Shown here: in pieces, positions 1 through 64,000 of the stretch
Position numbering within the stretch: the stretch's first letter is position 1
How the letters are laid out: each line of letters opens with the position of its first letter
Source: Prevotella sp.
Lineage (GTDB): Bacteria; Bacteroidota; Bacteroidia; Bacteroidales; Bacteroidaceae
Direction: 5' to 3'
DNA: 64,000 bases
NCBI GenBank assembly: GCA_017642485.1
Contig: JAGCPC010000116.1
Location: 42,471-106,470, forward strand
Position numbers and translations under genes: made by a program
The notes under the pieces: model-generated
Database searches by the model: none
Told to the model about the DNA's origin: nothing
The model's input: only the letters and a program-made list of their open reading frames with translations

Positions 1-1419
1 AGCTCCCTTGACGCTGTTTGCCCACAGTCCGAAGCCTGCGAGGTCGGTGGTGATGCAAGGCACCTTGAAGGCTACCGACTCCAGCGGAGTATAGCCCCAC
101 GGCTCGTAGTAAGAAGGATAGACGGTGAGGTCCTTGGCTATGAGGGTGTCATAGTAGAGCATGTCGAGCAGACCGTCGTCACCGTTAAGATAACATGGTG
201 CGAAGATGAGCTTTACCTTATCCTCCTTGCGGTTCCACATATCATGATACTTGAGCATACCGAGCACGTTGTCGTGACTCATATTGTGGAGCCAGTGGGT
301 TATCATAGGTATCTCGAGGGGGGTGTCATAGACTGCCTTCTTGTCGGCAAGACGTGCCTTGAGGTCTTCGCGAGCCTCGCCTACCCATGCCGGTACATCG
401 ACGAAGGCGAGTACCCGACGATTGAGACGTGGGTCGCGATTGAGGCGGTTGAGCGACTCGATGAATACGTCGATGCCCTTGTTGCGGAACTCATAGCGGC
501 CAGAAGTGCCGATGATGAGTGTGTCGTCATCAAACTGACAGCCAGTGAGGGCGTTGGCAAGACGAAGAACCTCCTTGCGTGAAGCCTTACGCTTTGCCGT
601 GAACTTGGCACCCTTTGGCACGAAATCGTCCTCAAAACCGTTGGGCAGCACCACATCGACAGGCTTGATGAGTTCCTCACACTCCTTGGCGGTGATGTCA
701 GAGACGGTGGTGAAGCAATCCACATTGTATGCCGTCTGCTTCTCAATGGAATGCTTTGACTGCATGTTGAGCTCGTCAGCCATCTGGTCGCCATCGTATG
801 CCCACAGGTAGTCGTAGAGCGGCTTGTTGTTGCCTGCTATGGAACGACCGATTGATGTAGCATGGGTGGTGAAGATGGTGCCGATGGCAGGCAACTTGTA
901 CTTTATGTATAGCGCGCCGAGACCCGTCATCCACTCGTTGGCGTGGTAGATGACCTTCTTGTCCTGAAGCTTGAGGAAATTATACATCGACTCTACGACC
1001 AAACCTGCGGCGTATGAGAACATGCTTGCCTCGTCGTAGTCGCCATAGGCATGGAGGGAGTCAACCTTGAAGTGCTCCCACAACTTGGCGTATATCTCAT
1101 CCTTCTTGGCGTAGTAAGGCTGGAAGTCAACCAGTATGGCAATAGGCTGACCAGGAATGTCCCAGCGTCCTACCTTGACGTTGAGTTCCTCTTTTTTTGC
1201 CTCCTCCTGCCAATCAGCGAGAAGGGTGTCGTCTTGTTTGAAGAATGGGGAATGTTTTTCTCCCCAGCAGTCTGGGCCAATAAAGATAAGGTTATCATCG
1301 ATTGCATCGTGCAATGTCTTGGCTCTGGTTGAAAGTACCGTGTAAATGCCGCCTACCTTATTGCACACTTCCCAGCTCGATTCGAATATGAAGTCTGGCT
1401 TTATCATATCTCTTTCCAT
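1..1419 (-). CDS. GT3-family glycogen synthase domain protein (runs off window; often fused to alpha-glucan phosphorylase in Bacteroidales)
   Basis: Absent from the ORF track; manual translation gives MERDMIKPDFIFESSWEVCNKVGGIYTV...HANEW...FTTHAT...PSYYEPWGYTPLES, which are GT3 motifs. Confidence 0.9.
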   Translation of the reverse strand, partial: MERDMIKPDFIFESSWEVCNKVGGIYTVLSTRAKTLHDAIDDNLIFIGPDCWGEKHSPFFKQDDTLLADWQEEAKKEELNVKVGRWDIPGQPIAILVDFQPYYAKKDEIYAKLWEHFKVDSLHAYGDYDEASMFSYAAGLVVESMYNFLKLQDKKVIYHANEWMTGLGALYIKYKLPAIGTIFTTHATSIGRSIAGNNKPLYDYLWAYDGDQMADELNMQSKHSIEKQTAYNVDCFTTVSDITAKECEELIKPVDVVLPNGFEDDFVPKGAKFTAKRKASRKEVLRLANALTGCQFDDDTLIIGTSGRYEFRNKGIDVFIESLNRLNRDPRLNRRVLAFVDVPAWVGEAREDLKARLADKKAVYDTPLEIPMITHWLHNMSHDNVLGMLKYHDMWNRKEDKVKLIFAPCYLNGDDGLLDMLYYDTLIAKDLTVYPSYYEPWGYTPLESVAFKVPCITTDLAGFGLWANSVKGA

Positions 1420-1596
1420 ATATGTGTTTCGATATTTGCGATTGCAAAATTAGGAAAAATAATTTAAAAAAAGAGCCGTATCGTTGATTTTGTGGTTCAT
1501 AAATGTTGAATAATTGATTTATATTGTGTAACTTTGGCACGATTTTTGATAATAAACCGTTCAGAGTGGAATATTTTACACATTATTATATAAATT

Positions 1597-3456
1597 ATGG
1601 CAAAAGGTAACATTGGGGTTACAACAGAGAATATCTTCCCCGTCATCAAAAAGTTTCTCTACAGTGATCACGACATATTCCTGCGCGAGATGGTGAGCAA
1701 CGCCGTCGATGCTACGCAGAAACTCAAGACCCTCACCGAGAAAGGCGACTACAAGGGCGAAATTGGCGAGCTGAAGGTCAGCGTAAGTCTCGACAAGGAG
1801 GCTGGCACACTCACATTCTCAGACAACGGCATTGGCATGACGGAGGATGAGATAGACCGCTATATCAACCAGATAGCATTCTCAGGCGTGACGGACTTCC
1901 TCGACAAGTATAAGGACAACGCCAATGCTATCATAGGACACTTCGGACTGGGATTCTACTCAAGTTTCATGGTGGCTGACAAGGTGGATATCATAACAAA
2001 GTCATATAAGGACGACGCACAGGCTGTGAAGTGGTCGTGCGATGGTTCGCCTGAATACGAGATAGAGCCTGCCGAGAGGGCTGATAGGGGTACTGACATA
2101 GTGCTCCATATAGCTGAGGACTGCAAGGAATTTCTTGAGGAGAGTAAAATCACCGAACTGCTCAACAAGTACTGCAAATTTATGGCTGTGCCTGTAGTGT
2201 TCGGCAAGAAGAAGGAGTGGAACTCTGACGAAAAGAAGATGGTAGAGACCGCTGAGGACAACGTGATAAACTCTACCGAGCCTCTGTGGACCAAGCAGCC
2301 CTCAACGCTGAAGGATGAGGACTACAAGCAGTTCTACTCTACACTGTACCCTATGCAGGATGAGCCCCTGTTCTGGATACACCTGAACGTCGATTTCCCA
2401 TTCCACCTGACGGGCATACTCTACTTCCCACGTGTGCAGTCAAACCTCGACTTGCAGCGCAACAAGATACAGCTATACTGCAACCAAGTGTTTGTAACAG
2501 ACCAGGTGGAGGGTATCGTGCCTGAATTCCTCACCCTGCTGCATGGCGTAATAGACTCACCAGACATACCGCTCAATGTGAGCCGTTCGTACCTGCAGAG
2601 CGATGCCAACGTAAAGAAAATATCAAGCTATATCACCAAGAAGGTGGCTGACAGGCTCAGCGGCATATTTAAGGCCGACCGCAAGGACTACGAGGAGAAA
2701 TGGGACTCGCTGAAGGTGTTCATCAACTACGGCATGCTGACGGAGGAGAGTTTCTACGACCGTGCCAAGGACTTTGCCCTGTTCAAAGATACTGAGGGCA
2801 AGCACTTCACCTTCGAGGAGTACAAGACCCTCATCAAGGACGAGCAGACTGATAAAGATGGCACACTCGTATATCTCTATGCCAACGACAAGGACGAGCA
2901 ATATACCTACATCGAGGCTGCCAAGGCTAAGGGCTACAGCGTGCTCATGTTCGATGGGCAGTTGGACAACGCCACTCTGGGACTCTTCGAGCAGAAGTTT
3001 GAGAAGTGCCGCTTCACTCGCGTAGATGGCGACATACTGGAGCGCCTGATACAGAAAGAGGACGTGAAGAAAGTGGAGCTGAGCAAGGAGGACAGTGACA
3101 AACTGACAGAGGCATTCAAGGCAAAACTGCCACAGATGGACAAGGTGACATTCAACGTGGAGATACAGGCCCTCGGTGAGACGGCTGCACCAGTGATGTT
3201 CACACAGTCGGAGTACATGCGCCGTATGAAGGACATGTCACGCTACCAGAGCGGAATGGCATTCTACGGTCAGATGCCTGACTCCTACAACCTCATACTC
3301 AATAGCGACAACGCTGTCATAAAGTCGGTAATCGCTGATACTGACAAGGTTGAGACTATATCACAGCTCATCGACCTCGCACTGCTGCAAAACGGTATGC
3401 TCAAGGGCGAAGCGTTGGATAAGTTCCTCAAGAGAAGCGTAGAGTTGCTGAAGTAA
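1597..3456 (+). CDS. htpG: Hsp90 chaperone HtpG
   Basis: LYSDHDIFLREMVSNAVDA, DNGIGMT, IGHFGLGFYS, LNVSRSYLQ. Confidence 0.97.
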   Translation: MAKGNIGVTTENIFPVIKKFLYSDHDIFLREMVSNAVDATQKLKTLTEKGDYKGEIGELKVSVSLDKEAGTLTFSDNGIGMTEDEIDRYINQIAFSGVTDFLDKYKDNANAIIGHFGLGFYSSFMVADKVDIITKSYKDDAQAVKWSCDGSPEYEIEPAERADRGTDIVLHIAEDCKEFLEESKITELLNKYCKFMAVPVVFGKKKEWNSDEKKMVETAEDNVINSTEPLWTKQPSTLKDEDYKQFYSTLYPMQDEPLFWIHLNVDFPFHLTGILYFPRVQSNLDLQRNKIQLYCNQVFVTDQVEGIVPEFLTLLHGVIDSPDIPLNVSRSYLQSDANVKKISSYITKKVADRLSGIFKADRKDYEEKWDSLKVFINYGMLTEESFYDRAKDFALFKDTEGKHFTFEEYKTLIKDEQTDKDGTLVYLYANDKDEQYTYIEAAKAKGYSVLMFDGQLDNATLGLFEQKFEKCRFTRVDGDILERLIQKEDVKKVELSKEDSDKLTEAFKAKLPQMDKVTFNVEIQALGETAAPVMFTQSEYMRRMKDMSRYQSGMAFYGQMPDSYNLILNSDNAVIKSVIADTDKVETISQLIDLALLQNGMLKGEALDKFLKRSVELLK

Positions 3457-3461
3457 AATTG

Positions 3462-3625
3462 AAAATTGAAGATTGAAAATTGAGAATTATGATTACTAAC
3501 AGTTGTCTTCCTGTTCTACACAGCCGACATGGAGTCTGTGGAACAACCTTGTACCACATCGTACAAAAATGTCTGTTAAGGGTGGCAATGCTAATCATAA
3601 TTTTCAATTTTCAATTTTCAATTTT
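3462..3625. repeat. 34-bp inverted repeat built from 7-mer (AAAATTG / CAATTTT) arrays
   Basis: 3462-3495 versus reverse complement of 3592-3625: 32/34 match. Confidence 0.9.
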
Positions 3626-4856
3626 CTATATCTGCAGGGCCCAGCGCCACACTGTGTATGCTGACGACATAGGAACAGTGCAGGTGGTGGCAGGCACACG
3701 ATGGCAGGAGGTGCCCATCATAACCCTTGGAGGCAACGAGAAGGTGCACATATCGTTCGACCAACTGTCACACGAGTATCATCGCTACACATACAGCGTG
3801 GTGCATCTGGACAAGGACTGGCAGGAGACGGAAGACCTGACATCGGCAGACTACATAAGGGGATTTCGTAGCGGACTCACCATAGAGGACTGCGAGGAGT
3901 CAATAGGAACCACACAGAACTATACACACTACCAATTGCAGTTGCCCAACAGAGACTGCCGTATCACCATGTCGGGCAACTACCGTGTGGATATCTATGA
4001 CGATAACGAAAACGATAACAAAAACGATGGGAAGGTGCTGTCGGTGTATTTCCTCGTCAACGAGGATATCATCAACGTAGGACTCAACGTCACTGGCGAT
4101 ACCGACATCGACGTGAGGCGCAGCCACCAGCAAGTGACGGTGAAGGCCGACTACAGTCCGCTGAAGGCTACCAATCCGCGTGAGCAGATAACGGGCTACG
4201 TGATGCAAAACTACCGATGGGACAATATAGTAAGACTGCCCAACCCCACCAGCATCAACCAACAGTATATGGAGTGGCGCCACTGCAGAGACCTCATATA
4301 CGACGGCGGTAATGAGTATCATAAATTTGAGATACTCGACATACACCGCAACTCCCTGAACGTAGAAAACAACACATGGGACCGTACCACCGAGACATGG
4401 CACACATGGGTGTGGCCCGACTACCGACGTACGGCATACGTATATGACGAGGTACCTAAGGGTGCCTTCTACATACGCAATTCCTACAACAGCGAGAATG
4501 ACATCACCTCGGAGTATGTCATAGCACACTTCACACTACAGACGGAAGAGCCATTCCCCTACCCCGTTTATATAGACGGAATGTGGAGGGTTGTTAACGA
4601 AAACGATAACGATAATGGGAACAGATATCGCATGAAGTACTCTCAGGAACAGAGAGCCTACACATGTGAGATACCATTAAAATACGGATATTATTCTTAC
4701 CAGTATATATGCCAACGTCCTGACGGAACCACAGTTACACCTCCCACCGAAGGCTCGTTCTACGAAACTCACAACATATATACCACCTTATTCTACTACC
4801 GAGGCATACTCGATCGTGCCGACCGCTTAGTCGGCGTCTTCACTCTTAAACTCTAA
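3489..4856 (+). CDS. DUF5103 / type IX secretion system plug-like protein (start uncertain: 3489 or 3588)
   Basis: Signal peptide ending RA-Q; ISFDQL, YTHYQLQLPN, SGNY, GGNEY, LKYGYYSYQY, EGSFYETHN motifs; lies downstream of htpG. Confidence 0.75.
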   Translation: MITNSCLPVLHSRHGVCGTTLYHIVQKCLLRVAMLIIIFNFQFSIFYICRAQRHTVYADDIGTVQVVAGTRWQEVPIITLGGNEKVHISFDQLSHEYHRYTYSVVHLDKDWQETEDLTSADYIRGFRSGLTIEDCEESIGTTQNYTHYQLQLPNRDCRITMSGNYRVDIYDDNENDNKNDGKVLSVYFLVNEDIINVGLNVTGDTDIDVRRSHQQVTVKADYSPLKATNPREQITGYVMQNYRWDNIVRLPNPTSINQQYMEWRHCRDLIYDGGNEYHKFEILDIHRNSLNVENNTWDRTTETWHTWVWPDYRRTAYVYDEVPKGAFYIRNSYNSENDITSEYVIAHFTLQTEEPFPYPVYIDGMWRVVNENDNDNGNRYRMKYSQEQRAYTCEIPLKYGYYSYQYICQRPDGTTVTPPTEGSFYETHNIYTTLFYYRGILDRADRLVGVFTLKL

Positions 4857-5117
4857 GTGCATCTGTCTCACCTTGGCAGAGCGAGGGTTGATGCGATACC
4901 ATCCCCTCTTATCCATCCTTTTTACCGGCGAACCACTCAGGGTGCTCTCCCTGTGTAGGTAGTGGGCTACCTCATCGTACATCTTCTCCTTAGACAGGGG
5001 CTCGAAAAGGGAGTTGCGCATATTAAACACGTTTAATGCGATACGACGCAGAGGCATACCCTTTGGCCCTACTTCGTCAAGCACCATCAATATCTCGTGT
5101 TCGCAATCGACCCTCAT
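4827..5117 (-). CDS. hypothetical protein (small, possible winged helix)
   Basis: ORF MRVDCEHEILMVLDEVG...RGWYRINP; 3' end overlaps the neighbouring gene. Confidence 0.6.
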   Translation of the reverse strand: MRVDCEHEILMVLDEVGPKGMPLRRIALNVFNMRNSLFEPLSKEKMYDEVAHYLHRESTLSGSPVKRMDKRGWYRINPRSAKVRQMHLEFKSEDAD

Positions 5118-5139
5118 AAGAAGAAATAGAAAAAAAACA

Positions 5140-5178
5140 GGTGAAGAGTGTACAAAAAGATGTGTCACCCTTCACCCA
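5140..5178 (-). terminator. probable intrinsic terminator after the wHTH gene
   Basis: Imperfect GGTGAAGAGTG...CACCCTTCACC hairpin followed by a T-run on the minus strand. Confidence 0.55.
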
Positions 5179-5218
5179 TTTTATATCAAAAACGTTTAAG
5201 TGTTTTTTTTTACAAAGC

Positions 5219-5548
5219 TTATGCAAGAACAATCTTGTTGTCCTCAGTGGTAGCAACCTTGCCCTCCTTGAAGAGCCAGCCAAGACCGAGGTAAGCCTCT
5301 TCAACAGCAACCTTAGCCTTCTTAGCTACCTCAGCAACAGTGAGAGCCTTCTCAGCAGCTGCGAGAGCCTGATAAACGTCACCAGCCTTGAAACCAGCGT
5401 TCTCAGCGTTAACATAAACTACAGATGACTTAGCTGCAGCCTTCTTAGCAGGAGCCTTCTTAGCAGGTGCTTCCTTTACCTCAGCTGCCTTTGCTGCCTT
5501 GTTAGCTGCCTTTGTAGCAGCTGCCTTTGTAATCTTCTTTTCTGCCAT
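5219..5548 (-). CDS. DUF2582-like winged helix protein with Lys/Ala/Pro-rich N-terminal tail
   Basis: NAGFKAGDVYQAL...AYLGLGWLFKEGKV core; APAKKAPAKKAAAK tail. Confidence 0.8.
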   Translation of the reverse strand: MAEKKITKAAATKAANKAAKAAEVKEAPAKKAPAKKAAAKSSVVYVNAENAGFKAGDVYQALAAAEKALTVAEVAKKAKVAVEEAYLGLGWLFKEGKVATTEDNKIVLA

Positions 5549-5821
5549 AATCTTTTTACCTTTTTTTGTTTACTTTTTTGTAAGTGTTTACCTGAATTAT
5601 TACTGCTCTCGGGAGCGGTATGTCCCAATCGCAATGCAAAGTTACTATTATTCAATGAAATTGATGTTAAAACAAATGAAATATTGTACATTACTACCGC
5701 AATTTTTGACTAAAATCAAAATACACACCATATATTATTTGCACATATAAGAAAAAAAACGTAACTTTGCAGGAGTTATTTTTACACTTTTCCAGAAAAA
5801 AAACAAAGAAACGCCAACAAT

Positions 5822-6460
5822 ATGAAGCATACGCTGTACGCTGTCCTTGCGATGATAACATTTCTGATATGCCTGAGTTCATGCTCAAGTGAGGAAACTT
5901 ATGCAGAACAGCGTGAGAGGGAGATAAGCAGTATATCAAACTTTATCTCAAAAAAAAATATACAGGTAATCGACGAAACCACATTCGCTCAACAGGGCTA
6001 CACCACTGGGGAAAACCAGTATGTGCTCTTTAACAATAGTGGTGTGTACATGAACATACTCAATAGTGGTCCTAAAGATGGCACGGTGCTGTCAAAAAAC
6101 GGCGACAAGGCCGACGTGCTGGTGAGATATCAGGAGTACAACCTCAAAGGTGACTCCATACAGACGACAAACCGCATACCGCTATACGGCACACTGTGCG
6201 AAAAATTTGCGGTGAGCAACTACTACGGCACATACGTGGCAACATTCATATACGGACTGATGAACAACTACTATAAAAGCACACAAGTGCCAGGAGGATG
6301 GCTGGTGCCACTGAAGTACATCAAACTGGGACGACTCATAGAGGAGGACGACCGATATGCCACCGTACGACTTATAGTACCGCATGACCAGGGCACGACT
6401 GCTGCATCATCAGGAGTGTACGCATGCTACTACTTCATGACGTACGAGATAGACAGATAA
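5822..6460 (+). CDS. DUF4827-family lipoprotein
   Basis: Lipobox LSSC; ETYAEQRERE, GVYM, VPGGWLVPLKYI, VRLIVPHDQG; upstream of glmM. Confidence 0.8.
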   Translation: MKHTLYAVLAMITFLICLSSCSSEETYAEQREREISSISNFISKKNIQVIDETTFAQQGYTTGENQYVLFNNSGVYMNILNSGPKDGTVLSKNGDKADVLVRYQEYNLKGDSIQTTNRIPLYGTLCEKFAVSNYYGTYVATFIYGLMNNYYKSTQVPGGWLVPLKYIKLGRLIEEDDRYATVRLIVPHDQGTTAASSGVYACYYFMTYEIDR

Positions 6461-6501
6461 GCAAGAAGAAGAAAGATACATCATTTATATATAAGCATCA
6501 T

Positions 6502-7911
6502 ATGTCATTAATAAAATCCATATCAGGCATCCGCGGCACAATAGGCGGACAGACAGGAGATACACTGAATCCCCTCGATATCGTAAAATTCACCTCTGCG
6601 TACGCTACATTTATACGCAAGTCAACAACTAATGGTAGCAACAAGATTATAGTAGGCAGAGATGCACGCATATCAGGTGAGATGGTAAAGAACGTGGTAT
6701 GCGGTACGCTGATGGGAATGGGATACGACGTCATCAACATCGGACTCGCATCAACACCCACCACCGAACTCGCCGTAACGATGGCAGGAGCCGACGGTGG
6801 CATCATAATAACAGCATCGCACAATCCACGTCACTGGAATGCCCTAAAGTTGCTCAATAGCAAAGGAGAGTTTCTTACTGCCGCTGACGGCAACGAGGTA
6901 CTGTCAATAGCAGAAGAGGAGGCATTTGAATATGCCGATGTGGACCATATGGGCAAATACACCGAGGAGAGTTTTGACGAGAAGCACATCGATGCCGTCA
7001 TGAACCTCAAACTCGTCGATGCAGAGGCGATAAAGAAGGCTGGTTTTAACGTAGTGGTTGACTCCATCAACTCCGTGGGAGGACTGATACTCCCCGCCCT
7101 ACTCGACCGCCTCGGTGTGAAGCACACCTTCCTCAACGGAGAAGTGAACGGTGACTTCCAGCACAACCCAGAACCCCTTGAGAAAAACCTCACGGGCATA
7201 ATGTCGAAACTCAAAGAGGGGGGCTACGACCTCGGTATCGTGGTAGATCCTGATGTGGACAGACTGGCATTTATATGCGAGGATGGCACTATGTACGGCG
7301 AGGAATATACACTAGTAAGCGTGGCTGACTACATACTCAGCAAGATGCAAGAGGATCCTGCTCACCCAGCACTCAACACGGTATCAAACCTATCATCAAC
7401 ACGTGCGCTGCGTGATGTGACAGAGAAATATGGAGGCACCTACACAGCCGCTGCCGTGGGCGAGGTAAACGTGACGACAAAGATGAAGGAAGTGGGTGCC
7501 GTAATAGGTGGCGAAGGAAACGGCGGAGTGATATACCCCGACAGCCACTATGGCAGAGATGCCCTGGTAGGTATAGCACTATTCCTGAGTCTGTTGGCAG
7601 AGAAGAATCAGAAGGTCAGCGGACTACGCAAGACATTCCCCGAGTACTTTATCGCAAAGAATCGCATAGACCTGACACCTGACACCGATGTGGACGCTAT
7701 ACTGCTTAAAGTAAAAGATATGTACAGCGCAGATAAAGAGGTGGCAGTTAATGATATAGATGGTGTAAAATTGGACTTCCCAGATAAGTGGGTACACCTT
7801 AGAAAATCAAACACCGAACCTATCATACGTGTATATAGCGAAGCACACTCCATGGAAGAGGCTGAGGAGATCGGCAAAAAGATAATGGACGTGGTTTATA
7901 GTATGGTGTAA
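6502..7911 (+). CDS. glmM: phosphoglucosamine mutase
   Basis: MSLIKSISGIRG, TASHNP, DPDVDR, GGEGNGG. Confidence 0.93.
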   Translation: MSLIKSISGIRGTIGGQTGDTLNPLDIVKFTSAYATFIRKSTTNGSNKIIVGRDARISGEMVKNVVCGTLMGMGYDVINIGLASTPTTELAVTMAGADGGIIITASHNPRHWNALKLLNSKGEFLTAADGNEVLSIAEEEAFEYADVDHMGKYTEESFDEKHIDAVMNLKLVDAEAIKKAGFNVVVDSINSVGGLILPALLDRLGVKHTFLNGEVNGDFQHNPEPLEKNLTGIMSKLKEGGYDLGIVVDPDVDRLAFICEDGTMYGEEYTLVSVADYILSKMQEDPAHPALNTVSNLSSTRALRDVTEKYGGTYTAAAVGEVNVTTKMKEVGAVIGGEGNGGVIYPDSHYGRDALVGIALFLSLLAEKNQKVSGLRKTFPEYFIAKNRIDLTPDTDVDAILLKVKDMYSADKEVAVNDIDGVKLDFPDKWVHLRKSNTEPIIRVYSEAHSMEEAEEIGKKIMDVVYSMV

Positions 7912-7980
7912 CGAAAGGTCGAAACATCGTCATAACGAAATAACGGAATATCGACATTTCGATATAACGACATAACGAAG
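7909..7980 (+). repeat. degenerate 8-mer array (TAACGA[A/C]A consensus), 9 units
   Basis: CG invariant every 8 nt starting at the glmM stop codon. Confidence 0.85.
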
Positions 7981-7990
7981 TCATAATAAA

Positions 7991-8035
7991 AAAAGAATGT
8001 CACATGAAAACGAACTTTCAGATGACATTCTTTTT
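7991..8035. terminator. bidirectional terminator between glmM and tRNA-Thr
   Basis: AAAAAGAATGTCA...TGACATTCTTTTT hairpin. Confidence 0.8.
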
Positions 8036-8044
8036 CTTTTCTTG

Positions 8045-8118
8045 AGCCTCTTGTCGGATTCGAACCAACGACCCCGAGATTACAAATCACGTGCTCTGGC
8101 CAACTGAGCTAAAGAGGC
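8045..8118 (-). tRNA. tRNA-Thr(TGT)
   Basis: GCCTCTTTAGCTCAGTTGG...TTTGTAA...GGTTCGAATCC...AAGAGGC cloverleaf; CCA not encoded. Confidence 0.96.
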
Positions 8119-8122
8119 GGGT

Positions 8123-8216
8123 GGGCAGCTACTTACATCGCACCGCTACAACCAAGTACCTTTGCTATGTTCCCATCCTGGAGGATTCCGAGGGAGCTGG
8201 TCGTGCAAGACTGCCC
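8123..8216 (-). ncRNA. ffs: signal recognition particle (4.5S) RNA
   Basis: GGGCAG...CTGCCC terminal helix; helix-8-like CAGGATGGGAACATAGCA with GGAA tetraloop. Confidence 0.85.
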
Positions 8217-8272
8217 GTATTGTTTGCCTATTGAAGAGCGACAAAAGAGGGTCACTCTCAGATTTTGCGAAT

Positions 8273-8281
8273 GCAAAGGTA
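8273..8281 (-). promoter_or_regulatory. -7 promoter box for ffs-tRNA-Thr
   Basis: TACCTTTGC on the minus strand matches TAnnTTTG. Confidence 0.65.
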
Positions 8282-8389
8282 CTAATAAATGTTGAAAGTA
8301 AATCAGAGAAACACTTTTTTTATGATTTATTAAGAAAATTACCACCCTGTAGTTTAGTTAATTGAAATAAAATGATTAACTTTGCACTT

Positions 8390-8935
8390 ATGATTTCAAC
8401 AATAGAATTAGTACAACTTAAAGCATACGCAAGACAAGACGGTTTAATACTGGGAGCAGTATGGATTATTGCCTTTGCTTGCTTTATAGGCAGCATGAAC
8501 GACGCCTCGTTGCAATTAGGCTTCACAACGGGCATGATATCAACTCCTTTTGTAGTTTACTACATGCTGCGCCACTATCGCGATAAGGTGCTGACGGGTA
8601 CGATATCATACAGGCGTGCATTTGCCTTTATAGCCTACACAATGACGTACGCCTCGCTCTTGTTGGCTGCTGCCACATTTGCATATTTTCATTTCATCGA
8701 CAATGGTACGTTCTTTGGCACGCTGATGGCAAACATTAAGTTGCCCGAGGTACAGCAGGTATTTACAGATGCAGGCATGAGTCCAAAGGAGATTGAGGAA
8801 CAACTGGCACTCGTATCGGAGTCGCGTCCTATCGACTTTGCATTCAGCGTATTATTTGAAGGCATCATCATAGCCGTGATACACGCAGCACTCATCGGTC
8901 TATTAGGAAAAAAGAAAATCAAAAATCAAGAATAA
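8390..8935 (+). CDS. DUF4199-family membrane protein
   Basis: About 4 TM segments; YRDKVLTGTISYRRAF; start placed after TAACTTTG box; upstream of GT2. Confidence 0.75.
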   Translation: MISTIELVQLKAYARQDGLILGAVWIIAFACFIGSMNDASLQLGFTTGMISTPFVVYYMLRHYRDKVLTGTISYRRAFAFIAYTMTYASLLLAAATFAYFHFIDNGTFFGTLMANIKLPEVQQVFTDAGMSPKEIEEQLALVSESRPIDFAFSVLFEGIIIAVIHAALIGLLGKKKIKNQE

Positions 8936-8942
8936 GAGAACA

Positions 8943-9902
8943 ATGGACATATCAGTTGTAGTACCTCTGTATAACGAGGAAGAATCGATACCTGAACTTT
9001 ACTCATGGATAAAGCGAGTAATGAACGACAACAGCTTCAGTTATGAGGTAATATTTGTAAATGACGGCTCCACCGACCATTCTTGGGAGGTGATAGAGAA
9101 ACTCGCTAAAGATGACGAACATGTACGTGGCATAAAGTTTCGTCGCAACTACGGCAAGTCACCAGCGCTGTACTGCGGTTTTGAATTAGCACAGGGCGAC
9201 GTGGTGATAACCATGGATGCCGACCTTCAGGATTCGCCTGACGAGATACCCGAACTATACCGCATGATAACGGTAGAGGGAAACGACCTGGTAAGCGGTT
9301 ATAAGCAAAATCGCAGCCAGGGTGACCCACTGTCAAAAACCATACCAACAAAACTTTTTAATGCCACAGCACGCAAGGTGAGCGGTATAAAAAACCTGCA
9401 CGATTTCAACTGCGGTCTGAAAGCATATCGTCGCGATGTGGTGAAAAACATAGAGGTATATGGCGAGATGCACCGTTACATGCCATATTTAGCCAAGAAC
9501 GCTGGTTTTGACAAGATAGTGGAGAAGCCCGTACACCACCAGGCACGCAAGTTTGGCAAGTCGAAATTTATGGGTTGGAACAGATTTGTCAATGGATATC
9601 TCGACCTCATCACGCTATGGTTTCTCAGCTCATTTGGCAGAAAACCCATGCATGTGTTTGGTTTCCTCGGTTCGCTGATGTTCTTCATTGGTTTTATAGC
9701 TGCAATGGTTATAGGAACACAAAAGTTGTGGGCACTTAGTAATGGCATACCTGCACGACTGGTGACCGACTCGCCATACTTCTACATATCGTTGACGATG
9801 ATGATCATAGGCACACAGCTATTTCTTGCCGGATTCGTAGCTGACCTCGTCAGTCGTTCGTCACAAGGCAGGAATGAGTATCAAATAGAAAAGACGATAT
9901 AA
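8943..9902 (+). CDS. GT2 glycosyltransferase (ArnC/DPM1-like)
   Basis: VVVPLYNEEE, VNDGSTD, MDADLQD, HDFNCGLKAY, two C-terminal TMs. Confidence 0.92.
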   Translation: MDISVVVPLYNEEESIPELYSWIKRVMNDNSFSYEVIFVNDGSTDHSWEVIEKLAKDDEHVRGIKFRRNYGKSPALYCGFELAQGDVVITMDADLQDSPDEIPELYRMITVEGNDLVSGYKQNRSQGDPLSKTIPTKLFNATARKVSGIKNLHDFNCGLKAYRRDVVKNIEVYGEMHRYMPYLAKNAGFDKIVEKPVHHQARKFGKSKFMGWNRFVNGYLDLITLWFLSSFGRKPMHVFGFLGSLMFFIGFIAAMVIGTQKLWALSNGIPARLVTDSPYFYISLTMMIIGTQLFLAGFVADLVSRSSQGRNEYQIEKTI

Positions 9903-10945
9903 TGGGTAAGGATCTTTCTGACATACTGCGTTTGAATGACAAGAAAACTGTAGCTATATTATTACCCATAGTGGTAGTAGTGACAATGGTGCTGATGGCT
10001 TTTTGTGGCAATAGTGACAGCAAACTGACATACCACAAAAACTCCGGCTTCATATTTGGCACATCATACAACATAACATACCAGAGCGACAAAGACTACG
10101 CAAACGCCATAAAAGAAGTGCTTGACTCCATCGACTACGCGCTATCACCCTTCAACAAGGCGAGCATCATAACAGCCGTGAACAATAACATAGACGTCAA
10201 CGTGAACGATGACTTTATAAAGGTGTTTACATTAGCAAAAGAGGTAAGCGAGGCTACATCCGGAGCTTTTGACATCACCGTGGCACCACTTGTCAATGCA
10301 TGGGGATTTGGATTTAAGAACGGCACGTTTCCGACAAACGAAGAGACTGATAGCATCAGGACTTTCGTAGGCATGGATAAGGTAAGGCTGAATGGCAGAA
10401 AGGTCATCAAGGATGACCCTCGCATAATGCTTGACTGCTCAGCCATAGCAAAGGGATATGCTGTGGACAAGGTTGCCAACATGCTAAGGGATAAGGGTGT
10501 CAAAAATTTTCTGGTAGAGATTGGAGGAGAGATAGTAGCAGCCGGAGTCAATGCACACAACAAGGCATGGAGCATAGGAGTCACAAAGCCAGAGGATGAC
10601 TCACTGTCGGTAAACAGCGATATACAAATGGTGATGACGATAAGCGACTGCGCCATAGCGACATCAGGCAACTACCGTAACTACTATATCAAAGACGGAC
10701 ACAAGTATGCACATACCATAGACCCCACGACAGGACAGCCTGCAGAAAGCAATCTGCTATCGGCTACCGTGACAGCCCGCTCCTGTGCAGAAGCTGATGC
10801 TTATGCTACAGCCTTTATGGTGATAGGAAAAGAGAAAGCTCTCGAACTGCTGAAACTGCAAAAAGAAAAACGATACATACTAATATACGACAACAACGGT
10901 AAGACCGAATGGGTGGTGAGCCGTGAGTTGAATATATCAAAGTAA
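9902..10945 (+). CDS. apbE: FAD:protein FMN transferase
   Basis: GAFDITVAPLV, AIAKGYAVD, VEIGGE, ATSGNYR, HTIDP, ADAYATA. Confidence 0.92.
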   Translation: MGKDLSDILRLNDKKTVAILLPIVVVVTMVLMAFCGNSDSKLTYHKNSGFIFGTSYNITYQSDKDYANAIKEVLDSIDYALSPFNKASIITAVNNNIDVNVNDDFIKVFTLAKEVSEATSGAFDITVAPLVNAWGFGFKNGTFPTNEETDSIRTFVGMDKVRLNGRKVIKDDPRIMLDCSAIAKGYAVDKVANMLRDKGVKNFLVEIGGEIVAAGVNAHNKAWSIGVTKPEDDSLSVNSDIQMVMTISDCAIATSGNYRNYYIKDGHKYAHTIDPTTGQPAESNLLSATVTARSCAEADAYATAFMVIGKEKALELLKLQKEKRYILIYDNNGKTEWVVSRELNISK

Positions 10946-10951
10946 ACGATT

Positions 10952-11611
10952 ATGGCAATAAACAAAAACATCATAGCGCAGCTACCACTGTTTATGGGAC
11001 TATCAAATAATGAACTGAACGAGATAGCCCAAAAGGTGTCATTCACTCAACACCACCACAAGAAAGGAGCCGCTATAACTCGCGCCGGAAACAGATGCGC
11101 TTCGCTTATCACTGTTGCTAACGGCACTATGGAAGCAGAGACTGTAGCTGATGACAACTCCTACTTACTGACAGAGAACCTGCATGCCGTTTACATGATA
11201 GAACCAGATAAGGTATTCGGGCTGGAACAGAGATACCGCTCCACATATCGTGCCCTGACATCATGCGACACTGTTGAGATAAGCAAGGACAGTTTGCTCG
11301 AACTCATTGGTAAATATCTCATCATGAGAATAAACTACCTTAATATAATATGTCGCAACACGCAGATGCATGAGCATAATCCGTGGAAAGCACATCCCAC
11401 AGACACAAAGCAGGCTATAGTCGCCTTTATAAAAAATAGGGTAAAGCACCCTGCCGGCAGTAAAAGCCTACACATAAAAATGACGGACCTCGCTGACGAA
11501 CTATCTGCCAGCAGAGGGGCAGTATCGCAAGCTCTTAACACACTGGCTGAACAGGAGCGCATAATATTACGGCGCGGCATAATAGAAATTCCTGCACTAC
11601 AACTGCTTTAA
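10952..11611 (+). CDS. Crp/Fnr-family transcriptional regulator
   Basis: LPLFMGLS cNMP-like N-terminus; C-terminal HTH LADELSASRGAVSQAL. Confidence 0.8.
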   Translation: MAINKNIIAQLPLFMGLSNNELNEIAQKVSFTQHHHKKGAAITRAGNRCASLITVANGTMEAETVADDNSYLLTENLHAVYMIEPDKVFGLEQRYRSTYRALTSCDTVEISKDSLLELIGKYLIMRINYLNIICRNTQMHEHNPWKAHPTDTKQAIVAFIKNRVKHPAGSKSLHIKMTDLADELSASRGAVSQALNTLAEQERIILRRGIIEIPALQLL

Positions 11612-11651
11612 ACACTGCTTTAACTATATAACATTAAACATTCTTCAGAAA

Positions 11652-13718
11652 ATGTATAATCCTTTTTTCGAGAAATATAATACACCTCACGATACTGCAC
11701 CGTTCGACAAAATAAAACTAGAGCATTTCGAACCTGCTTTTATGGAGGGTATAAGGCGTGATAATGAGGAACTTGAAAATATCATCAACAACCCCGACGA
11801 GCCGACATTTGAAAATACCATAGCAATAGACTACGATGAAGAGAAGGAATGCTACTTCTCCTTACTCGATAACGTCTCAACGGTATTCTTTAACCTTCTC
11901 TCTGCAGAGACAAACGACGAGATGGATGAACTCGCAGAGAAGATACAACCGATACTCACAAAACATGAGAATGATGTATCGCTCAATCCCAAACTCTTTG
12001 AACGTATAAAGTACGTGTATGAGCACCACCGTCCACTGACCGAAGAGGAGGAGATGTTGCTCAACAATACTTACGATGGATTTGTGCGCTCTGGAGCCCT
12101 ACTCGATGAGAAAGGAAAAGAGAAACTGCGCAAACTAACGGAAGAGGCAAGCCTCTTGTCGCTGCAGTTCTCACAAAACTTGCTTAAAGAAAACAAAGCA
12201 TTCACCCTGCATATTACTGACGAGAAAGATCTGGAAGGCCTGCCCGATATTCAGATTCAAGCGGCACGCGAAGCCGCCAAAGAACGAGATATGGACGGTT
12301 GGGTAATAACACTCGACAGTCCCTCGTACGGTCCGTTTATGCAGTATGCCGTAAATCGTGACCTTCGTAAGGAATTATACATGGCACGAAATACAGAATG
12401 CACACACGAGAATGACTCCAACAACCTTGAAATCTGCAAGCGACTCATCAACTTGCGTCGTGAGGTAGCCCAGCTTTTGGGTTACGAGACGTTTGCTGAC
12501 TACGTGTTGAAAAAACGTATGGCTACCAACGTGCAGAATGTATATAAATTACTCTATGACCTCATCGATGCCTACAAGCCTACAGCTATAAAAGAACGTG
12601 ACGAACTACGTGCTATGGCGAAGAAAGCAGAAGGCGACGATTTTAAGATGATGCCATGGGACACTGCGTTCTACTCGCACAAGCTACAACTGGAGAAGTA
12701 CAACATCGACTCCGAAATGCTACGACCATACTTGGAACTATCAAAAGTCATAAAAGGTGTGTTCGGACTGGCAAACAGACTGTACGGTATAACCTTCAAA
12801 GAGAATAAGGACATACCAGTATATCATCCAGATGTCAAGGCTTATGAGGTTTTTGATAAGGACGGAAGTTTCCTTGCTGTATTCTATGCCGACTTCCACC
12901 CTCGTAAAGGAAAGCAGGGAGGTGCATGGATGACAGAGTACCAGGGGCAGTCAATAAACTGCAGAGGAGAGAATATACGACCTCACGTCAGCGTAGTGAT
13001 GAACCTCACAAAGCCAACGGAAAACAAACCCGCACTACTCACACTCGGAGAGGTCGAAACATTCCTGCATGAGTTTGGCCACTCATTGCATGGTATGTTT
13101 GCAAACACCAGGTTTGAGTCTCTTTCCGGCACCAGTGTTTGGTGGGATTTCGTAGAACTGCCATCACAGTTTATGGAGAATTTCTCTCTTGAAAGAGAAT
13201 TCCTCAACACTTTTGCATTCCACTACGAAACGGGCGAGCCAATGCCTGACGAACTGATACAACGTGTCATTGACAGCCGCAATTTTAACGTCGCAGGGGC
13301 TTGTCTGAGACAAGTAAGTTTAGGACTGCTTGACATGGCTTACTACACTAAAAGAGATGAGTTTGCTGACGATATCATAGCTTTTGAAAAAGAGGCTTGG
13401 AAAGACGCTATCATTGGCAATCAGCTACCTAACACATGTATGACGGTACAGTTCTCACACATAATGGCAGGAGGCTATGCAGCTGGTTACTACAGTTATA
13501 AATGGGCAGAGGTGCTCGATGCCGATGCCTTTGCCGTATTCAAGAAAGAGGGCGTATTCAACCCTTCCACTGCGCAACGTTTCAGAGATTGTATCCTTTC
13601 AAAGGGAGGCACACGCCACCCAATGGCTTTGTACAAGGATTTTAAAGGTGCAGAACCCAGCATTGATGCTCTGCTCGAACGAAATGGAATAGCAAAGACT
13701 GAAAATAATAATAATTAA
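11652..13718 (+). CDS. dcp: M3 family peptidyl-dipeptidase
   Basis: HEFGH zinc motif, DFVELPSQFME, GYAAGYYSYKWAE. Confidence 0.92.
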   Translation: MYNPFFEKYNTPHDTAPFDKIKLEHFEPAFMEGIRRDNEELENIINNPDEPTFENTIAIDYDEEKECYFSLLDNVSTVFFNLLSAETNDEMDELAEKIQPILTKHENDVSLNPKLFERIKYVYEHHRPLTEEEEMLLNNTYDGFVRSGALLDEKGKEKLRKLTEEASLLSLQFSQNLLKENKAFTLHITDEKDLEGLPDIQIQAAREAAKERDMDGWVITLDSPSYGPFMQYAVNRDLRKELYMARNTECTHENDSNNLEICKRLINLRREVAQLLGYETFADYVLKKRMATNVQNVYKLLYDLIDAYKPTAIKERDELRAMAKKAEGDDFKMMPWDTAFYSHKLQLEKYNIDSEMLRPYLELSKVIKGVFGLANRLYGITFKENKDIPVYHPDVKAYEVFDKDGSFLAVFYADFHPRKGKQGGAWMTEYQGQSINCRGENIRPHVSVVMNLTKPTENKPALLTLGEVETFLHEFGHSLHGMFANTRFESLSGTSVWWDFVELPSQFMENFSLEREFLNTFAFHYETGEPMPDELIQRVIDSRNFNVAGACLRQVSLGLLDMAYYTKRDEFADDIIAFEKEAWKDAIIGNQLPNTCMTVQFSHIMAGGYAAGYYSYKWAEVLDADAFAVFKKEGVFNPSTAQRFRDCILSKGGTRHPMALYKDFKGAEPSIDALLERNGIAKTENNNN

Positions 13719-13735
13719 ATAACTCATACAAACCC

Positions 13736-14161
13736 TTGAACGACAAACAGACAAATTTAGACAAACGCTACCTCCGCATGGCGCGGATATGGGCTGAAAA
13801 CAGCTACTGCAAACGCAGACAAGTTGGTGCGCTGGTAGTAAAAGAACAACGCATAATCAGCGATGGATATAATGGTACTCCAAGCGGTTTTGAAAATGTG
13901 TGCGAGGAAAACAATGTATCATTTCCATACGTGCTACATGCAGAGGCAAATGCCATAACAAAACTGGCACGTAGCCACAACAATAGCGAAGGCTCAACAC
14001 TATATGTCACAGCTTCGCCATGCCTGGAGTGTGCCAAACTGATAATACAAGCTGGTATAAAACGAGTAATCTATGGTGAGAAATATCGTCTGGACGATGG
14101 GTTGCAGTTGCTGCGCCGAGCTGGCATAGAGACAACATACCTGCAAGTAGATAACGATTAG
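13736..14161 (+). CDS. dCMP deaminase family protein
   Basis: HAEANAI, PCLEC, GYNGTP. Confidence 0.92.
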   Translation: MNDKQTNLDKRYLRMARIWAENSYCKRRQVGALVVKEQRIISDGYNGTPSGFENVCEENNVSFPYVLHAEANAITKLARSHNNSEGSTLYVTASPCLECAKLIIQAGIKRVIYGEKYRLDDGLQLLRRAGIETTYLQVDND

Positions 14162-14181
14162 AAAAACTACAATAATAGTTC

Positions 14182-15777
14182 ATGAACAGCAAAAATCGAT
14201 ACATGCCACTCATATTGGCAATTTGCGTCATCATTGGCATACTGATAGGTACGTTCTATGCCAACCACTTTTCTGGTAACAGGCTGAACGTTATCAATTC
14301 TGGCAGCAACAAACTGAGCAACTTGCTGCATATTATTGATGACCAATATGTTGACACTGTAAATATCAATAACCTTGTGGAAAGTGCCATACCACAGATA
14401 CTAGCAGAACTCGACCCACACTCCGTTTACATCTCAGCAAACGACGCTGAGACGGCAAGCGATGACCTGAAGGGGTCTTTTTATGGCATTGGTATCGAAT
14501 TTGTTGTAAACAATGATACTATCTCTGTACAAAATGTTATAGATGGTGGCCCTGCACAGAAAGCGGGCATGCTGGCTGGAGATAAGATAGTCACTATAGA
14601 TGGTAAAACATTAGTAGGTAAAGAGTGCACTTCCGAAGAAGCCATGCGACGCCTCAAGGGACCTGACAAATCAGTAGTAAAAGTGGGAGTAAAACGCTAT
14701 GGCTCCAAAGATTTGAAAACCATGACCATCACTCGTGGAGAGGTCAAGATGAAGAGTATCGCTGCCACCTATATGCTTGATGACAAGACTGGCTACATAC
14801 GTATAAAAAACTTTGGTGAGAATACATATGCAGAACTTCTTGTCGCACTCGCAGAACTATCCAGTGACGGCTTTGACAACCTCGTAATAGACCTCAGGGA
14901 TAATACTGGAGGGTATCTTGAATCTGCGGTTCAAATAGCTAATGAATTTCTGCCCAAAGACCGTCTCATAGTATATACCGAGGGACGAAAGTCTGCACGT
15001 CAGAATTACAAGAGTGATGGACGTGGCTCGTATCAGAAAATGCCACTTGCCGTACTCATCAATGAAAACTCTGCCTCAGCAAGCGAGATACTCGCTGGTG
15101 CCATGCAGGATAATGACAGAGCCACCATAGTAGGACGACGTTCTTTCGGTAAGGGATTGGTACAACAGCAGATAGCCTTTCCTGATGGGTCTATGGTGCG
15201 ACTCACTATAGCGAGGTACTACACGCCATCAGGCAGATGCATACAGAAGCCCTACTCTTCTGGTGACACTCAGGATTATGAAAAGGACATTCTTGATCGA
15301 TACAAGCATGGAGAATTTTTCTCAAAAGATAGCATTAAACATGAGGGGCCGGCTTACCATACCGTTAGCGGACGTACGGTATATGGAGGAGGTGGTATAA
15401 CACCAGATATATTTATTGCAGAAGATACTACTCACGTAACTTCTTACTATCGCGAGGCTTCGATGACTGGGCTCATTATGCAGTTTGCTTTTACATATAC
15501 AGATGAGAATCGTCTAAAACTCAACTCCTTCCGCGAGATGCAACAGTTGGCTGCATACCTTGTAAAGCAGAATACCGTGGAGCAATTTGCCTCTTACGCA
15601 GACAAACATAACCTGCAGCGTCGCAACCTCATGATACAACGTTCTCACAATCTTCTGGAGAAGCACATCAACTCGCGCATCATATACAATGTGCTTGATG
15701 AAAAGGCGTGGATACAATACCTTAACCTCACTGATGAAACTATCAAGGCTGCCCTGGAAGTGTTCAATAATGACTAA
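14182..15777 (+). CDS. S41 C-terminal processing peptidase
   Basis: LDPHS, PDZ domain, DLRDNTGG, SASASEI, FGKGLVQ. Confidence 0.93.
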   Translation: MNSKNRYMPLILAICVIIGILIGTFYANHFSGNRLNVINSGSNKLSNLLHIIDDQYVDTVNINNLVESAIPQILAELDPHSVYISANDAETASDDLKGSFYGIGIEFVVNNDTISVQNVIDGGPAQKAGMLAGDKIVTIDGKTLVGKECTSEEAMRRLKGPDKSVVKVGVKRYGSKDLKTMTITRGEVKMKSIAATYMLDDKTGYIRIKNFGENTYAELLVALAELSSDGFDNLVIDLRDNTGGYLESAVQIANEFLPKDRLIVYTEGRKSARQNYKSDGRGSYQKMPLAVLINENSASASEILAGAMQDNDRATIVGRRSFGKGLVQQQIAFPDGSMVRLTIARYYTPSGRCIQKPYSSGDTQDYEKDILDRYKHGEFFSKDSIKHEGPAYHTVSGRTVYGGGGITPDIFIAEDTTHVTSYYREASMTGLIMQFAFTYTDENRLKLNSFREMQQLAAYLVKQNTVEQFASYADKHNLQRRNLMIQRSHNLLEKHINSRIIYNVLDEKAWIQYLNLTDETIKAALEVFNND

Positions 15778-16339
15778 ACCCAAACTACGGAAATATATAA
15801 GAAGCCTTATTAGGGAATACTCAGCAGAACAGTTGGAAGAGCTCTCACTTCCGATTGTTGATAGTATCCTATCCCACCCTATGGTCAAAAAAACTGATAC
15901 AATACTATTGTACCACTCCCTACCTGATGAAGTATCAACCCACTCCCTACTTAACGAACTCCGGAAACAAGGTAAGAGAATACTACTGCCACAGGTAATC
16001 AGCAATACAGAAATGAGAATCCTAGAATATAAGGATACAGCTTCACTCACCAAGGGAGCATATGGCATATGGGAACCCCAAGCTCACAACTCGTCACACT
16101 CTCAGGACGTATCTAAGGATTATATGATACCTCAACTTGCCATCATACCCGGCAGGGCATTTGACAAGGAAGGACACCGATTAGGTAGGGGAAAAGGATA
16201 CTATGACCGTTTGATGTCGCAATACGCCAACATATATCACACTTCTGTGTACAAAATAGGGGTATGCTTCCATTTTCAACTTTTAGAAAGCATACCCCAT
16301 GACAACTTCGATGTCACTATGGATGAGGTGATATATTAA
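15770..16339 (+). CDS. 5-formyltetrahydrofolate cyclo-ligase
   Basis: PGRAFDKEGHRLGRGKGYYDR. Confidence 0.9.
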   Translation: MTKPKLRKYIRSLIREYSAEQLEELSLPIVDSILSHPMVKKTDTILLYHSLPDEVSTHSLLNELRKQGKRILLPQVISNTEMRILEYKDTASLTKGAYGIWEPQAHNSSHSQDVSKDYMIPQLAIIPGRAFDKEGHRLGRGKGYYDRLMSQYANIYHTSVYKIGVCFHFQLLESIPHDNFDVTMDEVIY

Positions 16340-16351
16340 GTTTTTTACCTA

Positions 16352-17629
16352 TCAATTTTTATTCATAGCCTGTTCAAGGTCGGCTATGATATCGTCCACA
16401 TTCTCCAAGCCAACAGATAGACGTACAAGATCTGGAGCTACACCAGCCTCACGCAACTGCTCATCAGAAAGTTGACGGTGAGTATGGCTGGCAGGATGCA
16501 ACACACAGGTACGTGCATCAGCCACGTGAGTTACTATGCTTATAAACTCCAAGCTATCCATAAACTTTATGGCATCCTCACGAGTACCTTTCAGTCCGAA
16601 TGCAATTACTCCACATGAACCATTGGGAAGGTATTTCTGCCCCAGAGCATAATATTTATTGGAAGGCAAACCACAGTAGTTTACCCAACTTACTTTTTCA
16701 TTTTTCTCTAACCACTCCGCCACTTTCTGTGCATTGGCACAATGTTGCTTCATACGAAGTGCAAGTGTCTCCAGACCAAGATTAAGCAGGAATGAGTTCT
16801 GAGGACTCGGTATGCTACCAAGGTCACGCATTAGCTGTGCCACGAGTTTTGTTATGTAAGCCATCTTGCCAAAAGCCTTGGTATAGGTTAATCCATGATA
16901 TGAGTCATCAGGGGTTGTTAAGCAGGCAAATTTGTCACCCTGTGCTTCCCAATCAAAATTACCTGAATCAACAACACAGCCACCAACCTGCGTAGCATGA
17001 CCATCCATATACTTCGTAGTGGAGTGAGTCACAATATCGCATCCCCATTCAAAAGGACGGCAGTTGATAGGAGTAGCAAAAGTATTGTCAACGATTAGTG
17101 GCACACCATGCTTATGTGCCATATTTGCGAAACGCTCTATATCAAACACATTACCACCAGGATTAGATACCGTCTCGCCAAAGAAACATTTTGTATTTTC
17201 CTTAAAACATGCCTCTATCTTTTCATCATCCCAATCTGGATCTACGAAAGTACACTCTATACCAAGTTTCTTCATAGTGACTCCAAAGAGGTTAAATGTA
17301 CCGCCATATATCGTATTGGAGGTGATAAAGTGGTCGCCCGCCTGACATATATTGAATATGGCATAGAAATTAGCGGCTTGCCCAGAACTTGTAAGCATAG
17401 CTCCTACTCCGCCCTCCAAAGCACAAATTTTCTTAGCGACAGCATCATTGGTTGGATTGGCAAGACGTGTATAGAAATAACCTTCGTCCTTCAGGTCGAA
17501 GAGACGTGCCATCTGCTCTGACGTATCATATTTAAATGTTGTTGATTGGTAAATGGGCAATTGTTGAGGTTCACCTTTCTTTGCTTTCCATCCACCATGA
17601 ATACAAATAGTTTCAAGATTTTTTTTCAT
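16352..17629 (-). CDS. metY: O-acetylhomoserine aminocarboxypropyltransferase / cysteine synthase
   Basis: YTRLANPT, SSGQAA, DNTFATP, HSTTKY (PLP Lys), HPASHTH. Confidence 0.9.
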   Translation of the reverse strand: MKKNLETICIHGGWKAKKGEPQQLPIYQSTTFKYDTSEQMARLFDLKDEGYFYTRLANPTNDAVAKKICALEGGVGAMLTSSGQAANFYAIFNICQAGDHFITSNTIYGGTFNLFGVTMKKLGIECTFVDPDWDDEKIEACFKENTKCFFGETVSNPGGNVFDIERFANMAHKHGVPLIVDNTFATPINCRPFEWGCDIVTHSTTKYMDGHATQVGGCVVDSGNFDWEAQGDKFACLTTPDDSYHGLTYTKAFGKMAYITKLVAQLMRDLGSIPSPQNSFLLNLGLETLALRMKQHCANAQKVAEWLEKNEKVSWVNYCGLPSNKYYALGQKYLPNGSCGVIAFGLKGTREDAIKFMDSLEFISIVTHVADARTCVLHPASHTHRQLSDEQLREAGVAPDLVRLSVGLENVDDIIADLEQAMNKN

Positions 17630-17772
17630 CAGATTATTGTATTTTGTGTTCAAATTTCATTCTAAGGATACAAAGGTAATAAAATATTTTCAAATAAATT
17701 TGGTAAAACAATTTTTTTTACGTATTTTTGCAAAATCAACATCAAAAGAAACGAGTACTCTATCGAAGTATT

Positions 17773-19665
17773 ATGAAAGAAATAACAGAGGAAGACATAC
17801 AGGCTATGGCCAACGAGGTATTCTCGGCTATGGAAAAACGCTCCACGCTTGAGGAGATGCAACTTATGCATGAAGCCTTCCGATATGCACGCGAGGCACA
17901 TCGTAACCAAAAGCGTAAGACTGGCGAACCTTATATAATACATCCCATAGCAGTAGCACGCATTGTGGCAGAAGAGTTGCAACTGGATGCGGCCACCGTA
18001 TGTGCTGCTTTTTTACACGATGTTGTAGAGGACACTCCCACCACTATAGAGAAAATAAGTGAACTCTTTGGAAAAGATGTAGCATTTCTCGTACACGTGG
18101 TGACAAAGCAAAAGAAAACGAGTTACGCGATGTCTAAGCAACTTGACAACTTCAAGCAAATGCTCGACTCGATGCATTACGACATACGCGCCATACTCAT
18201 CAAACTGGCTGACCGTCTGCATAATATGCGCACACTGGAGTCCATGCGTCCAGACAAACAGATGAAAATAGCTGGCGAGACGGATTATTTCTATGCACCA
18301 CTTGCCAATCGCCTTGGTCTATATACTATCAAGATTGAGTTGGAAAACCTTTCGTTCAAGTATCGTTGTCCACAATGGTACTTTAAAATACGTGATTTAA
18401 TAGAGAAAGACCAAAAACTCGATGAAACACGTATGAATACATTTAATGACACCGTAGATAAGATTCTCAAAGATAACGGTATAAAATACAAACGTGAAGT
18501 TGCATACAAGCAGCCATATAACATTTGGCGTAAGATGAAGACACAGAATGAAGACTATGAACATCTTGAATGCCGACACTTCACACGCATTGTGTTTCCT
18601 AATGACATGTATATGTCCGACAAGAACATGGTGCTGAAAATATATTCTCTTCTCACTGACAAATTTAAGGAACGTCCTAACTCTATCATTAATTACATCG
18701 ACCTTCCCAAACAAAATGGTTACCAAGCTTTTCATACACAGTTACTATCCGACTACGGTGTATGGGAGGAGGTACACATACAGTCGGAGCGCATGCGTAA
18801 GAAGACCATGCTCGGGTACCTCTTCGACAGCGGTCAGAGAGAGATAGATATCACTAAGTGGCTCAATGACTTCCGCGCTGTACTCAAGGACGTGGCAGAA
18901 AATGCTATTCAAGAAGGCGATGACAACAACTTTTTTATAGAATCAGTTCGAGCTTCGTTTTACAACGATGATATACAGGTGTACACTCCTGATGGCAAGG
19001 CTATCCTACTGCCTAAAGGATCATCGGCCATTGACTTTGCCTTCAACGTACACACAGATATTGGTATGCATGCCAAATATGCTAAAATCAATGGACACCT
19101 TGCTTCGGTACGAACACGTCTGAAGCGTGGCGATTGCGTAGAGATTGGCACAGATCCCGATATATGGCCAAATGAAACATGGCGTGACAGTGCCAAGTCG
19201 TATAAGGCTTTACGCAACATACATATGTACCTTGATCAGCAACCCAAAGGTGAATTTGTACGATGCCCACGTTGTCACCCTATACCAGGAGAGGAAGTAA
19301 TAGGTTTTATATTGCCCACAAATATAACCATGGTACACCGACGTGACTGCCAGGATGCTATAAGCCAGGCATCACAACAGGGTGATAGTATCATTGCTGT
19401 AGATTACAAAGAAGAACCAAACAAAGTATATCCTGCCACAATCACGGCAAAAGCTGTTGACAGACAACACCTGCTTTCTGATATAATTGACAGTATATCC
19501 AACAAACTACACCTCAGCATAGATATGCTACACACGGTCACCGAAGATGAGATTGTAACATGCACTGTAAAATTCTTCGTACACAGTAGTAATGAACTAA
19601 ACACCATCATCAATAGCATTCTGGATATACCTGATGTCGATGAGGTAAGCTGCCATACTGAATAG
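17773..19665 (+). CDS. long RelA/SpoT homologue (HD-SYNTH-TGS-ZFD-ACT) with degenerate synthetase motifs
   Basis: RKTGEPYIIHP, LHDVVEDT, IKLADRLHNMRT; TGS IDFAFNVHT; CPRCHPIPG...HRRDC. Confidence 0.9.
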   Translation: MKEITEEDIQAMANEVFSAMEKRSTLEEMQLMHEAFRYAREAHRNQKRKTGEPYIIHPIAVARIVAEELQLDAATVCAAFLHDVVEDTPTTIEKISELFGKDVAFLVHVVTKQKKTSYAMSKQLDNFKQMLDSMHYDIRAILIKLADRLHNMRTLESMRPDKQMKIAGETDYFYAPLANRLGLYTIKIELENLSFKYRCPQWYFKIRDLIEKDQKLDETRMNTFNDTVDKILKDNGIKYKREVAYKQPYNIWRKMKTQNEDYEHLECRHFTRIVFPNDMYMSDKNMVLKIYSLLTDKFKERPNSIINYIDLPKQNGYQAFHTQLLSDYGVWEEVHIQSERMRKKTMLGYLFDSGQREIDITKWLNDFRAVLKDVAENAIQEGDDNNFFIESVRASFYNDDIQVYTPDGKAILLPKGSSAIDFAFNVHTDIGMHAKYAKINGHLASVRTRLKRGDCVEIGTDPDIWPNETWRDSAKSYKALRNIHMYLDQQPKGEFVRCPRCHPIPGEEVIGFILPTNITMVHRRDCQDAISQASQQGDSIIAVDYKEEPNKVYPATITAKAVDRQHLLSDIIDSISNKLHLSIDMLHTVTEDEIVTCTVKFFVHSSNELNTIINSILDIPDVDEVSCHTE

Positions 19666-19739
19666 ATAAAAGTATCACAAGAAGCACAAAAATGTCAAAA
19701 TAAAACAATAAAACATTAACAAAAAAAACAGAATCAACT

Positions 19740-21377
19740 ATGGAAAAAAGCGCATTACAAATTGCACGTGCTGCCTACCAGCCCAAACTTCCCAAAGCGC
19801 TCCGCGGAGCATTAAAAGTCATCGAGGGAGCACCAACAACCTCAGTTGCCGATCAGGAAGAAGTAAAGAAACTCTTTCCTAACACCTATGGTATGCCATC
19901 ACTAAAATTTGAACCTACAGAGGGACAGAATGATACAGCTATTATGAATATAGGTGTGATTCTTTCTGGCGGACAAGCACCTGGTGGACACAACGTCATA
20001 TCAGGACTCTTTGATGGTATAAAGAAACTCAACCCAGAAAACAAACTTTATGGCTTCATCTTGGGTCCTGGTGGCTTGGTTGATCATAATTATAAGGAAT
20101 TAACTGCAGACATCATTGACGAATACCGCAATACTGGCGGCTTCGATATAATCGGTTCTGGTCGCACAAAACTGGAGAAGAAGGAGCAGTTTGACAAAGG
20201 ACTTGAGATTATTAAGAAACTGGGTATAAAGGCTCTCGTCATAATCGGTGGTGACGACTCTAATACTAATGCCTGCGTACTGGCTGAATACTATAAGTCT
20301 ATCGGTGCAGGAGTACAAGTTATAGGATGCCCCAAGACAATCGATGGTGACCTCAAGAACTCCGAGATTGAAACTTCTTTCGGCTTTGATACTGCCACAA
20401 AGACTTATTCAGAGGTTATAGGCAATATAATGCGTGACTGTAACTCTGCACGTAAATACTGGCACTTTATAAAACTCATGGGACGCTCCGCATCACACGT
20501 CACGCTGGAATGTGCCCTGCAGACACATCCCAACATCACACTCATCGGTGAAGAGGTGGAAGATAAGAATCTGTCACTGGATGACGTAGTAACGCAGATT
20601 GCCAATGTGGTAAAGGAACGTTCTGAAGCTGGCAACAACTTTGGTGTAGCACTCATACCTGAGGGCATTATTGAGTTTATTCCTGCCATAAAGAAACTCA
20701 TTGCTGAACTCAATGATGTGTTGGCACTTCCTGATGCACAAAATCTTGGACGGAGTGAGCAAATCGACTTTGTCAAGAGTCACCTCTGCGCAGACAACCT
20801 TGAGGTATTTAACAGCCTGCCTACAAGTGTAGCACGACAACTGGCATTGGACCGTGACCCACACGGCAACGTACAGGTGTCACTTATAGAGACAGAAAAA
20901 CTCCTTTCCACTATGGTATCAGCAAAACTCGATCAGTGGAAGAAGGAGGGCAAGTTTAATGGAAAATTCTCTGCCCAACACCACTTCTTCGGATATGAGG
21001 GACGTTGCGCTGCACCATCAAACTTTGATGCCGATTACTGCTATAGTCTCGGTTTCAACGCCTCAATGCTCATTGCTGCAGGCAAGACGGGATATATGTC
21101 ATCTATAAAAAACACCAATCTTCCTGTTGATCAATGGATTGCAGGTGGCATACCTATAACCATGATGATGAATATGGAGAAACGAAACGGTGAGATGAAG
21201 CCCGTAATACGTAAGGCACTCGTGGAACTGGATGGTAAACCATTCCAGTACTTCGCTTCACAACGTGACAAATGGGCAAAAGAAACCTCGTATGTCTTCC
21301 CTGGCCCAATACAGTACTTCGGACCTTCTGAGGTATGCGACCAACCTACTAAGACACTCACACTCGAAAAAGCATAA
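19740..21377 (+). CDS. pfp: pyrophosphate-dependent phosphofructokinase
   Basis: [28 protein letters not shown]. Confidence 0.95.
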
Positions 21378-22010
21378 ATGACCGCAACAAATGAATATAG
21401 ACAAGCTCTGCAGCCGCTAATTATAGCGGAGGCAGAGCGACTCTTCCGCCAACGTGGCATCAAAGCTGTTACGATGGAGGAGATATCTAAAAGTCTGCAC
21501 ATTTCAAAGCGCACTATTTACGAACTTTATACAAACAAAGAAGAGGTGCTTCTGGAAGTGCTACAGCAGACTCACGAACGCAAGATGCGCCACCTGGAAG
21601 AATTTTCAAGGCATTGTAATAGCATCATGGATATACTTATTGAAGTATTTCGCATGCAACTTGAAGCAAGTGTCACTACCAATTCCAGTTTTTACCATGA
21701 CCTAAAGAAATATCCTAAAGCAGAAGCTTTGTTAAAACAATACACAGCCTATCGTCGCGATTCTTCTTATGATTTCTTTGCCAAAGGAGTGGAAGATGGA
21801 TATTTCCTTCCGACAATCAAATTTAAGGTCTTTATGCATATTATGGCAGCGATAGAGGATACCATACAAAATGATGTGACACTCAAACAACTCACATTTC
21901 GCGATCTTCTTAACAATTATATACGCATACTCATACGCGGCATCTGTACACAGAAAGGATTGCTACGCTTTGACCAGTTTTGGGAGCAACAACAAAACAA
22001 AAAACTTTAA
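21378..22010 (+). CDS. TetR/AcrR-family regulator
   Basis: N-terminal HTH GIKAVTMEEIS...ISKRTIYELY. Confidence 0.88.
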   Translation: MTATNEYRQALQPLIIAEAERLFRQRGIKAVTMEEISKSLHISKRTIYELYTNKEEVLLEVLQQTHERKMRHLEEFSRHCNSIMDILIEVFRMQLEASVTTNSSFYHDLKKYPKAEALLKQYTAYRRDSSYDFFAKGVEDGYFLPTIKFKVFMHIMAAIEDTIQNDVTLKQLTFRDLLNNYIRILIRGICTQKGLLRFDQFWEQQQNKKL

Positions 22011-22013
22011 CCT

Positions 22014-22814
22014 ATGAAAATCACAGCTCTCCAGACCGATATTGCATGGTGCGACACACCACGCAACCTTGCTCTGGCAACAACACTTATACGTGAATCT
22101 GAGCCTTCCGACCTCTATCTATTACCTGAAATGTTTACCACGGGGTTTATCAGCCACCCACAAGAGGAGGTTGAATCAGATTGTGGCATCACTCTTGACT
22201 GGATGAAAAAGATGGCATGCGATACCAACGCCTCCATAGCAGGTTCTGTTGCTGTAAGAGCAAATGACAAGTCCTATCGTAACCGCTTATATTTTGTCAT
22301 GCCCGATGGTACTTATCACTACTATGACAAGCATCACCTATTCACATACGCTGATGAACATTTGCATTATACTCCTGGCATGGCACCTGTTATAGTCCAT
22401 TGGCGTGGAGTCAACATTATGTTACAAGTGTGCTATGACCTGCGTTTCCCCTGCTTTAGTCGAAACCGTAACTACTCCCAATTTACAACAGACAATTTTC
22501 AACAGCCAGCTGTTCATCACTTACCTTACGATCTCTGCTTATACGTTGCCAACTGGCCGTCATCCCGTCGTGCAGCGTGGGATGTATTACTGAGAGCACG
22601 AGCTATCGAAAATCAGTGTTATATCGTAGGAGTAAACCGCATAGGAGATGACCCTACCTGCCACTATAACGGTGGCACAACCATTATTGACCCCTATGGC
22701 AATCCTATCGCCACTGCTCATGACGAGCAGACGTGTGCTATCACTGCTACACTCGACCTTGCTCGTTTGCAACACTTCCGCGAGAAATTTCCCGTACTCC
22801 GTGATGCCGACTAG
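22014..22814 (+). CDS. nitrilase-family amidohydrolase (YafV/omega-amidase-like)
   Basis: E-K-C triad: LPEMF, YDKHHLF, VCYDLRFP; ARAIENQ. Confidence 0.9.
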   Translation: MKITALQTDIAWCDTPRNLALATTLIRESEPSDLYLLPEMFTTGFISHPQEEVESDCGITLDWMKKMACDTNASIAGSVAVRANDKSYRNRLYFVMPDGTYHYYDKHHLFTYADEHLHYTPGMAPVIVHWRGVNIMLQVCYDLRFPCFSRNRNYSQFTTDNFQQPAVHHLPYDLCLYVANWPSSRRAAWDVLLRARAIENQCYIVGVNRIGDDPTCHYNGGTTIIDPYGNPIATAHDEQTCAITATLDLARLQHFREKFPVLRDAD

Positions 22815-22860
22815 TGTAGGAATAGTCGTTTAATATAAAAGAAACTAATGTCCTTTGAGA

Positions 22861-23098
22861 GTTTTCACTCTTACCTCCACCTCCACTTACCTCCACTTCA
22901 CATAGGTAAGTAAAACACAGCATGGCTCTAACCTTGGAGAAGCATAGACATGACCCTGCGGTTGCTTAGCTTCTACCTGCGGTTGCTTAGCTTCTACCTG
23001 CGGAAGCTAAGCATCCGCGTGTGGAAGCGTGGCATCCGCACTTGGAAGCATGGCAACCGCACACAAAGGGCGTGGAGGTAAAATAACAGTTTGAAAAC
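22861..23098. repeat. MITE-like palindromic element with 21-bp internal repeats
   Basis: TTACCTCCAC...GTGGAGGTAA inverted ends; CCTGCGGTTGCTTAGCTTCTA x2, then 3 inverted degenerate copies. Confidence 0.75.
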
Positions 23099-23596
23099 TT
23101 ATTCGAAGCATCTCTTGAACTCACTCTCGAAGTTCGGGGTAAGTACACCTTTCCCCATTGTTTCAAGAATCTCCTGCATTGTCCAGAAGCGACCACAGTC
23201 CAGTTCTTCTGCTGAGGGATTTATTACACCGTTGTAGATTGTCCGATGCACATACACCAACTCTCGCTCTCGCTTGCTTTCAAACACATATCTGTCAACA
23301 AATTCAGGTGTAAAGTCTGTTATGCCCAATTCTTCACGCGTCTCACGACTCAACGCCTCTTCTGGGGTCTCACCATAGTCAATATGCCCCCCTACAGCGG
23401 TGTCCCACTTTCCTGGTTGTATGTCCTTCCACTCTGGTCTTTTTTGTAGATAGATATCACCCCTGGAGTTAAACACATGAAGATGTACGACGGGGTGAAG
23501 CAGTTTGGAACCGTTGTGACACTCACCTCGTGTTGCAGAGCCTATTACTTGCCCGCTCTCGTCCACTATTGGAAAAATCTCCTGTTGATTATCCAC
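23099..23596 (-). CDS. NUDIX hydrolase (IDI-like)
   Basis: GGHIDYGETPEEALSRETREELG Nudix box. Confidence 0.9.
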   Translation of the reverse strand: MDNQQEIFPIVDESGQVIGSATRGECHNGSKLLHPVVHLHVFNSRGDIYLQKRPEWKDIQPGKWDTAVGGHIDYGETPEEALSRETREELGITDFTPEFVDRYVFESKRERELVYVHRTIYNGVINPSAEELDCGRFWTMQEILETMGKGVLTPNFESEFKRCFE

Positions 23597-23604
23597 GTTG
23601 ATTA

Positions 23605-25305
23605 TTAGTATTTCTTTGCAGGCTTACGATAGGAGAATTTCCATACGCGGGCAGAATAAGCAGGGATATCCATGTCTATGCTGTGGTCGCCCTTAAAGAT
23701 TATGGATTTCTTGTCGCCCGTGAGAAGGTCTGTCGCGCTGTATTTCTTTTCTGGAATCTCAAGGAACTCCACGGCGTGCTGTGGAATCTTAACGTCAATA
23801 TCAACAGCATTGCCATTAAAGTTGCAGACTACGAGGAGAATGTCGCCATCCTTCTTGCGGAGGAAGGCATACTGTTTGTTGTTGTCGAAGCGTGCAGACC
23901 AAGGATTGACATACATAAGGTCATAGAACACACCGTCAACTGCCTTCTCCTTGCGTGCTATCTGAAGAACTTTCTGGTGCATGGAGTAAATGTATTCCTC
24001 CTCCGGCGTCAGTTTCTTCTCCGCTGCACGGCAGAGCGTGTCGATACTCCAATAATCGAAAATGGTGGTGCGTCCGTCCTTACCCGAGAAACCTTCTTTA
24101 TCCATACCCTTTTCGCCATACTCCTCGGCGGCATAGAGCATGAATGGATTAGCTTGCATAAGTACACTCGCTACTAACCCTGGTATCCCCTTCTCTGCTA
24201 TCCCTGCAAAATCATCAGAAGCAATGCGTTGTTCATCGTGATTTTCAAGGAAATATAGCATGTGCGAACCTATGTCGTCAGTTGACTGCCAAGCGCCCGT
24301 AATAAAACTTGCAGAGCCATTGCCACAGATGGTGTTACGCATAGTGTCATACATGCCAACCTTGTCATAGAGGTAGTCGAAGCCTGACGCTATATAGTTA
24401 CGATACTGACCAGGGTCATACACCTCACCGATGAAGATAATATCCGGATAGCGGTACTTCACCTTGTCGGTAGCCCATGCCCAGAAGGCACTTGGCACCA
24501 TCTCAGCCATGTCGCAACGGAAACCGTCAACACCCTTCTTTGCCCAGAAGAGCAGTATATCGGTCATCTTGTTCCATGTATCTGGTATAGGGTCAAAGTG
24601 TCCATAATGTGTCCAATAGTCTATGCCGTAGTTGAGCTTCACCGTCTCATACCAATCGTTAATGCCTGGGTTTGCATCGAAATGGTCGTTACCTGTTGAC
24701 TTTGCCGGCTCTTCTACGTATGGCTGCAGGTCGGTAGTGAGTCCACCGTTAGAGGTTCGCAGGTCAAAATAAGGGTCAAAGCGCTGACCAGGACAGTAAT
24801 AGAAATTATTCTGCGGATTGAAGCCCTCATTCACATTGTCATCGGCACCGAGGTCCTTCACGCCTTCAGGCTTGGCTATAGACTGATACTGGCGTGCCAC
24901 ATGGTTAGGTACAAAGTCCATGATTACCTTCATGCCAGCCTTGTGCGTGCGTGATATCAGTGCCTCAAATTCATGCATACGCTTATCGACATCCACGGCA
25001 AGGTCTGGGTCAACATCATAATAGTCACATATAGCGTATGGCGACCCTGCCCTACCCTTCACAACGGCAGGATGCTGGGTGGGAATGCCATACTTGGAGT
25101 AGTCGGTCTGGGTAGCATGGCGTATGACACCTGTAAACCAAATATGGGATATACCCATATCCTTTATCTTCTTGAGTTCTGCAGCAGTAAAATCATTAAA
25201 TTTGCCCGAGCCGTTTTCTTCTATTGTTCCCCACTCTTTTCGCGTAGTATTACGATTACCATAGAGTCTTGTAAACACCTGATAGATTAAAATCTTGTTA
25301 TTCAT
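23605..25305 (-). CDS. GH13 alpha-amylase family glycosidase
   Basis: DFVPNH, GFRCDMAE, IGEVY, FLENHDE. Confidence 0.92.
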   Translation of the reverse strand: MNNKILIYQVFTRLYGNRNTTRKEWGTIEENGSGKFNDFTAAELKKIKDMGISHIWFTGVIRHATQTDYSKYGIPTQHPAVVKGRAGSPYAICDYYDVDPDLAVDVDKRMHEFEALISRTHKAGMKVIMDFVPNHVARQYQSIAKPEGVKDLGADDNVNEGFNPQNNFYYCPGQRFDPYFDLRTSNGGLTTDLQPYVEEPAKSTGNDHFDANPGINDWYETVKLNYGIDYWTHYGHFDPIPDTWNKMTDILLFWAKKGVDGFRCDMAEMVPSAFWAWATDKVKYRYPDIIFIGEVYDPGQYRNYIASGFDYLYDKVGMYDTMRNTICGNGSASFITGAWQSTDDIGSHMLYFLENHDEQRIASDDFAGIAEKGIPGLVASVLMQANPFMLYAAEEYGEKGMDKEGFSGKDGRTTIFDYWSIDTLCRAAEKKLTPEEEYIYSMHQKVLQIARKEKAVDGVFYDLMYVNPWSARFDNNKQYAFLRKKDGDILLVVCNFNGNAVDIDVKIPQHAVEFLEIPEKKYSATDLLTGDKKSIIFKGDHSIDMDIPAYSARVWKFSYRKPAKKY

Positions 25306-25418
25306 AGTCTGTGGATTTTTTGTTTTTACTTGTGGTTACAAAGATACTAAATAAAAGCAATACATCATACTACTTTTAGTTAAACATGGTTAAGACAAAG
25401 CTTGTGCACGCGCACAAG

Positions 25419-26396
25419 TTACGACACCTTGTTTTGAGGCTCTCCCTTGATGAACGAAACCACGTTTTCTATTGCTATTTTCATCAGTCGTTCACGTGCC
25501 GCGAGACTTGCCCATGCTATATGTGGAGTGATATGACAATTGCGTGCCGTGAGCAGTGGCGAACCGCTGACGGGTGGTTCTTCTGTCAGCACGTCGATAC
25601 CTGCAGCATATATCCTACCCTCATTCAGGGCAAGCGCAAGCGCCTCTTCGTCCACCAACGGTCCGCGTCCGGTATTTATTATGATAGCCGAGTGCTTCAT
25701 CATGGCGAGATGCTCACTATTTATAATATGCTTAGTGGATGGCGTCAGCGGACAGTGCAGGCTCAGCACATCGGCACTACGAAACAGTTCATCCAACGTT
25801 TCCACCTTATTTATATATGTAGGCAATTCCTTCTGCGATTTGCTGGTAAAGGCTATTACGTTCATGCCGAGGGAATGGGCTATTTCTGCAGTGGCACGTC
25901 CTGTGTTGCCCAGTCCTACTATGGCAAAGTTCTTGCCAGCCAACAATATCTGTGGCGTTAGGGTGAAGGTGAAATCGGGACAACTGCCCCACTCTCCTCT
26001 ATGTACCGCCTCGTCATGAGCAGCTATATTGTTGGTGATGTGTAGCAGATGGGCTATGGCGAACTGTGCCACCGACTGAGTACTATAGGCTGGTATATTG
26101 GTTACCACTATGTCTCGCTTTCTTGCTTCCTCTACGTCAACCACATTATATCCTGTGGCGAGTACTCCGATATATTTCAGTCTTGGTAGTTGTTCTAGGA
26201 CAGCCTTGTCAAACACCACTTTGTTTGTCAGCACCATATCGGCATCCTTCGCACGCTCCACAGTAAGTTCTGCTGACGTGCGGTCATACTTCTCAAACAC
26301 CACCTTCTCGCCATCGGCATCGGTGATATTATACCAAGGTTCCCAGGATATGTCGCCCGGATTGGCTGCATAGCCATCCATTTCTACTATCTTCAT
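25419..26396 (-). CDS. D-2-hydroxyacid dehydrogenase (glycerate dehydrogenase-like)
   Basis: GLGNTG, INTGRG, DVLTEEP, TPHIAWA. Confidence 0.92.
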   Translation of the reverse strand: MKIVEMDGYAANPGDISWEPWYNITDADGEKVVFEKYDRTSAELTVERAKDADMVLTNKVVFDKAVLEQLPRLKYIGVLATGYNVVDVEEARKRDIVVTNIPAYSTQSVAQFAIAHLLHITNNIAAHDEAVHRGEWGSCPDFTFTLTPQILLAGKNFAIVGLGNTGRATAEIAHSLGMNVIAFTSKSQKELPTYINKVETLDELFRSADVLSLHCPLTPSTKHIINSEHLAMMKHSAIIINTGRGPLVDEEALALALNEGRIYAAGIDVLTEEPPVSGSPLLTARNCHITPHIAWASLAARERLMKIAIENVVSFIKGEPQNKVS

Positions 26397-26399
26397 AGA

Positions 26400-26426
26400 G
26401 TTCAAAAGTTCAAGAGTTCAAAGGTT
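26400..26426 (+). repeat. 8-mer GTTCAAAA-family array, copy 1
   Basis: GTTCAAAAGTTCAAGAGTTCAAAGGTT, identical to 27450-27476. Confidence 0.9.
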
Positions 26427-26436
26427 CCCGTTCACG

Positions 26437-26799
26437 TTAACGTTCCTGTCCGCTTTCCCACTCGTTCCACTCTTTCAGCGCCTGTTGCCAGTCAGTGCTT
26501 TCATCAGCAGTGGGTTGTTGTTGTGCCAAGTCCTTCTGGCGGTCGCGCTCACGTTTTGCCTTCATGTCGGCTATCGTGGCATCGTCGAGTATCTGTATCG
26601 CTCTGCGGTCTATGGCAGCATATAGTTCGTCTGGTCCGAAAGGCTTGCCCGGCTCATTGAAGTCGGAGATATTAAACTCAAACTCCGTCCTGAGCACATG
26701 ACGAATTTCCTTCTGTTTTAGTCGGTTCGCCTTGCACTTCATGCGTAGCAACTTTGCTATCTTTCCTATTTCGGTTTGTGAGTATTTGTTGCGGCCCAT
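26437..26799 (-). CDS. hypothetical protein
   Basis: 120-aa ORF in operon orientation. Confidence 0.7.
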   Translation of the reverse strand: MGRNKYSQTEIGKIAKLLRMKCKANRLKQKEIRHVLRTEFEFNISDFNEPGKPFGPDELYAAIDRRAIQILDDATIADMKAKRERDRQKDLAQQQPTADESTDWQQALKEWNEWESGQER

Positions 26800-26811
26800 T
26801 ATCTTTTTATT

Positions 26812-26864
26812 TTATAGGAACTATAGTTACTATAGATACTATTGGCACTATAGCTACTATAGAT
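26812..26864. repeat. 9-mer ACTATAGNN array
   Basis: ACTATAGTT ACTATAGAT ACTATTGGC ACTATAGCT ACTATAGAT. Confidence 0.88.
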
Positions 26865-26871
26865 TTTTTCC

Positions 26872-27447
26872 TTAGTATAGTAGCAGCAGTCCTGCGAAGG
26901 CAGCGTATGCTATCATGCGTATTGGGTTGATGTGCTTTATCTTTACCCCCACTATGGTAGCTATGAATATGAATATAGACACCCAGAAATGCCAGGGTGA
27001 CACGTCAAGCGAATTGAAGTTCTCGCTATTACACAAAAGCAGGGTTGCTGCAGCCATAAGTCCCACTATGGCAGGACGTAGTCCCATGAAGATGCTCTGC
27101 ACCACATTCGACTGCATATACTTCAGGAACAATTTGCTTATCATGAGCATCAGAATGAAACTCGGAAGTATGAGTGCGAAGGTAGCTATCAGACTACCAG
27201 CGACACCCATCAGCATACTACCCGTCTCATTGAGCAAAGTGGTATAGCCGCAATATGTGGCACTGTTGATGCCTATAGGTCCAGGGGTCATCTGCGATAT
27301 GGCGATGATGTTGGTAAACTCCGCCGACGACATCCACTTATGGCTCGCCACCACCTCATACTGTATTAGCGAGATGATGCCGTAGCCCCCTCCGAATCCG
27401 AAGAGGCCTATCTTGAAGAACGTATAGAATAACTGGAGGTATATCAA
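26872..27447 (-). CDS. short-chain chromate transporter (CHR) subunit
   Basis: FFKIGLFGFGGGY, SQMTPGPI. Confidence 0.9.
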   Translation of the reverse strand: MIYLQLFYTFFKIGLFGFGGGYGIISLIQYEVVASHKWMSSAEFTNIIAISQMTPGPIGINSATYCGYTTLLNETGSMLMGVAGSLIATFALILPSFILMLMISKLFLKYMQSNVVQSIFMGLRPAIVGLMAAATLLLCNSENFNSLDVSPWHFWVSIFIFIATIVGVKIKHINPIRMIAYAAFAGLLLLY

Positions 27448-27449
27448 AG

Positions 27450-27476
27450 GTTCAAAAGTTCAAGAGTTCAAAGGTT
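27450..27476 (+). repeat. 8-mer GTTCAAAA-family array, copy 2
   Basis: Identical 27-mer to 26400-26426. Confidence 0.9.
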
Positions 27477-27482
27477 TGAGAG

Positions 27483-28007
27483 TTATTCCGACGGCTTTAG
27501 GAACAAGCCATAGATGTAGCCACCTATGCCAGCGGCAAGGATGATGTAGATAGGGTTCACCCCCATTCCCCAGATAAGGAGTGCCGAGACGATGGGTATC
27601 CAACAGTTAAGCAGACTTATCTCAGCCTGCTTCATCATGTTGAAGGTAGGTATTGCCATCAGCGCAACAACCGCTGGACGTATGCCAGCAAATGTTGCAG
27701 CAACCCATGGCACTTCCTGAAACTTCTGGAAGAACATGGCGATAAGCAGTATGCAGAGAAGTGACGGTGCTACTGTACCCAATGTTGAGATCAGTGCACC
27801 CCTCACTCCACGCAACTTATAGCCTATGAAGATGGAGATATTTATGGCAAACACTCCCGGACAACTCTGCGCCACAGCTATGAGGTCGAGCAGTGTCTGC
27901 CTGTCTATCCACTTCTTCTTGTCCACCACCTCTGCCTCGATGAGGGGAATCATGGCATAACCACCACCTATGGTGAACATTCCTATTTTAAAGAAAGTCT
28001 TAAACAT
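27483..28007 (-). CDS. short-chain chromate transporter (CHR) subunit
   Basis: FFKIGMFTIGGGY, AQSCPG; start overlaps the purL stop. Confidence 0.9.
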   Translation of the reverse strand: MFKTFFKIGMFTIGGGYAMIPLIEAEVVDKKKWIDRQTLLDLIAVAQSCPGVFAINISIFIGYKLRGVRGALISTLGTVAPSLLCILLIAMFFQKFQEVPWVAATFAGIRPAVVALMAIPTFNMMKQAEISLLNCWIPIVSALLIWGMGVNPIYIILAAGIGGYIYGLFLKPSE

Positions 28008-31000
28008 TTTTCTCTATCCACAAACGTGCATTGACGAATGCCTCGTGCCAAGGTGTTACCTGATCCTTCAGGCGACGCTCCTCTGGATAATAGCCACACT
28101 GCCAAGGGAACTGTGTGCGCTCTGGGTGAGGCATGATGGCAAGGTGTCTGCCGTCCTTGCTTGCCAAGGCAGCCACGTTGTATGCCGAACCATTAGGGTT
28201 AGCAGGATATTCACTGTGGTTGTACTTTGCCACGATATTATACTGCTCCTCTGCGAGTGGCAAGTTGAACTTACCCTCTCCGTGAGCTACCCAACAGCCA
28301 ATTTTCTTGCCTGAGAGCGAACCGAACATCACAGAGTCGTTCTGCGGTATCTGCAGCGTCACGAATGTTGACTCAAACTTATGCGAGTCGTTGTGAAGCA
28401 TCTGTGCATAGTCGCGTGCGTTGTTCACAGCGTGGTCGTTGTTGAGCAAGCCCAGTTCCACCATCAGCTGACAACCGTTACATACACCAAGCGACAGGGT
28501 GTCCTTCCTTGCATAGAACTTATCGAGCGACTCCTTAGCCTTGGGGTTATAGAGGAAGGCACCAGCCCATCCCTTTGCCGAACCCAGCACGTCGGAGTTG
28601 GAGAAGCCACCGCAGAATGCTATGAGGTTCACCTCCTCCATGGTCTCACGTCCTGTGATGAGGTCGGTCATCGTCACATCCTTCACATCGAAGCCTGCCA
28701 TATAGAATGAGTAAGCCATCTCACGTTCAGAGTTAGTACCCTTTTCACGTATGATAGCAGCCACCGGACGCTTCTTCTCTGGACGAGGAGTTACGGTCAG
28801 CGTCTTGTCGGCATCAGCACCGAACTCCCACTCTACAGGCACATTCTTATAGTTGAGGAAACGCTCCGAAGCCTTGCCGTTGAAGCTCTGCTTGCGGTCC
28901 AGCAGGTATGAGGTGCTGTACCACGTATCGCGCATCTCGTCGATATCAAAATCGAAGGTCATTTCCCTTTCAGCCCTCAGTGCGTTAGGCACGTTGGCGT
29001 TGCTGATGCTCTTGGTAATAGTTATCTTGCGCTCCGCCTGTGTGGTACCAATCTTTGCATAACCTACGCCAGCATCCTCAAGAATCTTCTTCACCTTCGG
29101 AGCATCCTCCTCACGTATCTGTATCACCACACCAGGGTTCTCAGCAAAGAGCAACTTCACGATGTCACCCTCCTGTATCTTGTCGAAGTTGAGTTTAAGA
29201 CCACCCTTAGTGTTGGCGAAACACATCTCAAGCAGTGTGGTGATGATACCGCCAGCGCTGATGTCGTGACCTGCCAGGATGAGTCCCTCCTGCACCATCT
29301 GCTGTATGGCGAGGAAAGCATCACGGAAATACTCTGGATTCTTAACCGTTGGCACGTCTGAGCCCACCTTGCCGAGAGTCTGGGCGAAGGCAGAACCACC
29401 AAGCTGCAACTGGTCGAATGAGAAGTCTATATAGTACAGGCGTGAAGCCTTCACATCCTTTATCACAGGGCTTACGGTCTTCTTCACATCATTCACCTCG
29501 CCGCCAGCACTTACTATCACTGTTCCTGGAGCGATAATCTTCTTGCCGTCAGGATACTTCTGCGTCATAGACAGCGAGTCCTTACCCGTTGGCACGTTGA
29601 TTTGCAGTTCGCAACAGAAGTCTGACAATGCCTTCACAGCCTTATACAGACGAGCATCCTCACCCTGCTGAGCACGACAAGGCCACATCCAGTTAGCTGA
29701 CAGAGATACTGAGTCCAGCCCCTCTGCCATAGGAGCGAAGACGATATTGGTCAGAGCCTCTGCAACTGAGAGCACCGAACCTGCCTCGGGGTTGGCAAGT
29801 GCTGCCTGCGGGGCATGACCTATTGAGGTTGCTATACCCTTCGTGCCTGTGTAGTCGAGAGCCACCACGCCACAGTCGGACAGTGGCAACTGCAGTTCGC
29901 CCTGACACTGCTGACGAGCCACCCTGCCCGTCACTGAACGGTCCACCTTGTTGGTCAACCAGTCCTTACATGCCACAGCCTCCAACTGAAGCACGTTCTT
30001 CAGGTATTCCTTCACCTGGTCGTTCATGGTGTTACCCGTTGAGAGTCCGCTCACGTCGTATGTAGCGACCTCATACTTGCGCTCCACCGTCTTGTCCTCC
30101 ATGATGGTCTTTGGCGAACTGCCAAACATCTGGTCAACAGAGAGGTCGAATGGACGCACGCCGTCAGCCTGCTCAAAGGCAAAGCGATGGTCGCCAGTCG
30201 TTTCACCTACGGTGTACATAGGAGCCCTCTCGCGGTCGGCTATCTTCTGTACGTGTTCTATCGCCTTCTCGTCTATGAGCAGTCCCATGCGCTCCTGCGA
30301 CTCGTTGGCTATTATCTCCTTGGCAGACAGCGTCTTGTCGCCTATAGGCAGCTTGTCCATCTTGATGAGTCCGCCACAGTCTTCCACCAGTTCTGACAGA
30401 CAGTTTACGTGACCAGCTGAACCGTGGTCGTGAATTGAAACGATAGGATTCTCGTCTTCCTCACCCAGCGCACGCACCACATTGTATGCACGCTTCTGCA
30501 TCTCTGGGTTGGCACGCTGCACAGCGTTCAGTTCTATGCCTGATGAGTAGCGTCCCGTCTCCACACTTGACACTGAGCCGCCACCCAGTCCGATGCGGTA
30601 GTTCTCACCACCCATCACCACTATCTTGTTGCCTGCCTCGGGCTTACCCTTCAAGCAGTCGCGCTTTATACCGTAGCCCACACCGCCTGCGAGCATAATC
30701 ACCTTGTCGTATGCGTACTGCTCTTCCTTCTCTTGGTGTTCGAAGGTAAGCACCGAACCACAAATCAGCGGCTGACCGAACTTATTGCCGAAGTCGCTCG
30801 CACCGTTTGATGCCTTGATAAGTATCTGCTCTGGAGTCTGATAGAGCCACTGGCGCACTGGCAGAATTTTCTCCCAGGCGTTGTCTGTACTCTCCTTACG
30901 GGGGTATGATGTCATATACACCGCAGTACCAGCTATAGGCCATGAACCCGTACCGCCACCCATACGGTCGCGTATCTCGCCGCCAGTTCCTGTAGCAGCA

Positions 31001-31779
31001 CCGTTGAATGGCTCCACGGTGGTTGGGAAGTTGTGCGTCTCAGCCTTCAGCGAGATCACGCTCTCCACCTCCTTAATCTTATAGAGGTCTGGCTGTGAGT
31101 GGTCGCTTGGCGAGAACTGTTCTATCATCGGTCCCTGGGCAAACGCCACGTTGTCAGCGTATGCCGAGAGTATCTTATTGCGGTTCTCCTCTGTGGTCTT
31201 CTTAATCATCTTGAAGAGCGATGACTCCTGCTCCACACCGTCGATGATAAACGTACCACCGAAAATCTTGTGACGGCAGTGCTCTGAGTTTATCTGTGCA
31301 AAACCGAATATCTCTGAGTCGGTAAGCGGTCTGCCCAGCTGCTTCTCCACGTCGTGCAGGTAGGCTATCTCCTCCTTCGACAGTGCCAAGCCCTCCTGCT
31401 CGTTATACTCTTCAAGATCCTTGACGTGCTTTATTGGCTCCGGCTTAATATCGACGGTAAAGATATCCTGGTCCAGTACGTCATACATGCGTTGCAACAT
31501 GGGGTCATACTCTGCGTCGGCACTCTCTACGGGGAAATACTCCTCTATACGTGATATACCCTTGATAGACATATTTTGTGTTATCTCCACAGCATTGGTA
31601 CTCCACGGCGTTATCATCTCACGGCGTGGGCCTACGAAGAATCCACTCATTGTCTGTTCACTCATTGGTGTGGCATTATCATACAGCCAACACAGTTCCT
31701 GTACCTCCTGCTCACTGGGCTGATGGTCCATCTCTGTTGCGATGATGTGATCAGAAGGGGTCTTGAAGAAAAGAATCAT
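28000..31779 (-). CDS. purL: phosphoribosylformylglycinamidine synthase (large type)
   Basis: NSEHCRHKIF, ETHNFPT, GVCNGCQ, MPHPER. Confidence 0.97.
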   Translation of the reverse strand: MILFFKTPSDHIIATEMDHQPSEQEVQELCWLYDNATPMSEQTMSGFFVGPRREMITPWSTNAVEITQNMSIKGISRIEEYFPVESADAEYDPMLQRMYDVLDQDIFTVDIKPEPIKHVKDLEEYNEQEGLALSKEEIAYLHDVEKQLGRPLTDSEIFGFAQINSEHCRHKIFGGTFIIDGVEQESSLFKMIKKTTEENRNKILSAYADNVAFAQGPMIEQFSPSDHSQPDLYKIKEVESVISLKAETHNFPTTVEPFNGAATGTGGEIRDRMGGGTGSWPIAGTAVYMTSYPRKESTDNAWEKILPVRQWLYQTPEQILIKASNGASDFGNKFGQPLICGSVLTFEHQEKEEQYAYDKVIMLAGGVGYGIKRDCLKGKPEAGNKIVVMGGENYRIGLGGGSVSSVETGRYSSGIELNAVQRANPEMQKRAYNVVRALGEEDENPIVSIHDHGSAGHVNCLSELVEDCGGLIKMDKLPIGDKTLSAKEIIANESQERMGLLIDEKAIEHVQKIADRERAPMYTVGETTGDHRFAFEQADGVRPFDLSVDQMFGSSPKTIMEDKTVERKYEVATYDVSGLSTGNTMNDQVKEYLKNVLQLEAVACKDWLTNKVDRSVTGRVARQQCQGELQLPLSDCGVVALDYTGTKGIATSIGHAPQAALANPEAGSVLSVAEALTNIVFAPMAEGLDSVSLSANWMWPCRAQQGEDARLYKAVKALSDFCCELQINVPTGKDSLSMTQKYPDGKKIIAPGTVIVSAGGEVNDVKKTVSPVIKDVKASRLYYIDFSFDQLQLGGSAFAQTLGKVGSDVPTVKNPEYFRDAFLAIQQMVQEGLILAGHDISAGGIITTLLEMCFANTKGGLKLNFDKIQEGDIVKLLFAENPGVVIQIREEDAPKVKKILEDAGVGYAKIGTTQAERKITITKSISNANVPNALRAEREMTFDFDIDEMRDTWYSTSYLLDRKQSFNGKASERFLNYKNVPVEWEFGADADKTLTVTPRPEKKRPVAAIIREKGTNSEREMAYSFYMAGFDVKDVTMTDLITGRETMEEVNLIAFCGGFSNSDVLGSAKGWAGAFLYNPKAKESLDKFYARKDTLSLGVCNGCQLMVELGLLNNDHAVNNARDYAQMLHNDSHKFESTFVTLQIPQNDSVMFGSLSGKKIGCWVAHGEGKFNLPLAEEQYNIVAKYNHSEYPANPNGSAYNVAALASKDGRHLAIMPHPERTQFPWQCGYYPEERRLKDQVTPWHEAFVNARLWIEKNV

Positions 31780-31816
31780 ATTTTTATCTTGTTTATTAGA
31801 TTTTACAATTTCACCC

Positions 31817-31950
31817 ACAAAGTTACAATAAATAATTCATAATCCACAATTCATAATTCACAATTGCATCATAATTGCCATTTTTTAACAATGTAAAAGA
31901 AAAAACTATGCACTGTGAATTGTGAATTGTGAATTATTTTGTACCTTTGC
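31817..31950. promoter_or_regulatory. divergent purL/typA promoters separated by an inverted pair of 7-mer arrays
   Basis: TAACTTTG (minus, ~31818-31825) and TACCTTTG (plus, 31942-31949); AATTCA(C/T) array versus TGAATTG array. Confidence 0.7.
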
Positions 31951-31956
31951 ACATCA

Positions 31957-32015
31957 TTTCGAATCTTCGAACTTTTGAACTTTTGAACTTTTAAACTTTT
32001 GAACCATTTAACTTT
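31957..32015 (+). repeat. 8-mer TTTTGAAC array in the typA 5' UTR
   Basis: CTTCGAAC TTTTGAAC TTTTGAAC TTTTAAAC TTTTGAAC CATTTAAC. Confidence 0.88.
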
Positions 32016-32022
32016 ATCATAA

Positions 32023-33825
32023 ATGAATTTACGCAATATCGCCATCATTGCCCATGTGGACCACGGCAAGACCACTCTTGTCGATAAGATGATGCTTGCT
32101 GGCAAACTATTTCGCGAGGGTCAGAACAACTCTGACCAGGTACTTGACGCCAATGACCTTGAGCGCGAGCGAGGCATCACCATCCTTTCCAAGAACGTCT
32201 CCATCACATGGAAGGATACCAAGATCAACATCATCGACACCCCAGGACACTCCGACTTCGGTGGCGAGGTGGAGCGTGTGCTCAATATGGCTGACGGTTG
32301 CATACTGCTCGTTGATGCCTTCGAGGGTCCTATGCCCCAGACCCGCTTCGTCTTGCAGAAGGCACTGCAGATAGGCCTGAAACCCATCGTGGTAGTCAAC
32401 AAAGTTGACAAACCCAACTGTCGTCCCGAGGAGGTTTACGAAATGGTGTTCGACCTCATGTTCGACCTCGGAGCCACCGAGGACCAACTCGACTTCCCCG
32501 TCATCTATGGCTCTGCCAAAAACGGTTGGATGGCTGAAGACTGGAAGCAGCCCACTGACAACATAGAATATCTTCTCGACAAAATTATAGAGGTCATCCC
32601 TGCCCCAGAGGTGCAGGAGGGTACGCCGCAGATGCTCATCACCTCACTCGACTACTCATCATACACTGGCCGCATAGCCGTAGGACGCATACACCGTGGC
32701 TCACTCCGCGAGGGTATGAATATCACCATCGCTCATCGTGACGGCTCTATGGAGAAGACCAAGATTAAGGAACTACACACCTTCAGCGGCATGGGTCACC
32801 AGAAGGTCAGCGAGGTACAGAGTGGCGATATATGTGCCATCATCGGACTGGAGAAATTCGAGATTGGCGACACCATCTGTGACTTTGAGAATCCTGAACC
32901 TATGGAGCCTATAGCGATAGATGAGCCAACAATGTCTATGTTGTTCACTATCAATGACTCACCATTCTTTGGCAAAGAAGGTAAATTTGTTACCTCACGC
33001 CACATAAACGACCGTCTTGAGCGTGAACTTGAGAAGAACCTCGCCCTGCGTGTAGAACCCTTTGAGGACTCCACCGATAAGTGGATTGTCTCAGGTCGTG
33101 GCGTGCTCCACCTCTCTGTGCTCATCGAGACCATGCGTCGCGAGGGCTACGAGCTCCAGGTAGGTCAGCCACAGGTGATATATAAGGAGATAAACGGCGA
33201 GAAGTGCGAACCTATCGAAGAACTCACCATCAACGTACCAGAGGAGTTCTCATCCAAGATGATTGACATGGTGACACGCCGCAAGGGCGAGATGACGTCC
33301 ATGGACTCACAGGGCGACCGTATCAACATCGAGTTTGACATTCCCTCACGAGGCATCATCGGACTGCGTACCAATGTGCTCACCGCCTCACAGGGTGAAG
33401 CCATCATGGCGCACCGTTTCAAGGAGTACCAGCCCTACAAGGGTGAGATCACGCGCCGTCTTAACGGTTCCATGATAGCTCTTGAGACAGGCAACGCCTT
33501 CGCTTACTCCATCGACAAACTGCAGGATCGTGGTAAGTTCTTCATCGACCCAGGCGACGACGTCTATGGCGGGCAGGTAGTAGGTGAACACGTTCATGAT
33601 AACGACCTCGTCATCAATGTCACCAAGGCGAAGCAGCTCACCAATGTCCGTGCCTCAGGTTCCGACGAGAAGGCTCGCATCATCCCCAAGACCGTACTCT
33701 CGCTCGAGGAGTGCTTAGAGTATATCAAGGCTGATGAACTCGTTGAGGTTACGCCAAAGTCTATGCGTATGCGCAAAATAATCCTTGACCACCTCGAGCG
33801 CAAGCGTGCCAACAGAGAAGATTGA
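32023..33825 (+). CDS. typA: translational GTPase TypA/BipA
   Basis: [43 protein letters not shown]. Confidence 0.97.
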
Positions 33826-34433
33826 ACTACCTCCTTGAAATACTCGAGTTTCTCGGTACTTTTGCCTTCGCCATCTCAGGCATCAGGCATGCCGCTGCCA
33901 AACATTTCGACTGGTTTGGCGCCTTTATCTGTGGCATCGCAGTAGCCATCGGCGGAGGCACCATTCGTGACGTGCTACTTGGTGTCACCCCCTTTTGGAT
34001 GACCAATTCCATTTACATCCTCTGTACCATCCTGGCACAGGCCTTCGTCATCATCTTCGGTAGGTATATGAAGCGCCTCGACAATGCGTGGTTTGTCTTC
34101 GACACCCTCGGCTTGGCGCTCTTCACCATAGCCGGTATGCAAAAGACTCTCGATATGCACCACCCCTTCTGGGTGGCCATCATCATGGGCACCATCACAG
34201 GTGCAGCAGGTGGAGTGATACGTGACGTACTGCTCAACAACGTTCCCGTCATCTTCCAGAAGGAGATCTATGCTATGGCGAGCATAGCAGGAGGATGCCT
34301 CTACTGGCTACTGCTCACCCTCGGAGTCGATGTCGCAGCCTCTGCCACTGCCACCTTCTTCCTCATAGTCTTAGTGCGCTTTCTCGCAGTACGCTACCAC
34401 ATCTCCCTACCCCAACTTCACTTGAAGGAATAA
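33822..34433 (+). CDS. trimeric intracellular cation channel (TRIC/YadS) family protein
   Basis: GGGTIRDVLLG and GGVIRDVLL duplicated halves. Confidence 0.9.
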   Translation: MNYLLEILEFLGTFAFAISGIRHAAAKHFDWFGAFICGIAVAIGGGTIRDVLLGVTPFWMTNSIYILCTILAQAFVIIFGRYMKRLDNAWFVFDTLGLALFTIAGMQKTLDMHHPFWVAIIMGTITGAAGGVIRDVLLNNVPVIFQKEIYAMASIAGGCLYWLLLTLGVDVAASATATFFLIVLVRFLAVRYHISLPQLHLKE

Positions 34434-34470
34434 CTCCCCCCGTTTTTTTTCATTCCCCCTCCTCCCACCT

Positions 34471-35517
34471 ATGATGTACGCAAACATTCTCTCAGCCTTC
34501 TTTATTGGTGTACTGACCGCCTTCTTCACCATCATTTCCATCATCATATTGTTTTTTCGCAAGGAGCGCACCCGTTTTCAGCGAGTGCTGGGCTACATCA
34601 TGGCTGTATGGGCAGTATGGAGTTTTAAGGATATTATAATTATCCTCCCCAATATGTACGATGAGCAGGTGCTCAGGTGGATATTGTTAGTTGACGGCTG
34701 GTCGGCACTCACCTTCACTGTCTTTATCTTCGAGGCTACACTACCTGGGTGGACCACCCTTCGTCGCCTTACCCTCCTCTCCCTGCCATTCCTTGGTTTC
34801 ACCGTGTGGTATGCTGTCCAGCCACAACCGTTGGTTATCATCAGCTACATCGCTTTCTTATGGTGCTATGCGTGGCTCATCGTCACCATTGGCTACTTCA
34901 AGTTCAGGCGATACATCCGTCATATACGCAGCAACTACTCAAACCTTGAGGGCATCAACCTCAGCTGGCTCAAACCCGTATTCTTCTTTGCCATATTCAG
35001 TCAGCTGGCGTGGCTTTTCACTTCCCTCTATGCTACCGTCTTCACTGATGTAGTTTATTACCTCATCACCCTCCTCATGTGGCTCGTGGTACTGCATTAT
35101 AGTTGGCATTACAAACCCATTACCATTCCTGATGACGACACCCAGGAGTCCTCTCCCATTACCACCAAGAAGGTTGCCTTCAATATGCCTCGCGAGGTCT
35201 TTATCGCCAAACTGATGGAGCATGAACTCTACCTCGACAAGGACCTTACCCTTACTGCCCTTGCCGATGCCCTGCAGACCAATCGCACCTACCTCAGCCA
35301 GTATCTCAGCGGCGTGTGCCACCAGACCTTCTACGACTGCATCAACGAACTACGCATACAGAAAAAGAGCATACCCCTGATGCATGAGCATCCAGAATAT
35401 ACTCTTGATTATATAGCAGCGGAAAGCGGATTCTGTAGCATCTCCACCTTCCGCAGAGCCTTTCATAAGTTTACGGGCACTACGCCCAGTCAGTTTATTC
35501 TCCAGCAACAGCCTTAG
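34471..35517 (+). CDS. membrane-anchored AraC-family regulator
   Basis: About 7 hydrophobic segments, then LTLTALADALQTNRTYLS...IAAESGF..ISTFRRAF. Confidence 0.88.
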   Translation: MMYANILSAFFIGVLTAFFTIISIIILFFRKERTRFQRVLGYIMAVWAVWSFKDIIIILPNMYDEQVLRWILLVDGWSALTFTVFIFEATLPGWTTLRRLTLLSLPFLGFTVWYAVQPQPLVIISYIAFLWCYAWLIVTIGYFKFRRYIRHIRSNYSNLEGINLSWLKPVFFFAIFSQLAWLFTSLYATVFTDVVYYLITLLMWLVVLHYSWHYKPITIPDDDTQESSPITTKKVAFNMPREVFIAKLMEHELYLDKDLTLTALADALQTNRTYLSQYLSGVCHQTFYDCINELRIQKKSIPLMHEHPEYTLDYIAAESGFCSISTFRRAFHKFTGTTPSQFILQQQP

Positions 35518-36259
35518 CAGCCTCCAGCTCCTCAGCCTTCTTGTCTGCTTCGAGTTGTTCCTTCAGTTGTTTGTAGGCATCGGTGGTGCAGTCCATGCAA
35601 ACAAACTTAGCCAGCTTAGCCCAGCGCTTCATCTCGTTGGTACAGTAGCCGCGAGCACTTGTACTGCCTACTGAAACGAAAGCATTAACTACAAACTTCT
35701 TACCTTCATTGTAGTCGCCCAACGAAGTCTGACCATCCTCCTTGTACCACATACCGCCTCTGCTAGTGCTAATAGCCTTGCCATCAGTGTCGATAGGAAT
35801 CATATACAGATTTGGGAAGTTCTCATACGTCATGGTCTTAGTCAGCGTACCGCTTCCTATGGCAAATATGCTGCCCTTGTTCTTAGAGGATATCTTCAGC
35901 GCACCGTCAAACTTCACAGGCACGCCGTCCTGAACCTCCACAGGTATCTCCTTACCATCGAGTTCTTCTCTTATCAAGAGGAACTTAGCATCGCGCTCCT
36001 TCTGTGTCTCGTCAAACTCTGCACGTGCCTGCTTCATTTCCTCCTCAGTTATCTGACCAGAGAACATTTTATTTCTCAGGTCAACAAGCTTGTTACAGTA
36101 CTTAGCCGTCAGCATAGGCAGTTCGCCCAGCAGTCCGTCGGTAGGTATGTCAGCAGCCTCGCCTTCAGCGCCACCGCCTCCACCGCAACTTGTCTGTCCG
36201 AAACCCGCAAAAGCCACCACTGCAGCCATAGCTGCCAGCTTGATCATTGTCTTTTTCAA
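35495..36259 (-). CDS. hypothetical lipoprotein
   Basis: Signal peptide ending QTSC followed by GGGGG linker. Confidence 0.75.
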   Translation of the reverse strand: MKKTMIKLAAMAAVVAFAGFGQTSCGGGGGAEGEAADIPTDGLLGELPMLTAKYCNKLVDLRNKMFSGQITEEEMKQARAEFDETQKERDAKFLLIREELDGKEIPVEVQDGVPVKFDGALKISSKNKGSIFAIGSGTLTKTMTYENFPNLYMIPIDTDGKAISTSRGGMWYKEDGQTSLGDYNEGKKFVVNAFVSVGSTSARGYCTNEMKRWAKLAKFVCMDCTTDAYKQLKEQLEADKKAEELEAAKAVAGE

Positions 36260-36288
36260 AATGATTCTTCTTTTAGTTTTAGTATTGG

Positions 36289-37641
36289 TTAATATTTAGA
36301 TTCCCTGTTATCAACAGGTTTTGCTACTGGAATACTTTTTAAGTCATCGCAGTCACCATTAGACCACCATAAAACAAGCTGTACGCTCGGCTTTTCGAGC
36401 ACTGCACCAAGAGGTTTAGCTCCATTAGCATGCTTGGCGTAGTAATCCTCTACGTCGTAAGTCCTTTTCTCTGCATTCCACGTTAAGTCGTATGAATACG
36501 GATCCCATAAAGCATAGCGGTGATAAAACACGTTTATCATAGTTGGCATACTGCGTTTCTTTTGGTTGGCAAGCATTTTGGCGTAGTTTATTATTCCGTC
36601 TATCGTATTAAGGTCAAGAGATCCGTCAGGCACCTCTATTATCTCCTCGCCTTTCTCTTCGCTCTCAGATTTTCCCTTATCAGATTCTTTCACACCAGAC
36701 TTTCCCTTATCAGATTCTTTCACACCAGACTTTCCCTTATCAGGGCTTTTTACATCAGTTTTTCCATTATCAGGGCTTTTTACGCCAGGCTTTCCCTTAT
36801 CAGGGCTTTTTACATCAGGTTTTCCATTCTGTGAAGCGTATATTTTGTTTACAGCATCAGCCGCATCTTTCATACTCACGCCATTTGCCAGTAGAGTATT
36901 AGTCAGTGAAATGCGCCACTTCTCCTCCGTGCTGTTACTATTCCTCTGCTTACTGTGTTTATCCATCTGGTACTTATATACCAGGTCGCTCACAGCCTGA
37001 GTCCAGTCCTTATAGTTCTCAAATATGGAACTCTTTACCATATCCGTCAAGTAGCTTATTGGGTTCACCTCCAAGTTTGCCACATTATTCAGTGCCTCCA
37101 GCGTACTTATAGGTATTATGGGGTTCTCGGTTTGTTTCGCTGCATTGAGTGCTTCCTGAAAACATGCGCCGATAGGGTTATCCAGTTTTTCGGTAATAAG
37201 GTCAACCACACCTCCTATCATCTTCGCCCCTCCGTTAGCCAGAAACTGGTCAGCCTTGTCTATGAGCGATGGATTTTGGTTAAACTTCTTGTACTCGGCA
37301 CGATAGTCTATCACTCCCTGTGAGTCAAGTGCCACATTCGAAGTCTTCGTCTGTCCATTCACGGTCTGGGTCACTTTCACTGACCTCGTACCAGCATACT
37401 GCAAGTACACAGTAGCCAGACTGTTGGTTATCTCTGTCGGCATACCATTGCCATTCACCCTTATGGTAGTCTGGTCCTTTCCCGTGTAGGTGATAGTTTC
37501 CACCGTGTTACCATAACCATAGTGCACCATAGTAAGTGAATTATTACTCTTGTCAAACGCCACCTCATTGTGTGGTTTCTGAGCTACCGTCACGCTGCAT
37601 ATTAACAACATACACGCGACTACCAAGCCTTTCTTTTTCAT
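36289..37641 (-). CDS. secreted hypothetical protein with decapeptide repeat linker
   Basis: Signal peptide ...VTVA-Q; GK(P/S/T)(D/G)VK(S/E)(P/S)D(K/N) about 5 times. Confidence 0.8.
   Translation of the reverse strand: MKKKGLVVACMLLICSVTVAQKPHNEVAFDKSNNSLTMVHYGYGNTVETITYTGKDQTTIRVNGNGMPTEITNSLATVYLQYAGTRSVKVTQTVNGQTKTSNVALDSQGVIDYRAEYKKFNQNPSLIDKADQFLANGGAKMIGGVVDLITEKLDNPIGACFQEALNAAKQTENPIIPISTLEALNNVANLEVNPISYLTDMVKSSIFENYKDWTQAVSDLVYKYQMDKHSKQRNSNSTEEKWRISLTNTLLANGVSMKDAADAVNKIYASQNGKPDVKSPDKGKPGVKSPDNGKTDVKSPDKGKSGVKESDKGKSGVKESDKGKSESEEKGEEIIEVPDGSLDLNTIDGIINYAKMLANQKKRSMPTMINVFYHRYALWDPYSYDLTWNAEKRTYDVEDYYAKHANGAKPLGAVLEKPSVQLVLWWSNGDCDDLKSIPVAKPVDNRESKY
36666..36828 (-). repeat. 30-bp intragenic tandem repeat (about 5.5 units)
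   Basis: TTTCCCTTATCAG(ATT/GG)CTTT... recurring every 30 nt. Confidence 0.9.
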
Positions 37642-37769
37642 AAGTCCTTTTTATTCGAAGTTAACTAAAATCTAGTCGCAAAGATAAGACAAATCTCCGA
37701 AAAACCTTCAATTTCCTACCATCGTTCATCGTTCATACAAACAATTTCAATGCGTCAAACAAACAAAAT

Positions 37770-37796
37770 GGTGGAATAGATAAGCCCTATTCCACC
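37770..37796 (-). terminator. terminator-like hairpin
   Basis: GGTGGAATAG...CTATTCCACC followed by a T-rich run on the minus strand. Confidence 0.7.
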
Positions 37797-37806
37797 TGCA
37801 TAATCT

Positions 37807-38172
37807 CTAATTTCCCATCAGTTTCTGCTTGTACTCGTCAAGTTTCTCTTCTACGGCCTTCACACGAGCCTTTTGATCGTCATTACGCTTAAACTCAGTC
37901 TTGATGAGAGCCTCAGAGATGGGCACCACATTCTCCTGAAGCTTCATGATTTCGTCGAAGATATCCTCCCCAGCCTCCGACCTCTTCATCAGGTCCTCAT
38001 ACTTCACGAGATAGTCCTCGTATGCCTTTACGGCATTCTCCGTCTCCTCGTCAACCTCAGCAGTAGCTTCCGTACCCTCGCCGTCTGACGATGCATTACT
38101 CTTGCTGCCTCCGCATGATGTCAGTGACATACCGAGGAACAGTGCAAACACAAAATAAAAAATCTTTTTCAT
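37807..38172 (-). CDS. small helical lipoprotein (possibly DUF6591-like)
   Basis: Lipobox LTSC; YEDYLVKYEDLMKR...QKARVKAV. Confidence 0.75.
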   Translation of the reverse strand: MKKIFYFVFALFLGMSLTSCGGSKSNASSDGEGTEATAEVDEETENAVKAYEDYLVKYEDLMKRSEAGEDIFDEIMKLQENVVPISEALIKTEFKRNDDQKARVKAVEEKLDEYKQKLMGN

Positions 38173-38328
38173 AGGTTTTGGGGGTTAATAGGTTTTAGTT
38201 TTAGTTATTGTTTCATGACAACACAGTAGTCACCGCAAAGGTATATATTTTTGCTGATATCTGCAAGAATGACCATAATATTTTTCTTCGGCGAGAAAAG
38301 CATTTTGTCTTAGCCATACTTTATTTTG

Positions 38329-38742
38329 TCAGAAAAGGTGAAAGAAGAACAACACTGCTGCAGACTTTGTATTGATGCCACTTGCTGTACCAATTCTCAC
38401 ATTGTTATTATTGCGCACTGTTCCATCAGAGCTGATGGTTCCAAGACGCATATTGTTGTTGTCGCGCACTACGCCATCGGAGCTTACTGTACCCAGTCGC
38501 ATATTACTTTTGTCTCTGATGGTTCCATCTTTCTCTATAGTGCCAAGCCTCATGTTGTTACTGTTCCTGATGGTTCCATCTTCAAAGATTTGCCCAACTT
38601 TCATATTGTTGGCATTACGTATTGTGCCGTCTGACTCCACTTTGCCTATCAGCATATTGTTATTGTCGCGAAAAGACTGGGAATATCCAGAGTTTGCCAC
38701 GAACAGAAACGTTACTAACGCTATAATCAATCTATACATCAT
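38329..38742 (-). CDS. secreted beta-hairpin repeat protein (beta-flower-like)
   Basis: Six ~17-aa repeats DGT(I/V)RxxxNMRLGT(I/V); hydrophobic C-terminal segment. Confidence 0.75.
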   Translation of the reverse strand: MMYRLIIALVTFLFVANSGYSQSFRDNNNMLIGKVESDGTIRNANNMKVGQIFEDGTIRNSNNMRLGTIEKDGTIRDKSNMRLGTVSSDGVVRDNNNMRLGTISSDGTVRNNNNVRIGTASGINTKSAAVLFFFHLF

Positions 38743-38902
38743 GTTGCAAAATTACAAATTATTTCTGGTAATAACAAGACTAAATCTGCATACTTTTATT
38801 TTTTATGTTCCAAGTAAGACTGTTCAAGGTGAATATCCTTTCAACACAAAATCCTTATTATCGTTCTCGTAAAATGTCGCAGAAAAAAAGTTTTCGAACG
38901 AG

Positions 38903-39352
38903 AAACCTCCTAACCTCACTATTGAGGCCTTAAGCCCCGTGAATACTGGGCTGAGGCGAGTGACCTCTTTTTGAGATAGGTCATATAGAGGTCACTTGAC
39001 ACTTCACTTTTTACAGTTGACAGTTGACGTTCTATTTAAATAGAAAGGCTGAGTAACACATTGTTAGAGAAACAAGATTTTAGCTTTCACTTTGATTTTT
39101 CGTACTGCCATTTCCTTGCGATTTTTGCAATCAAACGACAAACGGGTTGCAAATTCACGATTCTCGTGCGTTTCGTAATCGGTTGATTGTCAAGACTTAA
39201 GAAATTACTAAGCAATTTTTGCACTCCAAAAGTGCAGAAAAAGCCTTGAAACAGCTATGCTTTTGCCTTATAAAAGCATAGCTTTAAGGGGATAAACCCT
39301 ATGCTTTGAGGTGACAAACTCTATGCTTTAAGGTCAGAGAGGCTATAATTAA
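38903..39352. repeat. non-coding hairpin-rich region with a 22-bp periodic array
   Basis: AGTGACCTCT/AGAGGTCACT inverted repeat; CTATGCTTT-type cores at 39255, 39277, 39299, 39321, 39343. Confidence 0.65.
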
Positions 39353-39583
39353 CCTCAAAAGAAGCAAAAACAGAGGTTTGCAAACTCTATTTCTAACTTT
39401 TTTCAAGACATTTTCGGAATGACACTTTGTCACAAAAAGAGGGTGGTTTCTTACAATGTGTAAAAAGAAACGGGGAATTATAATATCGCAAACATTTCCC
39501 GAATTGATTTGGTAGTTCGGGATTTTTTGTGTACCTTTGCACCCTATATAAATAAGGTATAAAGTATAAAGTAAGAAAGAAAT

Positions 39584-40435
39584 ATGTTAAGAATTGCAGT
39601 ACAGTCAAAAGGACGTCTTTATGAAGACACGATGGACCTGCTCAAGGAGACGGGTATCAAGATAAACAAGGCAAGCAGAATGCTGCTTGTCCAGTCAAGC
39701 AACTTCCCTATCGAGGTGCTCTACATGCGCGATGACGACATACCGGAGTGTGTGGCAAGCGGTGTGGCTGACATCGGCATAGTAGGCGAAAACGAGTTTG
39801 TGGAGCGTAATGTGGATGCAAACATCGTGAAGAGGCTTGGATTCTCCAAGTGCCGCATATCGCTCGCCATACCTGAGGCGATAGAATATACTGGGGTGAA
39901 ATGGTTTGACGGCAAGAAGATAGCTACCTCCTACCCTAACATACTGAAGAAATATGCCGAGGAACAGGGCATCAACATCGATGTGCACGTGATACAGGGT
40001 TCGGTGGAGATAGCTCCAAGCATAGGTCTGTCTGACGGTATATTCGACATAGTGTCATCGGGCTCTACGCTGGTGAGCAACAAACTGCGCGAGGTGGAGG
40101 TCGTGATGAAGAGCGAGGCGCTGCTCATAGGCAACAAGGAACTGTCACCCGAGAAGCAGCAGACGCTGGACGAGTTCCTCTTCCGAATACAGTCTGTGCT
40201 GGTGGCTGATGACAAGAAGTACGTGCTGATGAACGCTCCCACGGAGAAGGTGAAAGACATCTGCGCGATACTGCCAGGCATCAAGTCGCCCACCATACTG
40301 CCTCTTGCCACCGAGGGGTGGACAAGCATCCACACCGTGGTGGATCAGAAGCACTTCTGGGAGATAGTGGGTCAGCTGAAGGCTGCTGGCGCTGAGGGCA
40401 TACTCGTATTGCCAATTGAGAAAATGATACTATAA
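39584..40435 (+). CDS. hisG: ATP phosphoribosyltransferase (long form)
   Basis: MLRIAVQSKGRL, GSVEIAP, DIVSSGSTL. Confidence 0.96.
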   Translation: MLRIAVQSKGRLYEDTMDLLKETGIKINKASRMLLVQSSNFPIEVLYMRDDDIPECVASGVADIGIVGENEFVERNVDANIVKRLGFSKCRISLAIPEAIEYTGVKWFDGKKIATSYPNILKKYAEEQGINIDVHVIQGSVEIAPSIGLSDGIFDIVSSGSTLVSNKLREVEVVMKSEALLIGNKELSPEKQQTLDEFLFRIQSVLVADDKKYVLMNAPTEKVKDICAILPGIKSPTILPLATEGWTSIHTVVDQKHFWEIVGQLKAAGAEGILVLPIEKMIL

Positions 40436-40573
40436 AGCCCCCCTCCAGCTCCCCCCTTCAGGGGGAGAGAACAAAAACGAAACGCTTCGCTACGAAAACG
40501 AAGACGAAAACTATAGGAACTATAGAAACTATAGAAAACTATAGGTACTATAGGTACTATAGGAACTATAACC
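40436..40573 (+). repeat. composite junction: C/G-rich REP-like unit, AACGAA 6-mers, then ACTATAGNN 9-mer array (7 units)
   Basis: Directly visible between the hisG stop and hisD start. Confidence 0.88.
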
Positions 40574-40582
40574 AAAGAAAAA

Positions 40583-41902
40583 ATGAACATAATTAGATTT
40601 CCAAATAGAGAAGACTACGCCAAGATATGCGAGCGTCCGCAGATGGACACTTCGCAGCTGAACGCCATAGTAGAGGGTGTGCTGAAGGACATCAAGGAGA
40701 ATGGCGACAAGGCTGTGAAGGCATACGAGGAGAAGTTTGACAAAGTGAGCCTCGACAGTCTCGCCGTAACAGAGGCTGATATGCAGGAGGCGGAGCAGCT
40801 TGTTGACAAGAAGCTGATGGATGCCCTCGTGCTGGCTCACAAGAATATAGCCAAGTTTCACGAGTCGCAGAAGTTTGAGGGCGAGAAGGTGGAGACAGCT
40901 CCTGGCGTGACCTGCTGGCAGAAGAGCGTGGCAATAGAGAAGGTGGGTCTGTATATCCCTGGAGGTACGGCACCCTTGTTCTCTACCGTGCTGATGCTCG
41001 CCACGCCTGCCAAGATAGCGGGTTGCAAGGAGATAGTGCTGTGCACACCTCCTAACCGCGAGGGCAAGGTAAACCCCGCCATACTGATGGCTGCTAAGGT
41101 GGCTGGCGTGAGCAAGATATTCAAGGCTGGCGGCGTGCAGGCTATCGGAGCGATGGCATACGGCACGGAGTCGGTGCCTAAGGTGTATAAGATATTCGGT
41201 CCTGGCAACCAGTTTGTGATGGCTGCTAAGCAACAGGTATCGCTGCACGATGTGGCTATCGACATGCCTGCTGGACCGAGTGAGGTTTGCGTGATAGCCG
41301 ACGCGACGAGCAACCCCGTCTTTGTGGCTGCTGACCTGTTGTCACAGGCTGAGCACGGAATGGACTCACAGGTGCTCTTCATATCCACCTCGGAGGATAT
41401 GCTCCACGAGGTAATCAGGGAGACGGAGAAGCAGCTGGCTGCCCTGCCACGCAAAGAGATGGCAGAGGCATCGCTCGCCAACTCACAGTTTGTACTGGTA
41501 AAAGACAGCGAGGAGGCGATGGTGCTGAGCAACACCTACGCCCCAGAGCACCTCATCATAGCAACGAGCGACTACGAGGCTCTTGCCGAGAAGGTGGTGA
41601 ATGCCGGCTCGGTATTCCTGGGCAACTACGCTTGCGAAAGTGCCGGCGACTACGCTTCGGGCACCAACCACACGCTGCCCACCCACGGCTATGCCCTTGC
41701 CTACAATGGTGTGAACCTGGACTCATACAACCGCAAGGTGACTTTCCAACATCTCACCGAAGAGGGCATAAAGTCTATAGGCAAGGCTGTGGTGCTGATG
41801 GCTGAGAATGAACAATTAGAGGCTCACGCAAACGCAATGAGGCTGAGGTTAAACAGCCCCCTCCCAGCCTCCCCCTTCAGGGGAGAAGTTCTAAACAACT
41901 AA
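40583..41902 (+). CDS. hisD: histidinol dehydrogenase
   Basis: GLYIPGG, DMPAGPSE, SQAEH, APEHL, GDYASGTNHTLPT. Confidence 0.97.
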   Translation: MNIIRFPNREDYAKICERPQMDTSQLNAIVEGVLKDIKENGDKAVKAYEEKFDKVSLDSLAVTEADMQEAEQLVDKKLMDALVLAHKNIAKFHESQKFEGEKVETAPGVTCWQKSVAIEKVGLYIPGGTAPLFSTVLMLATPAKIAGCKEIVLCTPPNREGKVNPAILMAAKVAGVSKIFKAGGVQAIGAMAYGTESVPKVYKIFGPGNQFVMAAKQQVSLHDVAIDMPAGPSEVCVIADATSNPVFVAADLLSQAEHGMDSQVLFISTSEDMLHEVIRETEKQLAALPRKEMAEASLANSQFVLVKDSEEAMVLSNTYAPEHLIIATSDYEALAEKVVNAGSVFLGNYACESAGDYASGTNHTLPTHGYALAYNGVNLDSYNRKVTFQHLTEEGIKSIGKAVVLMAENEQLEAHANAMRLRLNSPLPASPFRGEVLNN

Positions 41903-41919
41903 TTTCCCAAACGACTAAA

Positions 41920-43314
41920 TTGTCTAAAGACGAATTACTCAACCTGCTGAGGCAAGAAGGGAGTGAGATGTCACTTCGTGAGAAAGTGCACCTCACCGTC
42001 CTGCTGAGCATACCAGCCATAATAGCACAGTTCTCATTCATCGCCATGCAGATGATTGACGCCGCCATGCTGGGACACCTCAGCACTGATGAGGCAGCTG
42101 CCGTAGGACTGGTATCGACCACGATATGGCTCTTTGGCGGACTGACATCTGCCTTTGCCAGTGGTTTTGCCGTGCAGGTGGCTCACCGCATAGGTGCAGG
42201 CGACAAGGTGGGGGCTCGAAGCGTGATAAGACAAGGACTGCTGTCGGGATTTGTCTTCGCCTGCCTGATGATGGCTATAGGACTGAGCATAGCGCCCCAC
42301 CTGCCCCACTGGCTCGGAGCATCACAGCATATATGCGACGAGGCATCGAAATACTTCAGCATCTTCTGTCTGGGCATACCGCTGATAGTGCTCAACGGAG
42401 TAGCGGCAGGCAGTCTGAGATGCTCTGGAAACATCAAGGTGCCGAGTATGCTGATGGTGATGATGTGCGTACTGGACGTGATATTCAACTACGTATTCAT
42501 CTTCATGCTCAACTGCGGAACGGCAGGTGCGGCATACGGCACCATAACGGCTTACTTCATCACCATGTGTGCTATGGTGTATGCCATGTCGGTAAGGGAC
42601 AAGGTGCTGAACTTCAGGCAGGATGCAGTTCTGAACTTCAAACCCAAACTGAAGATACTCAAGAAGACTTTCCGCATAGGATTTCCCATTGGGCTGGAGC
42701 GCGGAGTGACCTGTACGGCACAGATAGCGATATCATCAATCATCGCCCCATTAGGAAGCATCGCCATAGCCGCCAACACGTTTGGCATCAACATAGAGTC
42801 GCTGTGCTACATGCCTGGACACGGAATAGCCGAGGCTGCCACCACGCTGGTAGGACAGAGCAAGGGAGCCTCCAAGCGCAACCTGATGCACTCGTTTGCA
42901 TGGATATGTATGGCACTTGGCGTAAGCATCATGGCACTGATGGGACTGCTGATGTGGATGTTTGCCCCAGAGATGTTCAGCGTGATAACGCCAGACAGGG
43001 AGGTGATAGCCCTCGGCACGGAGATACTGCGCATAGAGGCATGGGCTGAACCAGGTTTTGCTGCTGCTATCATAGCATCGGCAGTATTTGTGGGAGCAGG
43101 CAAGACGCTCATACCGTCGTTGATGAACCTGGGCAGTATATGGGTAGTACGCGTATCGCTCACCCTCCTACTCGCCCCCACTATGGGCTTGCGTGGAGTG
43201 TGGATAGCAATGGCTATAGAACTCTGTTTCCGTGGATTGATATTCACCCTCAGACTCTGCACACGGAAGTGGTCGTTTATAAAGGATAGGAGTAAAAGAG
43301 GAGTTAAGAATTAA
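41920..43314 (+). CDS. MATE family efflux transporter
   Basis: About 12 TMs; IDAAMLGHL, AATTLVGQSKGA, MGLRGVWIA. Confidence 0.92.
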   Translation: MSKDELLNLLRQEGSEMSLREKVHLTVLLSIPAIIAQFSFIAMQMIDAAMLGHLSTDEAAAVGLVSTTIWLFGGLTSAFASGFAVQVAHRIGAGDKVGARSVIRQGLLSGFVFACLMMAIGLSIAPHLPHWLGASQHICDEASKYFSIFCLGIPLIVLNGVAAGSLRCSGNIKVPSMLMVMMCVLDVIFNYVFIFMLNCGTAGAAYGTITAYFITMCAMVYAMSVRDKVLNFRQDAVLNFKPKLKILKKTFRIGFPIGLERGVTCTAQIAISSIIAPLGSIAIAANTFGINIESLCYMPGHGIAEAATTLVGQSKGASKRNLMHSFAWICMALGVSIMALMGLLMWMFAPEMFSVITPDREVIALGTEILRIEAWAEPGFAAAIIASAVFVGAGKTLIPSLMNLGSIWVVRVSLTLLLAPTMGLRGVWIAMAIELCFRGLIFTLRLCTRKWSFIKDRSKRGVKN

Positions 43315-43344
43315 GAGTTAATAATTAAGAGTTAAGAAACTCCT

Positions 43345-44193
43345 ATGACAATAATAAGAGATAAGGAATTTGGAGGCGAGCGCCCACTGTACTGTTCTCA
43401 TGACCTGCGTCTTGAGAACGTGACAATACACGTTGGCGAGTCGTCTATAAAGGAATCAAGCAATATAGAGGCAGAGGACTGCACCTTTGAAGGGAAGTAT
43501 GTGTTTTGGGAAACATACGGTTTCAAGATAAACAACTGCTACTTCAATGAGAGTGCACGCTCGAGCCTGTGGTACTCCAAGGACTGCCTCATGACAAACT
43601 GCACCGTAGATGCGCCAAAGATGTTTCGCAGAATGGAGAATATACGTGTGGAGAACACCGTGTTCAACAAGGGCGAGGAGATGCTGTGGGACTGCAACAA
43701 CGTAAGGCTGAAGGACGTTACGATAAAGAACTGCGACTATCTCTTCATGCACACTGACAACATCAGGATAGACAACTACCGTCAGGACGGCAACTACGCC
43801 TTTCAGTACTCCAAGAACGTGGAGATACACCATGCGGTGATCAACTCCAAGGATGCCTTTTGGGAGGCTGAGAACGTTACACTCGTTGATTGCGAGGTGA
43901 ATGGCGAATACCTTGCCTGGTATGGTAAGAACATACGCTTGGTTCGTTGCCACCTCACTGGAGAGCAGCTGCTATGCTATGTTGATGGTCTGACGATGGA
44001 GGACTGCACATTCGGCGAGGATGCCAACCTGCTCTTTGAATACTCCACCGTCAATGGCAATATAAAAGGCGACGTAACATCAATAAAGAACCCCACCTCA
44101 GGTACTATCACCGTAGAGGGAAAGATAGGCGAACTGATATTCGACGAAAACCAGAAGCAGCCAGCTGATGCAGTGGTAAAAGAACTACAATAG
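43345..44193 (+). CDS. DUF3737-family beta-helix protein
   Basis: FGGERPLY, GESSIKE, APKMFR, GNYAFQY, SKDAFW, GEYLAW. Confidence 0.88.
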   Translation: MTIIRDKEFGGERPLYCSHDLRLENVTIHVGESSIKESSNIEAEDCTFEGKYVFWETYGFKINNCYFNESARSSLWYSKDCLMTNCTVDAPKMFRRMENIRVENTVFNKGEEMLWDCNNVRLKDVTIKNCDYLFMHTDNIRIDNYRQDGNYAFQYSKNVEIHHAVINSKDAFWEAENVTLVDCEVNGEYLAWYGKNIRLVRCHLTGEQLLCYVDGLTMEDCTFGEDANLLFEYSTVNGNIKGDVTSIKNPTSGTITVEGKIGELIFDENQKQPADAVVKELQ

Positions 44194-44230
44194 ATACTAT
44201 AGATACTATAGAACTATAGTCACTATAACG

Positions 44231-45394
44231 ATGAAATACTCTTTTGACAAAATAATCAACCGCATAGGCACAGACTCCTATAAGTATGACACACTCCCAA
44301 AAGAGGGTGGAAAGGGTCAACCTATAGCCCTGTGGGTGGCAGACATGGACTTCGAGACAGCGCCCTGCGTGATGCAGGCACTAAGGAAGCGCATGGAGCA
44401 CGGTTGCTTCGGCTATACCGCCGTGCCTGACTCGTTCTATCAAGCTACCATAGATTGGTTTGCCCGCAGGCATGGTTGGAAGGGCATAAAGAAGGAGTGG
44501 TTCATATACACCTCTGGCGTAGTACCAGCCATATCGGCTATCATCAAGGCGATGACAACGGCTGGCGACAGCGTTCTGCTTCATAACCCTGCTTACAACT
44601 GTTTCTTCTCAAGCATACGCAACAATGAATGTAAGACTGAGCGTGTTGGGGTATTCGACGATATAGAAGAGAAGTGCAGCAACCCTAACGTAAAAGTTCT
44701 CCTGCTGTGCAATCCTCACAACCCTACGGGGCATGTATGGACTGAGGCAGAACTGACACGTATCGCCGAGGTATGCCAACAACATGATGTCTTTGTCATT
44801 GCCGACGAGATACATTGTGAGTTCATCAATCCTAACATAGGCAAGCGCTACATACCTTTTGCCACTATTGCAGAAAAAGTTAACGCTAACCTTAACCTTA
44901 ACGTTAACCCTTTGCGCTATGCCGTCTGTGTGTCGCCCTCTAAGGCATTCAATATAGCAGGACTGCAGATAGCCAACATCATCTGTCCTGATGACAGCAT
45001 ACGCCGACGCATAGACAGGGCAATAAACATCAATGAGGTGTGTGACGTAAACCCATTTGGCGTAATAGCCCTGCAAGCCGCCTACACAGAGGAAGGAGAA
45101 GAATGGCTGACAACTCTGAACGAATATATCTATGCCAACTATGACTATGCGGTGGCTTACATCAAAGAGCACTTCCCCCAATGGAAGCCCTACCCTCTCG
45201 AAGGCACATACCTCCTATGGGTTGATACAGGAGAAGATGCTGATGCTCTATGCCAAAGGTTTCAACAGGAGTGCAACGTATTCATCAGTCCTGGCTCCAT
45301 GTACGGCGACAACCGCCATATACGCATCAACCTCGCCACCCAGCGTGCAAGGCTCGCTGAGAGTTTTGAAAGAATATATAGTATTGGCAAATAG
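44231..45394 (+). CDS. MalY/PatB-family PLP-dependent C-S lyase
   Basis: LWVADMDF, LCNPHNPTG, DEIH, SPSKAFNIAGL, EGTYLLW. Confidence 0.92.
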   Translation: MKYSFDKIINRIGTDSYKYDTLPKEGGKGQPIALWVADMDFETAPCVMQALRKRMEHGCFGYTAVPDSFYQATIDWFARRHGWKGIKKEWFIYTSGVVPAISAIIKAMTTAGDSVLLHNPAYNCFFSSIRNNECKTERVGVFDDIEEKCSNPNVKVLLLCNPHNPTGHVWTEAELTRIAEVCQQHDVFVIADEIHCEFINPNIGKRYIPFATIAEKVNANLNLNVNPLRYAVCVSPSKAFNIAGLQIANIICPDDSIRRRIDRAININEVCDVNPFGVIALQAAYTEEGEEWLTTLNEYIYANYDYAVAYIKEHFPQWKPYPLEGTYLLWVDTGEDADALCQRFQQECNVFISPGSMYGDNRHIRINLATQRARLAESFERIYSIGK

Positions 45395-45436
45395 TATTGT
45401 CTTTAACTTCTTTAACTTCTCTAACTTCTAAAAGAA

Positions 45437-46471
45437 ATGAAATCCCTTCAAGAACTTACAAGACCAAACATCTGGTCATTGGCACCATACTCAAGTGCCC
45501 GCAACGAATACAGCGGACATGCGGCACACGTATTTCTGGATGCAAACGAGAATCCATACAACAATCCATACAACCGCTATCCTGACCCACTGCAGGAGGA
45601 GGTGAAGGAGAAGTTGAGCAAGATAAAGGGGGTGCCTGCAGAGTGCATATTCCTGGGTAATGGCTCGGACGAGGCTATCGACCTCGTATATCGTTGTTTC
45701 TGCGAACCTCAGAAGGATAACGTGGTGGCAATATGCCCTACATACGGCATGTATGAGGTGTGTGCCGACATAAATAACGTGGAATATCGCAACGTGATGC
45801 TCGACGAAAACTACCAGGTGTGTGCCGACAAACTACTTGCTGCTTGCGACAGCAATACCAAGGCGATATGGATATGTAGTCCCAACAACCCCACGGGCAA
45901 CAGCATCAACCGCGAGGAGATCATCAAGGTCATCGAGGCGTTTGATGGATTGGTGATAGTTGACGAGGCATATATCGACTTCTCACGCGAAGTGACTATC
46001 TCGAGGTTGCTCGGCAAATACACTAACCTCATAGTACTCCAGACCCTCTCCAAGGCATGGGGCTCGGCTGCCATACGTCTCGGAATGGCGTTCGCCTCAA
46101 AGGAGATAATCAGTATATACAATAAGGTGAAATACCCTTACAACGTTAATCTCCTTACTCAGCAGCAGGCTCTCAACCGCCTCTCCAACACCTACGATGT
46201 GGAGCAGTGGGTAAAGATGCTACTGCAGGAGCGAAGCCGTATGCTCAGCGCCTTCGCCGAACTGAAAATCTGTGAGAAGGTCTATCCCACCGATGCAAAT
46301 TTCTTCCTTGCTAAGGTTACTGATGCACAGAAGATATACGACTACCTCGTAGAAAAGGGCATCATCGTGCGCAACCGCACTCGCATCTCATTGTGTCAGA
46401 ACTGCCTGCGTATCACCATCGGCACCAGAGACGAAAACAACGAACTACTCGGAGCACTGAGATCTATTTGA
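45437..46471 (+). CDS. hisC: histidinol-phosphate aminotransferase
   Basis: [28 protein letters not shown]...RLG. Confidence 0.96.
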
Positions 46472-46493
46472 TAGATTATAGATTATAGATGAC

Positions 46494-47615
46494 ATGATAA
46501 AAAGACTTGCTGTAGTAATCATAATTTGTCAATTTGTCAATTTGTTAATTTGTCAATTTGCAATAGCACAGGACATGCAGTCCATCTCTCTCCGCAAGGG
46601 CAATATGGAGATGAGTGTCATAAACTATGGTGCACGTATCCAAACACTTAAGTTTGCTGGACAGGATATGGTGCTGGGTTTTGACACCCTCAGTCACTAT
46701 GCTCAGAAGAAACAAAACTTTGGTGCTATAGTGGGTCGCTACATAGGACGTATCATCGGTGGAAAACTGCCTATCAGTTACCTTAACGAAACGCCTAACC
46801 ATAACAAAAGATCTACCTGCAAGGGGAAGGGGGAGGCTTTCATCCAACTCCAAGTGGGCAATAACGGCGACTGCTCTCATGGTGGCACCCCTGGTTTCTC
46901 ACAACAGTATTGGACCATCACCTCTCATAATGACAGCACCTGCAGTCTGCGATTCGTATCACCTGATGGTGAGAACGGTTTTCCTGGTGAACTGACTCTT
47001 GATGTCACCTATACCCTGCAACATGATGCACTGCGTATAGACTACAGCGCCACAACCACTAAGCCTACTGTGCTCAATCCTTCGAATCACTCTTTCTTTA
47101 ATCTCAGCGCCAACCTCGGCGACACCGTTCTTGACGAACTGCTGTGGATAAACAGCGATAGTACCGCCCTCTACAATAGTAGCAAACAGGTGACAGGCAA
47201 ACTCGCCAACGTCACTGATACACCTTTCGACTTCCGTCAACCCACCGCTATCGGTTCTCGCATAGGCAGTAACAACGAGCAGCTGCTCGTCACAAAGGGT
47301 TATGACCACTGCTATAAGTTGCGCAATAGTCGCCCACTCGTTACTCCTGTGGCACGTCTTAGCGACCTATCTACTGGCATATCAATGGAGGTGCTCACTA
47401 CCGAACCTGCCATGCAGATATATACCGCCAACAGCCACAATGGTTCACTGAAGGGTAAGCAAGGCATACCTTACATCAAGCAGAACGCAATATGCTTCGA
47501 GACTATGCACTTCCCTGATTCGCCAAACAACCCTCAGTGGCCTACAACCCTGCTCCGACCGGGTGAAACTTTCCGTAGCACAACAATCTATCGATTCTCC
47601 CTTATATCAGATTAA
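46494..47615 (+). CDS. galM: aldose 1-epimerase family protein with signal peptide
   Basis: HGG, DGENGFPG, NHSFFNL, GYDHCY, CFETMHFPD. Confidence 0.85.
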   Translation: MIKRLAVVIIICQFVNLLICQFAIAQDMQSISLRKGNMEMSVINYGARIQTLKFAGQDMVLGFDTLSHYAQKKQNFGAIVGRYIGRIIGGKLPISYLNETPNHNKRSTCKGKGEAFIQLQVGNNGDCSHGGTPGFSQQYWTITSHNDSTCSLRFVSPDGENGFPGELTLDVTYTLQHDALRIDYSATTTKPTVLNPSNHSFFNLSANLGDTVLDELLWINSDSTALYNSSKQVTGKLANVTDTPFDFRQPTAIGSRIGSNNEQLLVTKGYDHCYKLRNSRPLVTPVARLSDLSTGISMEVLTTEPAMQIYTANSHNGSLKGKQGIPYIKQNAICFETMHFPDSPNNPQWPTTLLRPGETFRSTTIYRFSLISD

Positions 47616-47660
47616 TCAGAATACTCAGATTACTCAGATTACTCAGAACACCCAGACTAA
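47607..47660 (+). repeat. 9-mer TCAGATTAC array (6 units)
   Basis: Spans the galM stop to just before ndk. Confidence 0.85.
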
Positions 47661-47671
47661 AGATAACAACT

Positions 47672-48133
47672 ATGCAGAAAACCCTCGTAATACTCAAACC
47701 ATCATGCCTGCAGCGAGGACTTGTAGGCGAAGTGACAAAACGTTTTGAACAGAAAGGACTACGTCTAGCAGGAATGAAAATGTGCCAACTCACAGACGAA
47801 CAGATGAGTCAGCACTATGCTCAGCACCAAGGCAAACCTTTCTTCCAGCAACTAAAGGATGCCATGATGGTCACGCCTGTTATAGTATGCTGCTATGAAG
47901 GCGTCGATGCCGTAGAAGTAGTACGCCAGATGGCTGGTGCCACCAACGGTCGCAAGGCACTGCCTGGAACTATCCGCGGCGACCTCTCCATGTCATTTCA
48001 GGAAAACATAGTCCACACCAGCGATTCACCCGAAACAGCAGAGGCAGAACTTCGCCGTTTCTTCAGAGATGACGAAATCTTCGACTACCCACAACCACAG
48101 TTCTCCTTCCTATACGCCAGCGACGAACTATAA
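47672..48133 (+). CDS. ndk: nucleoside diphosphate kinase
   Basis: TLVILKP, PGTIRGD, NIVHTSDS. Confidence 0.95.
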   Translation: MQKTLVILKPSCLQRGLVGEVTKRFEQKGLRLAGMKMCQLTDEQMSQHYAQHQGKPFFQQLKDAMMVTPVIVCCYEGVDAVEVVRQMAGATNGRKALPGTIRGDLSMSFQENIVHTSDSPETAEAELRRFFRDDEIFDYPQPQFSFLYASDEL

Positions 48134-48163
48134 CATAACAATACAAATCCCCCAAAATACAAC

Positions 48164-48200
48164 AATTCGGTAGCAAAAGTATTTCAATTGCTACCGAATT
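48164..48200. terminator. bidirectional terminator hairpin
   Basis: AATTCGGTAGCAA...TTGCTACCGAATT between convergent genes. Confidence 0.8.
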
Positions 48201-48227
48201 ATTATTGTGTACACTATACTTGTGGAG

Positions 48228-49208
48228 TTACTCTATAACTGCACCACTATATTTCACATATTTGATTTTCTTTCCCTTGGGTACAACAGGTTTTTTCCAT
48301 GTACCGTCGAGAACGAGTATCTTGGTTTTCTTGCAAGAAGGTGCAGCATCAACCGCTTCCTGAAGCGTGAGGAAGTTTCCCCTACCCTTGGCAGAAACAA
48401 CATAGTCATAGTGGCATGCGTACTTCTTGAGCTCTGGACAAACCTTTGTCATCTCATCAAGTAACAACGAAGCCATAATCCTTGCTCCGTACACATTGAA
48501 ATGGGTGTTGTCCTTACCATTATATTTTATCATATGCAGTTCCCTTGAGCCTTCTACACCGAGTTTGTTCTCCAGTTCGGTTGATATCCTGTTGGCATCA
48601 ACAAACGGCACATAAAATTCCCTTGCAATAGCTTGAGGCACCTTGGCATAATCTCCGTGGGTATCTACAAGAGTATCACTGTTTACCTTTTCCTCACCAT
48701 TATACTTATCACGGTTTACACTACGCAAAGCCTCGTCGTCAATCTCCTCTTTCGTCTTGGCATTGAAGAAGTTACGACGTGCTACGCAGTTCATCACTAT
48801 GGGAGTAACACCTTTCTCCTTGGCACCACGTATGAAGGTGCGATAGTTCTCGGCAAACTCCTGCCAAGGACGAGTATAGCGATCGGCACTCTTACTCTTT
48901 TCGTCATTATGTCCGAACTGTATCACGAGATAGTCTCCTGGCCTCATGCTATCAAGCACTTTCTGCCAGCGTCCTTCGTTTATAAAAGACTTAGAGGAGC
49001 GTCCATTAATAGCATGGTTGTCCACTTTCACATTTTCTGTAAAGAATCCCTGCAACACCATACCCCAGCCTCTCTCTTCTGGAGCCTTCTTCATGTCTTT
49101 GTCAGCCATTGTGGAGTCACCTATCATATAGATGGTGAACTGCCGGGTGGAGGATGTCATTAAGATGAGTAATGACAATACCAATGTTATAGAAAGTAGC
49201 TTCTTCAC
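48228..49208 (-). CDS. CE12 rhamnogalacturonan/pectin acetylesterase with short pectinesterase-like tail
   Basis: GDST, GRSSKSF, QFGHND, DNTHF; tail YDYVVSAKGRGNFLTLQEAVDAAP. Confidence 0.85.
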   Translation of the reverse strand: MKKLLSITLVLSLLILMTSSTRQFTIYMIGDSTMADKDMKKAPEERGWGMVLQGFFTENVKVDNHAINGRSSKSFINEGRWQKVLDSMRPGDYLVIQFGHNDEKSKSADRYTRPWQEFAENYRTFIRGAKEKGVTPIVMNCVARRNFFNAKTKEEIDDEALRSVNRDKYNGEEKVNSDTLVDTHGDYAKVPQAIAREFYVPFVDANRISTELENKLGVEGSRELHMIKYNGKDNTHFNVYGARIMASLLLDEMTKVCPELKKYACHYDYVVSAKGRGNFLTLQEAVDAAPSCKKTKILVLDGTWKKPVVPKGKKIKYVKYSGAVIE

Positions 49209-49233
49209 TGTTATTAAGTTTTATTATTGTCGA

Positions 49234-50637
49234 TTATCCTTTCAGAACAGTAATCATTTCCTCGGGAGTAAGCAGTTGCTGTTCGCCCGTAATCATATCC
49301 TTGAGTGTCACCTTGCCCTGGCTTATCTCATTCTCTCCAGCGAGCGCAACGTATGGAACGTTCAGAGCATTAGCGTATGACATCTGTTTCTTCATTTTTA
49401 CGGAGTCTGCATATACTTCAGTACGTATGCCAGCCTTACGCATGGTCTGTGCTATCGGCATACAATAGTTTGTCTCCATCTCGCCAAAATTGATAAACAA
49501 CAGTTGAGTACCTGTTACTGTCTCCTTAGGATAAAGATCCAGTTGGTTGAGTACGTCATAGATGCGGTCTGCACCAAACGAGATACCTACACCGCTAAGG
49601 CCAGGCATGCCGAAAATGCCAGTAAGATTATCATAACGTCCGCCTCCTGTGATGCTACCAATCTGCACATCAAGAGCTTTCACCTCAAATATGGCTCCTG
49701 TATAGTAATTGAGTCCGCGTGCCAATGTAAGGTCCAGTTGTACCATAGCGCTACCCCATCCTTCTGACGTAGGCACGGCGCTGATACCGTCTGTATCAAG
49801 GGCACCAAGTTGGGTGAGTATGTAGCGAACTTCCTCAACACCCTTCATACCCACTTCCGACTCGCGAAGTACTGTTGATATAGTGTCGAGTTTCTGGGCG
49901 TTGGTACCTTCCAACTTTATGATGGGTTGGAGCTTTTCTATAGCAGCTTCAGAGATACCATCGTTGCGTAGTTCATCATTGACAGCATCAAGTCCGATCT
50001 TGTCGAGTTTATCGATGGCAACAGTAATATCTACTATCTTTTCTGACTCGCCGATGACTTCTGCTATACCAGAGAGTATCTTGCGGTTATTGAGTTTTAT
50101 CTGCACTCTCACGCCAAAACGTGTAAATATATCATCTGTGATGTGCATGAGATCAACCTCGTTGAGTAATGAGTCGGACCCTACGACATCTACATCACAC
50201 TGATAAAACTCACGGTATCGTCCTTTCTGCGGACGATCGGCGCGCCATACGGGCTGTATCTGATAACGTTTGAATGGCAACTGTAACTCTTCCCTATGCT
50301 GTACCACATAACGTGCAAATGGTACTGTAAGGTCATAACGCAAGCCTTTCTCACAAAACTTCGTTGCCAGTTTTAGTGTGCTTGTGTTGGCAACTTCTTC
50401 AGCTGTCATACCATGCAGGAAATCGCCAGAGTTAAGTATCTTGAAAAGGAGTTTGTCACCCTCGTCTCCATACTTTCCCATGAGTGTGGAAAGATTTTCC
50501 TGTGCTGGTGTTTCTATCTGACGAAATCCGTAGAGTTCGAATACGCTACGGACGGTATTAAAGATATAGTTGCGCTTGGCCATCTCCAAAGGGCCGAAAT
50601 CCCTTGTACCTTTGGGGATAGAAGGTTTTTGTGCCAT
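49234..50637 (-). CDS. hisS: histidine--tRNA ligase
   Basis: [41 protein letters not shown]. Confidence 0.97.
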
Positions 50638-50640
50638 AAT

Positions 50641-50680
50641 CTTTTAACTTTTGAACCTTTGAACCATTGAACCTTTTAAC
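50641..50680. repeat. 8-mer TTTTGAAC-family array at the purA/hisS junction
   Basis: CTTTTAAC TTTTGAAC CTTTGAAC CATTGAAC CTTTTAAC. Confidence 0.88.
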
Positions 50681-51947
50681 CCCTAACTATGGTCTGTTCG
50701 CGATCTGGACCGATAGAGATTATAGTAATAGGAGTCTCAAGCTGTTCCTCGAGGAACTTGATGTAGTTTTTAAATGCTTCTGGGAACTGCTCTTCACTTG
50801 TAAACTGTGTCATGTCAGTTTGCCAGCCAGGAAGTTCCTTATATACAGGTTCTACACCTGACTCTATATTGTAAGGGAAGTCTGGCGTCTCTACACCATT
50901 CACCTTATATGCTACGCATGCTTTGATAGTTGGGAAGGTGTCAAGCACGTCACTCTTCATCATGATGAGTTGAGTTACGCCATTTACCATGATAGAATAG
51001 CGTAATGCTACGAGGTCTATCCATCCACAACGACGTTCTCTACCTGTCACAGCACCATACTCGTGACCGATATCACGCATCTTCTTACCTGTCTCGTCAA
51101 ACAGTTCTGTGGGGAACGGACCTGCCCCAACACGGGTGCAGTAAGCCTTCATGATACCATACACTTCTCCTATTTTGTTAGGGCCGAGTCCCAAACCGGT
51201 GCATGCACCAGCACAGATGGTATTGGAAGAGGTTACAAAGGGATAAGAACCGAAGTCCACATCAAGCATAGTGCCCTGAGCACCTTCACACAGAACAGAC
51301 TTGCCAGACTTCAGTGTCTTGTTTATCTCGTGCTCTGAGTCCACCAACTGGAACTGACGCAGATACTCTATACCCTCCATCCAATGTTTTTCTACATCGG
51401 TGATATCATAATCGGTATAGCCCATCGCCCTCAGCGTTTCCTCATGCTTAGCCTTGTGCGCAGCGTACTTCTCTTCAAAGTTCTCTAAGATATCACCTAC
51501 GCGAAGTCCTGTGCGTGCTATCTTGTCAGAATATGTAGGACCTATGCCCTTTCCTGTAGTACCTACTTTATTCTTACCCTTAGAGGCTTCTATCGCTGCA
51601 TCCAGCACACGGTGCGTAGGCATTATGAGGTGAGCCTTCTTTGATATGTGCAGGCGTGATTTTAGGTCATGTCCGCTCTTCTCGAGGTCTTTTGCCTCAT
51701 CCATAAAGAGGTCGGGAGCCAGCACCACACCGTTGCCTATGATATTGATCTTTCCACCCTGGAATATACCTGAAGGAATAGATCTGAGTACATACTTCTC
51801 GCCATTAAACTCTAATGTATGACCTGCATTAGGTCCTCCCTGAAAACGAGCTACAACATCATACTTCGGCGTGAGCACGTCAACCACCTTACCTTTACCT
51901 TCATCGCCCCATTGCAGTCCAAGGAGCACATCTACTTTTCCTGTCAT
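50676..51947 (-). CDS. purA: adenylosuccinate synthetase
   Basis: QWGDEGKGK, GGPNAGHT, EGAQG, TGRERRCGW. Confidence 0.97.
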   Translation of the reverse strand: MTGKVDVLLGLQWGDEGKGKVVDVLTPKYDVVARFQGGPNAGHTLEFNGEKYVLRSIPSGIFQGGKINIIGNGVVLAPDLFMDEAKDLEKSGHDLKSRLHISKKAHLIMPTHRVLDAAIEASKGKNKVGTTGKGIGPTYSDKIARTGLRVGDILENFEEKYAAHKAKHEETLRAMGYTDYDITDVEKHWMEGIEYLRQFQLVDSEHEINKTLKSGKSVLCEGAQGTMLDVDFGSYPFVTSSNTICAGACTGLGLGPNKIGEVYGIMKAYCTRVGAGPFPTELFDETGKKMRDIGHEYGAVTGRERRCGWIDLVALRYSIMVNGVTQLIMMKSDVLDTFPTIKACVAYKVNGVETPDFPYNIESGVEPVYKELPGWQTDMTQFTSEEQFPEAFKNYIKFLEEQLETPITIISIGPDREQTIVRG

Positions 51948-52040
51948 AATAGTATAGTTTGTTTTGCATGCAAAGTTACAAAAAAAATACGAATAACTGA
52001 TATATTATATTATTGATTTTTCATGAAAAGTAGTGATTTA

Positions 52041-52082
52041 TAAAAAAAAGAGCGCACCACGATGTATGTGGCACGCCCTTTC
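52041..52082 (-). terminator. probable terminator of nifJ
   Basis: Imperfect GC-rich hairpin followed by a T-run on the minus strand. Confidence 0.6.
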
Positions 52083-52116
52083 TATTGAGTGTATTTGTTG
52101 TGTCTGAGAATAATTA

Positions 52117-55100
52117 TTACTCAGCCCAGTCCATCTTGGTCTGGCGAACATAAGACTGATAACGACGCTGTGCCATCTTCTGTGCCTCAGCGAAGAGCTC
52201 ATCAGCCTCTTCTGGGTAAGCCTTCTTAACAGAGAGGTAACGTACCTCACCCATGAGGAAGTCCTGGAACTTATCCCACTGTGGCTCCTTAGAGTCGAGT
52301 GAGAATGGGTTCTGACCCTGCTCAGCCAGTTCTGGGTTGTAACGCCACAGGTGCCAGTAACCGCACTCTACTGCGCGACGCTCCTCTTCCTGTGAGCGAC
52401 CCATGCCACCCTTGATCTTCAGACCGTGGTTGATACATGGTGCGTAAGCGATTACGAGTGATGGTCCGTGGTAAGCCTCTGCCTCGCGGAATGCCTTCAA
52501 GCACTGAGCGTTGTCAGCACCCATAGCTACCTGTGCTACATATACGTAACCGTAGGTAGTAGCTATCATGCCGAGGTCCTTCTTCTTGATGCGCTTACCC
52601 TGAGCAGCGAACTGTGCGATAGCGCCGAGAGGTGTAGCCTTAGAAGCCTGACCACCGGTGTTAGAGTAAACCTCAGTATCGATTACGAAGATGTTGAGGT
52701 CTTCGCCTGATGCGAGTACGTGGTCGAGACCGCCGTAGCCGATATCATAAGAAGCACCGTCACCACCGATGATCCACTGTGAACGCTTGATGAGGTAGTG
52801 GTCGAGAGTCTTGAGCTCAGAGCATACTGGGCAACCAGCCTCTGCACCCTTAGCGATTTCTGGCTTCAGGATAGCAGCGAGGCGCTTTGTCTCGTCAGCG
52901 TCTTCACGCTTCTCGATCCATTCAGCTGCTGCAGCCTGGTACTCTGCAGAACCCATCTTCTCGTCAACAACCTTCTGGAGAAGCATAGCTACGCGCTCCT
53001 TCATCTTCTTGTTACCGATTACCATACCGAGACCGAATTCGCAGAAGTCCTCGAACAGTGAGTTGTCGAATGCAGGACCCTGACCCTTCTCGTTGGTGGT
53101 GTAAGGTGTAGAAGGTATAGAAGCTGAGTAGATTGAAGAACAGCCTGTAGCGTTAGCGATTACCTCGCGGTCGCCGAAGAGCTGAGAGATAAGCTTAACG
53201 TATGGTGTCTCACCGCAACCAGAGCAAGCTCCTGAGAACTCGAAGAGAGGTGTAGCGAACTGAGAGTTCTTTGGATTAGCCTTGATGTCAACGAGCTCCT
53301 GCTTAGACTTCACGTTCTTTACGAGGTAGTCCCAACCAGCAGCGAGGTCGATCATCTCCTGTGCGTCTGGGTTGTAAGGAACCATCTTGAGGGCCTTCTC
53401 ACCCTTCTTGCCTGGACATACGTCAACACAGTTGCCGCAACCGAGACAGTCAAGTGGTGATGGCTCGATAACGAAGTGCATGCCCTTCATAGCTGCAGGT
53501 GCCTTCATCTCCTGAGTCTCACCATTGAAGCCCTTGAGCTCCTCGTCAGTGAGAACGAATGGACGGATAGCTGCGTGAGGACAAACGTATGAACACTTGT
53601 TACACTGGATACAGTTCTCTACGTTCCATACTGGCACGAATGCCTCTACGCCACGCTTCTCGTAAGCTGCAGTGCCGTTCTGCCATGTACCATCAACAGT
53701 GTCGAACTTAACGAAGTCTGAAACCTTGAGGTCGCCACCCATCTGAGCGTTGATAGGACGAACGAGTTCCTTAACGAATGCTGGTGCATCGTCAGCCTTT
53801 GGAGCGTCGTCTGGAAGGTTAGCCCATGCTGGGTCAACGGTGAGCTGCTTATACTCGCCGCCACGATCTACAGCCTGATAGTTCATGTTGACAACGTCAT
53901 CACCCTTCTTGCCGTAAGACTTCTTGGCGAATGCCTTCATCTGCTCTACTGCGAGATCTACAGGGATAACCTCTGAGATGCGGAAGAACGCAGACTGCAG
54001 GATGGTGTTGGTACGGTTGCCCAGACCTATCTCCTGTGCTATCTTGGTAGCGTTGATATAGTAAACCTTGATATTCTTCTGAGCGAAGACGCGCTTTACC
54101 TTGTTAGGGATGAAGTTAACGAGTTCCTCGCCGTCGAAGATGGTGTTGAGCAGGAATGAACCGTTCTCACGGATACCACGTGTTACGTCGTACATGTGCA
54201 GATAAGCCTGTACGTGACATGCTACGAAGTTAGGTGTGGTAATCTGGTATGTAGAGCGGATTGGCTCGTCACCGAAACGGAGGTGTGAACAGGTGAAGCC
54301 GCCTGACTTCTTAGAGTCGTAAGAGAAGTATGCCTGGCAGTACTTGTTGGTGTTCTCACCGATAATCTTTACTGAGTTCTTGTTAGCACCAACGGTACCG
54401 TCAGCACCCAGACCGAAGAACTTACACTCCTGAGTTGACTTGCCACCAAGAGCGATTTCCTCAACCTTCTCAAGTGAGAGGTTGGTAACGTCGTCAACGA
54501 TACCAACAGTGAAGTGGTTCTTTGGCTGTGGGAGAGCGAGGTTGTTGAATACTGAGATAATCATGGCTGGTGTAACGTCTGAAGAACCCAGACCATAACG
54601 ACCACCCACGATGAGAGGACGATTCTCGCACTCATAGAATGCAGACTTAACGTCGAGGTAGAGAGGCTCACCCTCAGCACCTGGCTCCTTGGTACGGTCA
54701 AGAACGGCAATCTTCTTGCATGTAGCAGGAACAGCCTTCATGAGGTACTCGATAGAGAATGGGCGATAGAGGTGAACGGCAATCATACCTACCTTCTTAC
54801 CCTCGGAAACGAGGTAGTCGATAGCCTCGCGAGCAGCCTCAGTAGCTGAACCCATGAGGATGATTACGTTCTCAGCATCCTTGGCACCGTAGTAGTTGAA
54901 GTTGTGGTACTCACGGCCAGTAATCTTTGAAATCTCGCCAAGATACTTCTCTACTACGTCAGGTATTGCGTCGTAGTAAGCGTTACAAGCCTCACGATGT
55001 GTGAAGAATGTCTCTGGGTTCTCAGCAGTACCACGTGTTACAGGACGCTCTGGAGTAAGTGCACGGTCGCGGAACTCCTTAACGAACTCCTGTGGTGTGA

Positions 55101-55686
55101 TAGCCTTGATGTCCTCCATATCCATTACCTCAATCTTGTGATACTCGTGAGAGGTACGGAAACCATCAAAGAAGTTGATGAATGGCACCTTGGTCTCGAG
55201 AGTAGCAAGGTGAGGAACAGCTGTGAGGTCCATAACCTCCTGAACTGAACCAGAGCAGAACATAGCGAAGCCAGTCTGACGGCAAGCCATAACGTCCTGG
55301 TGGTCACCGAAGATACAGAGAGAGTGAGAAGCCAGTGTACGAGCTGATACATCGAATACGCATGGGAGAAGCTCACCTGCAATCTTATACATGTTAGGAA
55401 TCATCAGGAGCAGACCCTGAGATGCCGTGAATGTAGTGGTAAGTGCACCTGCCTGCAGAGAACCGTGTACTGCGCCGGCAGCACCGCCCTCTGACTGCAT
55501 TTCCTGTACAAGTACCGTCTGACCCCACATGTTCTTGCGACCACGTGCAGCCCAGTCATCAGTGTGCTCCGCCATTGGAGACGATGGTGTGATAGGGTAG
55601 ATAGCAGCTACCTCCGAGAACATATAGCTCACGTGAGCCGCAGCCTCGTTACCATCACAGGTGATAAACTTTTTTTCTTTAGCCAT
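52117..55686 (-). CDS. nifJ: pyruvate:ferredoxin (flavodoxin) oxidoreductase
   Basis: YPITPSS, CIQCNKC...CP and CLGCGNC...CP, ACSGCGE, GGDG. Confidence 0.97.
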   Translation of the reverse strand: MAKEKKFITCDGNEAAAHVSYMFSEVAAIYPITPSSPMAEHTDDWAARGRKNMWGQTVLVQEMQSEGGAAGAVHGSLQAGALTTTFTASQGLLLMIPNMYKIAGELLPCVFDVSARTLASHSLCIFGDHQDVMACRQTGFAMFCSGSVQEVMDLTAVPHLATLETKVPFINFFDGFRTSHEYHKIEVMDMEDIKAITPQEFVKEFRDRALTPERPVTRGTAENPETFFTHREACNAYYDAIPDVVEKYLGEISKITGREYHNFNYYGAKDAENVIILMGSATEAAREAIDYLVSEGKKVGMIAVHLYRPFSIEYLMKAVPATCKKIAVLDRTKEPGAEGEPLYLDVKSAFYECENRPLIVGGRYGLGSSDVTPAMIISVFNNLALPQPKNHFTVGIVDDVTNLSLEKVEEIALGGKSTQECKFFGLGADGTVGANKNSVKIIGENTNKYCQAYFSYDSKKSGGFTCSHLRFGDEPIRSTYQITTPNFVACHVQAYLHMYDVTRGIRENGSFLLNTIFDGEELVNFIPNKVKRVFAQKNIKVYYINATKIAQEIGLGNRTNTILQSAFFRISEVIPVDLAVEQMKAFAKKSYGKKGDDVVNMNYQAVDRGGEYKQLTVDPAWANLPDDAPKADDAPAFVKELVRPINAQMGGDLKVSDFVKFDTVDGTWQNGTAAYEKRGVEAFVPVWNVENCIQCNKCSYVCPHAAIRPFVLTDEELKGFNGETQEMKAPAAMKGMHFVIEPSPLDCLGCGNCVDVCPGKKGEKALKMVPYNPDAQEMIDLAAGWDYLVKNVKSKQELVDIKANPKNSQFATPLFEFSGACSGCGETPYVKLISQLFGDREVIANATGCSSIYSASIPSTPYTTNEKGQGPAFDNSLFEDFCEFGLGMVIGNKKMKERVAMLLQKVVDEKMGSAEYQAAAAEWIEKREDADETKRLAAILKPEIAKGAEAGCPVCSELKTLDHYLIKRSQWIIGGDGASYDIGYGGLDHVLASGEDLNIFVIDTEVYSNTGGQASKATPLGAIAQFAAQGKRIKKKDLGMIATTYGYVYVAQVAMGADNAQCLKAFREAEAYHGPSLVIAYAPCINHGLKIKGGMGRSQEEERRAVECGYWHLWRYNPELAEQGQNPFSLDSKEPQWDKFQDFLMGEVRYLSVKKAYPEEADELFAEAQKMAQRRYQSYVRQTKMDWAE

Positions 55687-55750
55687 TTTTGTTATTAAGA
55701 TAAATGTAGTAAATAAAAATTATGTAAATACTTCTTTGTTCAATTTTTGT

Positions 55751-56932
55751 TCAATATAAGAACCCCAGTAGCCACAGCGGTATTACGTTGTTACTTACCG
55801 TATTGTCGGCATACTGAAAGAATATGTCATCTCCGGTTGCCATCTTAGGTGTTACTGTGCTGCATACCCTGAAACGATTGGTACCATCGATGGTGTAGTG
55901 CGTCTCTTTGCTTGCCTGGTTGACCTTATGGTCTTTCCACAGAGTGTTAACGAAAAAAGTCTCCATCTGCGTCTGCACGTCGTAGGCTATCGGGTATATC
56001 GCCTGGTAGAGGTTCGGATTGTGAAGCATCACCTTAGTAGGCTTCTTGGGAAATCGCTGCCCTACTGGGTATATCATGTTTATCAGTCGTGCATCTGCAA
56101 GATACTTTATATAGTTCATCACAGTAGCCCTGCTCGTCTCTACCTCTTTGGCCAGTTTACTTACGTTGGGCGCATGCGGACCGGCAACGGCGAGGAGATA
56201 GAATAGCTTCTTTATCTTCGTGAGGTACTTCAGCTCTATCTGCTTTATGAGCAGGATATCGACCTCAGTCATCATGTTCATTGACTTCAGCAGGTTGTCC
56301 GAGAAGTCATCATGCTCGCGAAATAGGGGGTAAAAGCCGTGCTCTATGTATTCCTTGAAATACTTTTGCGGGTCAACCTTTGCTACTATCTCCTCCACGA
56401 TCTGCTTCTTGTGTATCAACAACTCGTTCAGAGGAATCCATCTGAAGTGTAAGCCTGTACGCAGATTCAGATATTCCCTGAACGAAAAGCCTCTGAGGTT
56501 ATAACTCTTCACGATGTCACAGAGCTCTGGGTTTTCTTTCTTCAGTCGCATCACGCTGGAGCCGGCAAACACTATCTTCAGCTTGGGGTATAAATCATAA
56601 CAGCGACGGAGCTCTCTGCTCCAGTCAAACTGTTTGAATACCTGGTCTATCAGCAAGACTCTTCCTCCTTGCTTATAGAACTCGCCTGCAAAGTCAGCTA
56701 TACCACGCCCTTGGAAATAAAAATTATTCATGTTCACGTACAGGCATCGCCTATCCGTAGAACTGAATTTTTCCTTGACATATTGCAACAGAAACGTCGT
56801 CTTACCTACACACCTTGTACCCTTTATGCCTATCATCCGCGCACTCCAGTCTATTTCGTCCATAAGGACGCGGCGCACAGGGGCATTACAATGCTCAACA
56901 AGGTATTTGTGAGTGCGGTAAAAGTCCTCCAT
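55751..56932 (-). CDS. AAA_14-like ATPase
   Basis: Walker A GTRCVGKT; Walker B-like LLIDQ; AGSS; GFSFREYL. Confidence 0.85.
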   Translation of the reverse strand: MEDFYRTHKYLVEHCNAPVRRVLMDEIDWSARMIGIKGTRCVGKTTFLLQYVKEKFSSTDRRCLYVNMNNFYFQGRGIADFAGEFYKQGGRVLLIDQVFKQFDWSRELRRCYDLYPKLKIVFAGSSVMRLKKENPELCDIVKSYNLRGFSFREYLNLRTGLHFRWIPLNELLIHKKQIVEEIVAKVDPQKYFKEYIEHGFYPLFREHDDFSDNLLKSMNMMTEVDILLIKQIELKYLTKIKKLFYLLAVAGPHAPNVSKLAKEVETSRATVMNYIKYLADARLINMIYPVGQRFPKKPTKVMLHNPNLYQAIYPIAYDVQTQMETFFVNTLWKDHKVNQASKETHYTIDGTNRFRVCSTVTPKMATGDDIFFQYADNTVSNNVIPLWLLGFLY

Positions 56933-57027
56933 TTCTGTCCTAGTGTATATTTCTGAGCTACAAAGTTAAGAAAATAATCCCAAATTGCAAAGCAGAGATT
57001 ACATTTAAGGTGAAAATTTAATATTCT

Positions 57028-57987
57028 TTAATCATTAGAACCGCTGACCATGTCAAGCAGTTCGTTGGTGATGGCTGCCTGACGCGACTTGTTGTACTGC
57101 AGGTTGAGTGTGCGGAGCAGTTCGTCGGCGTTGTCCGTTGCCGTCTGCATCGCCACCATACGTGCCGCATGCTCTGAGGCATTACTGTCGAGCAGCGCCG
57201 TGTATATCATGAGGTTGACGTAGCGAGGCACGAGCATCGAGAGGATGGTCTGCATGTCAGGCTCCACGATGAAGTTGTCGTTGAGCGCCTTGCCCTGCTC
57301 GTTCTCATATTCCCTCTGCTTCTGGTGCTCCATGAGGTAGCGTGTAGCCTCCTCGGAGGCAATGGTGCTCTTCAGGTCACGGAAATGATCGTAGTCCATC
57401 GCCGACTCGATATCTATCGGCAGGAGAGTCTTGTTCTGGAGTATCTGACTGCCAGCGCTCTTGAAGTGATGGTATATCATCACCACCTTATCGATTACGC
57501 CTTTGTCAAAGTCCTCCTGTAGTTTCCTGCCTATCTCGGCACACTGTATGGAGTTGGGTTTATCAGCAAGCTGCATGAAATTTCCTGCCGAAGCGTAACC
57601 CCACTTCTGCACCTTCTCAGCCACCTTTCTGCCTATAGGATAGACTAACACATCTGCACCTTTCGCCTTGTAATCTTCTATCGTTTTCTGTGTGAGTTTC
57701 AGCACGTTAGCGTTAAATCCTCCACAAAGACTTGAATTACTTGAGAAGGCGAGGACTGCCACCGTCTTGACTGGTCGAGCCTGTGTTATACTACCCTTTG
57801 CATCGACGTCACTGGCAAGGAATGATTTCAGAATATGCTCCAGCATACCCTCGTATGGGAGCATATTTTCTATCATCTGTTGCGCATGGTGCAACTTGCT
57901 CGATGCCACCATCTTCATCGCACTCGTTATCTTACGGGTGCTCTGGACAGACGTGATGCGGTTCTTTATCTCTTTTAAACTTGCCAT
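57028..57987 (-). CDS. atpG: ATP synthase gamma
   Basis: KITSAMKMVA, LCGGFN, SEHAARM, RQAAITNEL. Confidence 0.96.
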   Translation of the reverse strand: MASLKEIKNRITSVQSTRKITSAMKMVASSKLHHAQQMIENMLPYEGMLEHILKSFLASDVDAKGSITQARPVKTVAVLAFSSNSSLCGGFNANVLKLTQKTIEDYKAKGADVLVYPIGRKVAEKVQKWGYASAGNFMQLADKPNSIQCAEIGRKLQEDFDKGVIDKVVMIYHHFKSAGSQILQNKTLLPIDIESAMDYDHFRDLKSTIASEEATRYLMEHQKQREYENEQGKALNDNFIVEPDMQTILSMLVPRYVNLMIYTALLDSNASEHAARMVAMQTATDNADELLRTLNLQYNKSRQAAITNELLDMVSGSND

Positions 57988-58032
57988 TCCTTGATTCTGT
58001 TAGGCATTTTTACAAAATGAAGTTTTGACTCG

Positions 58033-59616
58033 TTACTTATAGCTCTCAGCAACGTTCGCCATAGCTTCCTCTATAGCATTTGTCGCTGCATCGTCTATCT
58101 TTCCCGAACCGAGTAAGTCGAGCACGTCCTGATGCTGGTTGCGCATGGTCTCAAGGAAGGTATCCTGGCACTCGCGCACCTTGTCAACGGGTACATCCTT
58201 CATCAGACCCTTTGTACCGCAGTAGAGGATGGCTACCTGCTCGCCTACTGGCATCGGACTGTACTGTGGCTGTATGAGCAACTGGTTGTTCTTACGTCCG
58301 CGGTCCAGTGTCATGGCCGTCACGGCATCCATATCGCTTGAGAACTTTGAGAATGCCTCCAGCTCACGATACTGTGCCTGGTCGATCTTCAGCGTACCAG
58401 CCACCTTCTTCATGGACTTTATCTGAGCCGAACCACCCACACGTGATACCGAGATACCTACGTTGATAGCAGGACGGAAGCCCTGGTTGAAGAGGTCGCT
58501 CTCGAGGTATATCTGTCCGTCGGTGATGGATATCACGTTCGTTGGGATGTATGCTGACACGTCGCCTGCCTGTGTCTCGATGACAGGAAGGGCTGTAAGC
58601 GAACCGCCGCCCTTTACCTTGCCCTTCATGCACTCTGGCAGGTCGTTCATCTTCTCTGCCACCTCCTGCTGTTCGTTGATCTTGGCAGCACGCTCCAGCA
58701 GACGGGAGTGGAGGTAGAATACGTCACCAGGATAAGCCTCACGTCCTGACGGACGGCGCAGTATCAGCGATACCTCACGATATGCCACGGCCTGCTTTGA
58801 GAGGTCGTCATACACCACGAGGGCATGCTCGCCTCTGTCGCGGAAATACTCACCTATCGCCGCACCAGCAAACGGAGCGTAGTACTGCATGGCTGCAGGG
58901 TCACTCGCCGTAGCTGCCACGATGATGGTGTATGGCATGGCGCCGCGCTCCTTGAGGTTTTGCACGAGGGCTGCCACCGTTGACGCCTTCTGGCCTATTG
59001 CCACATAGATACAGTAAACGGGTTTGCCAGCCTCGTAGAACGACTTCTGGTTGATGATGGTATCTATTGCGATAGCGGTCTTACCAGTCTGGCGGTCGCC
59101 GATGATAAGCTCACGCTGTCCTCTACCGATAGGAATCATGGAGTCAACAGCCTTGATACCCGTCTGCAGAGGCTCCTTTACCGGCTGACGGTATATCACA
59201 CCTGGTGCCTTACGGTCAAGGGGCATCTCGAAAGCGTCGGTGAGGTCTATGTCGCCACCGCCGTCGATAGCCTGTCCGAGGGGGTTGATGACGCGTCCCA
59301 GCATATTGTCGTTGACACGTATCGAAGCGATGCGCTTGGTGCGCTTCACTACCTGTCCCTCCTTGATACCGCTGGTAGGACCGAGCAGCACACAACCGAC
59401 GTTGTCTTCCTCCAGGTTCATCACGATTGCCATCGTGCCGTTCTCAAATTCCAACAGCTCACTCGCCTCCGCATTACGCAGGCCGTAGATGCGTGCCACG
59501 CCATCGCCGACCGTCAGCACCGTACCCACCTCGTCGAAGTTGGCAGACGTTGAGATTCCCTTTAGTTGGTCAAGCAAGACCTGTGAGACTTCACTTGGTT
59601 TGATTTTATCTGACAT
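58033..59616 (-). CDS. atpA: ATP synthase alpha
   Basis: [27 protein letters not shown]. Confidence 0.98.
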
Positions 59617-59717
59617 TGTTTAGTTTATTGTTTTATTGGTTAAGGCGGCAACATCTCCGCCACTATTGACAGTTTTTCTTCAGATGAGGGCAGGTGACTA
59701 TGCCATGCGGCACTCTC

Positions 59718-60251
59718 CTACCCCAACTGCTTGAGAATCCTGCTGAGCTGCGACTTCACCGAGGTGTCCATCCTGTAGGTGTCATATTCCAGCACGAAGC
59801 CTCCTATGATATCTGGGTCCACCTCCGTAGAAAATTCCACTGTTCCCTTGGTACGGTTTTCCACCATCTTGCGCATCTTCTGCTCTACGGCATCTGATAC
59901 GGGAACTGCCGTAGTGAGCTTTCCACGGGTGATATTCTTCTGTTGACGGTAGAGCGTGACGTAGGCGTTGGCTATAAACTGCAGGACCGACTCTCGCGAC
60001 TCTTGCAGTACGAGGGTTATAAACCTCTCGGTGACCTTGCCTACCTTACCTCCGGCAGCAACCTTTATGAGCTCCGCCTTTTGCTCGCGGGCTATCATGG
60101 GATTATCTACGGCATGTCGGAGCTCGGGTACCTTGATGAAACTCTCTGCCAGAGTCTGCATCTCCTGATACACCTGGTCCTCAGCCTTCGACTCCACGCT
60201 GCATTTCAGCAGCGCGCGGGCATACCTTACTGATATCACTCCTATATCCAT
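59718..60251 (-). CDS. atpH: ATP synthase delta
   Basis: RYARAL, VDPDIIGG; operon position. Confidence 0.93.
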   Translation of the reverse strand: MDIGVISVRYARALLKCSVESKAEDQVYQEMQTLAESFIKVPELRHAVDNPMIAREQKAELIKVAAGGKVGKVTERFITLVLQESRESVLQFIANAYVTLYRQQKNITRGKLTTAVPVSDAVEQKMRKMVENRTKGTVEFSTEVDPDIIGGFVLEYDTYRMDTSVKSQLSRILKQLG

Positions 60252-60259
60252 AGTTCGCG

Positions 60260-60760
60260 TTACTGCTTGTCAACAGAAACCTCATCCAGCAGTTTGTCTA
60301 TAAGCACCATCTGCGCCTTGTCGTCTGAAAGGTCCTTGCGTATCACCTTCTCAGCCACCATTACTGACAGCTGTGCCATCTCAGCCCTTATCTCACGCAG
60401 GGCAGACGCTTTCTCGGCGTCTATCTGCGCCTTGGCGTCGGCTATGAGGCGTGCTGCCTCCTCCTTCGCCTTGTCCTGGGCTTTCTCCACTATGGCATCG
60501 CGGGTGGCGGTAGCCTCTTTCAACAACTGACCCTGCTTCTCGCGGGCCTCACGCAGGATGGACTCACTTTCTTTCTGTATGTTGGCAAGCTTCTCGTTGG
60601 CCTCCTGTGCCTTACGCAGGCTGTCGTCAATGAACTGTTTGCGCTCATTGACCATACCCACGATGGCAGGAAAGCCAAACTTCCACAGGAGTGCAAGCAC
60701 TACGAAGAACGTGATGCACATCCAGAAAAGCAAGCCGGTACTCGGAATCAACAAATCCAT
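60260..60760 (-). CDS. atpF: ATP synthase b
   Basis: N-terminal TM plus coiled coil; operon position. Confidence 0.93.
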   Translation of the reverse strand: MDLLIPSTGLLFWMCITFFVVLALLWKFGFPAIVGMVNERKQFIDDSLRKAQEANEKLANIQKESESILREAREKQGQLLKEATATRDAIVEKAQDKAKEEAARLIADAKAQIDAEKASALREIRAEMAQLSVMVAEKVIRKDLSDDKAQMVLIDKLLDEVSVDKQ

Positions 60761-60816
60761 ACGCTGTATAGAGTTTTCTTTTTGTTAGTTTATTCTTTCG
60801 TGAAAAGGTGTACGGC

Positions 60817-61065
60817 TTAGAAAGAGCACAGCAGAGCAATAACCGCACCAAACAGTGCAACACCCTCGATGAGGGCTGCAGCAACGATCATGTTGGTAAA
60901 CAGTTTGTTCATCACCTCTGGCTGACGAGCCATAGCGTCCATAGCACTACCGCCAATCTTACCGATACCAATACCTGCACCGATAGCTGCGAGACCAGCG
61001 CCGAGACCAGCGCCCAACTTAGCAATACCTGCAGCTGCCTCAGCTGCCAAAATCATAGAAATCAT
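60817..61065 (-). CDS. atpE: ATP synthase c (probably H+-coupled)
   Basis: GAGIGIG, ARQPE, LIEGVA; lacks the Na+ signature Q...ES/T. Confidence 0.95.
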   Translation of the reverse strand: MISMILAAEAAAGIAKLGAGLGAGLAAIGAGIGIGKIGGSAMDAMARQPEVMNKLFTNMIVAAALIEGVALFGAVIALLCSF

Positions 61066-61106
61066 AGCCTTAAAGTTTTAATTATAAATTAGTTTATTAT
61101 TGTTAT

Positions 61107-61146
61107 TTTCGATAATTCGTAATGTCGTTATGACGTTATGTCGATA
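61107..61146 (-). repeat. 8-mer TAACGACA-family array (5 units)
   Basis: TATCGACA TAACGTCA TAACGACA TTACGAAT TATCGAAA directly after the atpB stop. Confidence 0.85.
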
Positions 61147-62193
61147 CTACTCTTCTTCTGGGTGTATCCTTGCCAGTCCGATGAATGTTGCCGACAGCTG
61201 TGTGAACACCATCGCCTGGATGAAGCATACGAGGCACTCCAGCGTGAGCATGAAGACGCTCATCAGCATACTCACCGCGCCGAGTCCTGCCAGCATGCCG
61301 TAACCCATCGTGGCAGCCACGAATATCACGCACGTGATGGACAGCGCTATGGCATGTCCCGCCATCATATTGGCAAAGAGACGGATCATCAGGGCAAAGG
61401 GCTTGGTGAATATTCCCACAAACTCTATCAGGGGCATCAGCGGTATGGCTTTCAGCGCCAGTGGCACCTCGGGCCAGAATATGTCCTTCCAGTAGTGCTT
61501 AGAGCCAGAGAACTGTGTTATCACAAACGTGCAGAATGCCAGGAAGAATGTGCAGGCGATGTTTCCCGTCAGGTTACCCCCAAACGGTGGGAACGGTATG
61601 ATGCCGAATACGTTGGCAAAGAAGATAAAGAAGAAGCACGTCAGCAGGTACGGCATATACTTCTCGTAGCCCTTGCCTATGCTTGGCTTTATCATGTTGT
61701 CCACCACGTACATCACCAGCATCTCTATAAATCCTACGAAGCCCTTTGGAGCTTCATCACTTGGTTTACGATTTTTATACCAACGCGCTGGTAACAAGAT
61801 GATTAAGAGCAGCAAGAAAGAGTCAATGAACAATACGCACACCGTCTTCGTGATACTGATGTCAAGTACGCTCTGCTCCACGTCTCCCACCTTCTCCACT
61901 ATCTTGCCAGCGTTAGGTCCTTCCTCTGCTATCGTCAGTCCTTCGTACACCTTTCCCTCGAGTATCTTGTCACTGAGGAATACGTGCCATCCCGTAGAAC
62001 TGTGGACTATCACGGGCAGCGGTATAGCCACGGCGTTCTCGTGACTGCCTATGATGTGCCATTCGTAGGAGTCCTTTATATGTCCCAGCACGGTGCCATT
62101 GACGTCAACCTTGCCTCCCTCCTCACTGGCCATTGCGGGCGTGAGGCACAGCATTACGGCTGCCAGGCAAAGTATGTATTTCAGTTTCTTCAT
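61147..62193 (-). CDS. atpB: ATP synthase a
   Basis: KPFALMIRLFANMMAGH, FIQAMVF. Confidence 0.95.
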   Translation of the reverse strand: MKKLKYILCLAAVMLCLTPAMASEEGGKVDVNGTVLGHIKDSYEWHIIGSHENAVAIPLPVIVHSSTGWHVFLSDKILEGKVYEGLTIAEEGPNAGKIVEKVGDVEQSVLDISITKTVCVLFIDSFLLLLIILLPARWYKNRKPSDEAPKGFVGFIEMLVMYVVDNMIKPSIGKGYEKYMPYLLTCFFFIFFANVFGIIPFPPFGGNLTGNIACTFFLAFCTFVITQFSGSKHYWKDIFWPEVPLALKAIPLMPLIEFVGIFTKPFALMIRLFANMMAGHAIALSITCVIFVAATMGYGMLAGLGAVSMLMSVFMLTLECLVCFIQAMVFTQLSATFIGLARIHPEEE

Positions 62194-62208
62194 TGTATAA
62201 TTGACCTA

Positions 62209-62481
62209 TCAATGTTTTAATATTATCGAGATAATCACCATCGCCACGTACATCAGCGTGAATGCGAGGCAGAATGTTACCGCCTCCTCGTGCGTATACT
62301 GTGCAAAGAGCATGTAGAGTGCCACTACCGTCAGCGCCATCACAAATCGTATCGACGCCATGATGAAGTAGTATGTCACCGCCCTCTCAGGTTGGTATCT
62401 CTGTACCGCTCTCAGCCCCACCACCCATGCGTATATGAGTAATGTGTAGAAGAATACGGAGAAAACGAGCCAGGGCCACAT
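62209..62481 (-). CDS. small membrane protein in atp operon (AtpI-like position)
   Basis: 3 TM segments between atpC and atpB. Confidence 0.65.
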   Translation of the reverse strand: MWPWLVFSVFFYTLLIYAWVVGLRAVQRYQPERAVTYYFIMASIRFVMALTVVALYMLFAQYTHEEAVTFCLAFTLMYVAMVIISIILKH

Positions 62482-62506
62482 GTTTTTTTTTGCGCTCTTC
62501 CTGCTT

Positions 62507-62758
62507 TTATGCGCTTTCGCGCTCTATGCAGAGTGACACGTCGTTGTGCAGCACTTCCACAAAACCGCCTGCCACATGTATCTCTTCCACCGTTCCCTCG
62601 GCGTTGGTGTATGCCACCTTACCCTCGGTGAGGGCTGATATCAGCGGTGCGTGGTTTTGCAATATCTCCATCGCGCCGAGCACGCCAGGCACTTTCACGC
62701 TGGTCGCCTCGCCCTCGTAGAGGACCTTCTCTGGTGATACTATCTTCAGTTTAAGCAT
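62507..62758 (-). CDS. atpC: ATP synthase epsilon (N-terminal domain only)
   Basis: LKIVSPE, ILQNHAPLIS, GGFVEV; 83 aa. Confidence 0.93.
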   Translation of the reverse strand: MLKLKIVSPEKVLYEGEATSVKVPGVLGAMEILQNHAPLISALTEGKVAYTNAEGTVEEIHVAGGFVEVLHNDVSLCIERESA

Positions 62759-62822
62759 TCTTTCTTACCTTTTTTTATAAGGGGGGATGATTGCATTTGT
62801 CCTTTTGGGTCAAAGACTGTAC

Positions 62823-64000
<1,178 letters not shown>

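Follow-up and report, generated by a model that had tools for sequence, protein, structure and literature searches.

Among the described systems closest to the one considered here is the intervening sequence of the Coxiella burnetii 23S rRNA, in which an ORF for an S23p four-helix-bundle protein lies within terminal inverted repeats with a 28-bp stem, tandem heptamers upstream of its start differ in copy number among strains, and cutting by RNase III has been demonstrated (PMC4990558). Avd, an S23-like protein of the diversity-generating retroelements, forms a pentameric barrel and binds RNA jointly with a reverse transcriptase (10.1101/2023.10.23.563531). The TAACTGA repeats of Beggiatoaceae, Cyanobacteria and Bacteroidetes comprise arrays of 2-6 heptamers that are patchily distributed among relatives, with 'no mechanism evident'; they stand in one orientation before starts and in the other after stops or within ORFs, and a post-transcriptional regulon involving other candidate proteins was proposed for them (MacGregor 2015, PMC4679880).

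Tandem arrays in a 64,000-nucleotide stretch of a contig from a gut Prevotella sp. (hereafter the window), and cassettes elsewhere in the same genome (G000), can be compared with each of these. Like the Coxiella intervening sequence, the cassettes hold an S23p/TIGR02436 four-helix-bundle ORF within inverted terminal repeats that could pair into a long stem, with tandem heptamers and variable copy number; unlike that sequence as published, they lie between protein genes, come in several families per genome, and are accompanied by hundreds of derivatives that lack the gene or consist of one arm, some of them translated. As in the TAACTGA and related heptamer repeats (LSSR, STRR), the arrays are short, mostly heptameric, oriented relative to starts and stops, and patchy in distribution. 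However, the TAACTGA work deals with one unit and its main text contains neither 'four helix' nor 'four-helix', whereas here cassette arms are linked to at least 10 unit families with periods of 6-9. The four-helix proteins are S23p/Avd-like, and that of cassette C14 matches the five-chain PDB entries 2RLD (E 2.5e-37) and 2GSC (E 0.006). Unlike in diversity-generating retroelements, neither a linked reverse transcriptase nor a TR/VR pair was seen with the cassettes. Unit variation falls mostly at A positions in AAAATTG and AGAAGTTAA but not in CAGTTCA and AAACCTC. The single reverse transcriptase found in the genome (C174) is without arrays and, from its sequence, looks like a group II intron-like enzyme. 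MITEs, REP elements and Rickettsia palindromic elements are short, non-autonomous inverted-repeat elements at gene ends, the last of which insert in frame; by contrast, the arms here consist of short tandem units and spread singly, and no transposase turned up alongside the cassettes. In a literature search restricted largely to non-subscription papers, the arm-gene-arm layout was found to be published solely for the 23S rRNA intervening sequence, no description was found of translated arrays or of an arm-copying process, no work was found joining the four-helix bundle, TIGR02436 or Avd with tandem repeats, and the combination of intervening sequence, four-helix bundle and heptamer was found in PMC4990558 alone.

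Arrays were called with TRF, and those in the window were also checked by reading the sequence; all the arrays of the original prediction were recovered at, or a few bases from, the positions it gave (Table 1). Its figure of at least 15 arrays was too low, and the genome-wide scan that it proposed recovered about 630 arrays of period 6-12 in this Prevotellaceae-like MAG, 431 of them of period 7. At a score of at least 14 there were 477, while two 100-bp-block shuffles each gave 0, placing these dispersed, short, mostly period-7 arrays among the LSSR, STRR and TAACTGA-type repeats. As predicted, the units recur as families across the genome, with sharing far beyond chance. The median array has 4.6 copies, 102 of 628 arrays lie less than 40 nt from another, and in the 9-mer family nearly all unit changes are confined to positions 3 and 9. 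Arrays occupy about one-fifth of the gene junctions and occur in about 110 genes of this species.

All eight stop-codon contacts that had been named (htpG, glmM, MATE, DUF3737, hisC, galM, purA and atpB) hold, and patB and chrA can be added, but the placement at stops does not extend to the arrays within genes, in signal peptides, at gene starts or in a divergent promoter. The further proposal of a dedicated process aimed at gene ends found no support in that form: about 147 arrays, or about a quarter, are within called coding sequence (a count that, like the start sites, is approximate as the gene models are home-made), and in roomy junctions the excess at stop codons amounts to just 31 of 105 where 19 are expected. 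The bias is moderate and may have selection as its cause; selection on where inserts are tolerated explains the positional pattern at least as well as gene-end targeting. The statement that the window encodes no candidate enzyme holds for 53 ORFs searched with NCBIfam and 13 with Pfam, five of the latter being without any family match. With Rfam, the window yielded just the SRP RNA and one tRNA; the Gut-1 RNA motif (RF01706) was rejected as there was no match to its model.

Table 1. Array features of the window, with their counterparts in cassettes and in related genomes.
Feature	Coordinates	Strand	Context	Counterparts and remarks
Left arm (AAAATTG)n	3455..3488	+	Begins in htpG stop, then inner motif ATGATTAC	Unit and inner motif identical to four-helix-bundle cassette C2 of G000
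Right arm (inner motif + AATTTTC repeats)	3589..3626	+	Inverted partner of 3455; in frame, predicted signal-peptide core of T9SS plug gene	Hairpin with 3455: -65.2 kcal/mol, z -8.2
In-frame hexamer array	4000..4028	+	Within T9SS plug gene	
In-frame hexamer array	4595..4615	+	Within T9SS plug gene	
Degenerate 8-mer array	7909..7979	+	From glmM stop; clear part per TRF 7932-7979	Different 7-mer at this junction in G091
GTTCAAAA 8-mer array + hexamers	26392..26445	.	2-hydroxyacid dehydrogenase start	Unit of the arms of cassette L221; array missing from G016, present in G091
ACTATAGNN 9-mer array	26812..26864	.	chrB stop 7 nt from array	Related arrays with a CTATAG core at the flanks of suffix-type four-helix-bundle genes L233, L241
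GTTCAAAA 8-mer array	27444..27484	.	chrA/chrB junction	Other units in G016 and G091
Inverted 7-mer pair (CAATTCA / TGTGAAT), 48-bp spacer	31825..31935	.	purL/typA divergent region	
GAACTTTT 8-mer array	31957..32015	+	Upstream of typA start, divergent promoter/5' region	
AAAGTAT 7-mer array	39552..39573	+	Upstream of hisG	
Compound site: hexamer array, then ACTATAGNN array	40470..40570	+	hisG/hisD junction; 40510 array at gene start	Empty in G091; partly absent from a strain in run X5
Short right-arm remnant, GTCGTTTA 8-mer family	41903..41916	+	hisD/MATE junction	Matches downstream arms of L033, L042, L047
Left arm (TTAAGAG)n	43301..43338	+	Over MATE stop	Unit of G000 cassette C175; relatives with other units or none
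ACTATAGNN array	44186..44227	+	Over DUF3737 stop	18-nt (two-unit) insertion in run X15
In-frame hexamer array (NLNLNVN)	44887..44909	+	Within patB	
Right arm, 9-mer family	45395..45431	+	Inner motif TATTGTC first, directly after patB stop	Arm end same as end of G000 cassette C26
ATAGATT 7-mer array	46471..46490	+	At hisC stop	Related unit on L220 arms; same family in G316
Right arm (inner motif GTAATCAT + AATTTGTC 8-mers)	46515..46564	+	Predicted galM signal-peptide core, in frame	In G316 a 7-mer version at this anchor; G091 lacks the arm
CAGATTACT 9-mer array	47607..47656	+	Over galM stop	Related arrays flank suffix-type genes L231, L232, L237
GTTCAAAG 8-mer array	50641..50681	-	First unit supplies purA stop	Junction empty in G016 and G091
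Degenerate 8-mer array	61107..61146	-	Directly after atpB stop	Related array in G016 and G091

The original prediction had also guessed that genes flanked by the arrays might include those for four-helix-bundle proteins, and this is what was found outside the window, where inverted arrays bracket four of the five TIGR02436 (S23p/Avd-like) genes of the genome. Such arms surround 93 of the 114 TIGR02436 genes tested in the genus and, across phyla, 79 of 85 genes of clade I, 73 of these with period 7. Array unit and period largely track the protein clade in a quick tree, and several cassettes with different units occur in one genome. The cassettes are not inside an rRNA gene, and the neighbors seen are protein genes. 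Suffix-type four-helix genes mostly lack inverted flanks, with just 8 of 31 having them. The unrelated GxxExxY genes likewise have inverted 8-10-mer flanks, in 21 of 27 cases, so that the four-helix protein may be a passenger. As a source of the 9-mer at 47607 the GxxExxY genes were rejected, since suffix-type four-helix genes match better. No polymerase or nuclease tied to the cassettes was found; the genome has an RNase III-like gene whose match lies below the curated cut-off.

Most array families of the window match cassette arms, either in this genome or in relatives, and several keep the inner end motif of the arm. The solo families with the most arrays (70 and 54) have the units of resident cassettes, and the inner motif ATGATT[AT][CG] is found next to 36 of 536 arrays and next to 1 control window; GACAAT is weakly enriched (18 versus 9). 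For AAACCTC, AAAGTAT and the 8-mer at 7909 and 61107 no cognate cassette was found; the MAG is 79% complete. In a census of 121 genomes, among which kin are not independent, the CAGTTCA pattern is matched 53 times in G000, 38 times in G016, at most 2 times elsewhere and 0 times in the sister G091; the two rich genomes both hold a CAGTTCA cassette, and G091 has another unit at the junction. GTGAGAG was found in three of three predicted carriers, compared with 17 of the 121 genomes overall, and a TIGR02436 match is present in each of the 16 genomes positive for TAGTTCA. Cassette presence alone is insufficient for a unit to spread, as TAGTTCA is confined to the cassette in G072 and G099. G050 (90% complete), with 21 GTGAGAG matches, gave no TIGR02436 hit. 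A possible code relating protein residues to unit bases was suggested by the data, but the two independent pairs gave no signal; the register is ambiguous for flipped cassettes.

Orthologous junctions differ among relatives, as had been anticipated, and array sites turn over rapidly. One junction examined in nine species carries five different units or none, the sister species are without most array sites, copy number differs among strains by whole units, and at the galM anchor a 7-mer is exchanged for an 8-mer between genomes. No target-site duplication is visible by eye at empty and filled junctions, at which the relatives are just 75-85% identical; none closer than about 85%, as exact insertion ends would call for, was found among 400 genomes, while runs X5, X8 and X15 contain strains with 96-99% identity. 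Within genes, 12 of 17 testable arrays are in-frame and add at least four residues relative to a homolog, and two (atpE and hisC) are ordinary conserved sequence. Among AATTTTC-type arms 17 of 97 are read in the first ~37 codons, and one arm type recurrently makes predicted signal-peptide cores; arms also occur in the reading frame of a radA-like gene and of further conserved genes.

How the arrays arose can be read in several ways. Were they ordinary slippage microsatellites, arisen on the spot and unrelated to cassettes, the whole-unit variation in copy number would be expected, and heptamer repeats are indeed a known class for which slippage has been proposed (Mrazek 2007, as cited in PMC4679880). 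But the units are few and shared, inverted pairs surround one gene family, the bursts are species-specific, and the inner motifs are not themselves repeated; because the arrays share such an inner end motif, slippage alone is largely refuted and we hold it to be extremely improbable. A host-selected set of binding sites, with the four-helix proteins as readers of a post-transcriptional regulon, would account for the invariant unit positions, the match of about 4.6 copies to a five-chain protein, and the fixed polarity relative to stops and starts. Such a regulon is nevertheless quite improbable given the exchange or lack of units at the same junction, the absence of most sites from sister species and the many arrays that are in-frame inserts.

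A solo array might alternatively be what is left of a whole cassette once resident at the site, after hairpin-stimulated deletion or direct-arm recombination removed the gene and one arm. Gene-less inverted pairs with spacers of 19-160 bp occur, as do cassettes ordered left-spacer-right-gene-right, and solo arrays keep the polarity of cassettes (AAAATTG is at 7 stops and 0 starts, its complement at 2 and 16); moreover, cassette-bearing junctions of relatives are, among those listed, empty or occupied by a solo arm in G000. We consider this history rather unlikely, as the ~630 arrays contrast with 5 genes, a whole cassette would likely have broken the conserved genes and signal peptides that now hold arms in frame, and no four-helix gene was found at the MATE-to-ndk junctions of the window in 17 loci scanned from related genomes. 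Spread might also be independent of the protein, with arms anchoring gene conversion or illegitimate recombination, slippage homogenizing the units and the four-helix gene as a passenger. The unit switch at galM, the close spacing of many arrays, the whole-unit length changes and the GxxExxY genes with the same layout all fit such spread, yet it leaves unexplained both the uneven constraint on unit positions and the burst in cassette carriers but not in the sister species, and we judge it unlikely.

The reading we favor, to which we give about an even chance, is that the window arrays arose as copies of single cassette arms, placed at new sites by a process that would need the matching four-helix-bundle protein. 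The shared units and inner ends, the gain, loss and unit replacement at sites, the in-frame inserts and the bursts in carriers support such arm copying. A pentameric four-helix protein would bind four to five units of its own repeat, probably as RNA freed by cutting of the hairpin of the arms, as by RNase III in rRNA intervening sequences, and would hand it on to a polymerase provided in trans, in the way that its relative Avd does for a reverse transcriptase. Single arms would thus be copied as 25-60-base pieces; selection would retain harmless inserts, namely those just after stops, before starts, in loops and in signal peptides, and slippage would then alter copy number. More tentatively, the cassettes could be repeat-writing selfish modules, in which an Avd-like pentamer recognizes its own 6-10-base unit and writes four to five units at hundreds of sites with a borrowed polymerase. 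On that possibility, older units would be replaced at the same anchors, new protein sequence would arise in signal peptides and loops, and the unexplained heptamer repeats of bacteria would gain a general origin.

Alongside the known arm-gene-arm layout, what is new here is the cassette-matched burst of solo arms. It ties together two old puzzles that lacked a mechanism, the bacterial heptamer repeats and the S23p/TIGR02436 protein family, and makes the testable prediction that a genome with a particular cassette will show a burst of the cognate unit. The inserts reshape host proteins, including a recurrent predicted signal-peptide core, and if the protein both reads and helps to write its unit, this would be a new way for genomes and proteins to change.

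The short tandem arrays (unit 6-9 bp) reported in the original prediction are present in the window, as seen with TRF and by direct reading of the sequence, and all eight of the stop-codon contacts named there hold. The T9SS plug and BamK genes and the his and atp operons identify the window as part of a Bacteroidota chromosome. A genome-wide scan of the 2.09-Mb assembly containing it (G000) recovered 639 arrays with periods from 5 to 12, and in 431 the period is 7; at a score of at least 14 there are 477 arrays versus 0 in two block shuffles. The heptamer arrays comprise 54 units, the top two accounting for 70 and 54 arrays.

The suggestion that four-helix-bundle genes might be flanked by such arrays was borne out: G000 encodes five TIGR02436 proteins, none in the window, and inverted arrays enclose four of the five genes, forming cassettes whose units largely recur in the window (Table). 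The gene is present in 94 of 121 genomes of the genus, with inverted flanks (p<0.01) at 93 of 114 tested ORFs, drawn mainly from the best 150 of 317 matches. Direct-repeat scores exceed inverted ones in 16 of the 114, and several of these cassettes have the order left-spacer-right-gene-right. Across phyla, inverted flanks were found at 79 of 85 testable ORFs (160 loci), and in a quick tree of 83 rows unit and period largely track the protein clade. A second class of four-helix-bundle genes, the suffix-type, has inverted flanks in just 8 of 31 cases; the C-termini of four such proteins (L231, L237, L247 and L252) are translated repeat arrays. A non-repeated inner motif, ATGATT[AT][CG], adjoins 36 of 536 arrays versus 1 control, and inverted arm pairs lacking a gene also exist. 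For AAACCTC, AAAGTAT and the 8-mer of 7909/61107, no cognate cassette was found in G000 or the relatives' loci.

Units and cassettes were then compared in a census of the 121 genomes, in which kin are not independent. Matches to the CAGTTCA pattern are concentrated in the two genomes with a CAGTTCA cassette, G000 (53) and G016 (38); three others have at most 2 each, and the sister genome G091 lacks the pattern and has a different unit at the junction. Each of the three genomes predicted as GTGAGAG carriers contains the unit (26, 25 and 8 matches), as do 14 others, including G050 with 21 matches yet no TIGR02436 hit. Cassettes accompany unit bursts without guaranteeing them, since among carriers of a TAGTTCA cassette G045 and G081 show bursts (52 and 26), whereas in G072 and G099 the unit is confined to the cassette.

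As predicted, junctions differ among relatives: by our own reading of the alignments, the 18 of 21 sites alignable in G091 hold the same family in 3 cases, another unit in 5 and no array in 10. The MATE/DUF3737 junction carries five different arrays, one each in G000, G210, G329, G194 and G282, and none in G016, G091 and G149; the DUF3737 boundary of G003 has another unit. No four-helix gene was found at the MATE-to-ndk junctions of 17 loci scanned from related genomes. Both neighbors of 110 cassette ORFs from relatives were found in G000 for 66, adjacent in 56 of these, the junction there being, among the matches listed, empty, a solo arm or a cassette. Strains at ~96% identity, compared as contigs only, show whole-unit length differences or lack part of a site. 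Hairpins of the type CCCCTCC...GGGGAG, which may be linked with DUF559 endonucleases, lie in the same junctions as arrays and are likewise gained and lost among relatives.

By home-made gene calls, 147 of 628 arrays fall inside genes and 43 at the ends of contigs; the others occupy co-oriented (344), convergent (48) and divergent (46) junctions. Within each junction type, ~22% of junctions hold an array, and co-oriented spacers contain 3.1 arrays per kb, compared with 0.078 per kb of coding DNA. The proposed enrichment at stop codons is real, although only moderate in size (under the first gene model, 187 of 350 arrays where 122 would be expected; 31 of 105 versus 19 in roomy junctions only). 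One unit strand lies close to stops and the opposite strand close to starts, and among 89 in-gene heptamer arrays stops fall on the antisense strand alone in 75 and on the sense strand in 4. Homologs among the gathered loci span 17 of the 147 in-gene arrays, 12 of which add at least 4 residues; a radA-like gene contains both arms and a hexamer spacer in frame. Right arms of the AATTTTC type are translated within the first ~37 codons in 17 of 97 cases, and inner motif plus units yield stretches resembling VIIIFNFQFSIFNS at the expected position of a signal-peptide core, suggesting that arm-derived sequence supplies predicted signal-peptide cores. In galM the same anchor is followed by 8-mers in G000 and 7-mers in G316, with no arm in G091.

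Table. Locations of cassettes, matching arms and associated features (C, contigs of G000; L, gathered homologous loci)
Feature	Location	Unit	Remarks
Cassette	C14	CAGTTCA	
Cassette	C175	TTAAGAG	Unit of window array 43301
Cassette	C2	AAAATTG	Unit of window arrays 3455/3599
Cassette	C26	9-mer	Family and inner end common with window array 45395
Fifth TIGR02436 gene	G000	9-mer, one side	Suffix-type
Window family	Window	GTTCAAAA 8-mer	Matching arms at L221
Window family	Window	ATAGAT-type 7-mers	Matching arms at L220
Window family	Window	Hexamer	Matching arms at L064
Window families	Window	CAGATTACT and CTATAG 9-mers	Matched at suffix-type genes
Gene-less inverted pair	Window 3455-3626		Predicted fold -65 kcal/mol, z -8.2
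Small GC-rich palindromes	C26 left arm; L080; L096; L133; L138; window 40476-40492		Between units of many arms
CCCCTCC...GGGGAG hairpins	Window 40437-40467; L026 (G016) hisG/hisD, hisD/MATE, patB/hisC; L021		
Multi-species junction	C47:10203 (L031-L056)	Differing 8-mers	Four-helix cassettes in many species, empty in G000; two arms remain complementary despite changed units
radA-like gene	C141:2672-3100		
Broken GxxExxY copy and gene-less versions of GxxExxY arms	C111:178-417; C70:2200-2560		
120-aa ORF	Window 26437-26799		Between two different arrays; also in G016 and G091; no match in Pfam or NCBIfam
tRNA and Bacteroidales small SRP RNA	Window 8045-8223, minus strand		Directly downstream of glmM array
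450-aa ORF	Window 36289-37641		No family match; 30/60-nt tandem repeat at 36666-36828

Whole cassettes would hardly be tolerable inside such genes; therefore, single arms are likely to insert as short pieces, with selection setting the surviving sites. That solo arrays are scars of whole cassettes is accordingly unlikely. Unit positions are unevenly constrained and the median array has 4.6 copies, which together fit a sequence-specific reader with five subunits; 2RLD and 2GSC, both matched by the C14 protein, have five chains each. Avd, likened to S23 proteins, is described as binding RNA together with an RT (10.1101/2023.10.23.563531), and a Coxiella rRNA intervening sequence (IVS) with the same build as the cassettes is described as cut by RNase III (PMC4990558). 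For these reasons we favor, at roughly even odds, RNA-guided copying, in which arm RNA would direct copying into new sites by a polymerase acting in trans.

Against such copying, a search for a partner enzyme found none tied to the cassettes, tests for a protein-to-unit code demonstrated no code, and GxxExxY genes have a similar layout, with inverted 8-10-mer flanks in 21 of 27 (L141-L170). Spread of the arms by protein-independent recombination appears improbable, and about equally so that the arrays constitute a host regulon.

The arrays behave like the TAACTGA/heptamer repeats described in PMC4679880, where the main text leaves four-helix proteins unmentioned. The cassettes share their build with ORF-bearing IVSs but differ in not lying within an rRNA gene. 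Neither the general cassette nor translated arms were described in any paper found by our literature search. What this analysis adds is the multi-family burst, the census of units versus cassette presence, the replacement of units at one anchor and the predicted contribution of arms to signal-peptide cores.
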